From: Patescibacteria group bacterium
GTDB taxonomy: Bacteria > Patescibacteriota > Patescibacteriia > UBA9934 > GWF2-40-263
Length of the DNA stretch: 64,000 nt
Direction of reading: 5' to 3'
Assembly: GCA_041661745.1 (NCBI GenBank)
Contig: JBAZTR010000003.1
Location: 11,965-75,964, forward strand
Shown: one piece after another, positions 1 to 64,000 of the stretch
Layout of the letters: each line of letters starts with the position of its first letter
Position numbering within the stretch: the stretch's first letter is position 1
The notes under the pieces: model-generated
Told to the model about the DNA's origin: nothing
Seen by the model: only the letters and a program-made list of their open reading frames with translations
Databases searched by the model: none
Made by a program: the position numbers and the translations under genes

Positions 1-3000
1 CACAGTCACTGTCTTCGTTACAAGCAACGTCAGCTCCGGCAACTTTTTCAGAACAAAAACCCGAACCATAACAGAAATCAGTTGTCCCGGATCTAAACCA
101 ACCGTCGTAAGTGCCACTACCAATAGTCACGCCGCTCTTATATTCACAATCTTGCTCGCCAGGATCTTTAAAGTAGTAATTTCCGTCTTTGGTCGAAGCC
201 CATTCGGCACAGAACAATTCATCGTTCGAACACTGAATCGCCCCATAATTATCAGGCTGGTTTAAGACGTAGGTTGAAGTGAAACTTTCCACAACCGTGC
301 GATCCTGACTGAAAGTCGGTTTCCCGACCTCGATACAGCCCATATTATCGGCTTCGCAGGTAAAGCTCTGGTCAACCACAGCATACTTAACTTCATCGGC
401 CGGCACATAAACCGCTTCCGGGCCAAGTTTGATATTGTTTGGCAAAGGCACCGGCAAATTACCGTCGTAATCAAACTGACAATTGGTGTATCCGGCGACA
501 ATTGTACAAACTTCTTCGTCAGCCTCGTCAGCACCGTCCATGTTTTGATCAAAATGACAAACCGTGGCCGAAACCGCCGCGGCCCCGCTGTCGGTATAAC
601 AACTTAAATTATAATATTCAGTATAAGGCGAAGCGGAATTTTGCGTGTCATAAATTGCTTCACAACCAACCACTTCTTCCGAACACAAATCAGAGAATTG
701 ATAGAGGTACAAGGTTTGATCGTTTTGGTCGGTATATTCCTCGCAACCCAAATAATATTGATCCGACGGCGCGCCATCTGGCGTTTCGTCGCAGGTCGAC
801 GGGGTTACCCAGGAATCCTTAATAAGCGTTAAGTTTTCTTCGGTTTGTTCAAGCTGGACATTATCAATATAGAAAATCTGATCTTCATCAGAAGCAAAAA
901 AGGTTAGAACGGCGTTTTCATCAAAGCTAGAATAATCACTGCCCGAGGTATCAAGCGGCCCCAGTTCAAACAACTGCCAACCAGTGGTTAATTCCACGGC
1001 GTCATCAAAATTATGAACATCCCCTGCCCCACCGCCTTCGACTAAACTGGCGGTTAAACTGCCAGTACCCTTGGCCCAAAAACTGACAACAAAAGTTTTT
1101 CCAGCTGTTAATTCATCAACCAAAACGCCACAGTAGGTTTCACTATAATCAACAGTACACACGCCGTCAGTTGATTCGCAACCGGCTTCATCAGTGCAAG
1201 TCGAGCCAGTGGCACTGACATCATGAAGAACCTGAAAGGCATCGCTGCTGGAGCCGGCAACAACTCGCAAGGAGTGACCGTCAACGGCAACTGATTCATT
1301 GCTAACAGAAAGGGCTGGCGAACCATCAAAAATTTCCCAATTGTCGTAGCTCCCTTCCTCGAAGTAGTCATTAAAAATAACCGAGGAATTGCGACTGGAC
1401 CCGCCGGTGTATTCGCGACAACCGGCCGCGGCCGCGGAACAAGCTGTGCTTTCGTTTGGTTCAACAAAATATCGACATTCACCGGAAGCTGTAAAGTAAC
1501 CGCCCGAAGCGTCACAGTCGGTTTCGTTAGCATCGGTTTTGCGATAAGCTGTGCAGTCATCGGAAATACTGACAGTCTCTGAATATAAGCGATAGTGAAT
1601 ATCGCCGCTTTCATCGTAGAATTCGCGGCAGTCCGGCTCGGTCAAAATATCGGCGTGTTCGTTACATTCATTAAGGGCGGCCAAAGTCGCGGAATTGTCT
1701 TGGCATTCCAAAGTGCTTTCCGAAGTAACTTCCCAATTGGTACAAGGGGCATCACCGGCCGCGGTGTCATCAACCCCGGAGGTTTCCGAATAATTTATTG
1801 TGGCCGAAGAAGAAAGGTTGGATTTTAACAATTGATACGAAACCAGTTGGTAACCGGTTTGGTCTGATCCCTCCCAAGTAAAGTAAACAGCCTCGGCTTC
1901 GTCATCAGCCATTTCCGAAGTAACGCAGGCACGCAGATAGGAATAAACCTCAACTTGCTCGGTTTCTAAATTAGTAAATTCGTCACAGCCGACTTCGGAA
2001 GAACCGCAAGCCTCGGCCGTATCGGCAATAAAATAAAGCGGAAATTCGCCGGTATCGTAAGCCGTGTCTTCCTGAGCGTAAGTGGTGTAACCAACGCATT
2101 CCGCCGGACACTCATCGCCATCGGCCAAAATCGCGGGCACAGCCGGATCGCCGTCAACCGGTGTATAAAGTGAGCAACCGGCATCAGTGGCCGAACAAGA
2201 CGCGGCGTAATCTCGACAAGCGGCGGAATCGTTTTCATCGCCCGAACAACCAAGCCAATCGGGTGCCAACTGTAAATATTTTGCCGTTTCCGTACCACTA
2301 TTGTAGCCTTCGTGGAAACTTGACGGGCTGGTCTTGGCCTCCAGCTGAATAGCGTCAACATACAAACCACCACTGGTCGGCTCAATGGACAAACCAGCAA
2401 TAATAAACAACCGTTCGTCATCCAAAATTGGTGTGGTAAAAGTACAATCAAAGCTTTCCATTTCTTCGTTGTCAGCATTGGAAAGACTTAAAGTAACCGA
2501 ATCAGTGGCAATAGTGCAATCAGAGCTATAGCCGGCCAAATCCACAGCCGAATTGTCCGAAGCCACCAAATCTAAAGTAATAACACCGTCATCAGCGGCC
2601 GTGTCACCTTTGGCAAAAACGGAAATGGTGTAGAAAGTTCCCTGCTGAAGGGGAATGCCGCTTTGCGTTAACAAATCACTGGTCGAATCCAATAAATGAT
2701 AAGAATCGGTTCCGGAATAACTGTTGGAACCTTCTTCGTCATAATCAGACGAAGCCGAAAGTCTTGCTTCCCAGTAATCGGCCACGCCATTATCGTCTTC
2801 GTCATCCTCAAAACCGGGATTGCGAATAACGTTCAACGATACTTCGTCGCCAACCGGATACACTTCAGAACAACCAACCGAGGCCGCGGAACAAGATTGA
2901 ACATCGGCATTAAAATAAATTCTGTCTTCGTAAGAATAAGTATCGTAAGAGTAATCGGCCGTGCCATCATTGCTTGTGTCGTAAGAATAGGTCACCCGCG

Positions 3001-5011
3001 GGGTTGAGACCCCGGCCGAAAAAGCCAAAACATCGTTAGCGCGACCGTCGGCAACATAAACTTCGTCCCCCGGTAACCATTCGTAGCTGTCATCACTTGC
3101 ATCAGCGGTTCCGGCGTCGTCAAAATACTTATTGGTGCGATACCACATGCAACCGGCACTACTCGCCGAGCACAATCCTTGATCCAAAGTATTAAACAAC
3201 CAGGTGCCCGCGGCCGAGGTATCAGCATTGGTAAAACTTAAACAGCCGGCATATTCCGCAGGACAGGAATCGCCATTAAAATTCCAAGTGTTCATTTCCC
3301 GGGTGCAATAGCCGTAGCCTTCGCAACTGCCATCAGCGCCTTGGGACAAACAGCTGGGCGAGTCCACGCAAGCGCCAGAACGACCGGAAATCATGGTGGT
3401 TAAAGTTTGCTCGCCAATCATGGAGGCTAAACACTGTTGACTGGGGTATTTTAAAACCCAATTTGGATCAATTAAGTGGCACCATGGATGCTCGGCATCG
3501 GCTTTATCATCGCTATTACAATAATTAAAACCATCAACTACTTCTTGCAAAGTAATCGGACTACCCCCGGAATTTTGTTCAGAGGCTGCAGCTAATTCCC
3601 AACCAATGGGAATAATGCGGGCTTTACGCATTTTTACCAAGTTCCCGTAACAGTAGCCATAGGTGTAACAAAGTGGATCTTGGTTATGTCTTAAATCATC
3701 CGATCGGTAAAGCGGCCACTCGCCATGCAAAAGACCATCATTAATAGCCTGAGAGACGGTCATGGTTTCGGTAACCGTGGTTCGAGAAACAGCTTGAAGA
3801 AAGTTAGCATCCATGACGCAGTTGTTGATTTGGCGGGTCATGGTGGAAGAGGCCGGGCAAGTAACAAATTCGGTTAAAACACTATAACTATCCAAGCTGA
3901 GCTTGGTGGTGGAAACCAGGCCGGAATAAAATTCTTCGGCCGCGCCGCGATCCCAAGAGGTTGAGCCGCCAATTCCTTCACTTAAATCTATTTCTTCATA
4001 AGTAATTCCCTTAAGAATACCGGTTTGAATTTCATCAAACCATGTCGACAATAAAGTATTGGTGAAAATCGAAAGAGCACTCATGCCAACCTTGGACCAA
4101 ATCGACGAATCAGACATGATATCGTAAAGGGCGCTTGTTTTGGTGTCATCAGCTTGGGAAAATTTACTATTAACTGTTGATTCAACCAAAGTGGCCGGCG
4201 TCTTAACTTTGCCGGTTACCACATCAACAACATCTTTAATTCCATTTTTAGCCAAGTACTCTTCAAATAAAACCCCTTTTGTTTCGGCCACTTCTCCCTG
4301 CACCGTCATATTAACTCCCACCACATAAGACAAGGTGCTCTGCCCCGGTTCCAAACTTTCGGCAAATTTTTCCAACATGTATTTGGAAGGATCTTCGGCT
4401 GTCTCTACCGCACTCTGATAAAAACTCGACCAATTGGTGGAAATCTGTTGCCAATCGCATTTGGGCTTGGGCGGATCGTACATCCCGACAATACCGAGCT
4501 GTAAACTTAAACGAAGCATTGGGTCTGGTGGCGCACAAAGGTTGAACTCAACATCGTAATAATCACTAATTTCCTCGCTTAAACTGCCGATGGCGTTGGC
4601 CGCGACATCAAGACCAAAAGTATTCCAAGCCTCTTTGCCGGTAAAAATTTCCACTAAGGGCGTCTGGCCATCGGCACCGGTCGCGAGCCACACCGCTGTA
4701 TTATAAGCCATGGTATCAACCAAATAACTGATGGCATCAAAAGACAAAGTGGCAATAATTGCCTGAATTACTGGACTAATGACGTTGTTATGAACATCGT
4801 CAACAGTTTTTGACACGGCTTCCGCAGGTTGTGAAACAAGCGGATTAGGCACGCCACTAGCCGAGGTAGCGGCTGATTTTATGATTTGTTCGGGAATTGA
4901 CAGCGGCACTGTTTTATCATTTGAAGCGGCCGAGGCAAAAAGTGGCGTTGATAAAAAAACTGAGACTGTTACCAACCCCAACAGAGACATTAATATTTTT
5001 TTGCGCAACAT
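1..5011 (-). CDS. Giant Cys/Asp/Glu-rich secreted protein. Partial: ATG at 5011 (minus) and open to the window edge, more than 1660 aa inside the window.
   Basis: The minus frame with first codon base at positions congruent to 1 mod 3 is not interrupted by any ORF-track ORF across 5 kb. Start MLRKKILMSLLGLVTVSVFLSTPLFASA is a signal peptide. Many Cys pairs and acidic residues; the first 60 nt spot-checked stop-free. Absent from the ORF track because it has no stop inside the window. Confidence 0.7.
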   Translation of the reverse strand, partial: MLRKKILMSLLGLVTVSVFLSTPLFASAASNDKTVPLSIPEQIIKSAATSASGVPNPLVSQPAEAVSKTVDDVHNNVISPVIQAIIATLSFDAISYLVDTMAYNTAVWLATGADGQTPLVEIFTGKEAWNTFGLDVAANAIGSLSEEISDYYDVEFNLCAPPDPMLRLSLQLGIVGMYDPPKPKCDWQQISTNWSSFYQSAVETAEDPSKYMLEKFAESLEPGQSTLSYVVGVNMTVQGEVAETKGVLFEEYLAKNGIKDVVDVVTGKVKTPATLVESTVNSKFSQADDTKTSALYDIMSDSSIWSKVGMSALSIFTNTLLSTWFDEIQTGILKGITYEEIDLSEGIGGSTSWDRGAAEEFYSGLVSTTKLSLDSYSVLTEFVTCPASSTMTRQINNCVMDANFLQAVSRTTVTETMTVSQAINDGLLHGEWPLYRSDDLRHNQDPLCYTYGYCYGNLVKMRKARIIPIGWELAAASEQNSGGSPITLQEVVDGFNYCNSDDKADAEHPWCHLIDPNWVLKYPSQQCLASMIGEQTLTTMISGRSGACVDSPSCLSQGADGSCEGYGYCTREMNTWNFNGDSCPAEYAGCLSFTNADTSAAGTWLFNTLDQGLCSASSAGCMWYRTNKYFDDAGTADASDDSYEWLPGDEVYVADGRANDVLAFSAGVSTPRVTYSYDTSNDGTADYSYDTYSYEDRIYFNADVQSCSAASVGCSEVYPVGDEVSLNVIRNPGFEDDEDDNGVADYWEARLSASSDYDEEGSNSYSGTDSYHLLDSTSDLLTQSGIPLQQGTFYTISVFAKGDTAADDGVITLDLVASDNSAVDLAGYSSDCTIATDSVTLSLSNADNEEMESFDCTFTTPILDDERLFIIAGLSIEPTSGGLYVDAIQLEAKTSPSSFHEGYNSGTETAKYLQLAPDWLGCSGDENDSAACRDYAASCSATDAGCSLYTPVDGDPAVPAILADGDECPAECVGYTTYAQEDTAYDTGEFPLYFIADTAEACGSSEVGCDEFTNLETEQVEVYSYLRACVTSEMADDEAEAVYFTWEGSDQTGYQLVSYQLLKSNLSSSATINYSETSGVDDTAAGDAPCTNWEVTSESTLECQDNSATLAALNECNEHADILTEPDCREFYDESGDIHYRLYSETVSISDDCTAYRKTDANETDCDASGGYFTASGECRYFVEPNESTACSAAAAGCREYTGGSSRNSSVIFNDYFEEGSYDNWEIFDGSPALSVSNESVAVDGHSLRVVAGSSSDAFQVLHDVSATGSTCTDEAGCESTDGVCTVDYSETYCGVLVDELTAGKTFVVSFWAKGTGSLTASLVEGGGAGDVHNFDDAVELTTGWQLFELGPLDTSGSDYSSFDENAVLTFFASDEDQIFYIDNVQLEQTEENLTLIKDSWVTPSTCDETPDGAPSDQYYLGCEEYTDQNDQTLYLYQFSDLCSEEVVGCEAIYDTQNSASPYTEYYNLSCYTDSGAAAVSATVCHFDQNMDGADEADEEVCTIVAGYTNCQFDYDGNLPVPLPNNIKLGPEAVYVPADEVKYAVVDQSFTCEADNMGCIEVGKPTFSQDRTVVESFTSTYVLNQPDNYGAIQCSNDELFCAEWASTKDGNYYFKDPGEQDCEYKSGVTIGSGTYDGWFRSGTTDFCYGSGFCSEKVAGADVACNEDSDC

Positions 5012-5015
5012 AAAA

Positions 5016-5735
5016 TTATTCTTCGACGGTTCCGGTCGAAGTGGCGGTTTCGTCTGGACTGATCAACGAGTCCAGTTCCCCGGAAGTTTCGGCTTGTGCC
5101 AAAGCTGTTTGCAACAAAGCCATAACTTCCTCGTCACTCATTTTATCGACAGTGTCTTTAGGCACCCCTTGAGTTATTAAAATAGAACGAACTTGATCAG
5201 CCCCCATGTTTGAAAAATAATCGGTAATTTCATCGGTCGATTCAAAAGTTAAACTGGAACCAGTACCGTTCCCCATTCCCAAAAGCTGAGACAACAAGTC
5301 ACTGCCTTCGGAGTCGCTTGTTTCTTCGGCCGAAACCAGAGTCGAGGCGCTACAATCCTTCCCTTCCGGACAGTTGGGATTATTATTGGAAAAAATTTCC
5401 GTATTGTCATCAAAACCATCGGAATCAGAATCAGCCAAATACGGACTGGTTTTATAAATATACAGCTCGTCGTAGTCCATGAGGCCGTCGGAATCGGAAT
5501 CAGTGGTTTTTTGCAATTCAACCGCGGCCGCTTCCTGTTCGGAAAGTGTTAAAAATTTCTCGCCCTGATAATTAGCCAACTGAACTTCGAACGGCCGACT
5601 AAGACTGGCAGAAAAAGATTTAAAACCAAAAGTTACGCCCAAAATTCCAATTATCGCCAACAAAACAAAAACTGCCTTTTCTTCTTTTGAAAGGTTCTTT
5701 TTTATTCTATTTCCAATCTCCCTTTGATCAGCCAT
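5016..5735 (-). CDS. Membrane-anchored protein with thrombospondin-type-3-like DSDSDG calcium-binding repeats
   Basis: 239 aa. One N-terminal TM helix (VFVLLAIIGILGVTFGF), then two DSDSDGxxDxxE motifs. The stop is 4 nt before the ATG of the giant downstream gene. Confidence 0.55.
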   Translation of the reverse strand: MADQREIGNRIKKNLSKEEKAVFVLLAIIGILGVTFGFKSFSASLSRPFEVQLANYQGEKFLTLSEQEAAAVELQKTTDSDSDGLMDYDELYIYKTSPYLADSDSDGFDDNTEIFSNNNPNCPEGKDCSASTLVSAEETSDSEGSDLLSQLLGMGNGTGSSLTFESTDEITDYFSNMGADQVRSILITQGVPKDTVDKMSDEEVMALLQTALAQAETSGELDSLISPDETATSTGTVEE

Positions 5736-5808
5736 AGACTGAGAGTATTATAACACATTTTATTAACGATTGGGGGAGAAAAAACTGTCAAAAGAGCCAG
5801 GGTGTGGA

Positions 5809-6612
5809 TTATTTTTTAAACAATAACGAAAACAACTTTAACCAATCGTTCGGGGTCAAATTTTCCGCTCTGGATTTTTCGTCCAAAGCGATTTTTTTAA
5901 GAGTTTCTTTGGCTTTTTCTGAGGAACAGACTTTGGTCTTAGCTAAATTGCCATGCAATTGTTTTCGACGAGAGGAAAAGCCAGCTTTCACAATTTTTAA
6001 AACCTCTTCCGGATCAATACCACCCAACCGTTCGGTTCTTAGGTCTAATCGAACCACAGTGGAATCAACTTTCGGCGGTGGATTAAAGGCGCCGCGCTTA
6101 ACTTGCATCATTTTTTTGCCTTCAGCATACAGCTGACAAGCAATGGAAAGAACACTGGTCTTGGGCGGAACCGCCAACAAACGATCGGCGACTTCGCGCT
6201 GAACCATTAAGGTTAAACGCTTTGGCCGCGGTTTGACAGTAAATAACTTTTCCAAAATCGGCGAAGTAATGTTGTATGGAATGTTGGCAACAACAGAATA
6301 ATCTTTATTAATAACACGACGGAGTTCTTTCCAAACTTCGTCAGACAAAATATCACCGTAAACTAACCTCACCCCGTCCCTCTCCTTCGTAAGGAGAGGG
6401 AGAATTCGTTGCAATGGTTCAATTAGATCTTTGTCGGCTTCCACGGCCACAACCTTGGCCCCGGCCTCAAGCAAGGCCGTTGTCAAACTTCCCCGCCCCG
6501 GGCCTATTTCTAATATCAAATCGCCGGCCTTAACGCCGGCCGCTTCAACAATTTTACGGACAATATTTTTGTCCGTAAGAAAATTCTGCCCAAAAGATTT
6601 TTTGGCTCTCAT
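5809..6612 (-). CDS. rsmA: 16S rRNA (adenine1518/1519-N6)-dimethyltransferase RsmA/KsgA
   Basis: SFGQNFL and LEIGPGRGSLT motifs; NIPYNITSPIL. Contains an in-frame GC-rich palindrome (see repeat 6367-6401). Confidence 0.9.
   Translation of the reverse strand: MRAKKSFGQNFLTDKNIVRKIVEAAGVKAGDLILEIGPGRGSLTTALLEAGAKVVAVEADKDLIEPLQRILPLLTKERDGVRLVYGDILSDEVWKELRRVINKDYSVVANIPYNITSPILEKLFTVKPRPKRLTLMVQREVADRLLAVPPKTSVLSIACQLYAEGKKMMQVKRGAFNPPPKVDSTVVRLDLRTERLGGIDPEEVLKIVKAGFSSRRKQLHGNLAKTKVCSSEKAKETLKKIALDEKSRAENLTPNDWLKLFSLLFKK
6367..6401. repeat. GC-rich palindromic mini-element inside ksgA: CCTCACCCC GT CCCTCTCCTT cgt AAGGAGAGGG (10-bp stem, 3-nt loop)
   Basis: Perfect inverted repeat 6378-6387 / 6391-6400. 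Near-identical copy in opposite orientation in valS (24849-24883). Translates in-frame as ILPLLTKERDGVR. Confidence 0.75.
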
Positions 6613-7190
6613 ATTTTTATTGAACCCTCGCGCAAAACAATAATCTTGCCATCCTTTTCGGTAATTATTGTCGAGGGGCGACGGTGTGGTAAACGACCAG
6701 CATCCAAATAATCATCAGGGCGATCACCTAATTGTTTTTTTACCGCTCGCGCCGAGTAACAAGTTGGCCGCCCGGACAAATTGGCCGAGGTGGAAACAAT
6801 CGGCCGACCCAAACGTCGCGACAAAGTACGAGCGATCGTGTGCGATGAAGCACGAACAGCAATTGTCCCCTTCTGAACCACACCAGATGGTAGTTTTACA
6901 CCATGGCGAAGTGACACAACGACCGTTAAAGCCCCCGGCCAATATTTTTTTACCAATTTTTTAATGGCCGGCGAAAAAACCGCATATTTTTCGGCCATTT
7001 TTAAATCAACGACAATCAAGGGAAAAGATTTTTCTTTTGTTCGCCCCTTAATAACAAAAACCTTGGCAACCGCCTTGGCATTAGTTGCATCAGCCGCCAA
7101 ACCATAAGCGGTTTCCGTTGGGAAAACCACAACCCCACCAGCTTTTATGGTGGCCACGGCTTTGTTTATTATTTTATCTGATAAAGACAC
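6609..7190 (-). CDS. tsaC: L-threonylcarbamoyladenylate synthase TsaC/YrdC
   Basis: TETAYGLAADA and STSANLSG motifs of the YrdC/Sua5 family. 4-nt overlap with ksgA. Confidence 0.85.
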   Translation of the reverse strand: MSLSDKIINKAVATIKAGGVVVFPTETAYGLAADATNAKAVAKVFVIKGRTKEKSFPLIVVDLKMAEKYAVFSPAIKKLVKKYWPGALTVVVSLRHGVKLPSGVVQKGTIAVRASSHTIARTLSRRLGRPIVSTSANLSGRPTCYSARAVKKQLGDRPDDYLDAGRLPHRRPSTIITEKDGKIIVLREGSIKI

Positions 7191-7192
7191 AA

Positions 7193-8131
7193 TTAACGTC
7201 CTTTTTGTTTAAACCACTCGACGGTTTTTTGTAGCCCGTCGTCAATTCTAACCTGTGGCCGCCAAGCCAGTTCCTTGGCGGCTTTACGACTATCCAAAGC
7301 CGAACGGAAAACTTCGCCCGGGCCCGGTGGACCATGACGCTCTGGTAAGTCAGAATTGGTAATTTTTTTAAGTTTTCTAAAAATTTGATTAATATTAACT
7401 TCTTTCCCGGTTCCCAAATTAAAAATTCCATGAACGTTTTTTGTTAAAGCTAACATGTTGGCGCGAACAATGTCTTCAACAAAAACAAAATCTCGCGATT
7501 GTGTTCCGGCTCCGTTAATGGTTATCGGCCGACCAGCCAACATTCGTTCGGTAAAAATAGCCACCACCCCGGCTTCCCCATCCGAACGCTGACGCGGGCC
7601 GTAAACATTGGCATAGCGCAAAACCACGCAGTGAAGGCCGCGGACCGCGTGTTCAAAATTTAAATACATTTCCGTGGCCCGTTTAGAAATGGCATAAGGT
7701 GAAAGTGGTTGTTCCACGGTTTTTTCGGAATAGGGCGGACGAATGGAATCCGAATACATAGCTCCGCCGGAGGAAGAAAAAATAATCTTTTTAACCCCGT
7801 ATTTTACGGCCGCTTCGGCCAAAGCCAAAGAACCCAAAAGATTAATTTTGGCATCGTTAAGTGGATCTTTAACCGAATGACGAACATCAATTTGCGCCGC
7901 CAAATGAAAAATCACGTCGGGTTTAATTTTTTCGATCAACTTCGGCAAGAGTGGACTAGTTATGTCCATCTTAAAAAACTGGGCATTGGGATTAACATTT
8001 TTCTGACTGCCAGTCGACAAGTCATCAACAACAAAAGTCTTAATTCGTCGTTGAATTAAAGCATCAACAATGTGCGAACCAATGAAACCGGCCCCACCGG
8101 TTACCAAAGCTCTTTGAATTTTTTTTGCCAT
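7193..8131 (-). CDS. NAD-dependent epimerase/dehydratase (UDP-glucose 4-epimerase-like)
   Basis: N-terminal GGAGFIGSH Rossmann motif; YANVYGPRQ catalytic-region motif. Confidence 0.8.
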   Translation of the reverse strand: MAKKIQRALVTGGAGFIGSHIVDALIQRRIKTFVVDDLSTGSQKNVNPNAQFFKMDITSPLLPKLIEKIKPDVIFHLAAQIDVRHSVKDPLNDAKINLLGSLALAEAAVKYGVKKIIFSSSGGAMYSDSIRPPYSEKTVEQPLSPYAISKRATEMYLNFEHAVRGLHCVVLRYANVYGPRQRSDGEAGVVAIFTERMLAGRPITINGAGTQSRDFVFVEDIVRANMLALTKNVHGIFNLGTGKEVNINQIFRKLKKITNSDLPERHGPPGPGEVFRSALDSRKAAKELAWRPQVRIDDGLQKTVEWFKQKGR

Positions 8132-8164
8132 ATTTCTTGTGTATGGACAACCCTGGAGTTGTCC

Positions 8165-9284
8165 TTATGTGTCTTTATTTTCTTTGGCCCAACGATCGGA
8201 ATCGCCCAAAAGCTTTCTTAAATAAGCTTCAATGAATTGATCAATTTCGCCATTCAAAATTCCTTGCGTATCGGCTGTTTCAAAATCAGTCCGATGATCT
8301 TTAACCAACTGATACGGCTGAAGAACATAACTTCTGATTTGATTGCCCCATTCGGCACTCTTGAATTCCCCGCGCAGTTTCTTTTTCTCGGCCGCCAATT
8401 CCTGTTCTTGTTTATGAAAAAGTTTGGAAGCCAAAATCTTCATGGCCGTTTCCTTATTCTGTTGTTGACTGCGTTCGTTTTGGCATTGCACGGTAATGTT
8501 GGTGGGAATATGAACAATGCGCACGGCCGAATAAGTGGTGTTAACCGACTGACCACCCTTCCCGCCCGACATAAAAGTATCAATGCGCAAATCTTTAGGA
8601 TCAATGGCAACCGCGGAAATTTCTTCGAGTTCGGGAATCACCTCAATTAAAGCAAAGGAGGTGTGACGCATTTTTTCCGCGTCAAAAGGCGAGATACGCA
8701 CCAAACGATGGACACCGGCTTCGGATTTCAAATAACCAAAAGCGTAACGGCCGGCCACGCGAAAAGTCACGGATTTAAAACCAGCTTCCTCACCGCGCGA
8801 TTCCCACAAAACATCAACGGAAAAATTTTTCTTTTCGGCAAAACGTGTCAACATCCTAAACAGCATCTCGGCCCAATCCATTGCCTCGGTTCCCCCGGCT
8901 CCGGCGTGAATGGAAACAATGGCGTTGCTGGTATCGTGCTCACTGCAAAATAAAACAGTAAACTCCAACGCGGAAAATTTCTTTTCAATATCGATCAACT
9001 TATTCTGAATTTCATCACGCAAATTTTCGTCACCTAATTCAACCAAATCTTTGAGCTCGACTAATTCTTTTTTTATTCCCTCCCAAACTTCAAGTTCAGT
9101 CCGCAAATCAGCCGCCTTTTTGGAAACCTGTTTAGCCTTATCCTGATTAGACCAAAAATCCGAAGAGGCCATTTCGGCCTCTAGTGCTTTGACCTCAATT
9201 TTTACCCGATCAAGGTCAAAGTAACCCCCAAGTCGCGACCACGCGTGCCTGGAGGCTCTCAATTTTATTTAATAAATCTTTCAT
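8165..9284 (-). CDS. prfB: Peptide chain release factor 2 with programmed +1 ribosomal frameshift
   Basis: GGQ motif (SGGKGGQSVNTT). True ATG at 9284 gives MKDLLNKIESLQARVVATWGLL, then in-frame TGA within CTT TGA C (9215-9221) preceded by an internal GGGGG SD mimic. The +1 frame continues DLDRVKIEVKALEAEM. The ORF-track TTG start at 9262 is an artefact of the shift. Confidence 0.85.
9215..9230 (-). promoter_or_regulatory. RF2 autoregulatory +1 frameshift site (TGG GGG TTA CTT TGA C)
   Basis: Same architecture as the E. coli prfB site AGG GGG TAT CTT TGA C. Confidence 0.8.
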
Positions 9285-9287
9285 AAG

Positions 9288-9327
9288 GGCTGGAGAAGCT
9301 TGAGAGGCCGGAAAGGCTAGAAAGGCC
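9288..9327. repeat. Tandem about 9-bp repeat array (GAGAAGCTT GAGAGGCC GGAAAGGCT AGAAAGGCC), left arm of the inverted pair around the IVS-protein gene
   Basis: Purine-rich units on the plus strand. The mirror array is at 9704-9746. Confidence 0.7.
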
Positions 9328-9718
9328 TTATTTCGGTCCCAATTTTTTTGATGAATCTAAACAGCAAGAAATCCGTCTGTGTCCTCAGGTCTTCAAGATA
9401 TTCATATTCAGTATCGTTTAGGTACCCTAAGTCTTTCGAAAGTTTCAAGAAAAACTGACATTCCCACAAAGACCCTTTGGCTATATTAAGAAAACGTAAA
9501 AAATCTTTATCCGACGGCTTGGCACGACCCTCAACAATATTGGCTGAAACAGATACCGCGGCTCGGCGTAATTGACTTACAATTCCGTATTTCTCTTCGT
9601 TTGGAAAAAACTTGGTCAGTCTATAAACTTCGATGACAAATTCATAACTCTTTTGCCAAGCCAAAATATTTTGATATGGCTTATTTGTAATAATTCCATC
9701 CATAAGCCTCTCAGGCAT
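9317..9718 (-). CDS. Four-helix-bundle protein of the 23S rRNA intervening-sequence (IVS) protein family (Avd-like fold)
   Basis: Family signature KYGIVSQLRRAAVSVSANIVEG. Both termini (MPERLM.. and ..RPF) are encoded by the flanking repeat units. An alternative start is the second Met at 9703. Confidence 0.75.
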   Translation of the reverse strand: MPERLMDGIITNKPYQNILAWQKSYEFVIEVYRLTKFFPNEEKYGIVSQLRRAAVSVSANIVEGRAKPSDKDFLRFLNIAKGSLWECQFFLKLSKDLGYLNDTEYEYLEDLRTQTDFLLFRFIKKIGTEIRPF

Positions 9719-9746
9719 TTCAGGCCTTTCCAGCCTTTCAAGCCCT
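9704..9746. repeat. Tandem about 9-bp repeat array (TCAGGCATT TCAGGCCTT TCCAGCCTT TCAAGCCCT), right arm and inverted copy of 9288-9327
   Basis: Pyrimidine-rich units on the plus strand, i.e. the reverse complement of the left array. Confidence 0.7.
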
Positions 9747-10074
9747 ACAACTTAATCTGCTTGGCATACCTACCCAAAACCGGAATCTCCCATTCCTCAC
9801 CATTAAGAGCATGAACAATTCCAAGAATAACCAACACCAACAAAATTATCGAGCCCAACATCCAAACCAACTGACCAAGAATCGGCACAATGTTGCAAAC
9901 CCAAAGCACCAACCAAGCAATAAAAAGGACTAATCCCTGTTTACCGTGAAATTGGCAATAAGCACTGTCTTTTTTGGCCAATAATGGGACAAGGCAAAGC
10001 AGCCCCAGATACCCAACAGCGGCAACCAATTTGTTTTCATCAATATCCTTAGTGTTACGTGGTGTTTTTTCCAT
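9745..10074 (-). CDS. Small integral membrane protein (DUF4870-like)
   Basis: 109 aa with two hydrophobic segments; GYLGLLCLVPLL...KDSAYCQFHGKQGLVLFIAW pattern. Confidence 0.45.
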   Translation of the reverse strand: MEKTPRNTKDIDENKLVAAVGYLGLLCLVPLLAKKDSAYCQFHGKQGLVLFIAWLVLWVCNIVPILGQLVWMLGSIILLVLVILGIVHALNGEEWEIPVLGRYAKQIKL

Positions 10075-10092
10075 AATAATTTCAATTAATTT

Positions 10093-10742
10093 TTACTGCT
10101 TAATTCTAACAAATTGACGAAGATTTTCAAGAGCTAAATTCGCCGTCTCCTTACCGCTGACATGAATGGCTCGGCCACCCAGGCCAGCGAAAAAATTACA
10201 CGTGTTCAAAGAATCATCAATTAAAAAAGAGTCATGAATCGGCACACCAAACTCGCGCAAAGCTGCCAAAAAAGACTCCCCGTCTTTTTCTGTTTTCAAA
10301 TATCCCAAGTCGGAAGAAACAACGATTTTATCAAAAACTTCGTCGAGTTTTAATGCCGGTACGGTAAAACGAGTGAAACAATCCATATTCCCGGTAACCA
10401 AAACAACATAAGCCGAGGAACGAAGTTTATAAATAGCTTCTCTCAAGGCGTTATCTAAGACCATAGTACAACCAAGGCGTTATCTAAGACCATAGTACAA
10501 CAGGTCGCGGTAAAATCTTGCCACAACAGGTCGTATGGCAAACCGGTCCATTCGGCAACCAAACTATTTATCTCCTCTGAAGAATATTGCCCGCGCATCC
10601 AGTCGTCATGCAAGGCTGGTCCATCACCAAAAATTTTTTCGTGGGCAACTTTCATTTCATCCTGGTCACGCAGACGACGCCAAAATTTATCACAACAAAG
10701 GGTACCGGACCAGTCGACAAAAATGACGAATTTCTTATCCAT
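10093..10742 (-). pseudogene. HAD-superfamily hydrolase gene disrupted by a 29-bp tandem duplication (split into ORFs 10455-10742 and 10093-10464)
   Basis: The N-terminal ORF has FVDWSGTL (HAD motif I-like) and ends ..CCTMVLDNALVVLWS*. The C-terminal ORF restarts MVLDNALREAIYKL... The peptide MVLDNAL is encoded twice by the duplicated 29-mer. Confidence 0.65.
10444..10501. repeat. Exact 29-bp direct tandem duplication CAAGGCGTTATCTAAGACCATAGTACAAC x2
   Basis: Copy 1 is 10444-10472 and copy 2 is 10473-10501. 29 is not a multiple of 3, so it frameshifts the HAD gene. Confidence 0.9.
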
Positions 10743-10765
10743 AACTTTGTTAAATTACCATAATT

Positions 10766-10781
10766 AAAACCAGCCGTCGAA
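10766..10781. repeat. 16-bp direct repeat AAAACCAGCCGTCGAA (left boundary of high-GC island 1)
   Basis: Identical copy at 11483-11498. Confidence 0.8.
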
Positions 10782-10884
10782 GGTTATTAAATACCAATGA
10801 ATATTGACCGCCTGGTCGAAACCTGCTAAATTAAACGGCCGACTGAAACACGATTGCCGCCCAGTTAGGCGGATTGGAGGAATT

Positions 10885-11430
10885 ATGGTCGGACGCAAAC
10901 ATTCCAAGACCGAGCTCGCCATCCTCGCCGGGATGCTGGTCTGCATCATCATCGGCGTGACCACCGCAGTGTGGTCTGGTGAGAAGTCCGCGCCGACTGT
11001 CCAGGATTTCCCGCCCGTCGGCAAGTACGGCATGCTCCTCTGTGTGCCGCAGGGCGGCAAGGAGGGCGATACCCTCGAGATCTACCTTGCCAACTCCACC
11101 CTGATGAACTGCCAGCCCACCCAGCCGAGCCGCATACTCGTTCTCCGGCCCGAGGGAGACAAGGGGATGTGCGGCAGGGTCGACGCCTGCCTCAACCCCG
11201 GCACTGCCACCGAGATCAAGGTGATGGGGCCGCCGCCGTTCGGACAGGTTGATCTCTGGTCGTACTGGGCGAAGACCCGGGACGGCTCGGGGTCCGAAGT
11301 GCGAGGCGAGGGACGGATCATCCTCAAGGCCGAGAACGACTTCAGCGCCGTGGTGCTGGTCGTGTCCCGGCTCGCGACCTATGGGCTCATGATAGAACGG
11401 CCCGATTCCGTGGGGCCGCTCGCCAAGTGA
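10885..11430 (+). CDS. Hypothetical membrane-anchored protein encoded in a high-GC island
   Basis: GGAGG 6 nt before ATG 10885. 181 aa with N-terminal TM helix (LAILAGMLVCIIIGVTTAVW). GC3-rich codons. Own terminator follows. The antisense ORFs are compositional artefacts. Confidence 0.5.
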   Translation: MVGRKHSKTELAILAGMLVCIIIGVTTAVWSGEKSAPTVQDFPPVGKYGMLLCVPQGGKEGDTLEIYLANSTLMNCQPTQPSRILVLRPEGDKGMCGRVDACLNPGTATEIKVMGPPPFGQVDLWSYWAKTRDGSGSEVRGEGRIILKAENDFSAVVLVVSRLATYGLMIERPDSVGPLAK

Positions 11431-11440
11431 GCGCGGCTTC

Positions 11441-11474
11441 CTCATGTCCTGTTCGTGGAAACGACAGGACTTTT
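11441..11474 (+). terminator. Intrinsic terminator after the island-1 ORF (GTCCTGTTCG tggaaa CGACAGGAC TTTTTTATTT)
   Basis: Hairpin followed by a T-run. Confidence 0.5.
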
Positions 11475-11475
11475 T

Positions 11476-11500
11476 TATTTCAAAAACCAGCCGTCGAAAC
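11476..11500 (-). terminator. groEL intrinsic terminator (CCAGCCGT cgaa ACGGCTGG, with a U-run on the minus strand)
   Basis: On the minus strand it reads CCAGCCGUUUCGACGGCUGGUUUUUG. It contains the right copy of the 16-bp island repeat (11483-11498). Confidence 0.55.
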
Positions 11501-11516
11501 GGCTGGCTAAAAACCT

Positions 11517-11548
11517 ACAAGCTACTTCCTACCTCCTACAAGCTAGTA
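11517..11548. repeat. 7-nt-periodic CTAC repeat (CTACAAG CTACTTC CTACCTC CTACAAG CTAG) in the groEL 3' UTR
   Basis: Related copies at 17803-17835 (inverted) and 17884-17908. Overlaps the groEL stop codon. Confidence 0.6.
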
Positions 11549-13162
11549 CATCATCCCTGCCCCACCACCATGCTCGTGTTCCGGTTCTTCTTTTTTCGGC
11601 AAATCGGTCACCGCTGCCTCAGTGGTCAAAACCATAACCGCAATGGAGGCGGCATTTTGTAACGCTGAACGAGTTACTTTAGCCGGATCAATAATGCCAG
11701 CCATCAGCATGTCTTCATAAACATCAGTCTCGGCGTTGTAGCCAAAACCGGCTTCGCCTGATTTAACTTTATCAACCACCACTGATCCATCTTTACCGGC
11801 ATTGGCGGCAATCATACGAATCGGTTCCTCCAAAGCGCGACGAAGGATATCAAGACCAATGCGTTCTTCGCCAATAGTAATAACTGTGTCGAGAACTTTT
11901 AAGACACGCAAATAGGCCACACCACCGCCCGGGACAATTCCCTCTTCCACTGCAGCTTTGGTGGCCGCCACGGCGTCTTCAATACGATGTTTCTTTTCTT
12001 TCATTTCGGTTTCCGTGGCCGCACCAACTTTGATAACTGCCACACCGCCGGCCAATTTGGCAATACGCTCTTGAATTTTTTCTTTTTCAAAATCAGATTC
12101 CGTTGTCTCTAATTGCTTTTTAAGACTCAGAACGCGTGCTTCAACAACATCTTTGGCTCCGGCTCCGTCAACAATAATAGTATGGTCCTTATCGGCCACA
12201 ACTTTTCGTGCTCGACCAAGATCAGCGAGCTCAATAGCATCAAGTTTCAAACCAACTTCGTCGGAAATAACTCGCCCGCCAGTGACAATAGCCAAATCTT
12301 CCAACATGGCTTTGCGACGATCACCAAAACCCGGGGCTTTAACTGCCAAAATATTATAAACGCCACGAAGTTTGTTGTAGACAAGAGTCGTTAATGCTTC
12401 GCCGTCAACATCCTCGGCAATAATCACCAGCTCCTTACGACCGGTTTGCGCCACTTTTTCTAGAAGCGGAAGCAAATCTTGAATCGAACTAATTTTTTTA
12501 TCAGTGATTAAAAGCAAAGCATCGTTATATTCGGATTCCATGCGATCGGGATTGGTAATCAAATAGGGCGAAACATAACCTCGATCAAATTGCATTCCTT
12601 CAACCACCTCAACCTCAACACCAAACGACTGCGATTCTTCAACCGTAATCACCCCGTTCTCGCCAACCTTGGCCATAGCCTCGGCAATCTTGCAGCCGAT
12701 CTCTTTATCATTGGCCGAAATGGAAGCGACCTGCTCAATCTCCGCGCCTTTAATTGGGGTGGCGATTTTTTTAATCTCACTGACAATCGCTTCAACCCCT
12801 TTTTCAATCCCGCGACGTAAAAGTTGCGGATTGGTACCGGCCGTAACATTGCGAATACCTTCGGCGATAAGGGCTTGAGCTAAAACTGTGGCCGTAGTTG
12901 TACCATCACCGGCCACATCATTGGTTTTGGAAGCAACTTCTTTTACTAATTCTGCGCCAAGATTTTCAAACTTGTCTTCAAGTTCAATTTCTTTGGCCAC
13001 GGTTACGCCATCTTTGGTCACGGTCGGTGCGCCATAGCCTTTATCCAAAATAACATTACGACCGCGTGGCCCCAAAGTAACTTTCACAGCATTGGCCACT
13101 TGGTCAACGCCTTTTTTTAATTTGTGACGAACCTCTTCGTTGAAAAGTAATTGCTTAGCCAT
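11543..13162 (-). CDS. groL: Chaperonin GroEL (60 kDa)
   Basis: [37 protein letters not shown]...; [24 protein letters not shown]; C-terminal GGGAGMMY tail. Confidence 0.95.
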
Positions 13163-13163
13163 A

Positions 13164-13454
13164 TTATTCAATAATCGCGATTACCTCGCTTAAATTAATT
13201 ACCAAAAAAGTTTGCCCGTCGATTTTAATTTCCTCGGGCGAATACTTTTTAAAAACAACTTTCTGGCCAGCCGAGACTTCCATTGGCGCGCGTGAACCAT
13301 TATCAAGAATCCGGCCTGGACCAACAGCAATAACTTCGCCGCGCTCCGGACGATCTTTGTCAACGGTATCCGGCAAAACAATACCGGCTTTGGTTATTTC
13401 CTCATTGGAAAGTGGCTTCACAATAATGTGATCGCCAAGTGGTTTTAAGGTCAT
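13164..13454 (-). CDS. groS: Co-chaperonin GroES (10 kDa)
   Basis: [15 protein letters not shown]...AGIVLPDT...[10 protein letters not shown]. The start is taken at the internal Met of the ORF-track ORF. The stop abuts the groEL ATG. Confidence 0.9.
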
Positions 13455-13466
13455 AAAAAATAAAAG

Positions 13467-13491
13467 ATAATAACCATCTAAGGTTATTATC
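13467..13491. promoter_or_regulatory. Perfect 10-bp inverted repeat GATAATAACC atcta GGTTATTATC, 13-37 nt upstream of the groES start (candidate heat-shock operator; not a CIRCE consensus)
   Basis: Seen directly in the sequence. The position relative to groES suggests regulation. Confidence 0.3.
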
Positions 13492-13513
13492 TTGTCGTTT
13501 TTTGATAATTTTG

Positions 13514-14788
13514 TCAACTATTAATTTGCTGGTTAGTGGGCTTGGAGATAACCACCAAAACCACGGCCACTAGGGCCAAACCAGCCCACTGGCTCCAAAG
13601 ATAATGATCAAAGACACCGAGAACAGCAAGAGAAACAAGGGGACTAAGGGACGGGAGAGACTGAAGAGACTGGCCGGAAAAAAGTACCCACAAAAAATAG
13701 ATTAAAAAAACCAAACCCAATAAACCAGTCTCAGCAAAGAAAAGAAGGTAGGAATTGTGCATTGGTTGATACGACCAGACCGGTTGGCCGGGATAAAGTT
13801 TTTCTAAAGCTAGAGTGTAGGCACCTGGACCAACACCGACAAACGGATTTGTTTTTATTACTTCGCCGATCATGTGATACTCACTCTGCCGTTCCGTTAA
13901 CGATTGTTCTTCCAAACGATCGGCCGCGGCCACGCGAGTAAAAACCGCGTCGGAAAATAGGGCAAGCGGAGCGGCCGCGGCCAAAATGACAATAATCAAA
14001 CCAAGTAAAAATTTTTGCGGTATTTTTTTTCTGGAAATAACACTGCTGACAAAAAAGAAAATTATTCCGACAATCAAAGCCAACCAGGCCGAACGGGAAA
14101 ATGTCACTACCAAAGTTGATGACAATAAAACCAGGATCGCCACAAGAGCTGGCCGCTTTGAAAATCGTAACAAAATCATCATCACGACCACGGCCAAATA
14201 TCCACCAAAAATATTCGGGTGGGCGAAAGTGCCATAGGCCCGCATCAAACGCTCGCCAATTACTTCAACCACCGAGGTGCCGGGCGTTGCCGCCAAATGT
14301 TCGGCTAAACCGAACAGGGTCGAAGCCGGACTGACACCAACAAAAACTTGCCACCAACCAATAAGACTCGGCACAATCAGCCCAAGCGAAAAAAACCAAA
14401 TAATTTTTCTAGTCTCGATTCGTTCATCAAGCAAAAGCCAAAACAAAAGCAGGGCGGAAAAAAGATGAAAAAGAAAAGCCCCGGACAAATAAAAATTTAT
14501 TGATAAAAAAGAAACAAAAACCGTGGCCGCAAAAAACAACCAAAGGGTGGCCATTATTTTTTTAGTCGTCTCGTTCTTCTTCGCTTCCCATCTCAACAAA
14601 ACAGCAACAACAATTAAGGCTTGAACAGCATAATGGGTCATCTTACCGTACTCCCACCCTTCCCCGCCGAAGGTTCCGAGCCCGGTCGAGGAGTTAAGGG
14701 TCAGTGAATTATAAATCCACACTGTCTGCCACGGCAGAAGAAACAAACAAAGATAGGTTAAAAAATTAGCTAGCTCCGTACGCTTCAT
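13514..14788 (-). CDS. O-antigen ligase/polymerase family (Wzy_C-like) polytopic membrane protein
   Basis: At least 10 TM segments; FSRSAWLALIVG motif typical of the O-antigen ligase domain. Confidence 0.7.
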   Translation of the reverse strand: MKRTELANFLTYLCLFLLPWQTVWIYNSLTLNSSTGLGTFGGEGWEYGKMTHYAVQALIVVAVLLRWEAKKNETTKKIMATLWLFFAATVFVSFLSINFYLSGAFLFHLFSALLLFWLLLDERIETRKIIWFFSLGLIVPSLIGWWQVFVGVSPASTLFGLAEHLAATPGTSVVEVIGERLMRAYGTFAHPNIFGGYLAVVVMMILLRFSKRPALVAILVLLSSTLVVTFSRSAWLALIVGIIFFFVSSVISRKKIPQKFLLGLIIVILAAAAPLALFSDAVFTRVAAADRLEEQSLTERQSEYHMIGEVIKTNPFVGVGPGAYTLALEKLYPGQPVWSYQPMHNSYLLFFAETGLLGLVFLIYFLWVLFSGQSLQSLPSLSPLVSLAVLGVFDHYLWSQWAGLALVAVVLVVISKPTNQQINS

Positions 14789-15719
14789 AAATTTTTTTCC
14801 ATTCGTCGCGAAAATGGGCGCGACGGTCGTTTAGATGAAATTTAAGAACACTGTCAGAAACAACAACTCGCGAATCTAGATTAGCCGCGTTTTTTATTGG
14901 TTCGGGGAGAAACTTTTGCTGAAAACGTTTGGCTAGGGTTTCGAGAAAATCCCCCACCCCTTTTCGCCACGTCTGGTGGGGCGACCTTCCCCTCCCCCGG
15001 GGTTGGGAGGGGACCAGAAATGCATTTGGTAAAAAATTAAAAGCCCAGTTATTTTTTTCGTTAAGACGGTTTTGAATTTCATCGCGATCAAAAACCGGAA
15101 CAAGCGAAGCTAGCCAATAAGCCATGTACGGATCCCCTTCGGACAAAAGAAGATCTTTTAAAGATAAATTTTCGTCAGTAACAAAAAAGGAAAAACAGAA
15201 CGGATCAACGGTTGTTTGCTTCGGTCGACGGCCGAGCAGACGGAATGGTGTCACCAGCAAAAGCCGGGTTAGCCAAATTGTCCCTGGCGAAACAACAATA
15301 AACAAATCAATATCACTTTCCGGTGCCGTGTGATGCCAGGCTAAAGTATTGCAAGCAAAAACCGCCCGGACAAAAGGGAAAAAAGAAAAATATTTAGCCG
15401 CCCACCCAAGTTTTTTAAACTTGCGGGCCGCATCCAAAAAACGTTCCTGATGAGTGGCAATAATACCTTCAGCTGAACGGCCGCCCAAAACGAATAAACC
15501 TTCTTTGGCCTCCAGTCGACCACGAAGCCAAAGGCTGGTTCGCAGAGTTTCCTCAACTTCGGCAAATGAACTTTTTACTCCCAACCACTTCCAGATATCA
15601 AAGGCAGTTAAGGGATAATCAAAAAGCGAAAACCAAGCCACGGTTTTGACGATGCCGGCTTCTAGAACTGATGGTTTGACCTGATCCATACGCAGGTATC
15701 TTATCACGCCCAAAATCAA
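14766..15719 (-). CDS. Hypothetical protein with a nucleotidyltransferase-like DIDLFIVV motif
   Basis: 317 aa. Carries the in-frame GC-rich palindromic insert at 14951-15014, encoding ..SQPRGRGRSPHQTWRKGVGDF.. Confidence 0.45.
   Translation of the reverse strand: MILGVIRYLRMDQVKPSVLEAGIVKTVAWFSLFDYPLTAFDIWKWLGVKSSFAEVEETLRTSLWLRGRLEAKEGLFVLGGRSAEGIIATHQERFLDAARKFKKLGWAAKYFSFFPFVRAVFACNTLAWHHTAPESDIDLFIVVSPGTIWLTRLLLVTPFRLLGRRPKQTTVDPFCFSFFVTDENLSLKDLLLSEGDPYMAYWLASLVPVFDRDEIQNRLNEKNNWAFNFLPNAFLVPSQPRGRGRSPHQTWRKGVGDFLETLAKRFQQKFLPEPIKNAANLDSRVVVSDSVLKFHLNDRRAHFRDEWKKIYEAYGAS
14951..15014. repeat. GC-rich double-hairpin element inside a coding sequence (CCCCACC..GGTGGGG and CCCCTCCC ccggggtt GGGAGGGG)
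   Basis: Far more G+C-rich than the surrounding gene. The reading frame is maintained. Confidence 0.65.
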
Positions 15720-15764
15720 ACCTTGTGGATAACAAAATCGCTCCGTGATGGAGCGATTTTTTGT

Positions 15765-16505
15765 TTATTTTGTTTCGGCAACGGCAACTGTTTCAACCTT
15801 TTTTTTCTTAAAAGCCAAAGCTTGTTGCAGAATGGCAAAGAGGTTCATGATAATCCAGTAAAGAGTGAGACCGCCAGGCAATGTTGCCCCAATAACCACA
15901 GTCATGACCGGCATAAAATACAACATTGATTTGTTCATTTGGGCCATCATGTCTTCGTCCTTGGCCCCGGGATCCTTACGAACAGACAACGGTGGACGCT
16001 TAGCCATTAACATTTTGGTCTGAATGAACTGCAGAATACCGGCCAAGATGGCCATGACAATGTACGGCTCGGCCAAATTGATAAAACCTAAAAAGTTTAA
16101 ATTAATTGATTCTGGCCGCGCGACAAATGAATACAGGTTAACCAAACTATCCATGTTCATGCCGTCGTTTAACACGCGATAAAGTGCCCACAAAATCGGC
16201 AACTGAATCAGCAAAGGCAAACAAGACGACATTGGATTAACCTTTTCTTCTTTATACAAATTCATCATGGCTTTGGCCAAGGCTTCTTTATTGTCCTTAT
16301 ACTCAACCTTTAAAGCTTCAAGTTTTGGCTGAAGATCTTGCAAGGCTTTTTGTGACTTGATTGAGGTCCGTGACAATGGCCATAGTGCCAATCTGACCAA
16401 AAGAGAAATGCCAATAATGGCAAAGCCCAAGTCCTGACCAGGAATGACATTATAAAGCCAAATCAGCAGGTTAAAGAGCGGTTGGTATAAAATTGTATGA
16501 AACAT
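15765..16505 (-). CDS. yidC: Membrane protein insertase YidC/Oxa1 (short form)
   Basis: 246 aa, 5 TM segments; N-terminus MFHTILYQPLFNLLIWLYN typical of short YidC. Confidence 0.85.
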   Translation of the reverse strand: MFHTILYQPLFNLLIWLYNVIPGQDLGFAIIGISLLVRLALWPLSRTSIKSQKALQDLQPKLEALKVEYKDNKEALAKAMMNLYKEEKVNPMSSCLPLLIQLPILWALYRVLNDGMNMDSLVNLYSFVARPESINLNFLGFINLAEPYIVMAILAGILQFIQTKMLMAKRPPLSVRKDPGAKDEDMMAQMNKSMLYFMPVMTVVIGATLPGGLTLYWIIMNLFAILQQALAFKKKKVETVAVAETK

Positions 16506-16514
16506 AAAGGAAAA

Positions 16515-17795
16515 TTATTCCTCGGTTTTCTCTTCGGTTTCTTGTTCTTTTACTTCTTCGATTTTTTCAGTTTTCTCAGTCTCTTCAGTACCATCAGTCC
16601 CCTCAGTCTCTGCCACAGCCACCGCACCATCCTCAGTCACATTAATCTTCCAGCCGGTTAAGCGCGCGGCCAAACGAACATTTTGTCCGCCCTTACCAAT
16701 AGCCAAAGAAAGTTGATCAGCGGCCACTTTAACTAAAGCTAAACGCTCGGCTTCAACCAATTCAACGCTTTTAACTTTAGACGGGGCCAAGGAATGGGAA
16801 ATAAAGGCCACCGGGTCATCGCTCCATTCGATTAAGTCGATCTTTTCACCACCCAGAGCGGCAATAACGGTTTGAATACGAGTGCCACGCTGACCAATAC
16901 AAGCGCCAATCGGATCGAGGTTTGGGTCAATGGCCGCCACCGCGACCTTGGAGCGGGCGCCGGCTTCGCGAGCCACGACTTTAATTTCCACGCCACCTTC
17001 GGCAACCTCAGGAATTTCCGTTGTAAACATGGCCTTAACCAATTCTTCAGAAGTGCGAGAAAGTAAAATTTCCGGACCACGATTGCCAATAGCCACTTGG
17101 CGAACAAAAAACTTTAAACGGTCGCCCGGGGCATATCGTTCGTTTTCGATTTGATCTTCCGGTTTTAAAATTCCAACAGTTCGACCAAGATCGACCAGAA
17201 CAATTCGGCCTTCGCGGCGCTGAACAGTGCCGGACAAAACCTTACCTTCTTGATCCTTAAATTCATTAAAGACAATTTCGCGCTCGGCCTCGCGGAGCTT
17301 TTGCATAACGACCTGTTTGGCAGTCATGGCCGCCATACGTCCAAAATCACCCGGCACTGACAAATCGGTACGAATAATATCACCAACCTTTGAACTAAAC
17401 TTTAAGACCCGAGCTTCAGAAATCATGATATCGGTTTTAGGATTAAACTTTGGACCCTCGTCTTCTTCCCCACCAAACACCATGGACGAAGCGTCCTCAC
17501 CACGCGCCCGCGCTTCTTCGCGCGCCTTAGCCGCGGCTTCAAGTTTAACTTTTCGTTCTTCTTCTTTTTTAGCCAACTCTTCCAAATCAACATCCTCAAC
17601 CACGGTCTTAACATCAAAAACTTCCATGTCGCCGGTGGCCGGATCAAAATTAACTTCAATATTTTGGTTGGTGTCACCGAAGTCTTTACGATAAGCCGCG
17701 GCCAAAGCGCTACGAATGGCGTCAAGAACCGTGTCGTAAGACAACCCTTTTTCCTCGCAAATTTGCCGCATGGCTTGTTCTATTGGACTGGACAT
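16515..17795 (-). CDS. nusA: Transcription termination/antitermination factor NusA
   Basis: N-terminal domain, S1 and two KH regions (GACIGQRGTRIQ), and a Glu/Lys-rich insertion with acidic tail. Confidence 0.9.
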   Translation of the reverse strand: MSSPIEQAMRQICEEKGLSYDTVLDAIRSALAAAYRKDFGDTNQNIEVNFDPATGDMEVFDVKTVVEDVDLEELAKKEEERKVKLEAAAKAREEARARGEDASSMVFGGEEDEGPKFNPKTDIMISEARVLKFSSKVGDIIRTDLSVPGDFGRMAAMTAKQVVMQKLREAEREIVFNEFKDQEGKVLSGTVQRREGRIVLVDLGRTVGILKPEDQIENERYAPGDRLKFFVRQVAIGNRGPEILLSRTSEELVKAMFTTEIPEVAEGGVEIKVVAREAGARSKVAVAAIDPNLDPIGACIGQRGTRIQTVIAALGGEKIDLIEWSDDPVAFISHSLAPSKVKSVELVEAERLALVKVAADQLSLAIGKGGQNVRLAARLTGWKINVTEDGAVAVAETEGTDGTEETEKTEKIEEVKEQETEEKTEE

Positions 17796-17802
17796 AATAT
17801 TT

Positions 17803-17908
17803 AGCTTGTAGCTGGTAGGAGGTAGCTGGTAGGTCAGGATCTATTTTAGAGTCCGCCTACAAGGCCAGCTAAGCTGGCCAAGCTACAAGCTACTTCCTAC
17901 AAGCTGTA
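17803..17908. repeat. Inverted pair of CTAC-periodic repeats (17803-17835 and 17884-17908) forming a long imperfect hairpin in the nusA 5' leader
   Basis: AGCTTGTAG at 17803 is the exact complement of CTACAAGCT at 17889. Same family as 11517-11548. Confidence 0.6.
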
Positions 17909-17966
17909 AATTATTTGCTTAACAAGAGAACCCGTCTTACGACAGGTTCATGATGTCAAGAGCTTA

Positions 17967-18356
17967 TCATTCTTCCCCGCCCGTGTCAACGGCTTCCAAA
18001 TGCTCAATTTCGAAGCTTCCATCCTTTTGGAGAAGCATAGCAATAATATCAAATCTGAATGGAGAATCGACGACTTTATTCTGTTCCATATAGATTTCAG
18101 CTGCCGCCAACATCTTACGCAATTTGGCTTGACCGACCGCGTCTTCCGGGTAACCGAAGTCCAAATTTTTTCTGGCCTTAACTTCGACAAAAATAAGTTC
18201 GTTGTCTTTTTCGCTAATTAAATCAATCTCGCCATGCGGTGTCCTGAACTGATGGGCTAAAATCCGGTAGCCCTTCCCTTCTAAATAACGCGCCGCGGCC
18301 ACCTCTGAAGCGTTACCAAAACGGCGCCGTTTATCCATCGAGCTCGGCTCGAACAT
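17967..18356 (-). CDS. yraN: UPF0102 family endonuclease YraN
   Basis: AAARYLEGKGYRILAHQFRTPHGEIDLISEKDNELIFVEVKAR matches the YraN family. Confidence 0.8.
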   Translation of the reverse strand: MFEPSSMDKRRRFGNASEVAAARYLEGKGYRILAHQFRTPHGEIDLISEKDNELIFVEVKARKNLDFGYPEDAVGQAKLRKMLAAAEIYMEQNKVVDSPFRFDIIAMLLQKDGSFEIEHLEAVDTGGEE

Positions 18357-18361
18357 AAAAA

Positions 18362-18778
18362 CTATTTTTTACGCGGCAGATATTTTTCTCTTTGACGACG
18401 TAACTCTTCATTTTTCTTTTCCTGCGGAGCAACATGAAAATATCCGTGCCAGATAAAAAACAACCAAACTAATAAACCAACCAACCAAAGCGGGTACCAA
18501 AAGCGCGCGCCAAAAAGGGTAATTTCTTCAAAACTAAAAAACAAAATTAATAAACCCAAACTCCCCATAATCAAACCAAGATGACTCAAGCTCTGCCAGG
18601 TTCGGCTTTTAATACGATCGAGTTGTTTTTTGGCATGGCTCTTAAAACGAAAAAATACTCCAAAAGCAAAGACGAATATAAAGAACGCCAATAAAATCTT
18701 TTCCGTTAAACCGGCTAAAGGGGCCGGCGCAAGAGTAAGCCAATATTTTGGCATGAGGAGAGTGGAGAAATCTAACAT
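18362..18778 (-). CDS. Hypothetical membrane protein
   Basis: 138 aa, 3-4 TM segments, basic C-terminus. Confidence 0.4.
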   Translation of the reverse strand: MLDFSTLLMPKYWLTLAPAPLAGLTEKILLAFFIFVFAFGVFFRFKSHAKKQLDRIKSRTWQSLSHLGLIMGSLGLLILFFSFEEITLFGARFWYPLWLVGLLVWLFFIWHGYFHVAPQEKKNEELRRQREKYLPRKK

Positions 18779-18786
18779 AATTTTAA

Positions 18787-19371
18787 TTATCTTATTTTTT
18801 CAAATAAAAAGCCGTAATGGTTCATTCCGGCTCTTAAAGTTTTTAACAAACGAAAACCGCTAGCTTCCAAGGTTTCTTTAATTTTATCCGGTTCAGCTGG
18901 GTGGGCCGACATCAAACTGCCTAGACGAGAATTTTTAAACCAATCGACAATAAGCAGCCGCCCGCCGTTTTTTAAGACGCGATTAACATTCCTAATTGGC
19001 GTACGGCTCTTAAAAAGTACACCAGTAATGTTTATAAGGGAAGCCAGGTCAGCCGAAGCTGCGGGAATTTTTTCCGTGCCGCGCTCGTGTTCCAAATCAC
19101 CCCAAATTGTTTCCAACGGTAAAATTTTTTCCGTTCTAGCCCGTTCGTTAATAGCCGTCAGCGCCCCGGGCAAAATATCAAAAGCATAAACCCGACCCTT
19201 TGTGCCAACCAAGCCAGCGGCCGGAAGAACAAAGTGACCAAGCGTTCCACAACCAAAATCAACATAGGTCTGCCCTTCGGACAAACCGGCCTCTTGTAGA
19301 ATTTTTGCCGCGTCCAATAAGGCACGGCCGGTATGAATGGTCATATTAACCTGCAACGAACAGACCGGCAA
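18787..19371 (-). CDS. Class I SAM-dependent methyltransferase
   Basis: VDFGCGTLGH (motif I) and RVYAFDILPGAL. Confidence 0.7.
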   Translation of the reverse strand: MPVCSLQVNMTIHTGRALLDAAKILQEAGLSEGQTYVDFGCGTLGHFVLPAAGLVGTKGRVYAFDILPGALTAINERARTEKILPLETIWGDLEHERGTEKIPAASADLASLINITGVLFKSRTPIRNVNRVLKNGGRLLIVDWFKNSRLGSLMSAHPAEPDKIKETLEASGFRLLKTLRAGMNHYGFLFEKIR

Positions 19372-19597
19372 AACTGTTTAAAATATCGGAAATTAAATTA
19401 GTTGCAATAGCCACACCAATAAAGCACACACCCGCGCCGATCAGTTTTAAAAAAGTATTCGTTCCGCCTGAGCCAAGTTTTTCTTCGGCAAATTCAATCA
19501 CTCCGGTCCACTCCTGATAAAGCAAGGTTTTCCAGACCATGTGAAAACCGACAGCCATGACTACCAGGCCCAAAACTAGACGCCAAAAGAGAGACAT
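19346..19597 (-). CDS. Small membrane protein (start placed at internal Met MSLFWRL; the longer ORF-track version would overlap tRNA-Leu)
   Basis: Two hydrophobic helices. Confidence 0.35.
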   Translation of the reverse strand: MSLFWRLVLGLVVMAVGFHMVWKTLLYQEWTGVIEFAEEKLGSGGTNTFLKLIGAGVCFIGVAIATNLISDILNSFAGLFVAG

Positions 19598-19620
19598 ATT
19601 GGTCTTTATTATAGCACAAA

Positions 19621-19651
19621 ACAAAAATAACCGAACAGATTCGGTTATTTT
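19621..19651 (-). terminator. Hairpin AACCGAAtctgTTCGGTT plus U-run, downstream of tRNA-Leu
   Basis: Seen directly in the sequence. Confidence 0.5.
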
Positions 19652-19737
19652 TGGTGCGGACGGAGGGATTTGAACCCTCAAGCTCTTGCGAGCACTAGCC
19701 CCTCAAACTAGCGCGTATACCGTTCCGCCACGTCCGC
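19652..19737 (-). tRNA. tRNA-Leu (anticodon GAG), encoded CCA, long variable arm
   Basis: Folded by hand: acceptor GCGGACG/CGTCCGC, T-arm GAGGG-TTCAAAT-CCCTC, anticodon loop TTGAGGG, variable hairpin GCTCGCAAGAGC. Confidence 0.85.
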
Positions 19738-19780
19738 GAATTGCGCCAGTACTATAGCCAAATTTCAAAAAAATGGCAAG

Positions 19781-19811
19781 ACTCGACAATTATCTTAAAA
19801 AAGATTAGAAT
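19781..19811 (+). promoter_or_regulatory. Candidate sigma70-type promoter for tRNA-Val (TCGACA, 18 nt, TAGAAT)
   Basis: Sits in the spacer between the divergent tRNA genes. Confidence 0.3.
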
Positions 19812-19824
19812 GTTGAGGAATTTT

Positions 19825-19901
19825 GGACGCTTAGCTCAGCTGGTTAGAGCGTCTCGTTTACACCGAGAAGGTCATAGGTTCAAATCCTATAGCGTCCACC
19901 A
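19825..19901 (+). tRNA. tRNA-Val (anticodon TAC), encoded CCA
   Basis: GGACGCT acceptor, D-arm AGCTCAGCTGGTTAGAGC, anticodon loop TTTACAC, T-loop TTCAAAT. Confidence 0.9.
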
Positions 19902-19907
19902 GAATAA

Positions 19908-19945
19908 AAAAAGAACGGCCTTGGCCGTGCTTTTTATTTTTTTTA
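19908..19945 (+). terminator. Intrinsic terminator ACGGCCTTGGCCGT GCTTTTTATTTTTTTT
   Basis: GC hairpin plus a long T-run. Confidence 0.6.
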
Positions 19946-20728
19946 AAAAGCTCGCTTTTTTCCCGTCACCACTTTAAGAGTTTCCGGCTCAACAGAAAAA
20001 TCAAAACGCGTTCCGTCGCTCGGGACACCGTCAATAAGAATTGTCACTGGCTCCTGCGTTTTAACATCAAAATTTTTAAGTGGTAAAACTGATTCGCCTC
20101 GTTCACCTTTCCAAAAACGCCAGCCGCCGCCCTTGGTGGCGATATTAATCACCACTTCCAACCGTCCATCAAACGGATTTGACACTGGCCCAGGTTCGCC
20201 TTCGTTTGGAATAAAAAGATTGCGCACACCAATAGTGCCCCGACCTTGTGGCGTAACCTTATAATTGTTTTCACAATTTATTTCCGCTTTGGCCGCCGGA
20301 ATACTGACCTCGCAAATAAAACGTTTGTTGTTTACCACGCCGGTGTCGATGGTTTCAACAATTCGGGCTGACAATACGTCGCATGCTCCTTCACCCTCTG
20401 GTACGCCGAACATATTGGCAATGCGGTTATCCGGCCCAAAAGGAATAATTCCTAAAACCACCTTCGCTTCCACCGCAACATCTATGACTTGGCGCACCGT
20501 GGCATCGTTACCTACAGCCACTACAGTCGTCGCTCCGCCGCGTTTTACTTCATCACGAATAAACTCGTCAGCACGCCTAAAAAGACCTAGCCGAACAATC
20601 TTTCCGGCTATTCCCAAGTCCGTTAAGCGATTTTCCACCTTCTGCAATTCTTTTTCGTATTTTTTATCTTGCACGAAGGCGTCATAGATATATAAATACA
20701 CAAAACGAGAATCAAGCGGCCGCCTCAC
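19943..20728 (-). CDS. Lipid kinase of the diacylglycerol-kinase catalytic-domain family (YegS/BmrU-like)
   Basis: TVVAVGNDATV and IIPFGPDNRIANMFG resemble DAGK_cat motifs. Confidence 0.5.
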   Translation of the reverse strand: MRRPLDSRFVYLYIYDAFVQDKKYEKELQKVENRLTDLGIAGKIVRLGLFRRADEFIRDEVKRGGATTVVAVGNDATVRQVIDVAVEAKVVLGIIPFGPDNRIANMFGVPEGEGACDVLSARIVETIDTGVVNNKRFICEVSIPAAKAEINCENNYKVTPQGRGTIGVRNLFIPNEGEPGPVSNPFDGRLEVVINIATKGGGWRFWKGERGESVLPLKNFDVKTQEPVTILIDGVPSDGTRFDFSVEPETLKVVTGKKRAF

Positions 20729-21077
20729 CGTTTTTTCCGTTCATTGTTACCCGGCCGTTTATTTTAGCGCCCGGAGCCACGGAAAAGACAGCAACCGTTA
20801 CATCACCATCCAAACGAGAATTCTCCAAAAGATCGAGTTTTCCGGAAACAATAAAGTTACCGGAAATCTCCCCGGCCACCACAGCCGAGCCAGCCGAAAC
20901 ATCGGCTTTAATTTTTGCGTCAGGACCGACTTCAAGATGTCCCGCCGCCTTAACCGATCCGATTACTTCCCCCTCGATCGTCACATTGCCATCACTGACA
21001 AAATCACCCTCAACTTTCACCCCACGGGCGATTATTGTCATTGCTCCTTCTCTTCCTCCCTCATCGCGATTAAACAT
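20712..21077 (-). CDS. Bactofilin-family cytoskeletal protein
   Basis: Repetitive beta-helix pattern (VKVEGDFVSDGNVTIEGEVIGSVKAAGHLEVGPDAKIKADVSAG...). Confidence 0.7.
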   Translation of the reverse strand: MFNRDEGGREGAMTIIARGVKVEGDFVSDGNVTIEGEVIGSVKAAGHLEVGPDAKIKADVSAGSAVVAGEISGNFIVSGKLDLLENSRLDGDVTVAVFSVAPGAKINGRVTMNGKNGEAAA

Positions 21078-21112
21078 ATTTCTTTTGGTTATCGATTAGT
21101 ACTTTAATTAAT

Positions 21113-22822
21113 TCACATTTCCTCAATTGTTTCAATCCCCATCATCGACAGGCCGTTTTTTAAGACCGTGCCTACTGCCTCGACCAAACCAAGCCGAGCG
21201 GCCGCGGTTTCCTTATCTTCGGCCTGAGTGACCGGAACATCATGATAAAAAGTGGCAAAGGTTTTCGCCAAGTCAAACAAATATTCAGCCAAACGGTCTA
21301 GTTTAAAGTCTTGGGCAGTCGCTGAAACGGTTTCCGGATATTTTGCCAATTTTACAAGCAGCTGATTTTCGATCGGCAGAACCAATCTTTTGGTTTCAAT
21401 CTTCGCTGTTAATCGACCGGCCTTCTTTATAATCGAACGAGATCGGGCATAGGTGTAAAGAAGATACGGACCGGTATAACCATCAAATGATAAGGCCTCG
21501 GCCATGTCGAAAATTATTTTTTTATTCGGATCTTGACGCAACATGCCAAAGCGCATGGCCGCAAAGGCAATGGCCCGAGCCACTTCCTCAATTTTTTTAT
21601 CTTTCCATTCAGAGTGTCGTTTTTTTGTTTCCTTTCGTGCCGAGTCAATCATGATGTCACGAAAAGTTTCGTAACGAATAATATTTCCCTTTCGCGATGA
21701 CATGACCCCTTCCTTAAGCGTGACAAAATCGTAGGACAGGTGAACCAACTCGCGTTTGAAACCCATTCGCTTTAAGGTGGCAAACAGTTGTTTCATGGCC
21801 AGGGACTGACGGGTATCAATCACGTAAACACTCTTTTCCGGATGATATTCTTCCTCCTTGCGAAAGGCGAGGGGAATATCTTTAGCGTTGTACAAAAGCA
21901 TGCCGTCGGATTTAACCAACAGATTGGCCCCCAAACCCTCTTCAGACAAATCAACAATCAAAGCTCCCTGACTTTTAACGGCTATTCCCTTCTTTTCCAA
22001 ATCAGCAATAATTTTTCTGGCCGGTCTAATTAATTCTGATTCGAAATACCAAACTTTAATTGGCAGACCAAGTTCGGAAAAAACTTTCTTTAAATCATTA
22101 ACCGACCATTTCCTGGTTTTTTTCCATAAGGCCACTGATTCACCTTTCCCGGCTTCGAGCTCGTGAAAAATTTTGGAAATTTCTTCCTTAACTTTAGGAT
22201 TTTTTTCTTCGGCCTTGGTGGCTTCAGTGTAGACCTTGCCCAAAAACGAGGTAGCATCTTCTTCTTTTAAATCATAATCACCGTAAAACTTTTTTAGACC
22301 CCAAACACATTTGGCCACATGTGTCCCCAAATCATTAATGTAAGAAGCTGGAATAACTTCATGACCAACGGCCTGTAAAAGATTTATTGCAGTCTGCCCG
22401 ACAAAAAAGTTTCGTAGATGCCCGACATGAACTTCTTTGTGCGTGTTGGGATTGGCATATTCAACCATGACTCGAGTATTCCGGCCGTCTTTGGCAAAGC
22501 CGTATTTTTCGCCTTCACTTTTAATGTCTTCCAAAACCGCCTTGCCAAAAGTTTCGCTCTTTAAAAAGAAATTGACATACGGTCCCTTGGCCTCAGCTTT
22601 TTTGATCCAGCCCTTAGGTTCAACTTTGGCCGCCAATTCCCGAGCAATATCGGCCGGGTTCTTTTTCAGTCCCTTAGCCAAGGTAAAACACGGGTAAGCA
22701 AAATCACCCAAAGCCGTATCCGGCGGGCTTTCCAAATCGTTAGTTATCGGCGAGTACTCTTTACCAAGAGCCGTTTTTAACGATTTAATTATTTCTTGTT
22801 TAGCTTTTGATAACGCGGACAT
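21113..22822 (-). CDS. argS: Arginine--tRNA ligase
   Basis: HVGHLRN (HIGH), MSSRKG (KMSKS-like), N-terminal Arg-tRNA-binding domain. Confidence 0.9.
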   Translation of the reverse strand: MSALSKAKQEIIKSLKTALGKEYSPITNDLESPPDTALGDFAYPCFTLAKGLKKNPADIARELAAKVEPKGWIKKAEAKGPYVNFFLKSETFGKAVLEDIKSEGEKYGFAKDGRNTRVMVEYANPNTHKEVHVGHLRNFFVGQTAINLLQAVGHEVIPASYINDLGTHVAKCVWGLKKFYGDYDLKEEDATSFLGKVYTEATKAEEKNPKVKEEISKIFHELEAGKGESVALWKKTRKWSVNDLKKVFSELGLPIKVWYFESELIRPARKIIADLEKKGIAVKSQGALIVDLSEEGLGANLLVKSDGMLLYNAKDIPLAFRKEEEYHPEKSVYVIDTRQSLAMKQLFATLKRMGFKRELVHLSYDFVTLKEGVMSSRKGNIIRYETFRDIMIDSARKETKKRHSEWKDKKIEEVARAIAFAAMRFGMLRQDPNKKIIFDMAEALSFDGYTGPYLLYTYARSRSIIKKAGRLTAKIETKRLVLPIENQLLVKLAKYPETVSATAQDFKLDRLAEYLFDLAKTFATFYHDVPVTQAEDKETAAARLGLVEAVGTVLKNGLSMMGIETIEEM

Positions 22823-22830
22823 ATTTACGA

Positions 22831-22880
22831 AGGGGTCTTGAAGGGTTAAGAAGGGTTTGGAGGGGCTTTAAAGGGATTGG
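22831..22880. repeat. Five tandem 10-bp units (AGGGGTCTTG AAGGGTTAAG AAGGGTTTGG AGGGGCTTTA AAGGGATTGG) filling the tyrS-argS spacer (argS 5' leader)
   Basis: Seen directly in the sequence. On the mRNA strand the units read as pyrimidine-rich YNNRNCCCYU. Confidence 0.8.
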
Positions 22881-22883
22881 AAA

Positions 22884-24074
22884 TTATCGAACTACTCTAA
22901 CAAATCCACGCTTGCCTTTTTGTACCACGATTCCTTTCGGCACGACAAAGTCATAAGATTTAACGACTTCCCCATCAACCTTAACCCCGCCACCATCAAT
23001 TAAACGGCGAGCCTCGCCTTTGGAAGCAGCTAACTTGGTTTCCACAAGGACATCGATAACATTCATTGAACCAGAAATTTTAACTTCCGAAATTTCCTCG
23101 GGGATTTCTTTGTCGCGGAACATTTTATCGAAATTGGCTTGTGCCTCGGTTGCAGCTTTTTCAGAATGAAAAATTTTGACCACTTCAAAAGCCAAACGAG
23201 CTTTTTGATCGCGCGGATTGGCCATTTCTTTTTTTAATGCGGTAATTTCTTCCGAAGCTACGTCGGTAATTAACTCGAAACCTCCGTCGATCATTTCATC
23301 TGGCCAACTCATGATTTTGCCAAACATTTCATCAGCTGAATCCATGAGGGTAATCATGTTGCCTTCGCTCTTCCCCATCTTCTTACCAGTCGGATCGGTC
23401 AGAAGTTTCATAGTCATGACAAACTTTTCTTTTTTCTTCAAAATCTTCATCAAATCCCGCCCGGCCAACATGTTGAAAGTCTGATCGTTCCCGCCGATTT
23501 CACCATCGACATCCATTGCCACAGAATCGTAAGCTTGCATTAAAGGATACAAAAATTCATGAAGATGAATCGGTTTGCCTTCGGACATGCGTTTTTGAAA
23601 CATGTCGCGCTCAAGCATTTGTTGAACTGTAAAGTTGGAGGCCAATCCGACCACATCAACAAAGGACATTTTGGCCAACCATTTGCTATTAAACTTAATA
23701 ATGGCCGAATTTTTTCCAGAAAAAGAAATAAATTTCGAAGCTTGTTTTTTGTACAACTTACAATTAGCCAAAACTTGTTTTCTGGTAAGCATTTGGCGCG
23801 TGGCCGACTTGTCGGTAGGGTCGCCGATCGTGCCGGTAAAATCACCAATAAGAAGAACGACTTTGTGGCCAAGCTCTTGAAACAACTTAAGCTTGCGCAA
23901 GTTAATGGCGTGTCCCAAGTGAAGGGTTGGGCCGGTCGGATCGATACCAAGATATAAAGTCAGCGGCTCTTTACCCATTAATTTGGCACGGAGAAAATCG
24001 GCTGTGGGATAAACATTTTCCACGCCGCGAGTTAGAAGCTGATTTATTTTATTTTGGTCATGGATAGGTTTCAT
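22884..24074 (-). CDS. tyrS: Tyrosine--tRNA ligase
   Basis: LYLGIDPTGPTLHLGHA (HIGH), KMGKS, C-terminal S4 domain. Confidence 0.9.
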   Translation of the reverse strand: MKPIHDQNKINQLLTRGVENVYPTADFLRAKLMGKEPLTLYLGIDPTGPTLHLGHAINLRKLKLFQELGHKVVLLIGDFTGTIGDPTDKSATRQMLTRKQVLANCKLYKKQASKFISFSGKNSAIIKFNSKWLAKMSFVDVVGLASNFTVQQMLERDMFQKRMSEGKPIHLHEFLYPLMQAYDSVAMDVDGEIGGNDQTFNMLAGRDLMKILKKKEKFVMTMKLLTDPTGKKMGKSEGNMITLMDSADEMFGKIMSWPDEMIDGGFELITDVASEEITALKKEMANPRDQKARLAFEVVKIFHSEKAATEAQANFDKMFRDKEIPEEISEVKISGSMNVIDVLVETKLAASKGEARRLIDGGGVKVDGEVVKSYDFVVPKGIVVQKGKRGFVRVVR

Positions 24075-26722
24075 AGAGTGGAAATTTGTTGGTTCAAGGC
24101 TTCGGCTTTTTTGGCCGCCTCGTCCCGTTTTTGTTTCATGTCCTCGACTACTTTAGCCGGGGCTTTGGAAATAAATTCCTGGTTGGCAAGTTTGCCATCG
24201 AGACTGACAATATATTTTTTGGCTTCTTCAAGTTCAACAGACAAACGTTCGCGCTCTTTACCGGCGTCAATTTGACGATCAACTTTAAATTGATAATCAA
24301 ACGAGCCGTCTTTATTTTCCTCAATCACGAGATTTTCCACGCGCGACAAAGTTTTGATAATTTCAAGATTAATTTCGTCTTTAAAAATTTCAAAATATTC
24401 GCCAACAATAAGGGTCACATTAATTTTTTCTTTTGGTTCAACCTTGTTCTCGGCACGCCAGTTACGAAGTTTCTCGATTATTTCTCTCAAGCGTTCAAAT
24501 TCGGTATTGTTTTGTTTTGAAACCTTTACCTCCGGCCAATCATGAACAATCAACATTTTATCTGAGCCAAAATTGCTCCAAAGCTCTTCGGTCACAAACG
24601 GCATGAATGGATGCCACAAAACCAAAACTTGTTCCAAAACGTAAAGAAGAATCTCGTCGGTATTTTTCTCGAGTTTGGAATCCTTTCGTTGAATCTTGGC
24701 GATTTCCAAATACCAATCAGCCAATTCGCTCCAAGTAAAATCACGAAGAACTTCACCAGCTTGCGAGAACTCATATTTTTCCAAGTGATTGGTAACTTTT
24801 TCCGTCACCTCGGACAAACGACCAAGAATCCAATTATCGGCTAGTGTCATTGGGTTCGCCCTCTCCCTGAGGGAGAGGGTTGGGGTGAGGGATGTGGTTG
24901 TCAAAACAAAACGTGAAATGTTCCACAACTTATTTGTAAAGTTACGGAAGCCGGCAATCTTCTCTTCGTACATTTTGAAGTCATTGCCCGGACTGGTACC
25001 AATAACCATCGAAAGTCGCACTGCGTCAGCTCCGTACTTTTCAACCATCTCAATGGGGTCAATAGCATTGCCGGCTGACTTTGACATCTTCTTCCCGGCT
25101 TCGTCGCGAACAAGGCCGTGCAAATAAACATTTTTAAACGGTACTTCGCCAAGAGTGTAAGTGGTCATGAGAATCATGCGGGCGACCCAAAAGAAAATAA
25201 TGTCATAACCGGTCTCGAGGACAGTGGTCGGATGATACATTTCAAAATCTTCGGTCTTGTTCGGCCAACCGAGAGTGGAGAAAGTCCATAGGCCAGAAGA
25301 AAACCAAGTGTCGAGAGTATCCTCGTCGCGTTTCCAATCGTCACCAGGCGCTTCTGAACCAATATTAATTTCGTCGCCGCGATACCAAACCGGCACTTGA
25401 TGCCCAAACCAAATCTGACGACTAATATTCCAATCACGCAAGTTATCAATCCAATGAAAATACGTGCCGACGAATTGTTCGGGAATAATTTTTATCTGAT
25501 TAGAACACACCACGTGCTGCATTAGCTCTTTCAAAGTAATTTCCTGATCATCTTTCAAACCTTCGATCGGCGCGTGTTTCGAAGCGTGGAACTTGAACGG
25601 TTTATTTACACCAATAAACCATTGAAGTTTAGGTAACGGTTCAACCGCTGCACCACAACGATAACAAACCGAAAGATTTTGCGGCGTTTCTTCTTCTTTT
25701 TCAATCAACCCCTCGTTTCGCAGTTGCTCAATAATTTTTTCTCGGGCTTCAAGGACCGACAAACCAGCAAAAGCTCCGGCTTCGGCAGTCATAACGCCGT
25801 CTTCCCCGATCACAGTTATAACTGGCAAATTATTTTTCTGTGCCATCTCGGCGTCGATTTGACTGTGAGCCGGGGTAACCCCAAGCGCGCCGGTTCCGAA
25901 AGCCGGATCAACAGCTGAATCGGCAATAACTTTTATGGAAAGTTTTTGACCAACAAAATTCGCTTCAAGTGTTTGCCCGATAAATTTCTGGTAATGTTCA
26001 TCATCAGGATGAACAGCCACGGCCGTATCACCAAGTTTAGTTTCCGGACGTGTTGTAGAAATGGAGATTGGAAAATTTTTGTCGTATTTAAAAGTATAAA
26101 ACTTGGCAGTTGTTTCCTTGTGTTCCACTTCATCATCAGCCAAAGTTGATTTGCAACGCGGGCACCAGTTGATAACGCGGTGACCACGGTAAATCAAACC
26201 ATCGTCATACATCATTTTAAAAACTGTGTTGACAGCTTTGTTTCGGTCTTCGTCCAAAGTGTAACACTCACGCGACCAGTCGAGCGAAGCCCCCATTTTT
26301 TTAATTTGATGAACAATGGTGTCGTGCGAGGCCGCGGCAAACTTTTTTACTTCTTCAAGAAAAGCTTCACGCCCAAGTTCGCGGCGCGGATCTTTCATGC
26401 CTTTTTTAATAAGTTCTTTTTCAACCTTGGTTTGAGTGGCAATAGCCGCATGATCAGTGCCAGGAATCCAAAGAGCCCGTTTTCCCTGCATGCGAGCAAA
26501 ACGAGTCATGGTGTCCTCTAGGGCCAACATTGAAGCGTGACCCAGGTGAAGAATACCGGTGACATTAGGCGGTGGCAGAACCATGGAAAAAGTTTCTTTG
26601 CGCTTTTCAAGATCAGGCAGGTTTTCCGGACGAAAAAAACCGCTCTTTTCCCAAGCGGCATAAATATTGTCCTCATGATTTTGCGGCTCGTAAGCCTTGG
26701 GGAGGTCTGGTTGATTGGGCAT
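24071..26722 (-). CDS. valS: Valine--tRNA ligase
   Basis: PPNVTGILHLGHA, KMSKSAGN, editing domain, C-terminal coiled coil. 4-nt overlap with tyrS. Confidence 0.95.
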   Translation of the reverse strand: MPNQPDLPKAYEPQNHEDNIYAAWEKSGFFRPENLPDLEKRKETFSMVLPPPNVTGILHLGHASMLALEDTMTRFARMQGKRALWIPGTDHAAIATQTKVEKELIKKGMKDPRRELGREAFLEEVKKFAAASHDTIVHQIKKMGASLDWSRECYTLDEDRNKAVNTVFKMMYDDGLIYRGHRVINWCPRCKSTLADDEVEHKETTAKFYTFKYDKNFPISISTTRPETKLGDTAVAVHPDDEHYQKFIGQTLEANFVGQKLSIKVIADSAVDPAFGTGALGVTPAHSQIDAEMAQKNNLPVITVIGEDGVMTAEAGAFAGLSVLEAREKIIEQLRNEGLIEKEEETPQNLSVCYRCGAAVEPLPKLQWFIGVNKPFKFHASKHAPIEGLKDDQEITLKELMQHVVCSNQIKIIPEQFVGTYFHWIDNLRDWNISRQIWFGHQVPVWYRGDEINIGSEAPGDDWKRDEDTLDTWFSSGLWTFSTLGWPNKTEDFEMYHPTTVLETGYDIIFFWVARMILMTTYTLGEVPFKNVYLHGLVRDEAGKKMSKSAGNAIDPIEMVEKYGADAVRLSMVIGTSPGNDFKMYEEKIAGFRNFTNKLWNISRFVLTTTSLTPTLSLRERANPMTLADNWILGRLSEVTEKVTNHLEKYEFSQAGEVLRDFTWSELADWYLEIAKIQRKDSKLEKNTDEILLYVLEQVLVLWHPFMPFVTEELWSNFGSDKMLIVHDWPEVKVSKQNNTEFERLREIIEKLRNWRAENKVEPKEKINVTLIVGEYFEIFKDEINLEIIKTLSRVENLVIEENKDGSFDYQFKVDRQIDAGKERERLSVELEEAKKYIVSLDGKLANQEFISKAPAKVVEDMKQKRDEAAKKAEALNQQISTL
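24849..24883. repeat. GC-rich palindromic mini-element inside valS (CCCTCTCCC tga GGGAGAGGG TTGGGGTGAGGGA), same family as 6367-6401 but in opposite orientation
   Basis: Encodes SLTPTLSLRERA in-frame within a variable linker. Confidence 0.75.
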
Positions 26723-26851
26723 AACAGTATTAGAAGTATACGAAAAAATGGCCTTTTTCGCAATACTGAATTTTACACTTCCCTTTTGTCTAACTTACTG
26801 CTAAATTACCGGAGCGAAAAAACTCCAACTCCGACTGGGAGGCAAACTCCG

Positions 26852-27178
26852 ATGGACGATCCTTTCCGAACCTTTTGCATTTGCTGGTTGGTACCTCATG
26901 TTCTCCACTCCAGCGAGCAGATCTGCCCCCACCGTGCCCTCCTGGCCAAGGTCCTCGACCGCACCGGGTCGGCCGTGTGCATGCCCTGGCAGCTCGCTCT
27001 GACGCCCGAGGCTTACCTGGAGCGCCTGGGCTTCGACAAGGCCGAACTCGAGGAGTGCAACGCCTTCCTCGGCCAGTTCGGTCTGCACCTCGGCATGAAC
27101 GCCGACGACCTGCCGGAGGGCGACTTCCCGTGGTGCAACGAGATCTTCACCCTTCCCGACTTGGCTGCGGCCGCCTAG
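26852..27178 (+). CDS. Hypothetical small protein encoded in high-GC island 2
   Basis: GGGAGG 9 nt before ATG 26852. 108 aa (MDDPFRTFCICWLVPHV...). GC3-rich. Followed by a GC hairpin plus T-run. Confidence 0.45.
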   Translation: MDDPFRTFCICWLVPHVLHSSEQICPHRALLAKVLDRTGSAVCMPWQLALTPEAYLERLGFDKAELEECNAFLGQFGLHLGMNADDLPEGDFPWCNEIFTLPDLAAAA

Positions 27179-27204
27179 TCTCCAAGACCCTGAGGCCAGT
27201 CGAA

Positions 27205-27240
27205 GGGCTCTGCCCCGAGCAATCGTCTCCGGGGCTTTTT
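27205..27240 (+). terminator. Intrinsic terminator (GCCCCGAG..CTCCGGGGCTTTTT)
   Basis: Hairpin plus T-run after the island-2 ORF. Confidence 0.45.
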
Positions 27241-27387
27241 AATACCAACCCCTGACAAAAACCTTAACGCCCTATAATGCCCGAACGCCGCCTAGCCAAC
27301 CACTTCCCTTGACCTTATCCGCCTGGGCGGGTAATATAACTCCTTAACCATTCCTTCCCCATGCTTAAGGGTTAATACAAAAACTAG

Positions 27388-27419
27388 TCTCCTAGGCTCC
27401 TAGCTTCCTACCCTCCTAA
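27388..27419. repeat. 8-nt periodic pyrimidine repeat TCTCCTAG GCTCCTAG CTTCCTAC CCTCCTAA in the nrnA leader
   Basis: Contains CCTCCT (anti-SD-like) instead of an SD. Confidence 0.5.
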
Positions 27420-27430
27420 TCAAAAAAAGC

Positions 27431-28561
27431 ATGGTCTCCGAAACCCCAAAACAAATATTTGAAGCAATCCGCCGCAGTTCGGCGCCACTTTTAGTTTTGC
27501 CGCGCGGGGCCGGAGCCGATGGTTACGCCAGTGCTGTTGGTTTTTATAAATTGATTGAAGGTATGGGTAAACCGGTCGAAATGGTGGCGGCCGACGGTGT
27601 CACTCCAATCAACCTTGGTTTCCTGCCCGGCATGGAAAAAATAAAACCAGCTGTCGAAAACTTGCGCCAACTGATGATAGAGCTAGACACTAGCCAAACA
27701 CATGTTCAAGATATGCGCCACGAGGAAAAAGACGGACGGCTTTCTATTTCTTTCACCCCACATCAGGGTGGATGGAGTGAAAAAGATGTTCGAATTTCTC
27801 ATTCCGCTTATCGTCATGATTTGATTATTTGTTTCGGAGCGTCTGATCTTGAAGCTTGCGCCCACCTTTATCATGACCATAAAGATTTCTTCTTTCGCAC
27901 CCCAATCATTAATATTGATCACTCACCTGACAATGAACATTTTGGCCAAATCAACCATGTCGACCTGACCGCTTCGGCTATTGGTGAAGCCTGCTTTGAA
28001 CTAGTTCACTCAATCAACCCAACCCTTATCAACGAGGAAATCGCCACGGCTTTTTTAACCGGCATGATTGCCAAAACTCGTAGTTTCCGTACTCCACATT
28101 TAACCCCGAAAACCTTGGAAGTGGCCGGAAAACTAATGTCCCTCGGTGCTCGTCGCCAAGATATTGTCCGTAATTTATTCCAAACTCGTTCCGTTCAAAC
28201 TCTGCGCTTGTGGGGCCGCGCCCTGGCTCGATTAAAATCTGATCCCGAAGCAAAAATCGTTTGGACAATGCTTTCCCAGCAAGATTTCTTACACGCCGGA
28301 GCCCGTGAGGAAGATTTACCTGATGTGATTGATGAATTAATTTCCAATTCGCCGGAGGCAAAAATCATTGTTCTACTCTACGAAAATCATGCCCGTCATA
28401 TTTGTGGCATTATCCGCGCCGAGCCACCACACGATGCCCGTCGGCTAGCTGAATTATTTTCGGCGGTCGGAACCAGGGGAGAGGTTCATGTTTGCCTGGA
28501 GAAAAAAACAATCGTTGAGGCCGAGAAAGAAATTATTGAAGCAATTAAAAAACTGGTTTAA
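27431..28561 (+). CDS. nrnA: DHH-family phosphoesterase, NrnA-like (nanoRNase/pAp phosphatase)
   Basis: DHH motif NIDHSPDNEHFG; DHHA1-type C-terminal region. Confidence 0.75.
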   Translation: MVSETPKQIFEAIRRSSAPLLVLPRGAGADGYASAVGFYKLIEGMGKPVEMVAADGVTPINLGFLPGMEKIKPAVENLRQLMIELDTSQTHVQDMRHEEKDGRLSISFTPHQGGWSEKDVRISHSAYRHDLIICFGASDLEACAHLYHDHKDFFFRTPIINIDHSPDNEHFGQINHVDLTASAIGEACFELVHSINPTLINEEIATAFLTGMIAKTRSFRTPHLTPKTLEVAGKLMSLGARRQDIVRNLFQTRSVQTLRLWGRALARLKSDPEAKIVWTMLSQQDFLHAGAREEDLPDVIDELISNSPEAKIIVLLYENHARHICGIIRAEPPHDARRLAELFSAVGTRGEVHVCLEKKTIVEAEKEIIEAIKKLV

Positions 28562-28565
28562 ATCA

Positions 28566-28600
28566 AAAACTCCGCCCGATAATCGAGCGGAGTTTTTTTA
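28566..28600. terminator. Bidirectional terminator AAACTCCGC ccgataatcg AGCGGAGTTTTTTTATTT between nrnA and the convergent secreted-protein gene
   Basis: 9-bp stem plus a T-run. Confidence 0.6.
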
Positions 28601-28609
28601 TTTCGGAAA

Positions 28610-31345
28610 TTACTGAGCTAGTTCGGCCAATTCAACGCGAGTCTGCATAATACTCATATCCACTTCGTCACTTGTCGACATGTTGTCGCCAACAGTGAAA
28701 CGGGCAAAAGTGGTTGGTTCGAGATCAATTATGTAGTCTGCCCAATCTGCGCCATACAATGCCTCGGCTGTAGCCTCGCTAGGTACCCAGCGCAGGACAT
28801 TGCCGTCGTCAATGGCATAGGTCTTGGCATCAGATTGAATCTTGACCAGGACTGAGCCAGGTTGTGGCATAATCGGCGAGGCCAGCGGCAATGTTGGCAA
28901 GGTGGCATCGGTCACCCAAATAACAATGTCGAAAGAATCAGCGTAAGAGAAGAAGGAATTAGCGTCCCAGAAAGGATGACGACCTTCGGAATCAATGAAA
29001 TAAACGGTGTTGAAGTAATTGGAGCGAATAAACCAACCTTCACGAACTTCGGAAATTTCTTGGGCTAATCCAGTTACCGGTGACAAACCATTTTCACCGG
29101 AGTTGTTGGCAACCATACGCCCTTCAGAATCGAGTTCGGTATTATCAAGAATTTCTACAACCGCTTCGTCTGTAGTGGACGTGATGTCAAAAGCTTCGGT
29201 TACATCCGTGTCCAAATTCGCCTTACCGGTATCATAAGCTGTGATTTTCACTAATACATCGCTGGCATCAATGTTTGGAACCGACCAGCTATAAGTACCC
29301 AAACTCTTGCTAACGTTATAAGCAATTTGTGTATAGGTCGAACCGTTATCGATTGAATAACCGAGTTCAACTGTATCAATACCGGATCCAGCTGTGGACC
29401 AAGTGATCGTTGCGGTGTCTCCACCGGTTTGATCGGCTAAATCAGTAATGGTAACAGCCGGCTCATTACCGGCTGTCGCGCCGCCACTGCTACCGCTACC
29501 TGAGGAAGAACTAATAAATGTGTTGGTCAAGGCAACAGCTGTATCGGAAGCAATATTATAGGAAGTGGTTCCTCCTTCTTCAACCACGAACGAAGTGATA
29601 TCTGTTACACCGGCATAAGAAGAGGTGATATTCGCTAAAATAATCGTTCCAGTTGTTCCGGTGGTACCAGCAGTAACATCACAAGTTAAAACCTGGGCAG
29701 CATCATCACATTCAATGGTTGCGCCGCCGTCATCGTCAAAAGTTCCAGTGGCTGTTTCGGAAAGTCCTGTTATATCTATAAAAGGCGGGAAGGTGATAAC
29801 AACTTCATCGCCTACATTTAGAGTAAACGGAACAGTCAAAGTAATTGTTGTGGTTCCAACCCGACTTGGGGTTGTGTTATTTAAGAGAACCACTGTAGCG
29901 GCGGCATCGGCGGCCGTGACGTTTGTCAAACCCGTTGTAACGTCATTAGCGATTATATCAGTATCGTTGCCTTCGTCTTGTACTTCAAGAACTGTAATAT
30001 CATCTGTTCCAGCATAATAGAATTTAATACCTGACAAAAGAATATCTTCGGTTCCATCGCCATTTCCCATAACTCCGCCAGCTGTACAGGTTACTTTCTG
30101 TGAACTTGGGACACACGCGGTGAAATCACTAGGTCCTTCAAGAAAGGTCGTTGAGAGATAAGCTGCACCAGATACGTTCACGTAATCCGGAAAGGTGATT
30201 TCAACAGTATCAGCGGCGTCCAAATCGGTCGGCAGGGTCAAGGTAATAGTAGTTGTAACAGCTGTATTACTAACAACTGATGCTGAAAAAACAACAGAGG
30301 CGTTGGCAACTCCGGCAGTCACAGTTGTTACAGCGACTGTCGTATCAAGTGCAATATCATTTGCCGGGGTGTTTTCATCATAAATCTGAAAATCTGTGAT
30401 ATCGGTGGTTCCGGCATATCTCGCGGTAATGCCGGTCATAATAATCGACCCAGAACCAGCACTAACCGTGTCACTTGCACTACAAGTTAAAGTCTGAGTA
30501 GAAGCGGAACAGGAAAAAGTCCCGCCCCCGCCAAAATCTTCTGAGCCAACGGCAACATCGGCAATATTTATATAAGCAGGAATGGTCATTACAACCTTGT
30601 CGTCGGTATCGACAGAAACCGGTAAAGTGAATGACAAGGTCACATCACCAGCAGCACCCACAACAGGATTAGCCAAAACTATTTCAGCGTTGGCCGCAGC
30701 GGCAGCCGTAGCTATTGTTGGAGGTGTGCCAATGGTCGTAAGGTTGTCCGCACCAGTGTCATCAGTCTGAATCACAACGTTGGCAGCGGCTCGAACATAA
30801 TTAGAGTCTTTAACAGCCGCCCAAATTGTGAGAACATCGCCAGAGTCCATTTGTTCAGTAGCCTGAATGGTTATCAAACCTGTATTTACCGCAGCGCTTG
30901 CGGTAAAAGCAATGGCTGTGTTGTCTGTCGCTCCACCATTATCAAGATAAGTTGGCATCCATTCACCAACAGTATCTATGTTAGTTAACGCAGCCTCTTC
31001 GTTTGTATCCCACGTGTTGGCAGGAAACAAATTAGTATTTATTTGAACCGTTATGTTGTTTTCTGCGGCGACAATACCACCAGCACCAATTGTAATAGCA
31101 ATTTTTAGGTAACTTTGTGTCCCTACGGTTACAGTACCAGCAGCACTGGGACCAACATAGGTGGTGTTATAAGCGTCCGTGCTTCCTGTACCTACATCAA
31201 TAGTAGCTGTACCTGCACCGGCCACGGCCTTAACCGTCCTGGTAGGCATTACCTGCCAAGTTCCGATTGTAAGGGCTAGAAGCAAAAAAGCCGCCATCGA
31301 CCATGGCATCACTTTAAAGAGCCCTTTTCCTAAGATTTGCGCCAT
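28610..31345 (-). CDS. Large Thr/Ala/Gly-rich secreted protein with three internal ~100-aa repeats and a conserved C-terminal domain
   Basis: Signal/TM anchor MPWSMAAFLLLALTIG. Repeats centred on ..LTCSASDTVSAG.., ..VTCTAGGVMGNG.., ..LTCDVTAGTTGTTG.. The C-terminal about 110 aa are homologous to 37880-39580 and 49397-50191. Confidence 0.7.
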   Translation of the reverse strand: MAQILGKGLFKVMPWSMAAFLLLALTIGTWQVMPTRTVKAVAGAGTATIDVGTGSTDAYNTTYVGPSAAGTVTVGTQSYLKIAITIGAGGIVAAENNITVQINTNLFPANTWDTNEEAALTNIDTVGEWMPTYLDNGGATDNTAIAFTASAAVNTGLITIQATEQMDSGDVLTIWAAVKDSNYVRAAANVVIQTDDTGADNLTTIGTPPTIATAAAAANAEIVLANPVVGAAGDVTLSFTLPVSVDTDDKVVMTIPAYINIADVAVGSEDFGGGGTFSCSASTQTLTCSASDTVSAGSGSIIMTGITARYAGTTDITDFQIYDENTPANDIALDTTVAVTTVTAGVANASVVFSASVVSNTAVTTTITLTLPTDLDAADTVEITFPDYVNVSGAAYLSTTFLEGPSDFTACVPSSQKVTCTAGGVMGNGDGTEDILLSGIKFYYAGTDDITVLEVQDEGNDTDIIANDVTTGLTNVTAADAAATVVLLNNTTPSRVGTTTITLTVPFTLNVGDEVVITFPPFIDITGLSETATGTFDDDGGATIECDDAAQVLTCDVTAGTTGTTGTIILANITSSYAGVTDITSFVVEEGGTTSYNIASDTAVALTNTFISSSSGSGSSGGATAGNEPAVTITDLADQTGGDTATITWSTAGSGIDTVELGYSIDNGSTYTQIAYNVSKSLGTYSWSVPNIDASDVLVKITAYDTGKANLDTDVTEAFDITSTTDEAVVEILDNTELDSEGRMVANNSGENGLSPVTGLAQEISEVREGWFIRSNYFNTVYFIDSEGRHPFWDANSFFSYADSFDIVIWVTDATLPTLPLASPIMPQPGSVLVKIQSDAKTYAIDDGNVLRWVPSEATAEALYGADWADYIIDLEPTTFARFTVGDNMSTSDEVDMSIMQTRVELAELAQ

Positions 31346-31471
31346 ATTGGAAAATTATTTTTCTTTTTAAAAGAAAATTATTATTAAATGTTTTAAGTTG
31401 ATATTATTTTATCACAAAAAATCAATGAAATCAAGAGGAAAAACGGCCCTGTGGACAAGTTGTGCGTTTTT

Positions 31472-33928
31472 TTACTCACTTTGCACTTCCCCACCCTCAA
31501 CTGTAGTCGCGGTTTCTTCACCTTCTTCAACCGGTGTCGGGACTTGGGTAGTCAATTGGCCGGACTTTAATTTACTAAGTCTGGTTTGCACCGCCTGATT
31601 GCCCGGATTTAGTTCAGCCACCTTAGCAACCTGATTGATTGCCTCGTTCAATTTTCCGTCAATTTCATACATCGAAGCCAAATACCAGCGAGCATTTGAA
31701 TAGTTCGGAGACAACTCAAGTATTCGCTCTAATTCCTTTTGTGCTGAATCATAATCAGTCAGACGAATATAAAGCATGGACAATTGGAAACCGAGACCAA
31801 CATCCAACGGTTTATAATCGCGAAGCGCGGCCAAACGGGCGGCGGCATCTTTTAACTTGCCTTGGCGTTCCAAAACTGCCGCCAAATAATAGTGGGCCGG
31901 GGCGTAATCCGCCTTCAAAACAATCGATTGGTTAAGGTATTGTTCGGCCGAAACTAAGGAATTTTTTTCCGATTCAACGGCCGAGGCCGCCAATTCCTTA
32001 TTAGTGGAGCTCTTTAAATTACGGGCCCGATCGGATACGGCCAAATAAAGACGAGCTAAACCGGTTGAATAAGCCGGATTATTATCTTCCAATTCCATGG
32101 CTTTTAAGTAAGAAGCGGCGGCAACATCCTCAGCGCCGGTTACCACCGGCATAACATCACGATATACATTACCCCGTTGAACCCAGTTACTGACATTGTT
32201 TGGCGACAAATACGCGGCACGGTCAGCCGAGGTCATGGCCGCCTTAACCAACTGTTGGATAATCGAGGCTTCGTTTGCGTCAATTTTCGATTCATCGGCT
32301 GTGGCTGTGGTTATAGTGTCTTTAGTTCGCAAAAGAAAGGCTTGGCTTAAGTTTCTGTAATAAATATCAGAAAGGCTGTTTAAAGAGACAGCTTCGCCTA
32401 GTTTGGCGGTAATTTGTTCAATGGGCGCGCCGGCGTTATCCAGCTCAACGGCCTTAGCAAAAGCAACTTCCGAAGCATAGCGTTGCCCGGTCACAAACAA
32501 AGTTACGATAACTCCGACCGACACCAAAACAAAAGCAAAGGAAAAGACCAAACCGAGTTTTGGAGAACTGACAAAGCCGGTCTCTTTTATTTTAAGAGCA
32601 ACTTGGCTGGCCAACAATCCGGTCAAAGCCCAAAACAAAAAGGTTAAGGACATGTTAGAGGAATAAAGCAGGTTGGCCAAAATCAAGGTGGCCCAAGAAG
32701 CAAAAAGAACGTAGGTTATTTTCCATTCATCGTGTTCGCGCTCCTTAAGCAAGCGTCCCAAAGCCTTAAGTCCGATCACCAAAACTAACAGTAACCAAAA
32801 GCCTAAACCAACTACACCAAAAGTGGCGAGGGTGGTTAGACCTTGAGATTTGGCACGATCGAAATTGGTGTCCCAAAATATTGTCTGGTTAACCTCGTCC
32901 GGTTTGTACTTGGTATAGTCAAAAGAGAAAGTTCCGGGGCCTGAACCAAAAATTAAAGGCATTGGGCCGTCGGACAAAACTTGTTTGGTTATATCCCAAC
33001 TTGTGCCATAACTTGGACCAATTACCAAAGGAAGATTTAACTTGATTGGACTGGTTAAGAAAAGCAAAAAGATGCTGATCAGGATAATTATCAGAGGAAC
33101 GATAAAACGGTTGGATTTACCGAATTCGTTTTGTTGTAAAAAAACAAAAACCATCACCAAAAGCATACCGAAAATCGCTAGAACCCAAAGAACCCAAAAA
33201 TCAATCGCCACAAGAAGAATTGTAGTAGCCACTGATAAAAAGATAACTAAACCACGCGTCACCGCCCCTTTAATGCCAACTGGAAAAAAATCGTTTCGTT
33301 CTTTTTTACCAACCAACCACATTCCCATGCTAAAAACCATCATAATTGTTAGGAAGACGGTAAAGGAGGTGATTGTCCCAACAGTGTTGGCCCCATGTGC
33401 TGTTAAGAACGGGATAAAACCTAGGCCAAAAATATTCAGCAAGGTAATCAAGGCACTAAGCGAGGTGGCCGATAAAATAGCAAAGAAAATATTTCTTTGA
33501 ACCGTGGTTTCGCCAGCCTTGTTCATCAAAACGTAAAAAATAACCACGGAAACAGCTAGGGTTAAAAAGCTGGTGTATTCCTGCGAGGACTGCCCCACCC
33601 ATGATTGATATCCGGCTAAAGAAAAAATTGAGGAAACCAACCCGCCGAGCAAAAGCAGGGCCGGCAATAAGTTTAACCAACCAGCCCGAAAGGCCAGTTT
33701 TTTTTCCATGACCATTGAACCGAGCCAAGCCAACAGGGCGACAAAAGCCAGAATAACCATCAAGGTTTGTTTGCTGACCTCAAAGGCCTCGTTAGTAAAC
33801 GGAAGAAAGAAGATCGGCAAAAAAAAGAAAAGGGCGTAGAGTGACCAACGAATTACCGTCTCGTAGAGACCGGCGTTCGCCAAAGAAACTCTCTTTCTTT
33901 TTCCAACCGAGGTTGAAGCGATATCCAT
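31472..33928 (-). CDS. Polytopic membrane protein: O-antigen-ligase-like domain fused to C-terminal TPR repeats
   Basis: At least 12 TM segments in the N-terminal 480 aa; C-terminal TPR-like repeats. Confidence 0.65.
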   Translation of the reverse strand: MDIASTSVGKRKRVSLANAGLYETVIRWSLYALFFFLPIFFLPFTNEAFEVSKQTLMVILAFVALLAWLGSMVMEKKLAFRAGWLNLLPALLLLGGLVSSIFSLAGYQSWVGQSSQEYTSFLTLAVSVVIFYVLMNKAGETTVQRNIFFAILSATSLSALITLLNIFGLGFIPFLTAHGANTVGTITSFTVFLTIMMVFSMGMWLVGKKERNDFFPVGIKGAVTRGLVIFLSVATTILLVAIDFWVLWVLAIFGMLLVMVFVFLQQNEFGKSNRFIVPLIIILISIFLLFLTSPIKLNLPLVIGPSYGTSWDITKQVLSDGPMPLIFGSGPGTFSFDYTKYKPDEVNQTIFWDTNFDRAKSQGLTTLATFGVVGLGFWLLLVLVIGLKALGRLLKEREHDEWKITYVLFASWATLILANLLYSSNMSLTFLFWALTGLLASQVALKIKETGFVSSPKLGLVFSFAFVLVSVGVIVTLFVTGQRYASEVAFAKAVELDNAGAPIEQITAKLGEAVSLNSLSDIYYRNLSQAFLLRTKDTITTATADESKIDANEASIIQQLVKAAMTSADRAAYLSPNNVSNWVQRGNVYRDVMPVVTGAEDVAAASYLKAMELEDNNPAYSTGLARLYLAVSDRARNLKSSTNKELAASAVESEKNSLVSAEQYLNQSIVLKADYAPAHYYLAAVLERQGKLKDAAARLAALRDYKPLDVGLGFQLSMLYIRLTDYDSAQKELERILELSPNYSNARWYLASMYEIDGKLNEAINQVAKVAELNPGNQAVQTRLSKLKSGQLTTQVPTPVEEGEETATTVEGGEVQSE

Positions 33929-34072
33929 ATCTAAAGATTAAAAAAATTATTTTTTAATTTAAAAAGAATTAACGTTGTCTATTCTAACGCAAAAAATACC
34001 AAAAGGCAAAAAAACATCCACACACAAAACACCAAGTTTTAAAAAATTACGTAAAACAAAAATCCGACCTGG

Positions 34073-34149
34073 TGGTGGGCGCAAGAGGACTCGAACCTCT
34101 GACCTTCACAATGTCAATGTGACGCTCTAACCAGCTGAGCTATGCGCCC
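34073..34149 (-). tRNA. tRNA-Val (anticodon GAC), encoded CCA
   Basis: GGGCGCA acceptor, anticodon arm TCACA-TTGACAT-TGTGA, T-loop TTCGAGT. Confidence 0.9.
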
Positions 34150-34181
34150 GGCATCAGGCCGGATTTTTTTGGTTTTACACT

Positions 34182-34970
34182 TTACAACGAATCTTGATTT
34201 TGGAAAAGGGCCACGGCATACTCCCAGTACTTCCCTTGCTCACCGGCACACTCGGCCGCTTCGGCGGCATTCTCGGCCTGATCGTGGAAAGAAAGGGGGA
34301 AATCGCGGAGTACCCATCTTACCTTACCGGAATAATCTTTCAAGACCTGTTGCATGGTCGCGTCAAAACCCTGGCAATAAGGACATTGAAAATCAGTGTA
34401 GGTAACAATTGTAATATCGCCTGAACCGGCAATATGATCGCTTTCGGTTACCGCGGCCAAGGTGCCGGAGACATCGGCTGTAGTAGCCGGTGTACCAGAA
34501 ACCGTGTTGCCCAAAGTTTTATCCAACAAGGCTTTCATGGAGGCGTAAGGAACCGCGCCGCCGGTAATCTGTTTAACTGAGCCGTCTTTATTAATTAAAA
34601 ACGAAGACGGTGTTCCTCGGACACCAGCGGCCGAGGCACTAGCCTGATCTGTTTTAATAATCGCCAATTTACTATTAGACGAAAGACAGGCATTGAAGGA
34701 ATCCAAATTAAGTCCGACTTTGGTGGCCAAATCTTTAAAAAGCTGATCCGGAGTAGTGGCCACAACATCAGTATTGGTATTATCAGCCGTTCCACCGGTG
34801 GCAACGACATTGTCGGTGTTGTTGGAACTACCGCCCTGCAAAACATAAACACCCAGACTGATAAAACCAGCCGTGCCAAGAATCAATAAAGAAGCGACGC
34901 AACCGATAATAAACGACTGCCTTGGTGAAAAAGCGTCGAAAAAAGATTTCTTTTGGAAAGGATTGTCCAT
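34182..34970 (-). CDS. DsbA-like thiol:disulfide oxidoreductase, membrane-anchored
   Basis: N-terminal TM; thioredoxin fold with FQCPYCQGFD (CxxC). Confidence 0.75.
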   Translation of the reverse strand: MDNPFQKKSFFDAFSPRQSFIIGCVASLLILGTAGFISLGVYVLQGGSSNNTDNVVATGGTADNTNTDVVATTPDQLFKDLATKVGLNLDSFNACLSSNSKLAIIKTDQASASAAGVRGTPSSFLINKDGSVKQITGGAVPYASMKALLDKTLGNTVSGTPATTADVSGTLAAVTESDHIAGSGDITIVTYTDFQCPYCQGFDATMQQVLKDYSGKVRWVLRDFPLSFHDQAENAAEAAECAGEQGKYWEYAVALFQNQDSL

Positions 34971-34982
34971 ATTTTTATTTTT

Positions 34983-35396
34983 TTAATTTTCGTCAGAATT
35001 CAACCCGTCTAATTCTAGCTTTTCTGTGAAGGTTGTCAACCATGTCCGATCCTTAAAAGAGGAGAGCTTAAGAAGAACAAAACCAATAAGAATTAACGAA
35101 GCAAAACCAACAACGGCCGAAATAATAAGTTGGACCCCACCGCAGGAAAGTAAAATAACAAGGCTATCTTGGTCCCGAGGAAAAGCAAAACAATCGCTAG
35201 CCGTTCGTTCCATCCAAGTCGTGCTAACCCACGCCGCGGCTAAAGCACAAAGGGCCGCGGCCAAAGAAAACAAACAGCTGAACCGAACCTTTCGCAAACG
35301 AATAAGACGAAGCAGGGCCACGCAAGCGAAAAAAATGCCACCAATCATCCAATAAAGAAAAAACCAGATCACGGCTAAAGTGGCAAAAAAAATCAT
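34983..35396 (-). CDS. Hypothetical membrane protein
   Basis: 137 aa, 3 TM segments. Confidence 0.4.
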   Translation of the reverse strand: MIFFATLAVIWFFLYWMIGGIFFACVALLRLIRLRKVRFSCLFSLAAALCALAAAWVSTTWMERTASDCFAFPRDQDSLVILLSCGGVQLIISAVVGFASLILIGFVLLKLSSFKDRTWLTTFTEKLELDGLNSDEN

Positions 35397-35575
35397 ACGT
35401 TAAACGCGAAGTTGCCGGTAAAGAGAATGATTATTCCCCAAAGCAGCAGAAAAACCCCGGCCAATATTAAAGCGAGCGATCCGTTTTTTACTTCGTGCGA
35501 ATTGGATTTAGCCCCCCAACGAAAAAGCAAAATCCCAATCGTTGTGATAAGTAAACCAAGAATAACAAAAGGCAT
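35393..35575 (-). CDS. Small hydrophobic protein (60 aa)
   Basis: Two TM helices. Translationally coupled to the upstream ORF. Confidence 0.3.
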   Translation of the reverse strand: MPFVILGLLITTIGILLFRWGAKSNSHEVKNGSLALILAGVFLLLWGIIILFTGNFAFNV

Positions 35576-35579
35576 AATT

Positions 35580-35656
35580 TGGTGGGCCCACCTGGACTCG
35601 AACCAGGAACCTCCGAGGTATAAGCTCGATGCTCTAACCAGTTGAGCTATAGGCCC
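35580..35656 (-). tRNA. tRNA-Ile with anticodon UAU (reads AUA), encoded CCA
   Basis: GGGCCTA acceptor with U6-G67 wobble pair, anticodon stem TCGAG/CTCGG, loop C-U-UAU-A-C, T-loop TTCGAGT. Confidence 0.8.
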
Positions 35657-35754
35657 AGTTAATAAATATGGGAAATTACAATCTTTGGGCTAAATCATCT
35701 TATCGGAAAATGACCCTTTTGTGAAGTCTCTTCATCTGGTACTATGAAAACGCT

Positions 35755-36633
35755 ATGAAAAAAGAACGCCTAGACAAGTCTTTGGTTAAAACAAGCGGGT
35801 TGGCCCGCGGTTTAATACAAAAAATGATAAAAAACAGCGAGGTTTTTGTGAACGAAAAACCCATAACCACCCCGCATTTTTCGGTTTTACCGACAGATAA
35901 GATTGAGATAAGAAAACAAAAGGTCACCACAAAAAAATACGTTCCGCCAAAACTCAAGGTTTTTTATGAGGATGGTGATGTAATTGTCTTCGAAAAACCG
36001 GCTGGCATTATGGTGCACGAAGCCCCAGGCAAAAAAGAAGCAACAATTGTCGATGCTTTGGTTAAACACTATCCGTCCATTAAAAAAGTCGGCGACAACC
36101 CCAGCCGTCCGGGTATTGTTCATCGTCTCGACAAACTCGCTTCCGGGGTTATGATCGCGGCCAAGACACAGGCGGCGTTTGATTTTCTAAAAAAACAATT
36201 TTCCGAACACTATGCCAAAAAAGAATATCTGGTTTTGGTTTATGGCATACCAGCCAAAGACATTGGCACAATTTCTTTCCGTTTAGCTCGTTCAAAAAAC
36301 AAGGGCCGAATGGTTGCTCGTCCGGCCGATGGTGAAGGTAAGGAGGCGGTGACCCATTACGAAGTCATTAAAAAAATAAAAAATCTTGCTTACCTCCGCG
36401 TCCAAATTGAAACCGGCCGTACTCATCAAATTCGCGCCCACATGCGCGCCCTTAATTTGCCGGTGGTCGGCGATCCGCTCTACAAAAAAACGCGCATGAA
36501 AAATATTAAACCGCTTTCCCTGCCCCGATTGTTTCTTCATGCTCATAAATTAACTATCCCCCTGCCAAACGGTGAAACTAAAACTTTTGTCTCACCACTA
36601 CCCGAAGAACTGGAAAAAATAATTTCTGAATAA
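35755..36633 (+). CDS. rluD: RluA-family pseudouridine synthase (RluD-like) with N-terminal S4 domain
   Basis: HRLDKLASGVMI catalytic motif; S4-like N-terminus. Confidence 0.85.
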   Translation: MKKERLDKSLVKTSGLARGLIQKMIKNSEVFVNEKPITTPHFSVLPTDKIEIRKQKVTTKKYVPPKLKVFYEDGDVIVFEKPAGIMVHEAPGKKEATIVDALVKHYPSIKKVGDNPSRPGIVHRLDKLASGVMIAAKTQAAFDFLKKQFSEHYAKKEYLVLVYGIPAKDIGTISFRLARSKNKGRMVARPADGEGKEAVTHYEVIKKIKNLAYLRVQIETGRTHQIRAHMRALNLPVVGDPLYKKTRMKNIKPLSLPRLFLHAHKLTIPLPNGETKTFVSPLPEELEKIISE

Positions 36634-36636
36634 AAT

Positions 36637-37191
36637 ATGGTTATCACCATCGCTGGTTTGCCAGGCTCCGGTAAAACCACTATTGCCAAAATGATTTCCG
36701 AATACTACAAAATTCCGTGGTACTCGATGGGCGACCTGCGCGGTAGAATGGCCATAGACCGTGGCATGATGCTTGATGAATTTAATAAACTGGGTGAGAC
36801 CGAAGCTTTTACCGACAAAGAGGTTGATGATTATCAAACCAAGCTCGGTCAATCCGGCGAGTCGTTTGTTATCGATAGCCGCCTGTCTTGGCACTTTATT
36901 CCCAACGCCTACAAAATCTTTTTAGATGTCGATCCGAGCGTGGCCGCCGAACGTATCATGGGCGCTTCACGGGCCGACCGACAAGACGAAAAACCATACG
37001 CCTCGGTTGAAGAAGCAAAAGCTGCCTTGGCCGAACGGGTGGCTTCGGATGAACGACGTTACCAAAAATACTATAACCTCGATATTCTTGACCTTAGCCC
37101 TTACGACCTGGTTGTCGATACTTCGCACAAAACCCCCGAGGGAATCATGGCTGAAATAAAGGAAAAAGTGGACGCTTGGCATAAATCTTGA
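36637..37191 (+). CDS. P-loop nucleoside-monophosphate kinase (archaeal-type cytidylate kinase-like)
   Basis: GLPGSGKTT Walker A; about 180 aa. Confidence 0.55.
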   Translation: MVITIAGLPGSGKTTIAKMISEYYKIPWYSMGDLRGRMAIDRGMMLDEFNKLGETEAFTDKEVDDYQTKLGQSGESFVIDSRLSWHFIPNAYKIFLDVDPSVAAERIMGASRADRQDEKPYASVEEAKAALAERVASDERRYQKYYNLDILDLSPYDLVVDTSHKTPEGIMAEIKEKVDAWHKS

Positions 37192-37302
37192 CGTTTTTCC
37201 TTAATTCAGCTAAGATAACGCCGCTTTAACATTAATGCTCGCAACGAACGCCTCCCTTATTTTAAAGGGAAATACCGGTCCTCTTGGAGCGAAAATTAAC
37301 AT

Positions 37303-37785
37303 ATGTCCGATGAAGAAAAGAAAGAGCCCGAGGTCGCCGCAGAAACCGCGACCGAAGAAGCTCCGGTGGTTGAACCTACCGTTGAAGAACCAGTAATCGA
37401 AGAAGTCGCCCCGTTAGCCGACGAGGTGGCCGAAAAACTCCCGGGAACAGAAATCAGAATTACTGACGTTAAACCCGGCATGACCATCCGTGTCCACGAA
37501 CGTATCAAAGATCTAAACGCCAAAGGCGAAGAGCGTGAGCGTGTTCAGATCTTTCAAGGTATGGTTATTGGTATCCATGGCGCTGGCGTTTCCAAGACCA
37601 TGACTATCCGTCGCGAACAAAAAGGTTACGGCGTGGAAAAAATATATCCATTAATCAGTCCAACGGTAACTAAAGTAGAATTGGTCAAAACGGCCAAAGT
37701 CCGCCGTGCTAAACTGGCCTATCTGCAAAATCTCCGCAATCGCTTCAAGCGCAAGCTCAAAGAGGAATGGGCCGTGGCTAAATAA
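37303..37785 (+). CDS. rplS: 50S ribosomal protein L19 with acidic N-terminal extension
   Basis: VHERIKD..GEERERVQIFQGMVIGIHGAGVSKTMTIRR..GVEKIYPLISP. Confidence 0.9.
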   Translation: MSDEEKKEPEVAAETATEEAPVVEPTVEEPVIEEVAPLADEVAEKLPGTEIRITDVKPGMTIRVHERIKDLNAKGEERERVQIFQGMVIGIHGAGVSKTMTIRREQKGYGVEKIYPLISPTVTKVELVKTAKVRRAKLAYLQNLRNRFKRKLKEEWAVAK

Positions 37786-37792
37786 TATTACA

Positions 37793-37840
37793 AAACCCCG
37801 CACCTTTGAAAAAAGGTGCGGGGTTTATTTTTACCAATTT
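37793..37840. terminator. Bidirectional terminator CCCCGCACC tttgaaaaaa GGTGCGGGG TTTATTTTT
   Basis: Perfect 9-bp GC stem plus a T-run. Confidence 0.7.
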
Positions 37841-37879
37841 TATTCCTACCGAAGCCCCATCATATGGGGCGAAGGGGAA

Positions 37880-39580
37880 TTAGATGCTTTGCACATCGCT
37901 TTCCTCATCGATTGTAGATCCGAATTGCAGTTGGGTAGTATCAGCCATATTGAATTCGACGATACCCTTGTTCCAAGTCTGTCCGAAAATATTGTAAGCA
38001 ATAAGTTGAGTGGTAATCCAGTGGAGTTTTCCATCGGAGCCAACCATATAAACCTTAGGGTCATTGGCCATCTTAAGGCGAGTGCCCGGGGCATAGGTGG
38101 CGTCACCGCCGTCCTTCAAAGCATTGAAGGAGGTGGAAGAAATTGTCTCCACATCATTCCAACTGTCAAACCAGCTGAAATAAGTTTTTTCGTTTTGGAT
38201 CCAGTAGGACGTATCATCAAGCACAAGATAAACACGGGAAGAACCAGAAACTTTAACCGCACGGACATCAGATGTACCGGTCATGGCATGAAGCGACAAA
38301 GTGGCTTCATAAACATGATTATCAGAACCATACCAATAAACGTGCATGTCATCGGAAATCACGGCGTTTGAACCGAAACCGAGATTAATTTTACGATCAG
38401 AAGCAGTATCTAAATACCAGATATTACCAGTCGTATCTTCACCAACCACGATGCTACCCAAAGCATCAGTTACAGCAAAAGGATAGGTGGTGGTGGTTTT
38501 TGTGGCAAAATCATACATCTTGCCAACTGTGCCCGAGGAATAATAAAGGGCGGTGTCAGTCAAGGTAAAAGTCTGCGGGTAACCAATGGTGCCAAGGTCG
38601 AGGTCAACGCCAGCGCCACTTACATGCAAACCATCTTCAGGGTCAAGCCAAGCCATACGGCCGTTCACAACCTGTAAGGATTGCTCGTAACTATGATACC
38701 AACTTAATGAATCACCTTGAGCCACTGTTGTTTTACCGTCATAGATAAAACGTTGATATCTGTCAAAAAATTCTATAGTACCATCGGTGCGAAAGTGGGC
38801 ACCAACAATGTCTTCGCTTTCCTCGGTCCAGGTATTAGGCACGGCTTCGGCTGTCTTGGGATCGGCCATGGTGTCGTAAACCCACAATTGTTTAAAACCA
38901 GATTCAAAAACCATTTTTGACAAAATCTTACCATCTTTAACGTCTTGAATTTCATCACGCTGTTGAGTCCATTGTTTCGCAATAACCTTAACCGAATCAG
39001 ATAACTGATCGTATTGATAAATTACTGCGTTGGTAAAACCTTTATGATCGTTCCAATTCAAAGAAGCGTTGATAAAATATTCTCCATTACCTTCCATAAC
39101 ATCGGCGTCTTGGATACCGTCCATGAAGAATTTTTCCAACTCAATGTTTTTTTCGCCAGTAGCTAAATCAAGACTGACAACTTCCCAATAATTGTTGCTG
39201 TCAGCATCAGCGGAATTGATATAAACCAATTCCTCACCATTGTTATAAAAACGTTGTTCGTCCACGGTTTCGTGCGGCACATTGCCGACGAACATGGCCA
39301 TACCGTCGCGAAGCACATACAAATCGTAGCGTTCGCAACCAGTATCAGAAGCACAGGTTCCAGCCGCTTTGGCCACAACCACATTGTCACCTAAAGATAA
39401 CGGACCGTTGAAATCATCAGTGCCGAAATCAAGACGTTCGACTTTGTAGTCGTCGTAGGTCCAAGCCGCAGTGGCTTGAATATAGCTCCAGGAACCGGAA
39501 TCGGCTTGCACAGCCGACGGCATGATCGGTTGAGCGACCATGGCCACGGTAGCCAGAGAGATAAGGGTCTTTTTAAACAT
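37880..39580 (-). CDS. Secreted protein (signal peptide) with the conserved C-terminal ~110-aa domain shared with 28610-31345 and 49397-50191
   Basis: MFKKTLISLATVAMVAQPIMPSAVQA signal. C-terminus ..NDPKVYMVGSDGKLHWITTQLIAYNIFGQTWN.. Confidence 0.6.
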   Translation of the reverse strand: MFKKTLISLATVAMVAQPIMPSAVQADSGSWSYIQATAAWTYDDYKVERLDFGTDDFNGPLSLGDNVVVAKAAGTCASDTGCERYDLYVLRDGMAMFVGNVPHETVDEQRFYNNGEELVYINSADADSNNYWEVVSLDLATGEKNIELEKFFMDGIQDADVMEGNGEYFINASLNWNDHKGFTNAVIYQYDQLSDSVKVIAKQWTQQRDEIQDVKDGKILSKMVFESGFKQLWVYDTMADPKTAEAVPNTWTEESEDIVGAHFRTDGTIEFFDRYQRFIYDGKTTVAQGDSLSWYHSYEQSLQVVNGRMAWLDPEDGLHVSGAGVDLDLGTIGYPQTFTLTDTALYYSSGTVGKMYDFATKTTTTYPFAVTDALGSIVVGEDTTGNIWYLDTASDRKINLGFGSNAVISDDMHVYWYGSDNHVYEATLSLHAMTGTSDVRAVKVSGSSRVYLVLDDTSYWIQNEKTYFSWFDSWNDVETISSTSFNALKDGGDATYAPGTRLKMANDPKVYMVGSDGKLHWITTQLIAYNIFGQTWNKGIVEFNMADTTQLQFGSTIDEESDVQSI

Positions 39581-39704
39581 AAAAACGATTGTTTATTTAG
39601 CTTAATTTTGACCGACTAATATACCATAAAACAACGGTTTTGTCAATGAGGCAATAAGAAAAATAGGCTTAAATTAGCCTATTTTAATAACATTAAAACT
39701 GGTT

Positions 39705-40550
39705 TTAAGATAGAAACTTCTTTACATCGGCCAAAGTAACCTTTTTCCGACCTGGCTGGTTTTTGTAACCCCAATTGTCACCTTCCCCGAAAACAAAGCC
39801 GCCAAATTTCTTTAAAAAAGCTTCGGCGATTGGTGTTTCCTGCACGCTTATAGCGTTGCGACCGTTCTCCACCAAAATAATTGGCGGTGATTTTTTAAGC
39901 CGCTGCCAAACCAATTCGGAAAGATAAGCCCGCAAGCCAAATTTGGAATTTATCGTTACAATAAAAAATCCGTTCCATTCTTTTCGTTTTTGCCAAGCCA
40001 ATCGCGCTTTCTTTTGATAAATCTTTTCTTTGGCCGGATCAACAAAAATTATGTTTAATTTTTTTCGAAAAGAAAAGACTTTTTTTATTTCCACGGTTGA
40101 ATAACCGGCTCGGCCTAAAGCTTCGATAAAGCCGCGATCTAAAATTCCAATACCGCGCACCAGACGCGGTGAAAAACCCAAAGCCGAAAGTTTTTTATCA
40201 GTCAGATTGAATAATTTTAAAAATTGTTCGAGGGAGGATGGTTTAATTTTTCTCTTGACATCATGGGCACGATCAAGCGTTCCGTATTGGTGATGATCGA
40301 TGATAACTAATTCCCTTCCGGCTTGCCGCAACTTCGTTTCTGTTTTAATCCCTGGCATTTCTACGATAAAAATCTTTTGATATTTCCCGGCTTGAATCTT
40401 TTTTAACAAACCCTTCTCTTTATCTAAAGTTGCCCCATGTTCTTGCCACGAAGCAATGATCGGCAAACCAATGGCCGCGGCAAGTTTGGCAATCAAAACC
40501 GCTTCGGCATCATTGATAGGAATAACGATCACGTTGTCTTTTAGATTCAT
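39705..40550 (-). CDS. Hypothetical protein (start at internal Met MNLKDNVIV)
   Basis: 281 aa; no family recognised with confidence. Confidence 0.4.
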   Translation of the reverse strand: MNLKDNVIVIPINDAEAVLIAKLAAAIGLPIIASWQEHGATLDKEKGLLKKIQAGKYQKIFIVEMPGIKTETKLRQAGRELVIIDHHQYGTLDRAHDVKRKIKPSSLEQFLKLFNLTDKKLSALGFSPRLVRGIGILDRGFIEALGRAGYSTVEIKKVFSFRKKLNIIFVDPAKEKIYQKKARLAWQKRKEWNGFFIVTINSKFGLRAYLSELVWQRLKKSPPIILVENGRNAISVQETPIAEAFLKKFGGFVFGEGDNWGYKNQPGRKKVTLADVKKFLS

Positions 40551-40570
40551 AATGGTTTGATTATAACAAA

Positions 40571-40642
40571 ACTCCCTTCCGCCAACCACTGGGAAGTGAC
40601 TGAAAGAAGGGGGCCGTCGAATTCGCTTTCGACGGGAAGATG
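40571..40642. repeat. Repeat element R_X (CTCCCTTCCGCCAACCACT...GAAGGGGG GCCGTCGAATTCGCTTTCGACGG GAAGATGG), 3' of island gene A
   Basis: The 5' half recurs at 41065-41112 and the hairpin half at 41879-41911. Confidence 0.7.
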
Positions 40643-40661
40643 GTTAGCGACCTTACGTTGA

Positions 40662-41039
40662 CTACAATTCCGCGGTCTCGATCGAGACGCGGATGAGCCG
40701 AACGTAACGGTCAAAGGCGAAGACCGCCCGGCCGGCCTCGTCGGTGCCGGCGACGATCAACCGCCCGGTCGCGTCGCGCTTGAACTCGGCGCGGAGCAGC
40801 GGGAAGGTGATTTCGCTGCGGGCCCCGAGGAGGCGCGCGAGGATCGGGAGAGGGGCGACCACTTCGGCCGCCACAACCTCGCCGACCTCGGCCGCCAACC
40901 GAGCCACCGTTCCGATGGGGTCGTCGCCAAAGGCGACGTCCATCGTGACGATTTCGAGGTCAATGCCGAACTTGGCACGGAGCCAGTCTTCGGCCGCGGG
41001 GAGGACGGGGTGACGGGTGATTCGGAGGAATTTGGACAT
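40662..41039 (-). CDS. Hypothetical protein A (125 aa) of the high-GC cassette array
   Basis: AGGAG 7 nt before the ATG. GC3-rich codons. 3' end encoded by a 14-bp palindrome GTCTCGATCGAGAC. Confidence 0.5.
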   Translation of the reverse strand: MSKFLRITRHPVLPAAEDWLRAKFGIDLEIVTMDVAFGDDPIGTVARLAAEVGEVVAAEVVAPLPILARLLGARSEITFPLLRAEFKRDATGRLIVAGTDEAGRAVFAFDRYVRLIRVSIETAEL

Positions 41040-41064
41040 GAGGAACTCCTAGGTTTGTTTTTCT

Positions 41065-41112
41065 CCCTTCCGCCAACCACTCGAGAGTGATTAGAAAAAG
41101 GGAGCTGTCGTG
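41065..41112. repeat. Repeat element R_Y (CTCCCTTCCGCCAACCACTCGAGAGTGATTAGAAAAAGGGAGCTGTCG)
   Basis: About 80% identical to the 5' half of R_X. Confidence 0.7.
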
Positions 41113-41234
41113 GAACAAGTACGATCCACAACAGGACGATTGTTTGGCCTTCCGCCCCCGCGGGCTAGGCTATACCTCCATTAAAGGTTAGGGGTTAAAG
41201 ATGGGCCGACCCGGCCGCCTTTCGGAGTTACCTC

Positions 41235-41723
41235 CTACTTGGCAGCCGATGCCGTTTTGGCCGGAGCCGAAGCCGCCCGCTTGGCCGCGGCCGAGCTGAT
41301 GCCAGACGCCTCGAGGGCGGCCGCCATCTTCTCGGCATTGGCCTCCGCCTCGATGCGCGCGGTGAGGCGGGCGGCGTGAGCCACCGCAACCTCGAGCCGC
41401 GCGACGCTGCGTCGGTGGGCCTCGAGAACCTCGACCAGCCGATTGGCCGCCAGTCGCTTGGCCGCAAGGGCCTCGCGACGAGCAGCTTCGGCGGCCCGCC
41501 CTTCCGCGATCGGCGCCTGGCGGGCAGCCGACCTCTGGAAGGCGGCGTCGGCCGCGACAAAGGCGGCGTCGGCATTCCGGCTTTCGACCTCGCGGTCGAA
41601 GAGGCGTGCCTCGACAGCCTTGAGGTCGGCCTGAGCCGGTCTCACCGCGAGCTTGATCTGGCGGTGGAGCTCGTCGGCCGGGGTAACGACGCGAGGGGCA
41701 CGGACAATACGAGCATGGAACAT
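41235..41723 (-). CDS. Ala/Arg-rich coiled-coil protein B (162 aa) of the high-GC cassette array
   Basis: AGGAGA 6 nt before ATG 41723. MFHARIVRAPRVV... The longer ORF-track versions (41846 start, or the Arg/Gly-rich alternate frame) are rejected. Confidence 0.5.
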   Translation of the reverse strand: MFHARIVRAPRVVTPADELHRQIKLAVRPAQADLKAVEARLFDREVESRNADAAFVAADAAFQRSAARQAPIAEGRAAEAARREALAAKRLAANRLVEVLEAHRRSVARLEVAVAHAARLTARIEAEANAEKMAAALEASGISSAAAKRAASAPAKTASAAK

Positions 41724-41878
41724 GACTGTCTCCTGACTGGGGGTAGAAGGAAAAGACCAGGAATAAATGATTGCTTGCCGTGGATCTCGGCCGGAACCAA
41801 GGAGGTGACCGAACGACCTGGCAAAGATCACATAGCAAGCAACCAAGAAATGATTTTATAAAAAATCAGCTCTTGGTT

Positions 41879-41911
41879 GCCGTCGAGTTCGTTCTCGACG
41901 GGAAGGATTGG
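41879..41911. repeat. Repeat element R_Z (GCCGTCGAGTTCGTTCTCGACGGGAAGGATTGG), hairpin half of R_X, immediately 3' of gene C
   Basis: CCGTCGAG..CTCGACGG inverted repeat. Confidence 0.7.
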
Positions 41912-41916
41912 CCGTA

Positions 41917-42078
41917 TCACACGGACCCGGTGCAGACGCGACGGATGATCTTTCCGTCACGCCGAACCACCACCACCTTCGGCCGCTTGGGCTTTGGGGT
42001 GGACCGGACGAGAGCCTCCGGATTGGTGGTGAACCAGGTGGCCAGATGCATTACGACGCCGTAGGACTTGGTAGTCAT
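41917..42078 (-). CDS. Small basic protein C (53 aa; below the ORF-track size cutoff)
   Basis: AGGAG 6 nt before ATG 42078. Hand translation: MTTKSYGVVMHLATWFTTNPEALVRSTPKPKRPKVVVVRRDGKIIRRVCTGSV*. Confidence 0.4.
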   Translation of the reverse strand: MTTKSYGVVMHLATWFTTNPEALVRSTPKPKRPKVVVVRRDGKIIRRVCTGSV

Positions 42079-42407
42079 CAGAAACTCCTGTTAAGGGGTG
42101 ACAACTTTTTTGGAAACATAAAGGGGACTTTGCAAGTCCCCAGAATATTTTTTGCTCCGGAAATTTGCCCGACACTTCCCCACCATTCGCCCAGGTCTGG
42201 GGTCCCAAACTAAGACAGGTTTGTGCCGAACAAATTTCCGGATCCGATCGAATTAACCTAATCCGATCAGTACGGCTAAAGTAGCCACCGCTGAAACTAT
42301 ATAAGTGATTGGGTACAACATAGAATTTCTTCTGCTGATAACAAGCATGGGGTTATCGGCAAGAGAGATTCGCGCAATCGGTTAGCCAAACCGACTGCGC
42401 GAGACGT

Positions 42408-42436
42408 GCCCCGAGGCTTCAGCCTCGGGTGTTTTG
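42408..42436 (+). terminator. Intrinsic terminator CCCGAGGC ttca GCCTCGGG TGTTTTGG
   Basis: 8-bp GC stem and tetraloop. The T-run follows on the plus strand only. Confidence 0.55.
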
Positions 42437-42475
42437 GACACACCTCCGGAAGTTTTTCGTTTATCCCCTGTTTTA

Positions 42476-42500
42476 GCCGTTGTCCAGACGGCTTTTTACC
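42476..42500 (+). terminator. Weaker terminator AGCCGT tgtccag ACGGCT TTTTACC
   Basis: 6-bp stem plus T-run. Confidence 0.35.
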
Positions 42501-42954
42501 AAGAAAACCTCGGCACGTGCCGAGTGCACGCATAGAGTGTTGGCCATACACTCCGCCTTGATTTTTCGGAAAACATGGGGTGTTAAGCGATCCGCAACAG
42601 GATCCGGAACATCTAATCTCTCTTAGAATGTTCCGATTTCTGTAGCGGATTTTACTCAATACATAATTTTTGCTGTATTGAGTCCAGATTGCCGAATTGG
42701 AACCTCGGACAAGGGTAAAACCCATGTTTTAACTGAATTCTGGGTGAAGTTGCCTATTCGAACAGTCCAGATCGCTTAGTGGCTCTTCGCTCACTTGTTC
42801 ACAAGCATTGAACGTTGCACTCTAACATAAACATAAAATACTGTCAAGGGTTAAAGTACCAAATCGACTATTTTGGCTAAAGTTAGAATAAAAAAATGTC
42901 CACGGTAAGTGGACAAATACTATTTTTTATCTAATATTAGCTGTATTTTACCCC

Positions 42955-42990
42955 TTGACAAATTTCCTGATTGTGATATTATAGCTTGTC
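42955..42990 (+). promoter_or_regulatory. Near-consensus sigma70 promoter: TTGACA, 16-17 nt, TATTAT/ATTATA
   Basis: cTTGACAaatttcctgattgtgaTATTATAgcttg. The predicted transcript starts near 42992 and is antisense to the 3' side of the TrmB-family gene. Confidence 0.5.
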
Positions 42991-43357
42991 TTTCAAAGGG
43001 GAAACCCAATGATTGACCGCTGCTGGACATCCGTTCAGCAGACCAGAGTCAGGTCGCCTCATCGCGACCTGGAGGACGACATGAACGGCTAACCCCCCCC
43101 TCTTCTAGTGCGGGGTGTTGGCAAAACTCCCATTCGTTGAATGGAGTCAAAAGGGGCAGAAACGTCCGTGAACAAAGAAAACACGGGCGACCGACAACAA
43201 GAACTTCGCCCCTTTAATCATGGATCATGGTCAACCTGACCCCGGTCCAAGACAAGACTCTTCAACGGAGGTGCGTTATGGGAGGCGCCTAACACCCCCA
43301 CAGCCCCCGCGGCACCAATGGTCTCGACGACCTGCGGTGCCCGGGGGTTCGTGATAT

Positions 43358-44104
43358 CTAGCGATCTTTTTCCGCGCCGTCCCAGGCCGCGTCAAACAAA
43401 ACCTTAGCGGTTTCGGCAAAAATTTTATTTTCCAAAACTACGGCAATTATTTTTCCAACAAAAGAAACAAAGGCAACACGGTTCCCATAGATCCAAATGT
43501 CACCATGAAATTCACCTAATTTATTTTTATCTAAAAAACGATAAGTAACCTTTTCACGTCGATGGGTCAATTCCCCGATGTGCAGAAGGTTAATTTTTAT
43601 TTTACCGGGATCAAGAACCATCCGAACATCTTTCAAAAGTTCAGAGTCTAAAAGATTATAGACATCCTCCATGTTAGATAATTCGCGTAAAGAATCTGGG
43701 GCAACTGAAGCCACGTCGGTAAAAATAGCGCTTAGAGCTTCTTGGCCCTCAAAAAAACGCACGGCTGGACGTTCGCCGCCACCCAACATTTTCACCTCTG
43801 GTAAAACCTTGTTTAAAGTTTCCAACTTTTCCTGCATTTCATGAACATGTTCTTTAAAATGCGATAAAGCGCGTTCCGGCTCTTCGGCAGCAAAAACCCG
43901 CTTCTTGCCACGTTCGTGAGAAGACATTAAACCGCGGTTTTGTAAGGCCTCAATATTGGTATAAGTGGCCGTGCGAGAGAGGTTGGCTTTTTTGGCAATT
44001 TCTTGTACCGGGGCTGGGCCAAGGTTCAAGCTGGCAAAATAAACCTTAGTTTCGGTTTCCGATAAACCGAGCGAGGTAAATAATCGAAAGATATCAGTTG
44101 ACAT
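43358..44104 (-). CDS. TrmB-family transcriptional regulator (N-terminal wHTH plus C-terminal domain)
   Basis: Start of protein ..KVYFASLNLGPAPVQEIAKKANLSRTATYTNIEALQNRGLM.. is a TrmB-type HTH. Confidence 0.7.
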   Translation of the reverse strand: MSTDIFRLFTSLGLSETETKVYFASLNLGPAPVQEIAKKANLSRTATYTNIEALQNRGLMSSHERGKKRVFAAEEPERALSHFKEHVHEMQEKLETLNKVLPEVKMLGGGERPAVRFFEGQEALSAIFTDVASVAPDSLRELSNMEDVYNLLDSELLKDVRMVLDPGKIKINLLHIGELTHRREKVTYRFLDKNKLGEFHGDIWIYGNRVAFVSFVGKIIAVVLENKIFAETAKVLFDAAWDGAEKDR

Positions 44105-44180
44105 AACGGGGGTATTATATCAGAGAGGGTTAATGGTTAGAAGAGGGACTATTTTTTTGAACAGACGCTCGGGCGTTAAG

Positions 44181-44215
44181 GCATTAAAAAACAGAGCCAG
44201 CTGGCCCTGTTTTTT
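44181..44215. terminator. Hairpin CAGAGCCAGCTGGCCCTG flanked by A- and T-runs (ileS terminator on the minus strand)
   Basis: The minus strand reads ACAGGGCCAGCUGGCUCUGUUUUUU. Confidence 0.5.
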
Positions 44216-44222
44216 TATTTTA

Positions 44223-47111
44223 TTAAACCTTAATAAAACCAACGGTTATATCGCACTCGTTAAGACGAAAGGCCTCACAAATTTCCGGGCGTTCGCCAGT
44301 TGTACGGAGATTGTTGGCTAAAGTGCCAACACGAATCGTCTCCCCATATTCTTCAATCATTTTCTGAGCCTCGACTTCAGCACTTTCGAAATAAATTTCA
44401 ATGCGATCTTCGATGGTCAATTTATTATTCTTACGCATTTCGTTAATGCGACGAACCAGGTCGCGAGCCATGCCTTCACGAAGCAATTCTGGCGTAAGAT
44501 TAACATCGAGCTCAACGTTGTACTCGCCTTTTTCAACAATCACGGCTTTTACATTAACTTCGTCTTTAATGATTTCAATAAGTTCGGCATCCAACTCCCC
44601 TTCTGGCAACCATACAGTGGCTGAAGCGAGTGGTTGGCGCACCGGTCGGCCGGTTTCAGCCCGGGCTTCCAAAATTTTGGAAACGACTGAACGAGCACGA
44701 GCCATGCGCTCCAAAAGTTTTTCATCAATTAATGCGACGTCAGCCGTCGGCCAATCATCAAGATGAACCGAAGCCTTGCCCCCTTGAAGTCGCAAGTAAA
44801 TAGCGTCAGACAAAAACGGAGTAAACGGGGCCATGAGTTTGGTAATGCCAAGCAAACATTCACGCAAGGTGAAAATAGCCGCGGCTTTGTCAGCTTCGTC
44901 CGATCCTTTAAAGCGATCGCGACTGCGGCGGACAAACCAGGTTGAAAGATCATTGATAAAATCAGCAATGGCCCGTACCGGTTCGGTCACTTTATAATTT
45001 TCCAACTGTTCGGTTGAATCTTTTATTAATTGATTCAGGCGAGATAGAACCCAACGATCCAAAACATTTTCCTTCTCTTTTTCTCCCTTTATTTCCCTTT
45101 CCTTCCCTTCATAGAGTTCGTAAAAAGTCATGATGTTCCAAAGGATCATGAAAACTTTCTTAATCATTTCATCGAGCGATTTCAAATCAAACCGTTTGGA
45201 ATCACCAGGCTGATTAATGGAATACATGTACCAGCGCACGGAATCAGCTCCGTATTTATTTATGGTCTCGACCGGATCAACAACGTTGCCGATGGACTTA
45301 GACATTTTCTTTCCTTGAGCATCAAGAACGTGTCCCAAACAAATGACATTTTTGTAAGGACGTTCTTTGCCAAGCAAGGTGGCCACAGCGAGCAGAGTGT
45401 AAAACCAACCGCGGGTTTGATCGATAGCCTCGGAAATATAATCAGCCGGATAGGCTGTCGCTTGCCCCTCGGAGCCCGGCGAAGTGGGGTCGATCTTTTC
45501 TTTATTCTCGAAAGGATAATGCCATTGAGCGAAAGGCATACAACCGGAATCAAACCATACGTCGCAGACTTCCGGGATGCGTTTCATTTGTTCGCCACAG
45601 CTGTCGCATTTAATCAAAACATCATCAACAAAAGGACGATGCGGATCAAACGGCTCGGCCATAGGTGTGACTGCCTTGGCTTTCAATTCTTCAAAACTTC
45701 CAATGCAAGTTTTTTGGCCGCAGGAACAGGTCCAAATCGGCAGTGGTGTACCCCAGTAACGCTCACGGGAAAAGGCCCAGTCCTTAACTTCACGCAGCCA
45801 TTCACCAAAACGACCTTCCTTAATATAATCAGGCTCCCAATGAATGTTTTCGTTTCCTTCAATCAGTTTATCGCGCAAAGAACTCATTTTGATATACCAA
45901 GAAAACTTGGCCAGATAGAGGAGCGGGGCTTTGCAACGCCAACAGAAAGGATAGGTATGACGATAAGTTTCTTCTTTATATAACAAACCGCGATCCAATA
46001 AATCTTTTTTAATATCTTCGTCGGCCTTTTTCATGAACTTACCAAAGCCCGGTGACTTTTCCGAACTAACCATGCCGGTTTGATCAACAGTAAAAATAAC
46101 TGGCAATTTTTCCGCGTCACCTAAACGTGAGTCATCCTCACCATAAGCCGGAGCAATATGAACAATTCCCGAACCATCGGTCGTGGAAACGAAATCAGCG
46201 GTGTAAACTTTGTAAGCTTTTTCTTTTTCTCGTCCGGGGGTGTCGTAATAGGTTTCGTAGAGCGGAACATATTTCATTCCAACCAATTCTGATCCGTTTT
46301 TCTCCCACACGGTTTCAAAAGATTCACTAACTTTTCCAAGTAGTCCGCTGGCTAAAATAAATTTTTCACCATTAGCCAACTTAATCTGTGAATATGAAAT
46401 ATTTTCACCAATAGCCAAAGCTACGTTACTCGGCAAGGTCCACGGAGTGGTGGTCCAAACTAAAAAGTAGCTATTCTCTTCCCCTTCAATTTTAAACTTA
46501 ATGTAAACCGACTGGTCATCGACCTCTTTGTATCCTTGAGCCAACTCGTGTGAAGACAAAGTTGTTACACAACGTGGACAATGTGGCACGACTTTATAAT
46601 CTTGATACAAAAGATCCTTGTCCCAAATCTGTTTAATGATCCACCACAACGACTCGACGTATTCGGAATGATAAGTGACGTACGGTTTGTCGAGGTCAAG
46701 CCAGAAAGCGATGCGCTTGGTAATTTTTTGCCAATCCTCAAGATACTTCCAAACACTTTCGCGACATTTTTTGTTGAATGGTTCAATGCCAAAATTTTCA
46801 ATGTCTTTCTTACCGGAAAAACCAAGTTGCTTTTCAACTTCAATTTCCACCGGCAAACCATGGGTGTCCCAGCCAGCCTTGCGATCGACTAAATACCCTT
46901 GCATGGTGCGGAAACGCAAAAGGCAATCTTTAAAAGCGCGCGACTCGACGTGGTGAATGCCGGGTTTACCATTGGCAGTAGGAGGCCCTTCAAAAAAAAC
47001 AAAACGGCCTTTGGGGGCAGCCTTGGCCAGGGTTTGTTCAAAAATCTTTTCTTTCTCCCAGTTTTCCAGGAGTTGTTCCTCGATTTGAGGAAAATTTGGT
47101 CTATCGGACAT
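44223..47111 (-). CDS. ileS: Isoleucine--tRNA ligase
   Basis: PPTANGKPGIHHV (HIGH region), KMSKSIGN, editing domain. 962 aa. Confidence 0.95.
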   Translation of the reverse strand: MSDRPNFPQIEEQLLENWEKEKIFEQTLAKAAPKGRFVFFEGPPTANGKPGIHHVESRAFKDCLLRFRTMQGYLVDRKAGWDTHGLPVEIEVEKQLGFSGKKDIENFGIEPFNKKCRESVWKYLEDWQKITKRIAFWLDLDKPYVTYHSEYVESLWWIIKQIWDKDLLYQDYKVVPHCPRCVTTLSSHELAQGYKEVDDQSVYIKFKIEGEENSYFLVWTTTPWTLPSNVALAIGENISYSQIKLANGEKFILASGLLGKVSESFETVWEKNGSELVGMKYVPLYETYYDTPGREKEKAYKVYTADFVSTTDGSGIVHIAPAYGEDDSRLGDAEKLPVIFTVDQTGMVSSEKSPGFGKFMKKADEDIKKDLLDRGLLYKEETYRHTYPFCWRCKAPLLYLAKFSWYIKMSSLRDKLIEGNENIHWEPDYIKEGRFGEWLREVKDWAFSRERYWGTPLPIWTCSCGQKTCIGSFEELKAKAVTPMAEPFDPHRPFVDDVLIKCDSCGEQMKRIPEVCDVWFDSGCMPFAQWHYPFENKEKIDPTSPGSEGQATAYPADYISEAIDQTRGWFYTLLAVATLLGKERPYKNVICLGHVLDAQGKKMSKSIGNVVDPVETINKYGADSVRWYMYSINQPGDSKRFDLKSLDEMIKKVFMILWNIMTFYELYEGKEREIKGEKEKENVLDRWVLSRLNQLIKDSTEQLENYKVTEPVRAIADFINDLSTWFVRRSRDRFKGSDEADKAAAIFTLRECLLGITKLMAPFTPFLSDAIYLRLQGGKASVHLDDWPTADVALIDEKLLERMARARSVVSKILEARAETGRPVRQPLASATVWLPEGELDAELIEIIKDEVNVKAVIVEKGEYNVELDVNLTPELLREGMARDLVRRINEMRKNNKLTIEDRIEIYFESAEVEAQKMIEEYGETIRVGTLANNLRTTGERPEICEAFRLNECDITVGFIKV

Positions 47112-47218
47112 ATTGTGTTAGGGAAAGGGAGTTAAAGGGAAAGAAAGGGAGGGAACGGGAGGGAAAGAAGATAAAATTTCCTTCTCTTTAATTCCCTTTT
47201 CATCTCTTTCCTTCTCTT
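47112..47218. repeat. Polypurine (GGGAAAGGGAGTTAAAGGGAAAGAAAGGGAGGGAACGGGAGGGAAAGAAG) / polypyrimidine (TTCCTTCTCTTTAATTCCCTTTTCATCTCTTTCCTTCTCTTC) mirror repeat in the ileS leader
   Basis: Seen directly in the sequence. Potential long imperfect hairpin or H-DNA. No T-box motifs seen. Confidence 0.6.
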
Positions 47219-47385
47219 CTAAAAACTGGGCAAATAATAACATTTATAGGCAAAAATGACAAATTTGTGAGATAAAAAACCGCGTGGCCGTGAAGCCATG
47301 CGGGAGGGGAGGGTGGATGCGAGAGTGTCCAAGGTCCAAGGAACCAAGAGCCATGCCAAGGGCAGAGGGCCAAAGAATCCCAGGG

Positions 47386-47958
47386 CTAGGAAACCTTGCG
47401 GAGAGCGAGGAAGCGGCAATGGGCATCCCAGTCGTCAGCGCCGTGGTCGATGTACAGGCGGCGCTCGCGGTCACCGCGATAGAGACAAGGGAAGAACAGG
47501 CGGCCGTGGCGGCGCCAGGCCTGGCCCAGAGCCACGATGGGGTAATTCCTCTGTTCCTCGGGGCACTTGGCTCCGTAGGCGAGGAGCTCAGCCGCCGAGG
47601 CGGGGATGACCCCCAACTGTTCGATCTCGTGGAGAGCTTCGTTGGTCGAGGCTCGACCGAGGTAGACGAGTACGGGCTCGTACTTGATCACGCCGGTGGA
47701 CTTGTTCGGGAAGTGCTCGGCCGTGACATCCATATCGCGACAGTTGTAGTGGCCGGCCGCGACCATCGCCTCGAAGGCGAGGTCATAGTTGACTTCGAGA
47801 ACGGAGTCCTCGAACCGCCCTTCGATGATGGCTTGGAGGGCGAGGCTGAGCTGCGCCGGGCTGAACGGGTAGCCGCCCCTCTGCCGGAGCTGGCGCTTGA
47901 TCTCAGTGAGCTGGCCGTCCAGATCGTAATACTGTTCGCCGGTGACGATGGGCGCCAT
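47386..47958 (-). CDS. Hypothetical protein D (190 aa) in high-GC island 4
   Basis: GGGAGA 6 nt before ATG 47958 (MAPIVTGEQYYDLDGQL...). GC3-rich. The antisense 260-aa ORF is rejected. Confidence 0.45.
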   Translation of the reverse strand: MAPIVTGEQYYDLDGQLTEIKRQLRQRGGYPFSPAQLSLALQAIIEGRFEDSVLEVNYDLAFEAMVAAGHYNCRDMDVTAEHFPNKSTGVIKYEPVLVYLGRASTNEALHEIEQLGVIPASAAELLAYGAKCPEEQRNYPIVALGQAWRRHGRLFFPCLYRGDRERRLYIDHGADDWDAHCRFLALRKVS

Positions 47959-48263
47959 GACGAATCTCCCTTTGTTGTGGCTTATGCCCGCCAGCGCCGT
48001 ATGCGCCGACAGACCTTCGCCGTCGTAGACCAGTTGTTGTCCCGATCTTCTTTCAAATTTCCTTAGAAAAACCTGAAAGAAAACCGCGAATTTAACGACT
48101 GACAATAACACAAAGTGACTGATTTGTCAATTCAAAACCCCTTCATCCTCCCTTGCCCTCCATAGCTCGCCTTGAGCGACGGAGGGTTCGTCCCCTTCAA
48201 CCTCTTCGTCCCCCAGCGCCCGCCATAGCCCAGCGAAGGCGGGTTTGATACAATACAAACTGT

Positions 48264-48710
48264 ATGACTCAAAAAATCTACCTTGGTGCCGACCATGCCG
48301 GTTGGGAACGCAAGGAAAAAGTTAAAGAATGGCTGGCTGCCGATGGTTTGGCTGTGGAGGATTTAAGCAACCCCGAACTTAACCAAGCTGATGATTATCC
48401 GGACGTGGCTTTCAGGGTGTCCGAACGAGTGGTGGGCGACGAAGAGGCTTTGGGAATCCTAATTTGCGGCAGTGGTATTGGAATGTGTATGGCCGCCAAC
48501 AAGGTGAAAGGAATTCGTGCGGCCACGGTATATAATGTATGGGCAGCCGAGGCGAGTCGAAAGGACAACAACGCTAATGTTCTTTGTTTGCCAGGGCGAG
48601 TCCTTGATGACGAGGAGGAAAAAGAAATTATTAAGGTCTGGCTTGTGACAAATTTCTCCGGCGAGGAGCGGCACAAGAGAAGAATAAAAAAAATTAACAG
48701 TTATGTCTGA
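48264..48710 (+). CDS. rpiB: Ribose-5-phosphate isomerase B
   Basis: LGADHAGWERKEKV...ILICGSGIGMCMAANK. Confidence 0.85.
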   Translation: MTQKIYLGADHAGWERKEKVKEWLAADGLAVEDLSNPELNQADDYPDVAFRVSERVVGDEEALGILICGSGIGMCMAANKVKGIRAATVYNVWAAEASRKDNNANVLCLPGRVLDDEEEKEIIKVWLVTNFSGEERHKRRIKKINSYV

Positions 48711-49356
48711 GATAATTCCGGCTATTCTTGCCAACTCGAAACAGGAATTTGAAGAAAAATTACGTATCGCCGAAAAATTTGCTCCGGTAATCCAAATCGA
48801 TATTCTTGATGGCACGCTCTTCCCTTTTTCCAATTGGCATGACGCGGAGGCGGTGGCGGCCATGGAAACCCCGGCATCTTTTGAACTGCATTTAATGGTT
48901 AATAATCCTTTACCGATAATTGCCGAGTGGGTGGCGAAGGTTCCAAATGTTAAACGAGCCATCATCCACGCCGAAATCGAACGACCGCTTGGAAAAATTT
49001 TGGAAGAAATCCACGTGACTCACTTAATCGAGGCTGGTGTGGCCATAAACCCGGAAACGCCACTTGAAGAAATTCACGCTGTTTTACCTGACCTTGATGC
49101 TTTAATGATTATGTCAGTTCACCCCGGACAGGCCGGACAAAAATTTGAAGGTGACTATATTCTAGAAAAAATCAAAAATGCCAAAAGCCGCGCTCCTGAG
49201 CTTAAAATCGAGGTTGATGGTGGGGTTACAATCGAGCTTATCCCCAGTCTAAAAAAAGCCGGAGCAACACGCTTTGCTGTAAATTCCGTGCTTTTTAAAG
49301 CGGAAAACAAGGAATTGGCTTGGAAAAACTTAAATGAAGCCCTTCAAACCATTTAA
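48703..49356 (+). CDS. rpe: Ribulose-phosphate 3-epimerase
   Basis: IQIDILDGTLFP...MIMSVHPGQAGQKFEG. 8-nt overlap with rpiB. Confidence 0.8.
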   Translation: MSEIIPAILANSKQEFEEKLRIAEKFAPVIQIDILDGTLFPFSNWHDAEAVAAMETPASFELHLMVNNPLPIIAEWVAKVPNVKRAIIHAEIERPLGKILEEIHVTHLIEAGVAINPETPLEEIHAVLPDLDALMIMSVHPGQAGQKFEGDYILEKIKNAKSRAPELKIEVDGGVTIELIPSLKKAGATRFAVNSVLFKAENKELAWKNLNEALQTI

Positions 49357-49396
49357 AAAAAGTGTTATAATAAAATGGATAAAATTTTAAAAACTT

Positions 49397-50191
49397 ATGT
49401 TCAAAAAAATATTTTTCGCTCTCACTGCTTTTGCTTTAATCATTAGTAACATGGGACTAGCCCGACCAGTCGCGGCCGCCACGGCTTTGGCTGATCTTGA
49501 GGCCGGCGATTTAATTCGCGGACAATCGCTTTCCGCTGTTTACTACTTTGCCAAAGACGGTTTCCGTTATGTTTTCCCGAACGACAAAACTTATTTTACC
49601 TGGTACACCAATTTCGATAGCGTAAAATGGTTGTCCGACGCTGATCTTGGCAAACTACAAATCGGCGGCAATGTTACCTACAAGCCGGGAACCAAAATGA
49701 TCAAAATCAACAGCGATCCAAAAACTTATGCGGTTGGTGAAGACGGCACCTTGCACTGGGTAACCACGGAAGCGGTGGCCATTTCCCTTTATGGTTCAAA
49801 CTGGAACACCAAAATTGATGACGTTCCGGATGGCTTCTTCTCTAACTACACCATGGGTTCTGATATTGCCGAGACCGGCGATTTCTCCCCGGCTAACGAA
49901 ACAGCCTCGGCCACCAACATTGATTCTGACAAGAGTCTGAAAGCTCCATACATCATCAATTTAACCGACAGCGGCTATTCTGACACTGATGTAACCATCG
50001 ATGCTGGCCGAGCGATCAAGTTCACGAACACCGGCAGCTCCAAGCACACGGCTACAGCCGAAGATTTGACCTGGGGTTCCGGAACCTTGAACGCTGGCGA
50101 TTCCTTCATTCGTTACTTTAACGATGCCGAAACGATTGAATACTTCTGCAGCTATCATTCCTCAGAGACCGGAACAATTACCGTTGAATAG
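49397..50191 (+). CDS. Secreted protein: signal peptide, conserved ~110-aa domain (shared with 28610-31345 and 37880-39580), C-terminal cupredoxin-like region
   Basis: ..NSDPKTYAVGEDGTLHWVTTEAVAISLYGSNWN.. C-terminus ..HTATAEDLTWG..YFCSYHSSETGTITV. Confidence 0.6.
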   Translation: MFKKIFFALTAFALIISNMGLARPVAAATALADLEAGDLIRGQSLSAVYYFAKDGFRYVFPNDKTYFTWYTNFDSVKWLSDADLGKLQIGGNVTYKPGTKMIKINSDPKTYAVGEDGTLHWVTTEAVAISLYGSNWNTKIDDVPDGFFSNYTMGSDIAETGDFSPANETASATNIDSDKSLKAPYIINLTDSGYSDTDVTIDAGRAIKFTNTGSSKHTATAEDLTWGSGTLNAGDSFIRYFNDAETIEYFCSYHSSETGTITVE

Positions 50192-50257
50192 TTTTTCCAA
50201 AATCGCGGCAGCGCCCATAGCGCTTCCGCGATTTTTTGTTACAATGTAAACCATGGT

Positions 50258-51829
50258 ATGAGAATCCAACGAAATACTATTATAACCCTGGTGGTTTTTA
50301 TTTTTATCGCCGCTCTTTTGATAATTTTTGAAAGTCGAGCAAACTTCCCTGATCCAGATTCTTTTTATCACGCCAAAATGGCGACAATTATTCGTGATCA
50401 AGGTTTTATTGAGACTTTTCCTTGGTTCCAGTGGACTGATTTAAAAAACACTTACGTTAATCCGCATCTTCTTTATCATGTTTTACTAATTCCTTTTGTT
50501 ACAGTTTTTAATCCCCTGGTTGGAATAAAAATTTCGGCCGTGATCTTTGGCTTATTAGCCTTCTTAGCCATATATCTAGCTGCCCGCTCCTTTAAAGCGC
50601 CTCACCCCTGGCTTTTCCCGTTGGCCGCCGCACTTTCACAAAGCTTTATCTTCCGAATGTCCCTGCCCCGCGCCCCGGCCTTATCTGTCGTTGTCCTAAT
50701 TATGGCCACTTGGGCCATGATGAAGAAAAGAACTAAAACTTTATTTTTTGTCTCGATTATTTTTGCTTGGCTTTACCACGGTTGGCCAATAATTTTCTTG
50801 TCACTTGGTGCGTTATTCGTCGCTGACTTTTTAACCAGCACAATTAACAGGGAAAAATCGTTTTGGCACCTTTTTAAAAAAACTATCAGCCGACAAAAAG
50901 AAAATATCGCGGCCACAAGCGCCGGAATTTTAGCCGGCATGGTCATAAATCCATACTTTCCAGAGAATATTGCCTTTAGTGTCTTAGATATTTTTAAAAT
51001 TGGCGTCGTTAATTATCAGTCCTTGTTACCAGTCGGCCAAGAATGGTTTCCTATTTCTCTTGGCGGTTTTTTAACCGGTTGTTTTCCGGCTCTTTTGGTG
51101 ACCGGTCTAACTCTGGCTTTTTTTGTCCCTGGTTTAATTTCCAACAAAAAAATACCACCCTTTGACCAAACCGTCTCGATCTTCACTTTTTTGTTTTTAG
51201 CCGGCGGTTATTCTGTTTTATGTTTTAAAGCCAATCGTTATGTCGAATACGCCGTGCCTTTCATGGTTTTGGAAGCGGCTGTCTTAATGCCTTTTACTAT
51301 TTCTTTTTGGCAACAAGAACTATGGCCGGTTCTTAATGAGGTCCTAAAAAAAGGCCGAATAAAAAAGATAGCTATTATCACTCTTCTCTCAATAACTATC
51401 TTGGGATTGGCCGCCGGGGCGATTCAGACAACGACTGGGAGTAACGACTACTACCAAGCTAAACAATACGAACCGGCAACAGAATGGATTAAAAACCACG
51501 TCCCGGCCGGCGAAAATGTTTTTCACAACAGCTGGGATTATTCGCTGATCCTGTGGTATCTCGACGACACTCATTATTATTTAGCCGGCCTTGATCCGAC
51601 TTTCATGTATGACTATAACAAAGAAGACTACGAGTCGTGGTGGAAGTTGTCGACCGGCGAAGACAAAGATGTGTCAAAAATAATCTATCTTTTTAAGGCT
51701 CGGGTAGTTATAATCGATAAACGTTTCGGAACAGCCGAAACTTTTGGCAAAAATCTAATTACCTCCGGTCTGTTTGAAAAAGTGGTGGAAAACGAATGGC
51801 TTGAGGTCTATGCCGATACAACTTTATGA
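50258..51829 (+). CDS. GT-C-fold membrane glycosyltransferase (PMT/ArnT-like; family assignment tentative)
   Basis: 523 aa, about 12 TM segments, N-terminal loop with DPDSFYH. Confidence 0.5.
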   Translation: MRIQRNTIITLVVFIFIAALLIIFESRANFPDPDSFYHAKMATIIRDQGFIETFPWFQWTDLKNTYVNPHLLYHVLLIPFVTVFNPLVGIKISAVIFGLLAFLAIYLAARSFKAPHPWLFPLAAALSQSFIFRMSLPRAPALSVVVLIMATWAMMKKRTKTLFFVSIIFAWLYHGWPIIFLSLGALFVADFLTSTINREKSFWHLFKKTISRQKENIAATSAGILAGMVINPYFPENIAFSVLDIFKIGVVNYQSLLPVGQEWFPISLGGFLTGCFPALLVTGLTLAFFVPGLISNKKIPPFDQTVSIFTFLFLAGGYSVLCFKANRYVEYAVPFMVLEAAVLMPFTISFWQQELWPVLNEVLKKGRIKKIAIITLLSITILGLAAGAIQTTTGSNDYYQAKQYEPATEWIKNHVPAGENVFHNSWDYSLILWYLDDTHYYLAGLDPTFMYDYNKEDYESWWKLSTGEDKDVSKIIYLFKARVVIIDKRFGTAETFGKNLITSGLFEKVVENEWLEVYADTTL

Positions 51830-52554
51830 GATTTTCCCTTGTTATCCCGGCTCACAATGAAGAAATCGACATAAAACAAAGCATCGAGACGACTATTTTA
51901 TTTCTACAAAATAAATTTTCTGATGGTGATTGGGAAATCGTGATTGCCGAAAACGGATCAACTGATGAGACACGGGGGATTGTCCAGGACCTAGAAAAAA
52001 AATATACCAATCTTCGATTATTGATTATTCCGACGGCTGGTAAAGGCTGGGCTGTCCGGCAAGCTTGGGACACAGCCACGGCCGAACTGTTAATTTTTAT
52101 GGACGCGGACTTGGCGACCGATTTAAAACACCTACCGGATTTAATTGAAGCCTTAAAAGACAACGACTTGGTTATCGGAACACGTCGTTATCCTTCTTCA
52201 CAAGTCAGCCGCTCGTGGCAAAGATCTTTAACTTCTTTTTTATACAACCGTTTGGCTCGTATTATTCTTTCTCTTCCCTTCTCTGATTTGCAATGCGGTT
52301 TTAAAGGAATCAAAAAAACCGCCTGGCAAAAAATTTCGCCGTATTTTACCTCAACTGGATTCTTTTTTGACACCGAGCTTTTAGCTCTGGCCAATAAATT
52401 TAAACTAAAGACCGCGGAACAACCAATTACCTGGAAAGAGCATCGCAATAAAAAAAATAAGAGTAAGGTTCGCCTCGTGAAAACCGGAAAAGAGCTAATA
52501 AAAAATTTATTGTCTCTTAAAAAACGGCTGACCCGCCTTCGCCCCTCTTTATAA
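51826..52554 (+). CDS. Family-2 glycosyltransferase (polyprenyl-phosphate sugar synthase, DPM1-like)
   Basis: VIPAHNEE...ENGSTDET...FMDADLATD (DxD). 4-nt overlap with the upstream GT-C gene. Confidence 0.8.
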   Translation: MRFSLVIPAHNEEIDIKQSIETTILFLQNKFSDGDWEIVIAENGSTDETRGIVQDLEKKYTNLRLLIIPTAGKGWAVRQAWDTATAELLIFMDADLATDLKHLPDLIEALKDNDLVIGTRRYPSSQVSRSWQRSLTSFLYNRLARIILSLPFSDLQCGFKGIKKTAWQKISPYFTSTGFFFDTELLALANKFKLKTAEQPITWKEHRNKKNKSKVRLVKTGKELIKNLLSLKKRLTRLRPSL

Positions 52555-52599
52555 AATTGACCAATTAGGCTCCGGCGAGGTAAATGTGCTAAAATAGGA

Positions 52600-53466
52600 A
52601 TGCTTATGCATTTCTTACATGATAATAAACTGAAAAAAATGGAAGAAACGGCAGTTTTGATTCGTGAGGATATCATCAAAATGTTAACCGCGGCCGGCTC
52701 GGGCCATTCGGCCGGAACCTTGGGGTTAGCGGATATTTTCACGGCTTTTTATTTTCATATTTTGAAGCATGATCCTAAAAAACCGAATTGGTCCGAACGC
52801 GATCGTTTAATTCTTTCCAACGGTCATGTCTGTCCGGTGCGTTACGCGGCCATGGCCCGGGCCGGTTATTTTCCTAAAGAAAAATTGGTCACCCTGCGCC
52901 GATTTGGTTCACCTTTACAGGGCCATCCTGAACTCGATCGCTTGCCTGGTGTGGAAACCACCTCCGGGCCGTTGGGCGAAGGTTCGTCACAAGCAGTTGG
53001 TTTGGCTTATGCCGCTAAAATGGATAAGGCCAAATGGCGCGTTTACTGTGTCCTCTCTGATGCCGAATTACAAGAAGGTCAAACTTGGGAGGCCTTTATG
53101 TTCGCGGCCAAATATAAACTGAATAATTGCACTTTTATTGTTGATCGTAATTTTATTCAAATTGGGGGCAACACCGAAGAGGTTATGCCACTAGAACCGT
53201 TGGCTAAAAAATTCCGGGCTTTTGGCCTGCATGTGGAAGAATGCGCCGGTAACAACATTGGTGATTTTGTTAACGCCGTAAATCGCGCTCAACAAGTTAG
53301 CGATTATCCGACAATAATTATTGCCTACACTATTCCCGGCTGTGGCGTTGAATTTATGGAAGGTCAGTTTGAATGGCATGGTCGCGTGCCAAATGTTACC
53401 GAGGCTAAACAGGCTTTGGGTGAACTGCACACCTTACAAGGACAATTAAAAAATTTTCATCACTAA
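52600..53466 (+). CDS. tktA: Transketolase, N-terminal (TPP-binding) subunit
   Basis: GSGHSAGTLGLADIF...LSNGH...GPLGEGS. Confidence 0.85.
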   Translation: MLMHFLHDNKLKKMEETAVLIREDIIKMLTAAGSGHSAGTLGLADIFTAFYFHILKHDPKKPNWSERDRLILSNGHVCPVRYAAMARAGYFPKEKLVTLRRFGSPLQGHPELDRLPGVETTSGPLGEGSSQAVGLAYAAKMDKAKWRVYCVLSDAELQEGQTWEAFMFAAKYKLNNCTFIVDRNFIQIGGNTEEVMPLEPLAKKFRAFGLHVEECAGNNIGDFVNAVNRAQQVSDYPTIIIAYTIPGCGVEFMEGQFEWHGRVPNVTEAKQALGELHTLQGQLKNFHH

Positions 53467-53476
53467 CCACAAACAT

Positions 53477-54433
53477 ATGAAGCAAAGAACTAAATGGATT
53501 CTAGCCGCCGCGGCCGCGGTTATTGTCCTAATCCCGATTATAATTATTGCGGCGGCCGTGGTGTCGGTTATTGGCTCGTCCAGTTCCTCAAGCTCGGTCG
53601 GCACATACCGTTCCGTGTCCGATGGACAATTCGCCCTAACCAGCGATAACGCCGAAATGGCAGTAACGGCCAGTGCTCCTTCGAGCAGTAGAGACATGAT
53701 GTTTTTTGAAGAACCAACGGCCGGCAGTACGGCCGCCGAGGTTGATCAAAAAATCATCAAGACTGGTTATTTAGAAATGGTCGTTGATTCAGCCAACGAA
53801 GCGGCAACAAAAATTTCCGCTTTAGCCACCGGCATGGGCGGCTATACCCAAGACTCGTCAATTTCCGAAGATGAAAGCGGCATCAAATACGGCACGGTCA
53901 CTGTTCGCCTACCGACTGATGTTTTTGAAAACGCCATGACTGAAATTAAAAAGATTGCTGTCTCGGTCGCGACCGAGTCGTCCAATGCTCAAGATGTCAC
54001 CGAAGAATACACTGACTTAGAGGCACAACTTAAAAACGCTCAAGCTCAAGAGACAGAATATTTAGAAATTCTTAAAAAAGCCGAAAGCGTGGAAGATATT
54101 CTTTCCGTTCAATCTTATTTGGGAAATATCCGCAGCCAAATCGAATCCCTTCAAGGTCGGATTAAATATTTGAGTAACTTAACCAGCTACTCGACCATCA
54201 CCACTTATCTTTCGGAAGATCCGACAATAAATATTCCTTCGAAAGAATTCCGCCCATGGGCCGCCATAAAGGAAGCGGCACAGGCTGTAGTTTCTGTTCT
54301 CCAAGGTCTGGTTATCACACTGATTTGGCTGGTAATTATGGGGGTGGGTGTTCTAGCTCCGATTGCTCTCGTTATCTGGTTGGTCGTTTGGGTGGTTAAA
54401 AAGATCTGGCGCAATCGCCGCAGCAAAAAATAA
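53477..54433 (+). CDS. DUF4349-like membrane-anchored protein inserted between the transketolase halves
   Basis: N- and C-terminal TM helices, poly-Ser linker, central TGYLEMVVDS...YGTVTVRLPTDVFENAMTEIKKIA. Confidence 0.6.
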   Translation: MKQRTKWILAAAAAVIVLIPIIIIAAAVVSVIGSSSSSSSVGTYRSVSDGQFALTSDNAEMAVTASAPSSSRDMMFFEEPTAGSTAAEVDQKIIKTGYLEMVVDSANEAATKISALATGMGGYTQDSSISEDESGIKYGTVTVRLPTDVFENAMTEIKKIAVSVATESSNAQDVTEEYTDLEAQLKNAQAQETEYLEILKKAESVEDILSVQSYLGNIRSQIESLQGRIKYLSNLTSYSTITTYLSEDPTINIPSKEFRPWAAIKEAAQAVVSVLQGLVITLIWLVIMGVGVLAPIALVIWLVVWVVKKIWRNRRSKK

Positions 54434-54436
54434 ATT

Positions 54437-55405
54437 ATGTCGATAAAGTTTCGACAAAAACCGAACTTTAAACACGCCGCCACCCGTGATGGTTTTGGCG
54501 AGGGGCTACTTGAAGCTGGCAAAAAAAATAAAAGAATCGTCGTCCTTTCGGCCGACCTGACTGAATCAACCCGTTGTTTGCCTTTCAAAACAAAATTTCC
54601 GGAAAGATTCATTCAGCTTGGCGTGGCCGAACAATCCATGGCCTCGATTGCCGCGGGCTTGGCTTTGGGTGGAAAAATTCCGTTCATTACAAGCTACGCA
54701 ATCTTCTCCCCCGGTCGCAATTGGGAACAAATTCGCACCAACATTGCTCTGCAAAAAACCAATGTTAAAATCATTGGCAGTCATGCTGGTTTAAACGTCG
54801 GCGCCGATGGCGCGACTCACCAAATGTTGGAAGACATTGCCTTAACTCGTGTCCTCCCCAACATGACTGTGATCGTTCCCTGCGACGCCCTCGAGGCTAG
54901 AAAAGCTACACTGGCTGCGGCCACCATCAAAGGGCCAGTTTACTTGCGACTAACTCGCGAGCCGTCGCCGGTGTTTACCAAACCATTAACCCCGTTCAAA
55001 GTTGGCCGAGCCGAAACTTTTTATAAAGGTAACGACGCAACAATTATCGCGGCTGGCCCGATTCTCTTCGAAGCTCTCAAAGCCGCGGTAAATCTGAAAC
55101 AAAAAAACGGAATAAACGTTCGGGTAATAAATTGTCACACTATTAAGCCGCTCGACACAAAGACAATTCTTGCCGCCGCCAAACAAACCGGGGCTATTGT
55201 CACGGTCGAAGAACATATGGTGGCCGGTGGCCTTGGTAGCGCTGTGGCCGAACTTCTGGCTGAACATTGTCCGGTACCAATGGAATTTGTCGGGGTCAAA
55301 GACAAATTTGGTGAATCTGGCAAACCCGAAGAACTGTTAGAAAAGTATGGCTTGAAGGCTAAGGACATCATGGCCGCCGCAATAAAAGTTATCAAAAGAA
55401 AGTAA
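54437..55405 (+). CDS. tktB: Transketolase, C-terminal (pyrimidine-binding) subunit
   Basis: FIQLGVAEQSMASIAAGLALGGKIPF...GADGATHQMLEDIAL. Confidence 0.85.
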   Translation: MSIKFRQKPNFKHAATRDGFGEGLLEAGKKNKRIVVLSADLTESTRCLPFKTKFPERFIQLGVAEQSMASIAAGLALGGKIPFITSYAIFSPGRNWEQIRTNIALQKTNVKIIGSHAGLNVGADGATHQMLEDIALTRVLPNMTVIVPCDALEARKATLAAATIKGPVYLRLTREPSPVFTKPLTPFKVGRAETFYKGNDATIIAAGPILFEALKAAVNLKQKNGINVRVINCHTIKPLDTKTILAAAKQTGAIVTVEEHMVAGGLGSAVAELLAEHCPVPMEFVGVKDKFGESGKPEELLEKYGLKAKDIMAAAIKVIKRK

Positions 55406-55443
55406 ACAAAAAAACACTCCGAGAAATCGGGGTGTTTTTGTTT

Positions 55444-56982
55444 TTACATGGTTTTAATTATTTCTTTAACACGGGCCATGGCCTCGGCCGGATCATAATG
55501 ACCCTCTTCGTTGATAATTTTAGTGATTTCTCCGACCCATGGGCCGCCCGGGCGATCTTCCCCTTTTATCTCTCGCCACAGAGTCAAAACTTCCTGACCT
55601 TGAATAACCGGACCAAACGGTTTTTTAAGCTCGCTGATAATTCTGGTAATTTCCGCTAATTGGCGAAAAGGCGGTTTATCTTTTTTGGGGTTACAACCAA
55701 AATAATCAGCCTCACACACCACTAAAAATGCCTGCCACGGAAAACTCCTATTTTGATCAAGCTGCAATCTGTCCAAAAATCTTTTAGTCGCTTTTTTATA
55801 CTGATCTTCACTCATTTTTCCGGCAAAAAATAATTCACCTTGATCACCCGGTAAACTATGAAGTCGAACAATGCGTAAAACAACATCCAAAACCTCCTCA
55901 GAAACATTTAGACGTTTTAAAAAAGCTCTTGCCGGTTCTATCCCAGCCGTTTCATGATCAAAAGAGTGAATTTTTCCGTCATCTCCGCGCTTGGTAACGG
56001 ACAACTTACCAACATCATGGAGAAGAGCCCCCAACATAACGGAAAATTTAATCTTTTTGTATTCACCCTCAGCCGTTTCAGACGGACAAGGAAACCTTTT
56101 TTCAAACAACATCGCCGCGGCATCAACCACCAACTTGGTATGTATCCAAACATCACCTTCAGGATGAAAAAATGGATCCTGTTCACAACCAATCATGTTA
56201 TTAAGTTCTGGGAAATGCCGTTCCAAAATACCCAAGTCGCGCATTAATTCCAAACCAACCGAAGGCTTTTCCGATTTAGTCAAAAGTTTTTCCATCTCAC
56301 CACAAATTCGCTCGGCCGGAAGATGGTCAAGAGCACCGTTGGCCACCATTTCTTTCATGAAGGAAAAAGTTTTTGGCTCAACAGTTAATCCAAAGCGCGC
56401 GACAAATTGTACGCCGCGCATGACCCGCAACGGATCATCTTTAAAAGTTTTCTCATCAACTAGCCGCAGAATACCTTTTTGTAAATCTTCCTTTCCGCCG
56501 AAAGAATCAATAATTTCTCCACTCAAAACATCCATGCTTAAAGCGTTAATGGTAAAATCACGACGACGTTGGGCTTCAATTATCGACAAATTTGGGTCCC
56601 CCTTAACTTCAATATCTTTATGCCCTGCCCCAACCCCGCGAGAATCAATCCGCGGAATGGAGACATCGAGTTCCAAACCGCCCGGCAAGGCAACTTTTAT
56701 AACACCGAATGATTTCCCAACCTCGTTCACGCTTTCACTGCCAAAAAGTTCTTGTAAAACCTCAACTAATTTGTCTGAACCAACTCCAAAAACCTCAACA
56801 TCAGCGTCTTTCGGGTTGCTACCACGTAAAGTATCGCGAACAAAACCACCAACAATCATTACTCTCGGTCTAACAGAATTAGATAAAGATAAATCTGGCG
56901 GTAAATTGTTTACCGCTTCAGAAATTTTTTTGGCTGCGATTATTAAATCGTTGACTTCTTTCATAACAGTCATACTATCCAA
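55444..56982 (-). CDS. cca: tRNA nucleotidyltransferase (CCA-adding enzyme) with HD domain
   Basis: GGFVRD...DADVEV polymerase-beta head; HD motif LLHDVGK. Confidence 0.85.
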   Translation of the reverse strand: MDSMTVMKEVNDLIIAAKKISEAVNNLPPDLSLSNSVRPRVMIVGGFVRDTLRGSNPKDADVEVFGVGSDKLVEVLQELFGSESVNEVGKSFGVIKVALPGGLELDVSIPRIDSRGVGAGHKDIEVKGDPNLSIIEAQRRRDFTINALSMDVLSGEIIDSFGGKEDLQKGILRLVDEKTFKDDPLRVMRGVQFVARFGLTVEPKTFSFMKEMVANGALDHLPAERICGEMEKLLTKSEKPSVGLELMRDLGILERHFPELNNMIGCEQDPFFHPEGDVWIHTKLVVDAAAMLFEKRFPCPSETAEGEYKKIKFSVMLGALLHDVGKLSVTKRGDDGKIHSFDHETAGIEPARAFLKRLNVSEEVLDVVLRIVRLHSLPGDQGELFFAGKMSEDQYKKATKRFLDRLQLDQNRSFPWQAFLVVCEADYFGCNPKKDKPPFRQLAEITRIISELKKPFGPVIQGQEVLTLWREIKGEDRPGGPWVGEITKIINEEGHYDPAEAMARVKEIIKTM

Positions 56983-57027
56983 GATTTTAGCTCACTTGTC
57001 AAAAATTTGTTATAATATTGACACCTT

Positions 57028-57951
57028 ATGTTCACCACTCTTCCCTATGTTCTTGATATGGCCGAACGCGGTCATTACGCGGTTGGAGCTTTTAATGTTT
57101 ACAATCTTGAAACAATTCAAGCAGTCATTGCCGCGGCCGAGGCCGAAAGAGCGCCGGTGATTATCCAGACCTCAGAAGCCGCCATTAAATACGCCGGAAT
57201 GGACACTTTGGGCGCCCTGGTTCACCTGCTCGCTAAAAAAACAAAAGTCCCGATAGTTTTTCATCTCGATCATGGAAAAGATGAGAAACTAGTAATGGCC
57301 GCCATAAAAAGTGGTTGGTACAGCAGCGTCATGTTTGATGGTTCGGCTCTGCCCTACAATAAAAATCTGACGGTCACTAAAAAATTAGCAAAGCTGGCCC
57401 ATACTAATGGCGTAGCTTTAGAAGCTGAACTCGGGGCCATTGCCGGTATTGAAGATTTTATCTCGGTTAAAGAGCGCGATGCTCACCTAACCGATCCCAA
57501 GCAAGCAGCCGAGTTTGTTTATTTAACCGATTGTGATGCTTTAGCCATCGCTATTGGCACCAAACACGGGGCTTACAAATTTAGCGGCGAAAGTCGCCTT
57601 GATTACAACCGTTTAAAAGCAATTGAGGACGCGGTCGAACTCCCCTTGGTTCTTCACGGTGCCTCGGGGGTGCCAAAAAACATAAAAGATATAGCCATAA
57701 AGTACGGGGCCAAAATTGAGGAAGCCAAGGGCGTCTCCGATCAATCAATTCGTCGGGCAGTATCACTCGGTATTCGCAAAATAAATATCGACACCGACCT
57801 CCGAATTGCTATGAATGCCGGGGTTCGCCAATACTTAAAGGATCACGCCGAAGAAATCGACCCGCGAGCGGTTCTTGGAGCCGGTCGTGATCTAATGACT
57901 GAAGTAATTAGACAAAAAATAAAATTATTTGGTTCGGCTAACCGAGCGTAA
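57028..57951 (+). CDS. fba: Class II fructose-bisphosphate aldolase
   Basis: VGAFNVYNLE...PVIIQTSEAAIKYAG...HLDHGK. Confidence 0.9.
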   Translation: MFTTLPYVLDMAERGHYAVGAFNVYNLETIQAVIAAAEAERAPVIIQTSEAAIKYAGMDTLGALVHLLAKKTKVPIVFHLDHGKDEKLVMAAIKSGWYSSVMFDGSALPYNKNLTVTKKLAKLAHTNGVALEAELGAIAGIEDFISVKERDAHLTDPKQAAEFVYLTDCDALAIAIGTKHGAYKFSGESRLDYNRLKAIEDAVELPLVLHGASGVPKNIKDIAIKYGAKIEEAKGVSDQSIRRAVSLGIRKINIDTDLRIAMNAGVRQYLKDHAEEIDPRAVLGAGRDLMTEVIRQKIKLFGSANRA

Positions 57952-57952
57952 T

Positions 57953-58921
57953 ATGTACGATATCGTCACCATCGGAGGAGCGACGCGTGATGTCTTCCTC
58001 CTCTCCGATAAATTCACCTTTCTGCACTCGCGCGAATTTGAAACCGGCGTTGGTGAGTGTGTTTCTTTTGGGACCAAAATTGATTTGAATCAAATCGTCT
58101 TTACCAGCGGTGGTGGGGCCACTAACGCTGCCGCGACTTTTGCTAATTTGGGTTATAACACAGCCGCGGTGTGCCGCATTGGCGATGACTTGGCCGGACG
58201 CGACCTTTTAATCGATCTAAAATCACACGGAATAAAAACCGAACTTATTAAAAAAATTGCTGGCGGGCAAACAGCTTATTCTACTCTTTTAACGGCTTCT
58301 AACGGTGAACGTACTGCTCTGGTGTTACGTGGTGTCGGAGCCACCTTTTCCGAAAAAGACATTCCATGGAGCAAAATAAAAGCTCATATTATTTATTTAA
58401 CTTCGCTCGGTGGAGACTTTTCCCTTTCCAAAAAAATTATTGAAAAACTGAAAACTCCAAATATTCTCATTGTTTGGAACCCAGGCAAGGGCGAGCTTAA
58501 AAAAGGTCTTGGAGTATTTAAAAAAATCCTTCCAAAGGTTGATATTTTCAACATTAACCGCGAAGAGGCTGAACTTTTAACAAAAAAGAAAGAAATAAAA
58601 GAAATGTTTGAGGCCCTTGATCGTAAAACCGGGGTGACGATTATCACTGATGGCCCGCGCGGGGCTTATGCTTTCAGTGAAGGCAAGGCTTGGCACGCCA
58701 GTACGACTGGGGCGCGCTCAGTTTCCAGAACTGGCGCCGGCGACTCCTTTGGCTCGGGCTTTGTGGCCGGCTATCTAAGATATGACGAAATCAGAAAAGC
58801 TCTGGCCGTTGGCATAATCAACGCCGAAGCGGTTATCCAAAAAATTGGTGCTAAGGCCGGACTGATTAAAAGCTGGCCGACTGAAAAACAACTCTCTAAA
58901 ATAAAAATCGTCAAAAAATAA
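57953..58921 (+). CDS. PfkB-family carbohydrate kinase
   Basis: MYDIVTIGGATRDV and TGAGDSFGSGFVAGYL (PfkB signature). Start moved to the ATG 1 nt after the fba stop. Confidence 0.8.
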   Translation: MYDIVTIGGATRDVFLLSDKFTFLHSREFETGVGECVSFGTKIDLNQIVFTSGGGATNAAATFANLGYNTAAVCRIGDDLAGRDLLIDLKSHGIKTELIKKIAGGQTAYSTLLTASNGERTALVLRGVGATFSEKDIPWSKIKAHIIYLTSLGGDFSLSKKIIEKLKTPNILIVWNPGKGELKKGLGVFKKILPKVDIFNINREEAELLTKKKEIKEMFEALDRKTGVTIITDGPRGAYAFSEGKAWHASTTGARSVSRTGAGDSFGSGFVAGYLRYDEIRKALAVGIINAEAVIQKIGAKAGLIKSWPTEKQLSKIKIVKK

Positions 58922-58924
58922 TTT

Positions 58925-59914
58925 ATGAACTACAAGATTTTTGTCACCCGCGACATTCCCGACGAAGGTTTGAACATGTTACGCAAACTAAAAAATGTCA
59001 CCCTTAAGGTCTACCCTGGTGACAAAGCTATTCCACGCAAAGAACTTTTAAAACAAGTTAAGGACGCCGACATTTTGTTATCTCTCCTCACGGAAAAAAT
59101 TGACACCCAGTTATTTGAAGCCGCCCTACACCTTAAAATGATTGCCAACTACGCGGTCGGTTTCGACAACATCGATGTTAAGGAAGCGAAGAAAAGAAAA
59201 ATTGTCGTTACCAATACCCCACATGCTAATGTCTCGGAAACCGTGGCCGAACACACCATCGCTTTAATTTTTGCTTTGTCTCATCGTATTCCCGAAGCCG
59301 ATCGTTTTACTCGAGCTGGTCGTTATGAGGGATGGGGACCAAAAATGTTGCTTGGCACTGACCTTTGGAAAAAAACCGTTGGTGTTATTGGTGCCGGTCG
59401 TATCGGTGGGGCCGTACTTCGCCGCTTGCGCGACGGCTTCGAAGTAAAAGTTATTTACAACGATAAAAAACGTAATTCAGAATTTGAAAAAGCAACCGGA
59501 GCAAAATACCGGACCAAAGATCAACTTCTTAAAGAAGCCGATTTTGTTTCTCTTCATGTTCCGCTCTGCCCGGCCACTCGGCATCTTATGAGCACTCGCG
59601 AATTCAAACTCATGAAAAAAACCGCCTTCTTAATCAACACGGCTCGCGGTCCGGTTGTTGATGAAAAAGCTCTACTCAAAGCTTTACGCGACAAGGACAT
59701 CGCCGGCGCCGGCCTTGATGTTTTTGAATGCGAACCAATGATCGATTGTGATCCGCGTGACAATTTGGAACTCCGCCGCATGGAAAACGTGGTTTTAACC
59801 CCACACACCGCTTCGGCCACCATTGAGGCCCGCCAGGCCATGAGCCGCGTGGCCGGTGAAAACATCATTGCTTTTATTAAAGGAAAAACTCCACCCAATC
59901 TCTGCCAAAGCTAG
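58925..59914 (+). CDS. D-isomer-specific 2-hydroxyacid dehydrogenase (glyoxylate/hydroxypyruvate reductase-like)
   Basis: GVIGAGRIGGAV NAD-binding motif; catalytic HTAS..R region. Confidence 0.85.
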   Translation: MNYKIFVTRDIPDEGLNMLRKLKNVTLKVYPGDKAIPRKELLKQVKDADILLSLLTEKIDTQLFEAALHLKMIANYAVGFDNIDVKEAKKRKIVVTNTPHANVSETVAEHTIALIFALSHRIPEADRFTRAGRYEGWGPKMLLGTDLWKKTVGVIGAGRIGGAVLRRLRDGFEVKVIYNDKKRNSEFEKATGAKYRTKDQLLKEADFVSLHVPLCPATRHLMSTREFKLMKKTAFLINTARGPVVDEKALLKALRDKDIAGAGLDVFECEPMIDCDPRDNLELRRMENVVLTPHTASATIEARQAMSRVAGENIIAFIKGKTPPNLCQS

Positions 59915-59960
59915 GGGCTTGCTTTTTACTGTAAAAACTTGTTAAATATAAAGGCTTATT

Positions 59961-60338
59961 ATGAGAAGGAACTTCTTTTTTCCAATAATTATCGCCATAG
60001 CGGCCATAGCCGTTGTGGCACTTTTTGTTGTTCTATTCAAAGCGGGCCACCCCACTCTTCCGTCCAGCGGCCTGACCTTCTTTTACAGCGACACTTGCCC
60101 ACACTGCAAAAATGTCGAAGATTTTTTTGCTGTCAACGAAGTCGACAAAAAAATAAATGTTGAAAAGTTAGAAATCAACGGTTCTACTGAAAATGCCAAA
60201 TTGTTTTACAACGCCAATGTAGCTTGCGGCGTTACCGATCAAAAAGACATGGGCGTACCTCTTCTTTGGGATGGTTCGACCTGCGTCAATGGTGATGAGC
60301 CAATTATAACTTATTTCCAAAACAAATTGGGTTTATGA
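59961..60338 (+). CDS. Membrane-anchored thioredoxin-fold protein with CPHC active site
   Basis: N-terminal TM helix; FFYSDTCPHCKNVE. Confidence 0.7.
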   Translation: MRRNFFFPIIIAIAAIAVVALFVVLFKAGHPTLPSSGLTFFYSDTCPHCKNVEDFFAVNEVDKKINVEKLEINGSTENAKLFYNANVACGVTDQKDMGVPLLWDGSTCVNGDEPIITYFQNKLGL

Positions 60339-60856
60339 AACATTTCGTACAATCGGCCAGCGCAGTTTCGGCCGCGGCTTTTGCCGGTGAATTTCTTTTC
60401 ACTCACAAGGCCGAAGCTTTTTGTCCAGTTTGCACGGTCGCGGCCGGGGCTGGTGTTGGTTTAGCCCGATGGCTCGGTATCGACGATACGATTACCGGTT
60501 TATGGATTGGCGCCCTTTTGGTTTCTGTCACTTTCTGGACAGCTAACTGGATGACTAAGAAAGGCTGGGGCTTTAAAGGACTTACCTTGCTTTCTGGCGT
60601 CTTCTATGTTTTAATCACCGTCGTGCCCCTCTTTTACACTGGTATTATGGGCCACCCGTGGAATACTCTCTGGGGCATCGACAAACTGGGTTTGGGAATG
60701 GCCGTCGGTGCTATCCTCTTCTACGCCGCAGAAAAACTTTACCTGTTCCTAAAAAAGAAAAACAACGGCCACGCCCACTTCCCTTTTGAGAAAGTGGCTC
60801 TGCCGGTTGCCGCCCTGGTAATCTTAAGTGGAATCTTCTACTTCATCACTAAATAA
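60335..60856 (+). CDS. Polytopic membrane protein with CPVC motif (candidate DsbB/VKOR-like redox partner)
   Basis: 4 TM segments; FCPVCTVAAG at the first helix boundary. 4-nt overlap with the CPHC gene. Confidence 0.45.
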   Translation: MKHFVQSASAVSAAAFAGEFLFTHKAEAFCPVCTVAAGAGVGLARWLGIDDTITGLWIGALLVSVTFWTANWMTKKGWGFKGLTLLSGVFYVLITVVPLFYTGIMGHPWNTLWGIDKLGLGMAVGAILFYAAEKLYLFLKKKNNGHAHFPFEKVALPVAALVILSGIFYFITK

Positions 60857-60860
60857 TTTT

Positions 60861-61385
60861 ATGGATTACGATAAAATCAAGGAGTTCGTCGATAAGGTCG
60901 ACCAAATGAAAAAGCAGGACCGTATGGATCTCTCATCCGATCAGGATTTGAGTATTGCCGTCATGAACTTGATTTCCATCGAGGAGCACTTTTTCTTCAC
61001 CGCTGAAAAAACCGGCAAGCGTGAATACTTCGACATGTTGAACGAAGTTCGGGCCATGCGCAAAGAACTTTTACAAAAATTAATTAAGCAGTACGAAGGT
61101 GAAGTCTGGTGCATTTCCAAACATTTGCTCGCCGCCTCAATGCGTTTAATGGAAGTCGGTACAAAAGCCTTGGGTCAAGGTAATAAAGAGACTGCCTACG
61201 AGCTCTTCGATAAGTCCTACAATCTCTATTCCCTCTTCTGGGGTTTAAACATGAAAATGATTGATTTGGGTGATGTTAAAAAAATTGATGATCTTGCCCT
61301 CAATAAACACGACGAAGAAAAGAAAGGTTTTATGGGCAAACTTGGTGAGTTGGTAAAAAAAGCGGTTGACTGTTGCATTGAATAA
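60861..61385 (+). CDS. Hypothetical cytoplasmic protein (start MDYDKIKEF)
   Basis: 174 aa, helical, no family recognised. Confidence 0.45.
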   Translation: MDYDKIKEFVDKVDQMKKQDRMDLSSDQDLSIAVMNLISIEEHFFFTAEKTGKREYFDMLNEVRAMRKELLQKLIKQYEGEVWCISKHLLAASMRLMEVGTKALGQGNKETAYELFDKSYNLYSLFWGLNMKMIDLGDVKKIDDLALNKHDEEKKGFMGKLGELVKKAVDCCIE

Positions 61386-61396
61386 ATTACAAATCA

Positions 61397-61430
61397 AAAT
61401 CCCGGCTAAAAGCCGGGGTTTTATTTTTTC
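61397..61430. terminator. Terminator CCCGGCTAAAAGCCGGGG TTTTATTTTTT
   Basis: GC stem plus T-run. Confidence 0.65.
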
Positions 61431-61505
61431 TGGTGGACCAGAGCGGGATCGAACCGCTGACCTCCTGCTTGCAAAGCAGGCATTCTACCACTGAACTACT
61501 GGCCC
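61431..61505 (-). tRNA. tRNA-Ala (anticodon TGC), G3-U70 identity pair, encoded CCA
   Basis: GGGCCAG acceptor, anticodon arm CCTGC-TTTGCAA-GCAGG, T-loop TTCGATC. Confidence 0.9.
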
Positions 61506-61554
61506 GAAATATTTTATCGTCTTTAGACTACTGCTATATTGTTTTATTTTACCA

Positions 61555-61612
61555 CTGCCCCGCCTCGCTGCGCTCGGACGGGGTCCCGCCATAGGCGGGA
61601 AACTACTGGCCC
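61555..61612. repeat. GC-rich hairpins (CCCCGCC..GGACGGGG; TCCCGCC ata GGCGGGA) followed by a 12-nt duplicate of the tRNA-Ala 5' end (AACTACTGGCCC, also at 61494-61505)
   Basis: Seen directly in the sequence. Confidence 0.6.
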
Positions 61613-61702
61613 ATGTTGCGATGGGAAGTATAAACTGGAATTCGATTTCGGTCAATGATTGGATAAAAATATCCTCGAAAAATTGAGGATATTTTATTTC
61701 TA

Positions 61703-62797
61703 TTATTTTTTTGGCTCTTTATTTTTCTTTCCGCGATATCGGGTGATGATTAGAATAAACAAAAGAATCAGGAGCAATAACCAAAAAGGACAAAAGCCAA
61801 CCGAAATCGCGGCTGATTCCCCAACAATCTGTGGGACTGAGGTTTCAATTGTTTCTATAATTTCTTTAATCTCGGAAATAATTATTGGAGATATTGGTGT
61901 CTCTGGAGTGATGGGTGGAGTAACTTCGGCAGGAGTTGTACAAGGAACTCCATTGACGAGGCAAGGCGTTTGTGGTGGTTCAGTGACAACCACCTCCTCT
62001 TGTTCTTCGGTTTGGATTTGCTCCTGGGTGACACGGAACACAATCGTGTAACTATCCGCACTTGTTGTTGTCTCATGTTCGGCTGTTGTGTAAAAAGAAT
62101 ATCCGCCCTCTAGATTCGTTGTATCAATAAGAAAAGAGTAAATACCGTCCTTATTGGCAATCGTAGACAAAAAAGAAGAGCCGTCAAAACTTTCTTTCAA
62201 ATCAATTGTGCTAAATGGCACACTTTGACCCCACACAGTAACTGTTTGCCCGGCCATAACATCTGATTCATCAAGCGAGATAGATGGCGCAATAAAAATA
62301 TTGTCGACAATAGTGTCGTGACGAGCGATAATTTCAAAAGAAATTGGAAAGAGAGGCGATCTAATTCCCTGGTAATCTTCACTATAAACAAAAAGTGTAT
62401 ATTCCCGGCGTTCTAAATCAGAAAGTATTTCGGAAAATGCTGCGGAACGGTTAGAAGTATCGGAAAGAATGGTTAAACTGTTTTCTGTAAAATATACTTC
62501 TTTATTAGGATAGGCATCTCCAGAAAGAAAAAGACGTGTGCTGATATTCCCTCCGGACCCACCCGAACCGGTCGCAGGATCGGTTTCGTCGTTATCAAGT
62601 CCGGAAGTGCAACCTAGATCGCCAGGAAAATCTGTAAGCCCATCACTGTCGTTATCTACTCCATCAGCGCAGGCAGCAGCGGCTTCAATTGTGACAGTAA
62701 GGTTAGCATTTGGCGAAGCCGCGACACTGAAGGGGAAAAACAAAACAACAAATAACACAAAGAGACATCGGTTAATTTGTTGTTTATAATGTCGCAT
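61703..62797 (-). CDS. Surface protein with signal peptide, DNDSDG calcium-binding-like motifs and C-terminal TM anchor
   Basis: MRHYKQQINRCLFVLFVVLFFPFSVAA...; ..GFCPFWLLLLILLFILIITRYRGKKNKEPKK. Confidence 0.55.
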   Translation of the reverse strand: MRHYKQQINRCLFVLFVVLFFPFSVAASPNANLTVTIEAAAACADGVDNDSDGLTDFPGDLGCTSGLDNDETDPATGSGGSGGNISTRLFLSGDAYPNKEVYFTENSLTILSDTSNRSAAFSEILSDLERREYTLFVYSEDYQGIRSPLFPISFEIIARHDTIVDNIFIAPSISLDESDVMAGQTVTVWGQSVPFSTIDLKESFDGSSFLSTIANKDGIYSFLIDTTNLEGGYSFYTTAEHETTTSADSYTIVFRVTQEQIQTEEQEEVVVTEPPQTPCLVNGVPCTTPAEVTPPITPETPISPIIISEIKEIIETIETSVPQIVGESAAISVGFCPFWLLLLILLFILIITRYRGKKNKEPKK

Positions 62798-62798
62798 A

Positions 62799-64000
62799 TC
62801 AAATAGCGGTCACGGTAAGAGTCAAGTTAATCGAATAACTGCCAGTTACTTGTTCCGCGGGAATAGATTGAGACAAATCGATAGCGGTAATATCCCAGTA
62901 ACAGTCGACGTCTGCCCCAGCTCCGGCCGAGAGTAAGGTAATTGAGTTTGTGACCCCCTCTGAAAACTTAGAACTACTGCCGCGTAAAAAATCAACAATT
63001 GTGCAAGCCACTTCGGGATCAATATCCTCAGCAGCTGGGTTTACCGAGAGCTGACCACCATAACTATCAACATCTCCACCGTCGACAGCCCCGGCGGTTG
63101 GATCATTAAAATCGTATTTAGGTGTTCCGGCCGACCAGAGGGCGGTTGTCCCATCTGTTGCGGCAATCGAAAGTGACCAAGCTGGATTGGCAGAGGAATT
63201 TGAAACACGAATTTTTTGGTCCGCTACCCCCAACGATCCTTCTGTTGTCTGATAATCAAACGAAACCGTTGCGGCGCCAAGGGCTAGTGTTGGCGACCCG
63301 ACCGACACTCCAGAGGCGTCGACGATATCAACGGACAATGTCCCTGATGTTGCGGACCATGTGCCGGAACTCGAAGCTGAACAAGAATTTGATAATCCTT
63401 TGGAATCACAAACGAAGACATAATAGCTATTTGGACTTGTGAGAGCATCACCGGCAAGTGCTGTGTAGGCACCAGTTTGTGGGTTTGTGTCGGTAAATGA
63501 ACCTGAAGCGTACCATGTTGTATCTGTACATCCGCCAGCCGAAGCGCTAACAAGACTATCGGAACTGCAAACGAACATTTTTACGGTTTCCGCGGTGTTT
63601 GCGTCGGTCCATGTACCACTAGAAAATGTTACATCTGATCCAACGGACACTGGGTCCGGCGTATCGCCAACCGTGCCAACGCTTGGTTGACCGTTAATGG
63701 TAATTTGTCCCGGAGAATAGGCGGAAATGTCACCGCTGGTTCCATCGTTCACAATACCGTAAACGTAATATTCTCCAGCGGTCATTCCGGTTGTGTCCCA
63801 GGCACACGTGACCCCTGTTCCCTCCGCAGCTGTGGCGCAAGGCCCGGTAATAGCTACGCCATCGGCGCCAGTATTATTAGTATCATAATAAAACGCGGCG
63901 GTAACAGCGTGGTCTGTGTCGGCTAAGGTGTAGGTAATATTGTAGCTTGCGCCAGCAACCACGGCGTCGCTTGTGCCATCTGGTTGTGCAATTGAAATAT
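62799..64000 (-). CDS. Large Thr/Ser/Gly-rich secreted protein, partial (open upstream of the GTG at 63962 to the window edge)
   Basis: The frame stays open from 63963 to 64000. Stop is 2 nt before the next gene's ATG. Confidence 0.5.
   Translation of the reverse strand, partial: ISIAQPDGTSDAVVAGASYNITYTLADTDHAVTAAFYYDTNNTGADGVAITGPCATAAEGTGVTCAWDTTGMTAGEYYVYGIVNDGTSGDISAYSPGQITINGQPSVGTVGDTPDPVSVGSDVTFSSGTWTDANTAETVKMFVCSSDSLVSASAGGCTDTTWYASGSFTDTNPQTGAYTALAGDALTSPNSYYVFVCDSKGLSNSCSASSSGTWSATSGTLSVDIVDASGVSVGSPTLALGAATVSFDYQTTEGSLGVADQKIRVSNSSANPAWSLSIAATDGTTALWSAGTPKYDFNDPTAGAVDGGDVDSYGGQLSVNPAAEDIDPEVACTIVDFLRGSSSKFSEGVTNSITLLSAGAGADVDCYWDITAIDLSQSIPAEQVTGSYSINLTLTVTAI

Follow-up and report, generated by a model that had tools for sequence, protein, structure and literature searches.

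A GC-rich double hairpin in a Patescibacteria nucleotidyltransferase-like gene as a candidate derived copy of a dispersed BoxC/PIT-type repeat

How does a GC-rich, doubly palindromic segment come to lie inside a gene of much lower G+C content and still be read through in frame? The question is raised by 64 nt of the window (the whole 64,000-nt stretch of Patescibacteria DNA analysed here), which a preliminary description took for an insertion of the same class as GC-rich palindromes in ksgA and valS. We show that in this genome, and also in that of the relative L001, one copy of an element occupies the disordered linker of a nucleotidyltransferase-like protein. We consider it somewhat probable that the segment descends from a short DNA repeat of dispersed occurrence and BoxC/PIT/TM_ECO layout, of which it would be an enlarged copy, tolerated in a permissive loop.

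Table 1 Features of the focal element, its host gene and related elements in the window
Feature	Position	Strand	Description
Whole focal element	14951..15014	-	C-stem, loop 1, G-stem 1, 28-nt spacer, third G-block
C-stem of main hairpin, (T)CCCCTCCC	15005..15013	-	9-bp perfect hairpin, loop of 8
Loop 1, AACCCCGG	14997..15004	-	8 nt; canonical copies have TTnCnAA or 3–6 nt
G-stem 1, GGGAGGGG(A)	14988..14996	-	Partner in main hairpin
Spacer, AAGGTCGCCCCACCAGACGTGGCGAAAA	14961..14987	-	28 nt counting 14988; canonical copies have 1–3 nt here
Third block, GGGGTGGGGG	14951..14960	-	GGGGTGGG within it mirrors G-stem 1, with T in place of A
Second hairpin, CCCCACC/GGTGGGG	14952..14981		7 bp around a 16-nt loop; RNA folding energy about -11.9 kcal/mol
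Host ORF, hypothetical Pol-beta-type nucleotidyltransferase-like protein	14766..15719	-	Longest ORF 317 aa; public annotation starts at MDQVK (307 aa)
Element in ksgA/RsmA-like gene (ORF 5809..6612 -)	6365..6403	-	TCCCTCTCC TTACGAA GGAGAGGGA C GGGGTGAGG; CM R1 42.3 bits, E 4e-8
Element in valS (ORF 24071..26722 -), antisense to gene	24856..24892	+	CCCTCTCCC TGA GGGAGAGGG TTG GGGTGAGGG; CM R1 22.3 bits
Probable decayed copy in N-terminal loop of Wzy_C/O-antigen-ligase gene (13514..14788 -)	14650..14710

Architecture of the segment and its host gene

The segment proved to be as first described: its sequence is as quoted, its G+C content is 0.734 compared with 0.435 in the remainder of the ORF, and it contains two perfect hairpins (Table 1). 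Its G+C content exceeds the average of 60-nt stretches across the window by about 3 s.d.; about 20 other 60-nt places, mostly in high-GC islands, also reach at least 0.70. In the main hairpin (14988–15013), TCCCCTCCC pairs perfectly with GGGAGGGGA. Within the spacer are a small inverted repeat, TCGCC(CC)AC/GTGGCGA, and the CCCCACC arm of the second hairpin, in which the third block supplies the other arm. This block is also a mirror match 28 nt past the stem; it is symmetric, and a direct repeat fits equally well. The mRNA strand is the G-rich strand of the element, and four tracts of G4–5 stand on the sense strand (GGGGG A GGGG ... GGGG T GGGGG) beside the competing hairpin. Formation of a triplex or a G-quadruplex is possible on this arrangement of tracts; the energy models that we used cover Watson–Crick and G–U pairing only.

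The host protein is one of Uhrbacteria/Patescibacteria, and its proposed nucleotidyltransferase-like character held up weakly. The SDIDL motif is invariant among homologues and Foldseek returned AadA/MNT/KNTase matches with E values of about 0.02–0.1; a Pfam search with the host protein matched no family. The element is translated as ..VPSQPRGRGRSPHQTWRKGVGD.. (residues ~235–256 of the 317-aa ORF). The conserved C-terminal part (..FLETLAKRFQQKFLP..LKFHLNDRR..) continues in the frame of the element in all homologues, bearing out the described read-through. In the predicted structure (pLDDT 88.7), the element peptide lies in a low-confidence coil at residues 230–254, and the loop is predicted to be permissive to the element.

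The linker site in orthologues

The preliminary description had set conservation of the peptide in orthologues from GC-normal genomes against its own reading. The peptide is missing from about 86–87 of the 88 orthologues and is shared only with L001, whose protein is 74% identical; the homologous element occurs in an independent genome, represented by two assemblies (L001 and L002). An AT-rich linker takes its place in L003, L006, L007 and L008, and the linkers of element-free relatives are 24–33% GC and lack G/C tracts. L004 and L005 carry a CTCTCC-type element at the same linker in the opposite orientation. Altogether, some element lies in this linker in 9 of the 88 orthologues: the window and eight others, of which seven are independent and that of L001 is the orthologue of the focal element.

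The linker is 29 aa long with the focal element and 24 aa long in element-free close relatives. Since it is only five residues longer, about 16 ancestral codons were replaced. The earlier description of the segment as an insert is partly borne out: the element is absent from most relatives, but the change is not a clean gain. By the aligned sequences, the segment is a lineage-specific replacement. No target-site duplication, which together with terminal inverted repeats would mark a MITE, and no target motif could be made out between filled and empty sites, which are only ~75% identical, with blurred boundaries.

The L001 element retains the 9-bp stem with a shifted sequence (TCCCCCTCC/GGAGGGGGA); it has no mirror block, and the second hairpin is also not conserved there. 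In a tree of close orthologues, the window and L001 are not sisters, and the tree is star-like and poorly resolved. We set it aside as an arbiter between one and two origins of the shared element, for which it is uninformative. By blastn-short, the spacer matched nothing else in 1.37 Mb of related DNA, and the pattern AGGNCGCCCCNNCNNNNGTGGCGAAANGG retrieved only the orthologous L001 contig from JGI metagenome contigs.

A dispersed hairpin and mirror-block repeat in Uhrbacteria

The unit of the repeat family combines a C-rich stem and its G-rich complement with a second G-block mirroring that complement. Forty elements comprising a hairpin and a G-block were found in 1.28 Mb, compared with none in shuffles, and 28 of the 38 asymmetric hairpins have a mirror third block after them. 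When 1.33 Mb of Uhrbacteria DNA was searched with a covariance model of 17 canonical copies, all from other genomes (CM R1), 33 distinct matches reached E < 0.05, and almost all of them fell in open frames. Near-identical copies of the form CCCTCTCC-TTnCnAA-GGAGAGGG-nn-GGGGTGAGGT occur in unrelated genes and genomes. These results show that most of the Uhrbacteria repeats sit within protein-coding genes, where they occupy variable loops irrespective of orientation and frame; the copies are read in all three frames and encode no conserved peptide. A covariation count for the hairpin on alignment A3 was left out as evidence, because its sequences had been selected for perfect stems and the count would be circular.

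In line with the preliminary description, the ksgA and valS elements of the window belong to one class; they are members of a dispersed family, both being recovered by CM R1 (Table 1). Translation of the ksgA element gives ..ILPLLTKERDGVR.., a gain of 6 aa over L003; the valS element fits the published TM_ECO pattern exactly. At the Wzy site, in the gene next to the host ORF, canonical copies are found in L003, L006, L010 and L082 and expanded ones in L009 and L011, with 27–32 nt in loop 2. Expansion also affects loop 1, which holds a 28-nt palindrome in L065. At least one further palindrome family, CCTGCCTGCCGGCAGGCAGG, is nested in triple-block copies of L065, L066 and L076 by its exact core, with blastn-short matches also in L068 and L017. 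Pfam searches for a transposase among ten ORFs, all in high-GC islands, matched no family and no RAYT-like ORF.

Relation of the focal element to the family

We compared the focal element with the family by block order, by profile and by pattern. On the coding strand it reads CCCCTCCC, a loop of 8, GGGAGGGG, 28 nt and GGGGTGGGGG, which is the family order. CM R1 gave no significant match, with 12.4 bits and E 0.5 on the + strand in the wrong register, and 8.0 bits and E 5.7 on the sense strand. An HMM of 30 canonical elements scored the full sequence at 5.6 bits. With the spacer removed, the element aligned end to end with the same HMM (positions 4–36) at a modest 11.6 bits, and none of 2,000 composition-matched shuffles exceeded 5.1 bits; deletion of exactly the spacer scored best among the deletion positions tried. 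The published TM_ECO regular expression left the focal element unmatched and matched only the valS element and L057 3321. The low complexity of G/C tracts inflates the apparent similarity of the focal element to the family.

The proposed common class with the ksgA and valS elements consequently survives in part. The architecture agrees, and C4/G4-type stems (CCCCTCC/GGAGGGG) are ordinary variants in related genomes, but the covariance model does not recognize the element. The focal element shares the class of the family by architecture only.

Comparison with known repeats

BoxC/PIT/TM_ECO motifs have been known since the 1990s, and early work on them is attributed to Bachellier and to Hoyne/Maher. 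To our knowledge, they have neither an established function nor an established mechanism of spread. The class of the focal element corresponds to this published triplex motif. The intrastrand-triplex motif of E. coli and other bacteria has the pattern 5'-CCCTCNCCC N3-6 GGGNGAGGG N3 GGGNGAGGG, and its copies in E. coli K-12 are nearly identical to each other and all intergenic (23 of 23) (Holder et al. 2015, PMC4666352). The focal element resembles it in having a C-rich homopyrimidine stem followed by a perfectly complementary G-stem of 9 bp, and a second G-block that fits the mirror of the first, as in purine-motif triplex geometry, and fits a direct repeat as well. Both are GC-rich, multi-copy and without a linked transposase, and both are associated with turnover of the local sequence. 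The differences are equally plain: the focal loops are 8 and 28 nt rather than 3–6 and 3, with stems CCCCTCCC/GGGAGGGG; the element is translated within an ORF of a Patescibacterium, whereas the E. coli K-12 copies are intergenic; and stem type varies here among copies within one genome.

Among other systems, Rickettsia palindromic elements (RPEs) come closest in their position. They are ~100–150 bp long, in families that each encode a conserved peptide, and like the present repeats they lie in frame in coding genes, at apparently fold-compatible positions, adding new peptide segments to unrelated housekeeping proteins (PMC10969869). The elements here differ in being 33–64 nt long (the focal one 64 nt) and in occurring in three frames and both orientations. 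We know of no sequence similarity between them and RPEs.

REP elements lie outside genes and end in a GTAG or CGTC tag (PMC3733652); they are mobilized by RAYT (Y1) transposases, whose gene accompanies them. Like the present repeats, REP/BIME sequences are GC-rich imperfect palindromes of 20–40 nt in many dispersed copies, with hairpin DNA as the likely recognized form, whereas the focal element is intragenic and has no GTAG/CGTC tag at its ends. The G-quadruplex–hairpin–duplex switch motif of E. coli (Kaplan et al. 2016, PMC5100583) has its G-tracts arranged as in BoxC, but the central loop in the focal element would be ~28 nt. Yeast mitochondrial GC clusters and fungal mtDNA double-hairpin elements are likewise short GC-rich hairpins in a less GC-rich genome, polymorphic for presence and absence, and the name 'double hairpin' suits the focal segment. 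They differ in being organellar, in their reported AG target-site duplications, in sequence and in lacking a mirror third block, and their link to the Uhrbacteria repeats is one of analogy only.

Origin of the segment

A derived and enlarged repeat copy is the explanation towards which we lean, and we regard the focal element as one degenerate copy with no sign of a host function. Copying into the linker may have taken place in a common ancestor with L001, or the element may have been exchanged between both, displacing ~16 codons. The 28-nt palindromic spacer would have been carried by the copy or gained later in the second loop. Persistence could be explained by tolerance of the loop, the element being translated as a coil rich in Pro, Arg and Gly. 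As the route of copying, our preferred guess is templated repair or gene-conversion-like patching from another copy, because the elements replace sequence rather than simply add to it. We saw neither a target duplication nor a terminal repeat at the focal element, and no transposase among the ten ORFs of the high-GC islands.

Several observations count against this reading: the CM R1 result, loops outside the published pattern, the symmetry of the third block and an L001 element that keeps neither the mirror rule nor the second hairpin. The low complexity of the G/C tracts and the poorly resolved tree that does not pair the window with L001 weigh on this side as well. The spacer, too, has no other copy anywhere searched, so no known sequence offers a source for the long form.

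An unlikely alternative is that two unrelated GC-rich palindromes merged, namely the CCCCTCCC/GGGAGGGG hairpin and TCGCC..GGCGA or CCCCACC/GGTGGGG, the resemblance to a triple block being a low-complexity coincidence. The precedent exists in the nesting of CCTGCCTGCCGGCAGGCAGG inside triple-block copies and in yeast mitochondrial GC clusters, which are reported to merge and shuffle, their units nesting into composites (PMC4478555). The lack of a significant CM R1 match and the service of the 'third block' as an arm of the second hairpin also fit such a merger. Against it stand the block order and the end-to-end alignment of the spacer-less element, which beat all 2,000 shuffles. Canonical copies of the family lie in the same linker of the seven other orthologues, and neither putative unit turned up a second time in JGI metagenome contigs or in 1.37 Mb of related DNA.

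We think it improbable that the segment arose in place, with nothing copied from elsewhere, through slippage during replication or through template switching (quasi-palindrome correction) in a linker coding for Gly, Arg and Pro. Such an origin would suit a linker in which sequence was replaced at a net gain of 5 aa. At valS, moreover, the loops of the window and L003 are equal in length and L003 has a purine-rich GEGKGIKGEEREGK tract there, and the G-stem at the Wzy site coincides with a conserved block coding for GEGEY. However, the element-free linkers, low in G+C, hold no G/C tracts from which to seed an element; near-identical canonical copies at non-homologous loci show that copying does occur in the family; and two element types in opposite orientations occupy this one site in close relatives.

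A functional role has still less to recommend it, whether the mRNA were to form a hairpin or G-quadruplex and so pause translation between domains, or an RG-rich peptide were to serve in binding. In its favour, two genomes retain a 9-bp stem although its sequence has changed, the mRNA carries the G-rich strand and the 64-mer has a minimum free energy of -32.9 kcal/mol. Yet folding of 104 nt on both strands gave energies no better than those of dinucleotide shuffles (z = +0.5); shuffled C/G tracts fold well too, so folding energy alone proves nothing. Rfam searches of the entire window (gathering thresholds) and of the local sequence (E values up to 10) returned only tRNAs and sub-threshold noise, the best local score at the element being 17 bits against a gathering score of 71, and a scan for terminators and promoters made no call at the element. 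Nearly all orthologues lack the element, unrelated ones in either orientation occupy its place in others, family copies share no peptide across their three frames, and the peptide here falls in low-confidence coil. A fluctuation of composition or an assembly artefact or chimera is very improbable indeed, even though other 60-nt windows reach 70% GC and local shuffles fold equally well: three GC-rich perfect hairpins of at least 9 bp were observed in the window compared with 0.17 expected (30 first-order Markov simulations), C-rich hairpins of the focal type never appeared in shuffles, four contigs, of NCBI, JGI, Logan and ENA origin, encode an identical host protein, and a homologous element is present in an independent genome.

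Implications

A wider proposal, which we offer tentatively and hold to be rather doubtful, is that the hairpin and mirror-block unit is a cross-phylum, self-propagating element defined by structure. Its three blocks would co-vary, a triplex-type geometry being recognized or selected, and in gene-dense Patescibacteria it would repeatedly colonize, invert, nest in and overwrite the same loops at the surface of housekeeping proteins, namely valS, ksgA, Wzy and the nucleotidyltransferase-like protein. If so, a self-propagating unit would generate diversity in protein loops, and the mechanism by which BoxC/PIT repeats spread could be read from insertion boundaries resolved to the codon.

BoxC/PIT/TM_ECO repeats have been described as strictly intergenic, whereas here their architecture stands in frame within conserved genes of a distant, genome-reduced phylum, with one copy that fits the E. 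coli pattern exactly. The Patescibacteria copies occupy the same loops recurrently and independently of orientation, and include expanded and nested forms. If confirmed genome-wide, they would be a second bacterial case, after the Rickettsia RPEs, of palindromic repeats that remodel proteins, and would offer codon-anchored insertion sites from which target preference and mechanism might be inferred. Annotation and alignment would then call for caution, as loop peptides of Patescibacteria rich in P, S, G, E and R (such as PSPxxGEGRGEV) would be repeat-derived.

A dispersed triple-block repeat inside Patescibacteria genes

The window and related loci (1.28 Mb) contain 40 perfect C-stem/G-stem hairpins with a second G-block after them, against none in shuffled sequence. 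The canonical form of this triple-block repeat is (A)AT-CCCCTCC-TTnCnAA-GGAGGGG-TYR-GGGGTGG-T, with stem types CCCTCTCC, CCCCTCC, CTCCCCC, CCCCCCC and CCCTCCCC. The third block mirrors the G-stem, its A either retained or replaced by T (GGGGGAG, for instance, precedes GAGGGGG); asymmetric hairpins are followed by a mirror block in 28 of 38 cases and by a direct repeat in 10. Unrelated genes and genomes hold almost identical copies, so the family is a dispersed repeat and not the product of local convergence. All but one of 39 elements lie within open frames of 80 aa or more, 22 sense and 17 antisense, with all three frames used; frames were assigned by the longest open frame, which is only a rough guide where GC is high. 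When 17 canonical copies, all from other genomes, were built into a covariance model, it matched 33 distinct copies in 1.33 Mb of Uhrbacteria DNA and recovered both the ksgA and valS elements, which the preliminary description had put in one class. We conclude that the family is dispersed and defined by structure and that its copies, in either orientation, occupy variable loops of proteins.

The E. coli BoxC repeat, also called the PIT element or TM_ECO, follows 5'-CCCTCNCCC N3-6 GGGNGAGGG N3 GGGNGAGGG and in vitro folds into a purine-motif intrastrand triplex (Holder et al. 2015, PMC4666352). That paper counts 3610 copies across 262 proteobacterial genomes, places every E. coli K-12 copy between genes, links the repeat with local sequence turnover and describes it as lacking a linked transposase and a known function (PMC4666352); the same motif has been read as a G-quadruplex/hairpin switch (Kaplan et al. 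2016, PMC5100583). The valS element, CCCTCTCCC TGA GGGAGAGGG TTG GGGTGAGGG, matches the published pattern exactly, which indicates that the Uhrbacteria family is the same kind of element, although in a different phylum and inside genes. Its in-frame behaviour parallels that of Rickettsia palindromic elements (PMC10969869), and the nesting and merging of its units that of yeast mitochondrial GC clusters (PMC4478555). This family-level pattern outweighs the focal copy in importance: a triplex-type motif of E. coli occurs in frame in conserved Patescibacteria genes and recurs there at the same protein loops.

Coordinates of elements, hairpins and genes (window positions unless a related locus, L, is named)
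Feature	Position	ORF	Strand	Details
Focal host ORF	14766..15719		-	longest reading 317 aa; public annotation starts MDQVK, 307 aa
Focal element	14951-15014	14766..15719		
First perfect hairpin	14952-14981	14766..15719		CCCCACC/GGTGGGG, 7 bp, loop 16
Second perfect hairpin	14988-15013	14766..15719		TCCCCTCCC/GGGAGGGGA, 9 bp, loop 8
ksgA-like element	6365-6403	5809..6612	-	sense; 42.3 bits, E 4e-8, top canonical score in window
valS element	24856-24892	24071..26722	-	antisense to gene; 22.3 bits, E 0.002
C/G-tract remnant	14650-14710	13514..14788	-	Wzy_C/O-antigen ligase; CCCACCCTTCCCCGCCGAAGG.., peptide NSSTGLGTFGGEGWEYGK
Third 9-bp hairpin	7258-7282	7193..8131	-	GCCGCCAAG CCAGTTC CTTGGCGGC
High-GC islands	11.0-11.35, 26.9-27.1, 40.7-42.0, 47.4-47.9 kb			70-80% GC
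Sense copy in valS loop	L044 567-600			CCCTCCCC-TTACCCAA-GGGGAGGG-TT-GGGGTGGGG
Copies on viral-classified contig	L092 2921, 4833, 8282, 9387			four within 14 kb fetched
Close inverted pairs	L035 10612-10706; L018 17042-17133; L065 10616-10712			
Close tandem pair	L036 507-605			
CCTGCCTGCCGGCAGGCAGG palindromes	L065 10630-10670; L066 10746-10767; L076 4914-4933, 10226-10247; L068 3563-3583; L017 12440-12529			

Recurrently occupied sites

The ksgA element encodes ..ILPLLTKERDGVR.., the residues from its third block aligning with a conserved strand. The valS element is translated as ..SLTPTLSLRERA..; at the same loop L044 has a CCCTCCCC-type copy and L003 a purine-rich GEGKGIKGEEREGK tract. In the Wzy_C ORF, a remnant lies about 250 nt from the focal element. 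This Wzy loop carries the short canonical form in L003, L006, L010 and L082 and an expanded form in L009 and L011, whose copies have opposite orientations and a homologous spacer; the G-stem encodes a conserved GEGEY motif in most Wzy-site copies. Canonical copies are also present on IMG/VR contigs classified as viral (L090-L094), often as inverted pairs. Close inverted pairs in L035, L018 and L065 resemble the 'palindromic' TM pairs of E. coli, and one tandem pair was seen. A second GC-rich palindrome family, CCTGCCTGCCGGCAGGCAGG, occurs in the same DNA; its L065 member is nested within loop 1 of a triple-block element, and its L066 member lies in the linker of the nucleotidyltransferase-like gene (..CLPAGKA..).

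The focal element as a proposed expanded copy

The focal segment (CCCCCACCCCTTTTCGCCACGTCTGGTGGGGCGACCTTCCCCTCCCCCGGGGTTGGGAGGGGAC) proved to be as first described, exact in its letters and GC-rich (73.4% G+C against 43.5% in the remainder of the host ORF), with two perfect hairpins. Its coding-strand layout, CCCCTCCC - AACCCCGG - GGGAGGGG - AAGGTCGCCCCACCAGACGTGGCGAAAA - GGGGTGGGGG, has the blocks in family order, with loops of 8 and 28 nt compared with 3-7 and 1-3 nt in canonical copies. As a canonical copy it was rejected: the published TM_ECO regular expression did not match, and the covariance model gave 12.4 bits (E 0.5) in the wrong register, with the sense strand scoring 8 bits. Being symmetric, the third block is no proof of the mirror rule. 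With its spacer removed, the element aligned end to end with an HMM built on 30 canonical copies (11.6 bits, compared with 5.6 bits in full); none of 2000 shuffles exceeded 5.1 bits, and exact spacer removal scored highest among the deletion positions tried. The proposed kinship with the ksgA and valS elements is partly supported: block order and spacer-free alignment favour it, while loops, regular expression, covariance model and the symmetry of the third block count against it.

Expanded relatives exist in L009 and L011, with 27-32 nt in loop 2, and in L065, where a 28-nt palindrome of the CCTGCCTGCCGGCAGGCAGG family occupies loop 1. The nearest canonical type is the L044 copy. We found no other copies of the focal spacer in the related DNA searched, and among JGI metagenome contigs it occurred only in that of L001. 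On balance we favour the reading of the focal element as an expanded, intragenic derivative of a BoxC/PIT/TM_ECO-type triple-block repeat. That it is instead a merger of unrelated palindromes seems unlikely.

Probable replacement within a predicted surface linker

The host protein has no Pfam family, and its homologues are hypothetical proteins from Candidatus Uhrbacteria and other Patescibacteria. An invariant SDIDL motif in their alignment and low-significance Foldseek matches (E 0.02-0.3), to AadA, MNT and kanamycin nucleotidyltransferase, make a nucleotidyltransferase-like protein plausible, if tentative. The AlphaFold model (pLDDT 88.7 overall) has a low-confidence coil at residues 230-254, flanked by helices 226-229 and 255-269. 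As the element encodes residues ~235-256, overlapping this coil, its peptide is predicted to sit in a floppy surface linker. In-frame read-through, as originally noted, is borne out by the conserved C-terminal part, which keeps the same frame in every homologue. The host ORF overlaps the downstream Wzy_C ORF by 23 nt (14766-14788), and the order YidC, nucleotidyltransferase-like gene, Wzy_C, GroES is conserved among relatives.

Protein and DNA alignments distinguished three linker states among close relatives. A homologous element, similarly oriented, is common to the window and L001 (protein P0003, 74% identical). In L003, L006, L007 and L008 the linker is AT-rich (24-33% GC, encoding ..FFLPLGFLRIFE..) and resembles that of distant homologues. 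A different element, of CTCTCC type and oppositely oriented, occupies the linker in L004 and L005. The 9-bp stem of the focal element recurs in L001 with shifted sequence (TCCCCTCCC/GGGAGGGGA versus TCCCCCTCC/GGAGGGGGA); the CCCCACC/GGTGGGG hairpin and the mirror relation do not. The focal peptide is not conserved among orthologues; 9 of 88 have a C/G-block element in this linker (the window, L001, L004, L005, L027, L028, L035, L057 and L065; inverted pairs in L035 and L065). The focal copy is lineage-specific. It is not a clean insertion: the linker has 29 aa in the window versus 24 aa in element-free close relatives, so the 64-nt element took the place of about 16 codons and was not just added. 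A second loop of the host protein, after LGRRP, carries elements in L009-L011, L046 and L057. Long P/S/G/H-rich inserts (up to 56 aa, ..LHHSPLRKGFEGQTITLPPSPGFGGTPPKASVGG..) occur there in P0013, P0016-P0018 and P0020, at columns 207-280 of alignment A1, where L011, L046 and L057 have canonical elements.

Origin of the focal copy

The focal copy would descend from a member of the family, either one that acquired a palindromic spacer or one already copied in the long form. Where elements have replaced loop sequence, its length tends to change little (+5 aa at the focal site, +6 aa in ksgA relative to L003 and +1 aa in valS, a nearly unchanged loop). No transposase turned up among ten ORFs of the high-GC islands scanned against Pfam; terminal repeats were not seen either, and no target duplication was visible in alignment with element-free orthologues only ~75% identical. 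These observations, together with the Wzy G-stem lying on the conserved GEGEY block, make templated patch repair or copying akin to gene conversion, in our view and with low confidence, likelier than classical transposition. Origin in situ by template switching is improbable. Two hairpins may form in its DNA or RNA, and perhaps a triplex or G-quadruplex; the copy is probably a tolerated passenger with no host function, and a functional cis-element is more doubtful still than template switching.

Chance or artefact is very improbable, given three perfect GC-rich hairpins of at least 9 bp in the window versus 0.17 expected in first-order Markov simulations, a hairpin content far from chance at this scale, and an identical protein on four contigs from four sources, which argues against an assembly artefact. 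Shuffled sequence yielded no C-rich hairpins of the focal type. The folding energy of the focal region was no better than that of its own dinucleotide shuffles; we do not count it as evidence, because any C/G-tract arrangement folds well. The third 9-bp hairpin differs from the C/G-tract type. The window, 45% GC overall, also contains high-GC islands in which open frames overlap on both strands; ten ORFs tested there had no Pfam families, and the islands could be foreign DNA or a fast-evolving gene.

Follow-up and report, generated by a model that had tools for sequence, protein, structure and literature searches.

The BoxC, PIT and TM_ECO repeats form a family of intrastrand-triplex repeats; the work on BoxC and PIT predates the TM_ECO paper, which describes both (PMC4666352). 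The published TM_ECO pattern, CCCTCNCCC N3-6 GGGNGAGGG N3 GGGNGAGGG, was found by Holder et al. (2015) in 262 proteobacterial genomes, and E. coli has 23 TMECO loci, which in strain K-12 are "always" intergenic (PMC4666352). Formation of an intrastrand triplex was demonstrated in vitro by CD and NMR, for the E. coli sequence only, and the motif had neither promoter nor terminator activity and gave neither an effect on the polymerase nor a triplex signal in vivo (PMC4666352). In the same paper the motifs were connected with deletions and rearrangements nearby, and no association with phages, plasmids or transposons was reported; origin and function were left unexplained in the published accounts, the earliest of which date from the 1990s (PMC4666352). 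The HPG1 and HPG2 motifs of E. coli, described by Kaplan et al. (2016), are G-quadruplex-hairpin-duplex switches; all of them lie between genes, and a regulatory role has been proposed for them (PMC5100583). No mechanism of spread for intrastrand triplex repeats was found in the follow-up literature, which was mostly open-access. The intergenic position is a habit described in one species and no structural definition of the BoxC/PIT/TM_ECO repeats.

RPEs are palindromic repeats of about 100-150 bp that are restricted to Rickettsia and make up their own sequence families. They reside in frame in protein-coding genes of a reduced genome and are tolerated in surface regions of the proteins, the peptide being a by-product. 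REP and REPIN sequences are short hairpin repeats with many solo or paired copies, a few of which flank a single-copy nuclease-type gene in inverted arrangement, and the repeat variants co-vary with this gene. The RAYTs are relatives of the HUH/Y1 transposases, and REPs are extragenic and lineage-specific. The Vsr-like (EDxHD) homing endonucleases, for example I-Bth0305I, show that nucleases with a Vsr fold can be selfish homing enzymes; those of the I-Bth0305I type are encoded within group I introns and possess additional domains for DNA binding.

The window analysed here, a 64-kb stretch of DNA from a Patescibacteria group bacterium, contains one complete element of the BoxC/PIT/TM_ECO type at 24859-24891. 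The element is 33 bp long and is an exact fit to the published pattern in the G-rich reading of the plus strand. It is located in valS (24071-26722, minus strand; NCBIfam NF004349, 989 bits), the gene for a valine--tRNA ligase (ValRS) of 883 amino acids that is 100% identical to a protein named by NCBI as the valine--tRNA ligase of a MAG of a Patescibacteria group bacterium and has 1gax_A as its best PDB relative. The plus strand is composed of a C arm CCCTCTCCC (24859-24867), a loop TGA (24868-24870), a G arm GGGAGAGGG (24871-24879), a spacer TTG (24880-24882) and a third block GGGTGAGGG (24883-24891), the last of which, as read from the sequence, stands in a mirror relation to the G arm. The same letters can be divided into a hairpin CCCTCTCCC-TGA-GGGAGAGGG (24859-24879) followed by TT and by GGGGTGAGG at 24882-24890. 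The preliminary description had correctly recognised a palindromic mini-element in valS; its limits of 24849-24883 need a shift of about 8 nt to the right and lose the third block.

The full TM_ECO pattern has this single match in the window and none in 100 shuffles, and a looser hairpin pattern has two matches, in valS and ksgA, with 0 expected. GGGGTGAGG by itself, with one mismatch allowed, shows no enrichment in the window (12 matches compared with 9.5 expected), and only the composite motif is therefore meaningful. The valS element differs by 1 nt from TMECO copy no. 17 of E. coli K-12, and the loop TGA and the spacer TT are the same in both. Among 18 asymmetric cases there are 11 in which the third block is a mirror of the G arm, 7 ties and none of the reverse. 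Judged by its sequence, the valS element is a member of the BoxC / PIT / TM_ECO intrastrand-triplex repeat family, and since this is an already known element the copy in valS is of modest interest when taken alone.

Rfam at gathering thresholds gave tRNAs only in the window, and a generic repeat finder did not return the valS element as a family there. No target-site duplication or flanking direct repeat was found around the valS copy (...GGGTTCG, element, ATGTGGTT...). A MITE identity was ruled out by the lack of a flanking direct repeat and by the structure of the unit, which is a hairpin with a mirror block and has no terminal repeats around a core.

Folding prediction gave a 9-bp hairpin on both strands of the valS element, with a DNA dG of -9.9/-10.0 kcal/mol (z -3.8/-4.6), and a hairpin of -17.9 kcal/mol (z -2.0) in the mRNA. 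A canonical G-quadruplex motif (four runs of at least 3 G, 1-7 nt apart) is present on the plus strand at 24871-24891, in the form GGG-AGA-GGG-TT-GGGG-TGA-GGG. Going by its base pattern, a single strand of the element may fold into a hairpin, into an intrastrand purine-motif triplex or into a G-quadruplex. The local G+C content is 0.60 compared with 0.44 for the gene.

The C-rich strand of the element is in frame in valS, the coding strand reading CCCTCACCCC-AA-CCCTCTCCC-TCA-GGGAGAGGG, and 12 codons (24857-24892, minus strand) are translated into residues S611-A622 of the ValRS, SLTPTLSLRERA. In the AlphaFold model residues 610-626 are a coil between the helices 586-609 and 627-648, and the pLDDT of the block 611-620 is 66 compared with 92 and 87 in its neighbours. 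The site of the element is where the anticodon-binding domain begins, with a helix on either side, and it aligns with a linker of 13 amino acids, LSREGFQAKEDTP, in the ValRS of T. thermophilus. Five of the six reading frames of the constant parts of the element are open, the single closed frame being caused by the TGA inside GGGTGAGGG, and the lack of stops in the host genes is for this reason weak evidence alone.

A second copy, in frame and in the orientation opposite to that of the valS copy, is found at 6365-6401 (minus strand) in ksgA/rsmA (5809-6612, minus strand; NCBIfam TIGR00755, 244.8 bits). The coding strand has the G-rich reading CCCTCTCC-TTACGAA-GGAGAGGG-AC-GGGGTGAGG and encodes ILPLLTKERDGVRLV, a net gain of 6 amino acids compared with the canonical KsgA sequence PLKEKFGDKIELIHGDIL. 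This copy fits the published pattern with 8-nt blocks and one mismatched position per block, and its hairpin has 11 bp and a DNA dG of -11 kcal/mol. The opposite orientation of the two copies, proposed in the preliminary description, is confirmed by the C-rich and G-rich coding strands, as is their translation without stops in both minus-strand hosts, into SLTPTLSLRERA in valS and ILPLLTKERDGVRLV in ksgA. The valS mRNA corresponds to the C-rich strand, so that an RNA G-quadruplex is impossible there and possible in ksgA. A possible third copy, degenerate or composite, lies at 14952-15015 (minus strand) in the ORF 14766-15719. Its minus strand reads TCCCCTCCC-AACCCCGG-GGGAGGGGA, 26 nt and GGGGTGGGGG, with the peptide PSQPRGRGRSPHQTWRKGVGD; it does not fit the published pattern and its membership is uncertain. 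The copies in the 64-kb window are accordingly two clear ones and a doubtful one.

Both the length and the composition of the ValRS linker vary greatly among the 120 homologs listed, most of which have no motif at this site. The linker has 19 amino acids with the element, 18 in close relatives with another sequence and 16 in a relative with another variant. A clean insertion of 11-12 amino acids, which was the first expectation, was ruled out by the alignments, as the net change is at most +1 amino acid in ValRS and +6 in KsgA. The length of the ValRS linker is hardly altered, which means that the element overwrites the linker and is not a simple insertion.

The same ValRS loop in other Patescibacteria is occupied by other motif variants in both orientations, by decayed copies or by unrelated sequence. 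The orientation of the valS copy is shared by a decayed copy in L001, in which the stem has degenerated, and by a variant in L129 with a compensated 9-bp stem (CCCCTCCCC/GGGGAGGGG). The G-rich orientation is found in L124 and L126, the C-rich orientation of a G7 type in L125 and yet another motif variant in L127. L003 and L130 have an unrelated polypurine sequence, and the linkers of neighbouring lineages hold other simple sequences, such as (GGGGGTT)3 and polypurine runs coding for EGK.

These relatives bear on the view that the valS element is a selected structural signal, either an mRNA hairpin that would slow the ribosome for co-translational folding or a DNA hairpin, G-quadruplex or triplex switch that would tune expression or replication. 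The stable mRNA hairpin predicted above falls exactly at the boundary of the catalytic body with the anticodon-binding helices, and the L129 stem, different yet perfectly complementary at the same place, resembles compensation. A regulatory switch is also what Kaplan et al. proposed for the E. coli copies (PMC5100583). The mRNA is, however, G-rich and not C-rich in L124 and L126, the stem has decayed in L001, L003 and L130 have unrelated polypurine there and most homologs are motif-free. The same motif is moreover found between genes and within many genes that are unrelated to one another, and the published tests detected no promoter or terminator activity and no polymerase effect in vivo (PMC4666352). 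The L129 stem is equally explained by a swap for another variant of the family. A selected signal in valS is on this evidence quite improbable.

An assembly artefact was also considered, in which a ubiquitous 33-mer, shared by members of the community, would have misled the metagenome assembly into a chimeric join or a false insertion. A motif carried by so many organisms and viral contigs is expected to give identical k-mers in a mixed sample. The two flanks of the valS copy are nevertheless parts of one continuous in-frame ORF, with 82% identity and 100% coverage in the comparison with a relative, P0002, and the identical ValRS protein is found on two contigs, from three sources. At the same codons, related or decayed copies occur in assemblies made independently from other samples (L001, L129), and the probability of an artefact is practically negligible.

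The exact motif was found in at least 120 stretches in representative genomes of many phyla and in at least 120 viral contigs (IMG/VR), with unrelated flanks. In-frame copies with Pfam domains on both sides are present in HsdR, UDP-galactopyranose mutase, CheA and PriA. The C-rich strand is used in two frames among these other in-frame copies, giving LTPTLS... and PSPQPSP..., and the same DNA in the same frame results in LTPTLS..RE.. peptides in unrelated proteins (CheA-like and UDP-galactopyranose mutase). The peptide SLTPTLSLRERA, on the other hand, is absent from the other 119 of the 120 ValRS homologs listed. This agrees with the earlier proposal that no conserved protein motif is involved, and it is supported that the element is a palindromic repeat at the DNA level. 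The preliminary description had also compared the element with the RPEs in its orientation-independent tolerance. The comparison is supported as an analogy by the presence of the motif in many phyla and in frame in unrelated proteins, and by both orientations at the ValRS site. RPE identity is ruled out by the size of 33 bp and the Patescibacteria host, and a sequence relationship with the RPE families is improbable.

If the linker were no more than a hypervariable low-complexity region, the likeness of the valS, ksgA and BoxC sequences could be due to G/C-rich convergence with no common descent. The variability of the linker among the 120 homologs listed and the simple sequences in neighbours are in line with this, as is the fact that the element adds no length. 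The published pattern has 25 specified bases, however, and 0 matches are expected in the window. For the scan pattern, with 24 specified bases, our own estimate from composition is less than one match by chance in 596 Gb even at 70% G+C, compared with at least 120 matches obtained. The agreement of the loop TGA and the spacer TT with E. coli no. 17 and the raised local G+C also count against convergence, and chance convergence is strongly disfavoured.

The preferred reading, to which we give a probability of about 0.75, is that 24859-24891 is a solo BoxC/PIT/TM_ECO copy that is carried in frame in valS as a passenger at the DNA level, having overwritten the hypervariable surface linker between two ValRS helices. 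The peptide SLTPTLSLRERA would then have no function of its own, and the copy would persist because this site tolerates 12 additional or substituted residues without harm and because five of the six frames are open.

A near-invariant 33-bp motif that is common to many phyla calls for an active mechanism of spread. The gene that adjoins family members elsewhere is DUF559 and not a RAYT, and DUF559 has been placed among the Vsr-like PD-(D/E)XK nucleases (PMC1189080). The motif is found within 350 nt of 59 of 80 metagenomic DUF559 genes, on both sides in 23 of the 80, and its density falls from 2.07 per kb close to the gene to 0.03 per kb farther off at the same loci, counts that, like those in the window, are underestimates because the greedy C/T arm of the regular-expression finder took the first loop base and the finder missed the valS copy itself. 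The layout is stereotyped, with an upstream copy that runs from hairpin to G block and a downstream copy that runs from C block to hairpin, usually as an inverted pair. A given DUF559 gene has the same motif variant on both sides, with the third blocks facing the gene, and the variants differ between genes. At the loci selected by motif, all six DUF559 ORFs adjoin the motif or are part of an ORF that spans it, with one weak match, L027 (E 5e-6). The E. coli ycjD gene, a member of DUF559, ends in a degenerate hairpin and has TMECO no. 9 downstream.

Among the loci with the motif, a DUF559 gene is present in 4 of the 120 from genomes and in 2 of the 120 from viral contigs, and most copies are far from any such gene. 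Neither tblastn nor an HMM search in all six frames detected DUF559 in the 64-kb window or in the Patescibacteria loci retrieved, and the valS copy is solo, with no DUF559-flanked unit in the window. The best 120 matches of a DUF559 protein profile search were all from Acinetobacter and E. coli, and this search is uninformative on Patescibacteria. In the mostly open-access literature no paper was found that ties DUF559 or ycjD to BoxC/triplex repeats or reports nuclease activity on the motifs.

The motif copies may instead be targets, with homing-type selfish DUF559 genes inserting into existing BoxC motifs that are spread otherwise, by slippage, by template switching at triplex or hairpin DNA or by another enzyme. 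Such an origin would suit the solo copies far from DUF559, the reversed repeats around the DUF559 gene in L080 and the link to local deletions and rearrangements reported by Holder et al. (PMC4666352). The occurrence of one variant on both sides of DUF559 with the third blocks facing the gene fits the ends of an element, and fits a split and duplicated target equally well. We regard the target view as unlikely, while giving it some weight.

Somewhat short of even odds, and put forward tentatively, is the proposal that the BoxC/PIT/TM_ECO repeats are the termini and satellites of a widespread selfish DUF559 endonuclease unit that crosses phyla, is perhaps phage-borne and rewrites permissive loops of the ValRS/KsgA type in frame. 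The family would then comprise the inverted terminal repeats, and the solo or paired satellite copies, of small DUF559-encoding units. Spread would occur by the repair of breaks that the nuclease makes, or by an action in trans of the REP/RAYT kind, and selection would retain only the copies that fall between genes or, where genes are densely packed, in protein loops that tolerate them. We infer that the motif may be mobilised by DUF559 and that the valS copy may have arrived by such a route.

Several observations are points against a DUF559-driven explanation. The window has no DUF559, only two clear copies and no target-site duplication. The linker length is near-constant, most copies are distant from DUF559 and the arrangement in L080 is reversed.

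The present analysis extends a well-known intergenic repeat of E. coli to Patescibacteria, where it lives in frame in essential genes and in either orientation. The same protein loop is repeatedly rewritten by repeats in these small genomes, and repeat DNA is thus a source of protein-loop variation; such rewriting confounds alignments and gene trees. The strong and stereotyped association with DUF559 points to a concrete candidate enzyme for these repeats, whose function and mobility had gone unexplained in earlier work, and offers an initial hypothesis on the function of a very large uncharacterised family that includes E. coli YcjD.

The likeness to the RPEs is one of behaviour only, as the valS and ksgA copies are in frame and the valS copy is in a surface-exposed segment, while the valS element is a 33-bp hairpin with a mirror block that is found in many phyla. 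With HPG1 and HPG2 the element shares four G tracts, short loops and a C-rich 5' partner, and its G-rich part, GGGAGAGGG-TT-GGGGTGAGGG, mixes features of HPG1 (GGGAGAGGGTTAGGGTGAGGG) and HPG2 (GGGAGAGGGCCGGGGTGAGGG); the valS and ksgA copies differ from these in being intragenic. The motif together with the DUF559 gene has the architecture of the REP/RAYT system, but DUF559 is a Vsr-like PD-(D/E)XK nuclease family and the BoxC motif is near-constant across phyla. The repeat-DUF559-repeat unit in frame in PriA (L080) resembles a free-standing selfish insertion of the Vsr-like homing endonuclease kind, the difference being that the DUF559 units have about 100-120 amino acids and hairpin repeats at both ends. 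With BoxC/PIT/TM_ECO the pattern agrees block for block, and across genomes the flanks are unrelated and both orientations occur. The E. coli copies are intergenic, whereas both copies described here are in frame in essential genes of Patescibacteria with 44-46% G+C, and in the material studied here at least 120 IMG/VR contigs carry the motif and DUF559 genes are flanked by it.

The repeat in valS lies at 24859-24891 on the plus strand and reads CCCTCTCCC TGA GGGAGAGGG TTG GGGTGAGGG, in which a G-rich third block comes after a perfect 9-bp hairpin. The preliminary description had correctly placed a copy in this gene, but at 24849-24883, about 8 nt too far to the left and with loss of the third block. 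The valS open reading frame (24071-26722; NCBIfam valine--tRNA ligase, 989 bits) is on the minus strand, and its coding strand therefore has the C-rich reading of the element. The product is 100% identical to a Patescibacteria group bacterium MAG protein named valine--tRNA ligase by NCBI, and its residues S611-A622 (SLTPTLSLRERA; 24857-24892, minus strand) come from the element. No target-site duplication is visible in the sequence flanking the copy. The valS, tyrS and argS genes are adjacent (21113-26722, minus strand), with an overlap of 4 nt between valS and tyrS, and this order, with bactofilin and diacylglycerol kinase genes next, is kept in L002, L124, L126 and L130, the related Patescibacteria loci that reach far enough.

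The element, which the preliminary description did not recognise as such, is a member of the known BoxC/PIT/TM_ECO family. The TM_ECO pattern, CCCTCNCCC N3-6 GGGNGAGGG N3 GGGNGAGGG (Holder et al. 2015, PMC4666352), has a single exact match in the window, the valS copy, with 0 expected. One base separates this copy from E. coli K-12 copy no. 17, CCCTCTCCCTGAGGGAGAGGGTTAGGGTGAGGGG (PMC4666352), and the TGA loop is common to both. The first account of this repeat dates from the 1990s, under the name BoxC, and in 2000 it was described again as the PIT element (reviewed in PMC4666352). The same study counted 3610 TM_ECO sequences in 262 proteobacterial genomes, described those in E. coli K-12 as "always intergenic" and linked them to local genomic instability; promoter and terminator activity were both absent, and the isolated strand formed a stable triplex in vitro, with no triplex signal in vivo. 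Its authors saw no association with phages, plasmids or transposons and left function and spread unexplained (PMC4666352). The G-rich part of the element has been characterized as a G-quadruplex-hairpin-duplex switch (Kaplan et al. 2016, PMC5100583). What is new for this known repeat is the occurrence in Patescibacteria as a phylum and the in-frame habit; the novelty of the valS finding itself is moderate.

The valS element is in frame and located in a disordered loop of ValRS. In the AlphaFold model (mean pLDDT 87.6) residues 610-626 form a coil between helices 586-609 and 627-648, and block 611-620 has a pLDDT of 66 compared with 92 and 87 for the flanking blocks. The site aligns to a short linker, LSREGFQAKEDTP, in T. 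thermophilus ValRS (1gax_A). The segment between the anchors ...NKLWNISRFVL and TLADxWIL varies greatly (hypervariable) across the best 120 homologs, and the element peptide is absent from all the others.

Among relatives the same loop is occupied repeatedly and in both orientations. The ValRS of L001 (82% identity to that of the window) has a decayed copy, CCCCCTCCCC AG CCCTCTCCC ATAGT GGGAGGGAG, and that of L129 (76%) a different, perfect stem, CCTCTCCCCC AG CCCCTCCCC AAA GGGGAGGGG, both C-rich as in the window. The opposite, G-rich reading is found in L124 (59%; CCCTCCCCTT ACCC AAGGGGAGGG TT GGGGTGGGG), in L126 (58%; CCCCCTCTT ACC AAGGGGGGG TTA GGGGGGG) and, as a further variant, in L127 (63%), while L125 (58%) has the G7 type of L126 in the C-rich reading. 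No motif copy is present in L002 (77%), with (GGGGGTT)3 at the site, or in L003 and L130 (77% and 72%), with a polypurine run encoding EGK-type peptides. The hairpin is unlikely to be regulatory in valS, because the relatives show the motif in opposite orientations, decayed or absent at this site. The linker is 19 amino acids long in the window, 16 in L129 and 18 in L003 and L130, which indicates that the element replaces linker sequence instead of extending it. Extra in-frame copies are found elsewhere in valS of L126 (L126:12165-12201, about codon 721) and of L002 (L002:2180-2220, codon 453), and ValRS seems to collect motif elements in Patescibacteria.

The hairpin pattern has two matches in the window, against 0 expected, the second being in ksgA (5809-6612, minus strand). 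This copy (6367-6400, plus strand reading CCTCACCCC GT CCCTCTCC TTCGTAA GGAGAGGG) gives the peptide ILPLLTKERDGVRLV, and comparison of the coding-strand readings confirmed that the valS and ksgA copies have opposite orientations relative to their host genes. The canonical KsgA sequence at the site is PLKEKFGDKIELIHGDIL; the window and several relatives (63-78% identity) have KsgA variants derived from the motif, a few residues longer in net terms, and other relatives (72-76% identity) are without such a variant. The absence of stops is weak evidence alone, since five of the six frames of the constant parts, read off the sequence, are open. The ValRS and KsgA sites of the relatives, together with the absence of the peptide from other homologs, bear out the suggestion of the preliminary description that this is a DNA-level element tolerated either way round and not a conserved protein motif; its likening to a passenger such as the Rickettsia palindromic element was right in substance.

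Other repeats were seen in the window. A degenerate hairpin, TCCCCTCCC/GGGAGGGGA, 26 nt away from a GGGGTGGGGG block, is in frame at 14952-15015 in ORF 14766-15719 (minus strand; peptide ...PSQPRGRGRSPHQTWRKGVGD...) and may be a third, composite copy. A clear copy (NPSPLTPLPVGEGE) is found in an N-terminal loop of a Wzy_C-family membrane protein in L130 (L130:16180-16217). The same place in the window ortholog (14638-14671; ORF 13514-14788, minus strand) is G-rich, codes for GGEGWEYG and is possibly a decayed copy. In a class I synthetase paralogous to ValRS (44223-47111, minus strand, KMSKS motif), probably IleRS, a polypurine run codes for EGKEREIKGEKEKE in the homologous loop (45068-45110), the counterpart of the valS site, and a similar polypurine-then-polypyrimidine sequence is intergenic just upstream of the gene (47134-47219). 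These runs and those of the EGK loops in L003 and L130 ValRS may be a second repeat family in the same loops. An inverted repeat pair of 33 nt (ACCTACAAGCTACTTCCTACCTCCTACAAGCTA; 11513-11545 and 17802-17834, 88% complementary, arms 6.3 kb apart) is unrelated to the G/C-rich element.

The motif is spread over many phyla. A scan for CTCACCCCNNCCCTCTCC N3-9 GGAGAGGG with one genome per species matched at least 120 stretches, with a chance expectation below one match for the whole collection by our own base-composition estimate. By record titles, the matches listed include Alpha-, Beta- and Gammaproteobacteria, Desulfobacterota, Myxococcota, Bacteroidota, Verrucomicrobiota, Planctomycetota, Chloroflexota, Acidobacteriota, Nitrospirota, Armatimonadota, Omnitrophota, WOR-3, Calditrichota, Cyanobacteria, Melainabacteria and one Bifidobacterium MAG. 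In these the consensus CCCTCACCCC-RR-CCCTCTCCC-loop-GGGAGAGGG is nearly invariant and the flanks are unrelated. In contrast to the lack of phage association reported by Holder et al. (2015), at least 120 stretches of viral or prophage contigs in IMG/VR also contain the exact motif, some of them in 2-4 copies; host sequence beside a prophage may be included in such contigs. The majority of copies everywhere are solo. In Pseudomonas (L006:421-754, L017:2786-2927) copies at about 151-bp and 111-bp spacing are followed by conserved sequence (GGCCGACCGAGGTGTC...), and the motif there seems to belong to a longer unit repeated in tandem.

Other genomes also have in-frame copies. In the 120 genome loci listed, the frame around 44 of 135 exact copies runs without a stop for at least 60 codons each way, although in high-G+C genomes such openness may be spurious; residence in frame is convincing in low-G+C hosts and with Pfam domains on both sides. 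Examples are copies inside the SWI2_SNF2 domain of HsdR, inside the GLF domain of UDP-galactopyranose mutase and in the linker after the Hpt domain of CheA, as well as those in PriA described below. Two different frames of the C-rich strand are used in these proteins (LTPTLS... and PSPQPSP...), which again indicates that the peptide is a by-product of the DNA.

The motif is statistically associated with genes of the DUF559 family. The 120 genome loci listed contain four DUF559 ORFs (tblastn and HMM), three of which adjoin the motif; the fourth, in L027, matches weakly (E 5e-6), and its ORF spans the motif. Only two were found in the 120 viral loci listed, each with exact copies on both sides. 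Flanking inverted copies were observed in two genome loci (L010:850-1500, L114:1230-1780), two viral loci (L244:175-701, L231:477-1043) and the E. coli ycjD region (L128). In the reciprocal test, starting from the gene, 59 of 80 metagenomic DUF559 loci (L131-L210) had a triplex-type motif no more than 350 nt from the gene, 23 of them on both sides, and the density was 106 matches in 51 kb near the gene versus 3 in 118 kb further off in the same loci (2.07 vs 0.03 per kb).

The arrangement around DUF559 is stereotyped. The upstream copy, about 45-140 nt ahead of the domain, has the hairpin and then the G block, and the downstream copy, 4-40 nt past the domain, the C block and then the hairpin. 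Both sides of one gene have the same motif variant, and variants differ from gene to gene. Where the G arms are asymmetric, the third block mirrors the arm in 11 cases, resembles a direct copy more closely in none and ties in 7, a bias that fits a triplex-type architecture. In PriA of L080, a Gastranaerophilales MAG, a DUF559 domain is in frame between two inverted motif copies, here in the reverse arrangement. This complete motif-DUF559-motif unit (L080:2380-2900) is located between the 3'-DNA-binding and helicase domains of priA, has no stop codon and resembles a selfish insertion of an intein-less kind. In E. coli K-12 the C-terminus of YcjD (...RRSPSP*) is within a degenerate hairpin, and TMECO no. 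9 is about 200 nt downstream. The last ~40 nt of ycjD (GGAGACGGTGCTGGAGAATATTC...CTGAACCG) are duplicated ~70 nt past the stop codon (L128:1530-2340), which has the look of a leftover from another DUF559 copy, second or rearranged.

DUF559 may propagate the motif, either as the ends of an element or as targets, and the valS copy could have arrived by propagation of this type followed by selection for harmless sites. Points that count against this are the lack of a visible target-site duplication, the reverse arrangement in L080 and the predominance of solo copies, and an HMM search detected no DUF559 gene either in the window or among the Patescibacteria loci retrieved. No link between DUF559 or ycjD and these repeats was found in the literature searched, most subscription journals being outside its scope. 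The association is the part that could matter most and is directly testable. YcjD has been classed as Vsr-like (PMC1189080). The architecture is like that of REP/REPIN sequences and RAYT, with the difference that the gene here is a Vsr-like PD-(D/E)XK nuclease (Pfam DUF559).

Follow-up and report, generated by a model that had tools for sequence, protein, structure and literature searches.

The module reported here resembles two known systems at the level of fold. EccB is a core component of the type VII (ESX) secretion system (PF05108; PDB 3x3m, 4kk7, 5cyu, 7np7). It has an N-terminal membrane anchor and a central core that is flanked by four repeats (R1-R4), each of ~50-55 amino acids and folded as a 4-stranded sheet with two helices, and the repeats are packed in pairs. 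EccB is encoded in an ESX locus with EccC, EccD, MycP, and WXG100 proteins. A peptidoglycan-binding role for its repeats is a proposal only (PMC4769845). PlyCB and the cell-wall-binding domains of LysIME-EF1 and Lys170, two lysins of enterococcal phages (PDB 4f87, 6ist, 7d55), are associated with peptidoglycan hydrolases, as a fusion or a partner subunit, and are single units that form rings of eight or four (PMC7098653). The ligand of PlyCB is the polyrhamnose backbone of the group A carbohydrate (bioRxiv 10.1101/2021.03.19.436156), and LysIME-EF1 attaches to cell walls through a tetramer of its binding domain (PMC7098653). Functional analogs are the SLH, LysM, CWB2, SH3b, and GW modules by which monoderm bacteria classically anchor proteins to the wall non-covalently; these are terminal, often in tandem, and found on otherwise unrelated secreted proteins.

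We analyzed a window of 64,000 nucleotides from an uncultivated Patescibacteria group bacterium of the Uhrbacteria (GCA_041661745.1, JBAZTR010000003.1:11965-75964). The initial annotation proposed that three otherwise different secreted proteins, which we call A, B, and C, have a domain in common. Their features, numbered from the start of the window, are:

28610..31345, minus strand: ORF A, 911 aa, secreted, with an N-terminal hydrophobic signal or anchor
28661..29050, minus strand: module copy in A, aa ~766-895 (HMM, 213 bits)
28613-28660, minus strand: 16-aa tail after the module of A, with the pattern M(K/Q)TR(A/V)ELAE
37880..39580, minus strand: ORF B, 566 aa, secreted, signal peptide MFKKTLISLATVAMVAQPIMPSAVQA
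37883..38275, minus strand: copy of the module at the very C-terminal end of B, aa ~436-566 (HMM, 198 bits)
49397..50191, plus strand: ORF C, 264 aa, with a signal peptide, the module, a short helical linker, and a cupredoxin-like beta sandwich, in that order
49397..49477, plus strand: signal peptide of C, aa 1 to ~27, with core IFFALTAFALIISNM, then RPVAA and, past the apparent cleavage site, A (by eye and hydropathy)
49487..49891, plus strand: module copy in C, aa ~31-165 (BLASTP, HMM, and AF2 model)
49502..49681, plus strand: repeat 1 of the C module, aa 36-95, beta-beta-beta-alpha-beta-alpha
49682..49873, plus strand: repeat 2 of the C module, aa 96-159, with the same order of secondary structure, more diverged
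49910..49939, plus strand: post-module motif ATNIDSDKSL (family consensus aTsIN.DKgL)
49946..50188, plus strand: cupredoxin-like domain of C, aa 184-264 (weak Pfam matches, modelled beta sandwich, ligand positions, and comparison with orthologues)

The common domain holds up under formal scoring. By BLASTP, B and C align at E = 9e-24 (36% identity over 138 aa), A and C at E = 1e-23 (32% over 139 aa), and A and B at E = 2e-5 (24% over 97 aa), and we found no significant similarity among the three proteins outside of the module. We also searched all six translated frames of the window with a profile made from the three segments, and it recovered exactly these three copies; the next match had E = 0.86. 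A, B, and C almost certainly carry one homologous extracellular module of ~130 residues. Its measured length is 125-135 aa rather than the ~110 aa first estimated. Several of the landmark residues that were originally listed (KTYF[ST]W, PGT, DPK, LHW, and WN) are present in B and C but not in A, which has NSFFSY, PGS, DAK, LRW, and WA at these places; the copy in A is the most divergent of the three. All three copies are acidic (pI 4.0-4.5) and 13-16% aromatic.

The remainder of these proteins is largely unannotated. ORF A is rich in threonine (15%) and acidic (pI 4.05), and a Pfam scan found no domain in it. The pattern in its tail recurs in relatives of the A type (P0011, P0044, P0048, and P0073). 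In the N-terminal 430 aa of ORF B there is no Pfam domain, only a faint Kelch-like match (E = 0.85). Reading of the sequences and hydropathy indicate a hydrophobic signal-like segment at the N-terminus of A, B, and C, a point that the initial annotation had marked for checking, and Ala-rich cleavage-like sites follow in B (AVQA before DS) and in C (PVAA before A). None of the three has an LPXTG motif or a C-terminal membrane anchor that we could recognize by reading the sequence. The genes are scattered among housekeeping neighbors (IleRS, RpiB, Rpe, RluD-like, DsbA-like, and GT2), with no shared or conserved neighbor and no ESX genes near them.

Within the module, a ~60-aa unit is duplicated in tandem: hhalign aligned the two halves with a probability of 91.7% (E = 7.7e-7, 59 columns). 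Structure prediction, one of the checks suggested at the outset, gave an AlphaFold2 model of the C module with pLDDT 95.8 and pTM 0.84. In the model, both halves are beta-beta-beta-alpha-beta-alpha and the two units pack as one compact body. The full mature C protein was modelled with pLDDT 96.8 and pTM 0.89. When we compared the module to the PDB with Foldseek, EccB1 or EccB5 occupied all of ranks 1-10 (probability 0.63-0.94) and EccB3 was at rank 12; these best matches include EccB inside ESX assemblies (7np7, 7nps, and 6sgy). Against BFVD, a 115-aa protein of Rhodococcus phage Weasels2 matched across the whole double repeat (E = 3.2e-6, TM 0.77), with weaker matches to phage CHAP, lysozyme, and amidase proteins. 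The unit probably has the fold of the EccB repeats, with a more distant resemblance to PlyCB and to the cell-wall-binding domains of LysIME-EF1 and Lys170.

No PDB chain matched the module in our sequence searches of the PDB. We also considered a beta-propeller or PQQ blade, as those searches gave weak, summed matches to designed propellers and to antibody 'SAVYYC' segments. The propeller matches are hairpins of the form Y-A-x-n-p-dG-k-l-kW with per-domain E-values above 100. A blade is four-stranded and all-beta, while the model has five to six helices and only two units. We rejected this reading on the strength of the model, which is confident and shows an alpha/beta fold of two units.

Although the unit agrees with the EccB repeats in length, sheet, helices, and pairing, we do not consider the module to be part of the EccB family. 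PF05108 had no match at E ≤ 1 to A, B, or C, and just one match (E = 0.12) to 40 family members. One repeat-array protein, P0104, is the sole bridge that matches the profiles of both the module and PF05108 (39 bits, E = 4.2e-10). We take this as a hint only, because the score is summed over repeats, with no single stretch passing, and stands beside spurious summed matches (Vps23_core and FliC). Neither P0104 nor its repeat profile retrieved EccB from the PDB. The architecture is different as well: the anchor, core, and ESX locus of EccB are all absent here, and while the EccB repeats are part of one machine, the module is a mobile unit on many Sec-secreted proteins with cleavable-looking signal peptides. 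We found no literature that links Patescibacteria or CPR with EccB or PlyCB.

The likeness to the phage domains is weak and structural only. Here the pair of units is covalent, the passengers are mostly not wall hydrolases, and the module is acidic, whereas LysIME-EF1 binds via a positive (basic) patch. SLH-type modules are similar in that they also occur at the N-terminus of S-layer-like giants, but neither they nor the other functional analogs match the module in sequence, and the fold predicted for the module is different. For A, B, and C, no match at E ≤ 1 to SLH, LysM, CW_binding_1/2, SH3b, GW, PG_binding, or SPOR was found in Pfam or NCBIfam. When 40 module sequences were compared to these wall-anchor families, there was none at E ≤ 10 except one match to Choline_bind_2 (E = 0.1).

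Related ~58-aa repeats are found elsewhere. A generic repeat of the P0104 type aligned with repeat 1 of the module at 98% probability (E = 1.2e-13, hhalign) and with repeat 2 at E = 8.8e-4, and the A2 profile matches P0104 at E = 8.8e-60. The P0104 repeats in turn match phrog_9616 (2.8e-86), CgeD-like GT2 enzymes from Bacillus (tblastn, E = 9e-7), and TagF-like enzymes from Priestia (tblastn, E = 3e-9), and an unnamed repeat of this size is also present in gp46 of Streptomyces phage Comrade. Pfam does not cover the repeat regions of any of these proteins. They have single units or long alternating arrays, while the module is a fixed, diverged double unit with an IN.DKGL helical extension. The CgeD-like and TagF-like carriers are probably intracellular, so the repeat superfamily is not strictly an extracellular wall anchor. 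The likeness in fold suggests that very distant lineages have put one small unit to repeated use in envelope association: as EccB repeats, as PlyCB-type phage domains, and as the related repeats of Bacillus glycopolymer enzymes.

The module represents a very large, unnamed family. An exhaustive HMM search found 6,850 representatives (clusters at 50% identity) at E ≤ 1e-3 and 2,744 at E ≤ 1e-30. The species genomes of GTDB contain at least 592 stretches that match it, and about 60% of the best 80 of these have Ca. Uhrbacteria, Patescibacteria, or Parcubacteria in their titles. Nearly all relatives that carry a name are Patescibacteria, for the most part Ca. Uhrbacteria; this range for the whole family is taken from the names of close relatives, and a narrower alignment reaches relatives of the C type only. 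The initial annotation did not recognize the module as a named domain, and it has no entry in Pfam-A (2025), NCBIfam 20.0, or PHROGs v4, and no characterized Pfam family matched it. A collection of phage genomes and PHROGs gave zero matches to the modules of the window. Word-indexed protein searches brought in hardly any further members, whether run with a profile of 40 sequences or with that of the P0104 repeat, and the first such search had returned mainly short fragments. The internal ~60-aa duplication, a length above 110 aa, and the very large Patescibacteria family had been overlooked in the initial annotation.

That the module recurs on secreted proteins is borne out by its homologous carriers. 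Of the 149 best carriers, 125 have it immediately after the signal peptide and 22 at the C-terminus, and some proteins have it twice or in long arrays (P0093 and P0104). Partner domains include fn3, Big_1/5/7, beta-helix, ice-binding-like, invasin-D3, C25 and trypsin peptidases, cohesin, propellers, DUF3048, and cupredoxin. A Pfam scan of 132 carriers found no cell-wall hydrolase domain, nor is there one in A, B, or C; the only such fusion that we found is a truncated relative with the last part of an M23 peptidase (E = 4.9e-4, below the Pfam cut-off). Around 45 of the 149 best carriers belong to one family of ~1,200 aa that is acidic, Cys-poor, and S-layer-like in appearance. In 72 of the 125 carriers (58%), a conserved motif (aTsIN.DKgL) stands at a constant distance after the module, as compared to 29 of 590 control windows. 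In the full model of C, this motif lies in two short helices (pLDDT 94-98) that join the module to the next domain.

We propose that the module is a non-covalent anchor to an envelope glycopolymer that retains secreted proteins, and we give this reading close to an even chance. We infer binding itself, the kind of ligand, and the role in retention from the terminal position, the varied extracellular partners, and the EccB/PlyCB/LysIME-EF1/Lys170-type fold, which favor the original idea of an anchor rather than demonstrate it. Points against it are the acidity of the module, the lack of wall hydrolase domains in the 132 carriers scanned, the restriction of the EccB and phage links to the level of fold, and the probably intracellular enzymes that have related repeats. 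After Sec export, the module would bind peptidoglycan or a wall-associated polysaccharide non-covalently, and this would keep its passenger at the surface of a cell that has no outer membrane. The passengers in the window would be the Thr-rich 911-aa protein, the 566-aa protein of unknown fold, and the cupredoxin. The duplicated unit, and the longer arrays in other proteins, could supply multivalent binding, which PlyCB and the lysin domains achieve in another way, by forming homo-oligomeric rings. That this would be the main non-covalent wall anchor of Patescibacteria, doing an SLH-like job and tethering the ~1,200-aa coat proteins, enzymes, redox proteins, and adhesins, is possible but doubtful.

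The module might instead bind protein, as a docking or assembly unit whose partner is an S-layer lattice, a pilus, an envelope complex, or another copy of itself. The top structural matches are to EccB in ESX assemblies, and the periplasmic domains of EccB build the periplasmic assembly of ESX; also, PlyCB and the LysIME-EF1 domain are obligate oligomers (PMC7098653). These phage domains bind glycans nonetheless, and related repeats are present in enzymes of glycopolymer synthesis, which points to recognition of carbohydrate. The S-layer-like family among the best carriers (~45 of 149) would suit docking, as would the rigid packing of the module against its neighbor domain that we predict in C because of the pTM of 0.89 for the full model. 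However, the module is combined with partner domains of extreme variety, and beside the three genes there is no conserved partner gene; we consider docking to be rather unlikely. A ligand on another cell also needs to be considered. Patescibacteria are largely episymbionts, the family is expanded in them, and carriers include stalk or adhesin domains (Ig-like, fn3, beta-helix, invasin-D3, and ice-binding-like), so the module could be a lectin that attaches adhesins to glycans on the host cell; domains of the PlyCB type do recognize species-specific wall polysaccharides (bioRxiv 10.1101/2021.03.19.436156). But in 125 of 149 carriers the module is behind the signal peptide, which would be the cell-proximal end of a fibrillar adhesin and not its distal tip, and an adhesin with no other anchor would not stay on the cell that made it. 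The module is also fused to a small cupredoxin, whose use on the surface of a host would not be obvious, and this is another reason that we find host attachment unlikely.

The strictly terminal position, and a short motif at a fixed distance past the module in 58% of carriers, are also what might be seen if the module were a sorting or export signal that is read by a dedicated system, as for T9SS C-terminal domains or PEP-CTERM, with IN.DKGL as a processing site. This is very unlikely: the module can be at either terminus, twice in a protein, or in long arrays (P0093 and P0104), which is unusual for sorting signals; the carriers all have Sec-type signal peptides already; the motif is modelled as a helix that is well packed, not as an exposed linker; and we saw no co-occurring machinery near the three genes. 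As for chance or compositional similarity, or a propeller blade motif that was picked by eye, the weak summed PDB matches to designed propeller blades and antibody segments are what might suggest it. The propeller matches are insignificant per domain, and this explanation is refuted by pairwise E-values down to 1e-23, the profile search of the window, thousands of full-length homologues, and a confident, helix-containing model that is not a propeller; we give it practically no weight.

Patescibacteria (CPR) are a large share of bacterial diversity, and they are mostly uncultivated, apparently attached to other cells, and have largely unannotated proteomes. We found nothing specific in the literature on CPR surface proteins and S-layers. 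The terminal placement of the module on their secreted proteins makes it of practical use, as a single profile would pick out candidates for the surface proteome, among them probable S-layer proteins and cupredoxins that are anchored to the cell. If the module is the main wall anchor, then the surface proteins displayed in thousands of uncultivated CPR genomes could be defined with one HMM, which would also point to the S-layer protein and to its wall ligand, a lineage-specific glycopolymer. If its ligand is a protein and not a glycan, the module would nonetheless define a docking system across the Patescibacteria.

The C-terminal domain of C, and only this part of the protein, resembles cupredoxins (blue copper proteins of the plastocyanin or amicyanin type) in its modelled beta sandwich and in its His ... 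Cys-x2-His arrangement. Hits to PF13473 and PF00127 are precomputed for orthologues, which agrees with the cupredoxin-like region that was originally noted, but C itself scores below both cut-offs (PF13473: E = 4.6e-4, 20.6 bits, cut-off 27; PF00127: E = 3.2e-3, 18.3 bits, cut-off 21.2). The motif was given initially as HxxxxC..H; the candidate copper ligands are in fact H217 and then C251-x2-H254, and the axial Met of cupredoxins is missing. Among 107 module-cupredoxin ORFs in Uhrbacteria loci, the Cys is lost in 68 and a complete C-x2-H-x2-4-M is present in 29. A protein identical to C is encoded on 5 metagenome contigs.

Three ORFs in the window encode proteins that share a single segment, which we call the module:

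28610-31345, - strand: ORF A, 911 aa, module at about aa 766-895
37880-39580, - strand: ORF B, 566 aa, module at about aa 436-566
49397-50191, + strand: ORF C, 264 aa, module at about aa 31-165

The ORFs lie exactly where the initial annotation placed them. The shared domain that it described was recovered by BLASTP, but at 125-135 residues instead of about 110. If the full proteins are compared, B matches C (E = 9e-24, 36% identity over 138 aa), as does A (E = 1e-23, 32% identity over 139 aa), and A matches B (E = 2e-5, 24% identity over 97 aa). Outside of one segment per pair, BLASTP found nothing else significant between these proteins. A is the divergent copy: the sequence landmarks that had been listed for the domain hold for B and C, but several are specific to those two and do not fit A. 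When we searched the six-frame translation of the window with a profile of the three segments (filters off), only the copies in A, B, and C were found (198-232 bits). There was no fourth copy in the window, as the next match had E = 0.86. The module is real, its copies in A, B, and C are homologous, and we give chance similarity practically no weight.

All three proteins had been described as secreted, and a hydrophobic, signal-like N-terminal segment is indeed present in each. Reading the sequences of A, B, and C revealed no LPXTG motif or C-terminal membrane anchor. (C-terminal modules of the A type end with a conserved short tail, M(K/Q)TR(A/V)ELAE, which is at aa 896-911 of A, or 28613-28660 on the - strand. 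The tail is also present in four fragments from our database searches, P0011, P0044, P0048, and P0073.)

The module in A, B, and C had no match in Pfam-A or NCBIfam at E ≤ 1, and scanning each of 40 module sequences against Pfam at E ≤ 10 gave scattered noise only. PHROGs had no match to the module either. Profile matches to PDB chain sequences were rejected, as these were only summed hairpins (designed propellers and antibody framework segments). Because there was no named-family match in Pfam-A, NCBIfam, PHROGs, or the PDB sequences, neither of the outcomes that were expected to count against the domain (a characterized Pfam match, or an alignment that fails under formal scoring) was observed. 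The module is unnamed in the libraries that we searched, as first thought, and we found no description of it in the literature that we searched.

In an alignment of 40 module sequences, the two halves of the module match each other over their full length (hhalign probability 91.7%, E = 7.7e-7, 59 columns), so the module is a tandem duplication of a ~60-aa unit. With this alignment as input, AlphaFold2 modeled the module of C with high confidence (pLDDT 95.8, pTM 0.84) and with the same order of elements in both halves (three strands, helix, strand, helix). The module is a duplicated alpha/beta unit. The model of the whole mature C (pLDDT 96.8, pTM 0.89) has the module, then two short helices, and then a beta sandwich. 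Modules are acidic (pI 4.0-4.5) and 13-16% aromatic. The invariant or nearly invariant residues of the family are mostly aromatic, Gly, Ala, or Pro, along with R27, K73, and D112; judging from the alignment, none of these looks catalytic.

The unit probably has a fold like that of the repeats of EccB (a type VII/ESX component) or of PlyCB (a phage cell-wall-binding protein). In a Foldseek search against PDB, ranks 1-10 were all EccB1 or EccB5 (probability 0.63-0.94, E about 1e-2), and EccB3 was at rank 12. Among predicted viral structures, the top match was a 115-aa protein of a Rhodococcus phage, which covers the whole double repeat (E = 3.2e-6, TM 0.77). It was followed by proteins from Streptomyces phages and uncultured phages and, more weakly, by phage CHAP, lysozyme, and amidase proteins. 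We do not place the module within EccB itself: it has no sequence match to PF05108, no EccB architecture, and no ESX locus. Nor does it belong to any classical wall-binding family.

One member of the module family, P0104, consists of a/b units that alternate in an array of 15 or more. Its repeat profile matches the first half of the module (hhalign probability 98%, E = 1.2e-13) and, weakly but in register, the second half (E = 8.8e-4). Further matches of the P0104 repeats are to phrog_9616, a family of phage proteins with unknown function and 118 positions (E = 2.8e-86), and to these three proteins:

3773-4177 of locus L081: gp46 of Streptomyces phage Comrade, a small hypothetical protein that in Streptomyces phages lies beside the minor tail protein (E = 2e-3)
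1802-3091 of locus L082: CgeD-like GT2 (spore-maturation type) from a Bacillus cereus plasmid, matched at aa 234-349 of 429 (E = 9e-7)
2049-3680 of locus L083: TagF-like glycerophosphotransferase from Priestia, matched at the C-terminus (E = 3e-9)

Given these matches, the unit belongs to a wider, unnamed repeat superfamily. The ~58-aa repeat regions of the three proteins are not covered by Pfam, and the CgeD-like and TagF-like genes are in loci for the synthesis of wall or spore glycopolymers. From these sequence matches, the repeat appears to recur beside glycopolymer biology. P0104 also scores 39 bits against Pfam's EccB, but this is a sum in which no single stretch passes, and it adjoins spurious summed matches, so we take it as a hint only.

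To size the family, we used an exhaustive HMMER search against 1.84 billion cluster representatives, which yielded 6,850 proteins at E ≤ 1e-3; of these, 4,771 pass E ≤ 1e-10 and 2,744 pass E ≤ 1e-30. Relatives that carry a name are titled "Patescibacteria group" or "Candidatus Uhrbacteria". When one genome was scanned for each GTDB species, at least 592 matching stretches came up, the top one 87% identical to C. Among the best 80 of these loci, about 60% are titled as Uhrbacteria, Patescibacteria, or Parcubacteria MAGs, and about a third as "uncultured Gammaproteobacteria", which look like placeholder labels on third-party assemblies. The family is large and its named members are almost all Patescibacteria. 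(A 70.4-kb metagenome contig in ENA also matches the window.)

The module is found at the ends of exported proteins, and its passengers are unrelated to one another. In 125 of the 149 best carriers it lies right after an N-terminal signal peptide, and in 22 it is C-terminal; some of the 149 have two copies. Pfam scans of 132 carriers found no known domain in most of them, and the domains that were found are of extracellular types: fn3, Big_1/5/7, beta-helix, ice-binding-like, CarboxypepD_reg, cohesin, propellers, DUF3048, C25 and trypsin peptidases, a chagasin-type inhibitor, and cupredoxin. About 45 of the 149 form one family of acidic (pI 4-5), Cys-poor, Thr/Ser/Ala/Gly-rich proteins of ~1,200 aa (P0112, P0138, P0132, and ~42 others, from Patescibacteria and outside the window), with the module directly behind the signal peptide. 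Their composition and layout recall S-layer proteins with N-terminal SLH domains, and by this analogy they are candidate S-layer or coat proteins.

We propose that the module binds an envelope glycopolymer. This would retain the passenger on a cell without an outer membrane, and the tandem units would supply multivalency. We hold this reading tentatively and would put its chances at close to even. Against it, the phage binding domains score low as fold matches; the module is hardly ever fused to a wall hydrolase (we saw one truncated M23 fragment); and some related repeats are in enzymes that are probably intracellular. The acidity of the module also counts against glycopolymer binding. The module might instead dock proteins or oligomerize, which we consider unlikely. 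Binding to the surface of a host, as a lectin, seems a little less likely again. That the module is a sorting signal is very improbable.

PlyCB-type binding modules are nearest to the module in likely use, and EccB repeats are nearest in fold. The small fold is known, and the proposed logic, a shared terminal anchor, is familiar and not surprising as a concept; what is new is a very large, lineage-specific sequence family. The module gives useful access to the surface proteome of a large radiation of uncultivated bacteria. The family is distinguished by a fixed arrangement of two units and by a helical extension with the motif IN.DKGL.

This extension lies in the helices after the module, which in C are followed by the cupredoxin-like domain:

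49910-49939, + strand: motif ATNIDSDKSL (aa 172-181 of C; family consensus aTsIN.DKgL)
49946-50188, + strand: cupredoxin-like domain of C, compared across related loci L003-L080

The motif is found 10-11 residues past the end of the profile in 72 of 125 carriers (58%; carriers from the series P0093-P0241), versus 29 of 590 control windows (5%). In the model of C it is predicted to form well-packed helices, and it is missing from proteins with the module at the C-terminus (A and B). It might cap the structure, or it might be a site of processing or cross-linking.

A cupredoxin-like region had been suspected in C. The model does have a beta sandwich and C-x2-H is kept, but the Met of the copper motif is missing. 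In 27 of 80 related loci (Ca. Uhrbacteria genomes), two or three genes like C lie in tandem as paralogues. Across 107 module-cupredoxin ORFs, 29 have the full C-x2-H-x2-4-M motif, 68 have lost the Cys, and five keep C-x2-H without the Met. C accounts for two of the five, being counted as both L001 and L002, and its closest relative, L003, is another. From the motifs, the set appears to comprise one functional blue-copper protein together with degenerate copies.

We also note some other features of the window. Next to A (15% Thr) is a polytopic membrane protein of 818 aa that has TPR repeats at its C-terminus (31472-33928, - strand). After C, at 50258-52554 on the + strand, come a polytopic membrane protein (523 aa, without a Pfam match) and a GT2 glycosyltransferase, in that order. 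Either or both of these neighborhoods could take part in glycosylating the envelope or in assembling a polymer. ARAGORN identified a tRNA-Ile with anticodon TAT (UAU) at 35580-35656 (- strand). This bears on how the organism decodes AUA, for which most bacteria use a CAU tRNA modified with lysidine.

The window is ~44% GC and has two short, very GC-rich islands, at 40572-41905 (0.58-0.74 across 40700-41600) and 47300-48111 (0.63-0.65 across 47300-47900), with three ORFs:

40662-41039, - strand: 125 aa, no Pfam match
41235-41846, - strand: 203 aa, no Pfam match
47386-48111, - strand: 241 aa, no Pfam match

A repeated element of 48-68 nt (40572-40639, 41063-41110, and 41879-41905), which holds the palindrome GCCGTCGA...TCGACGG, bounds the first island. 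This could represent foreign DNA of a cassette-like kind, or else a repeated element with a regulatory or leader role.
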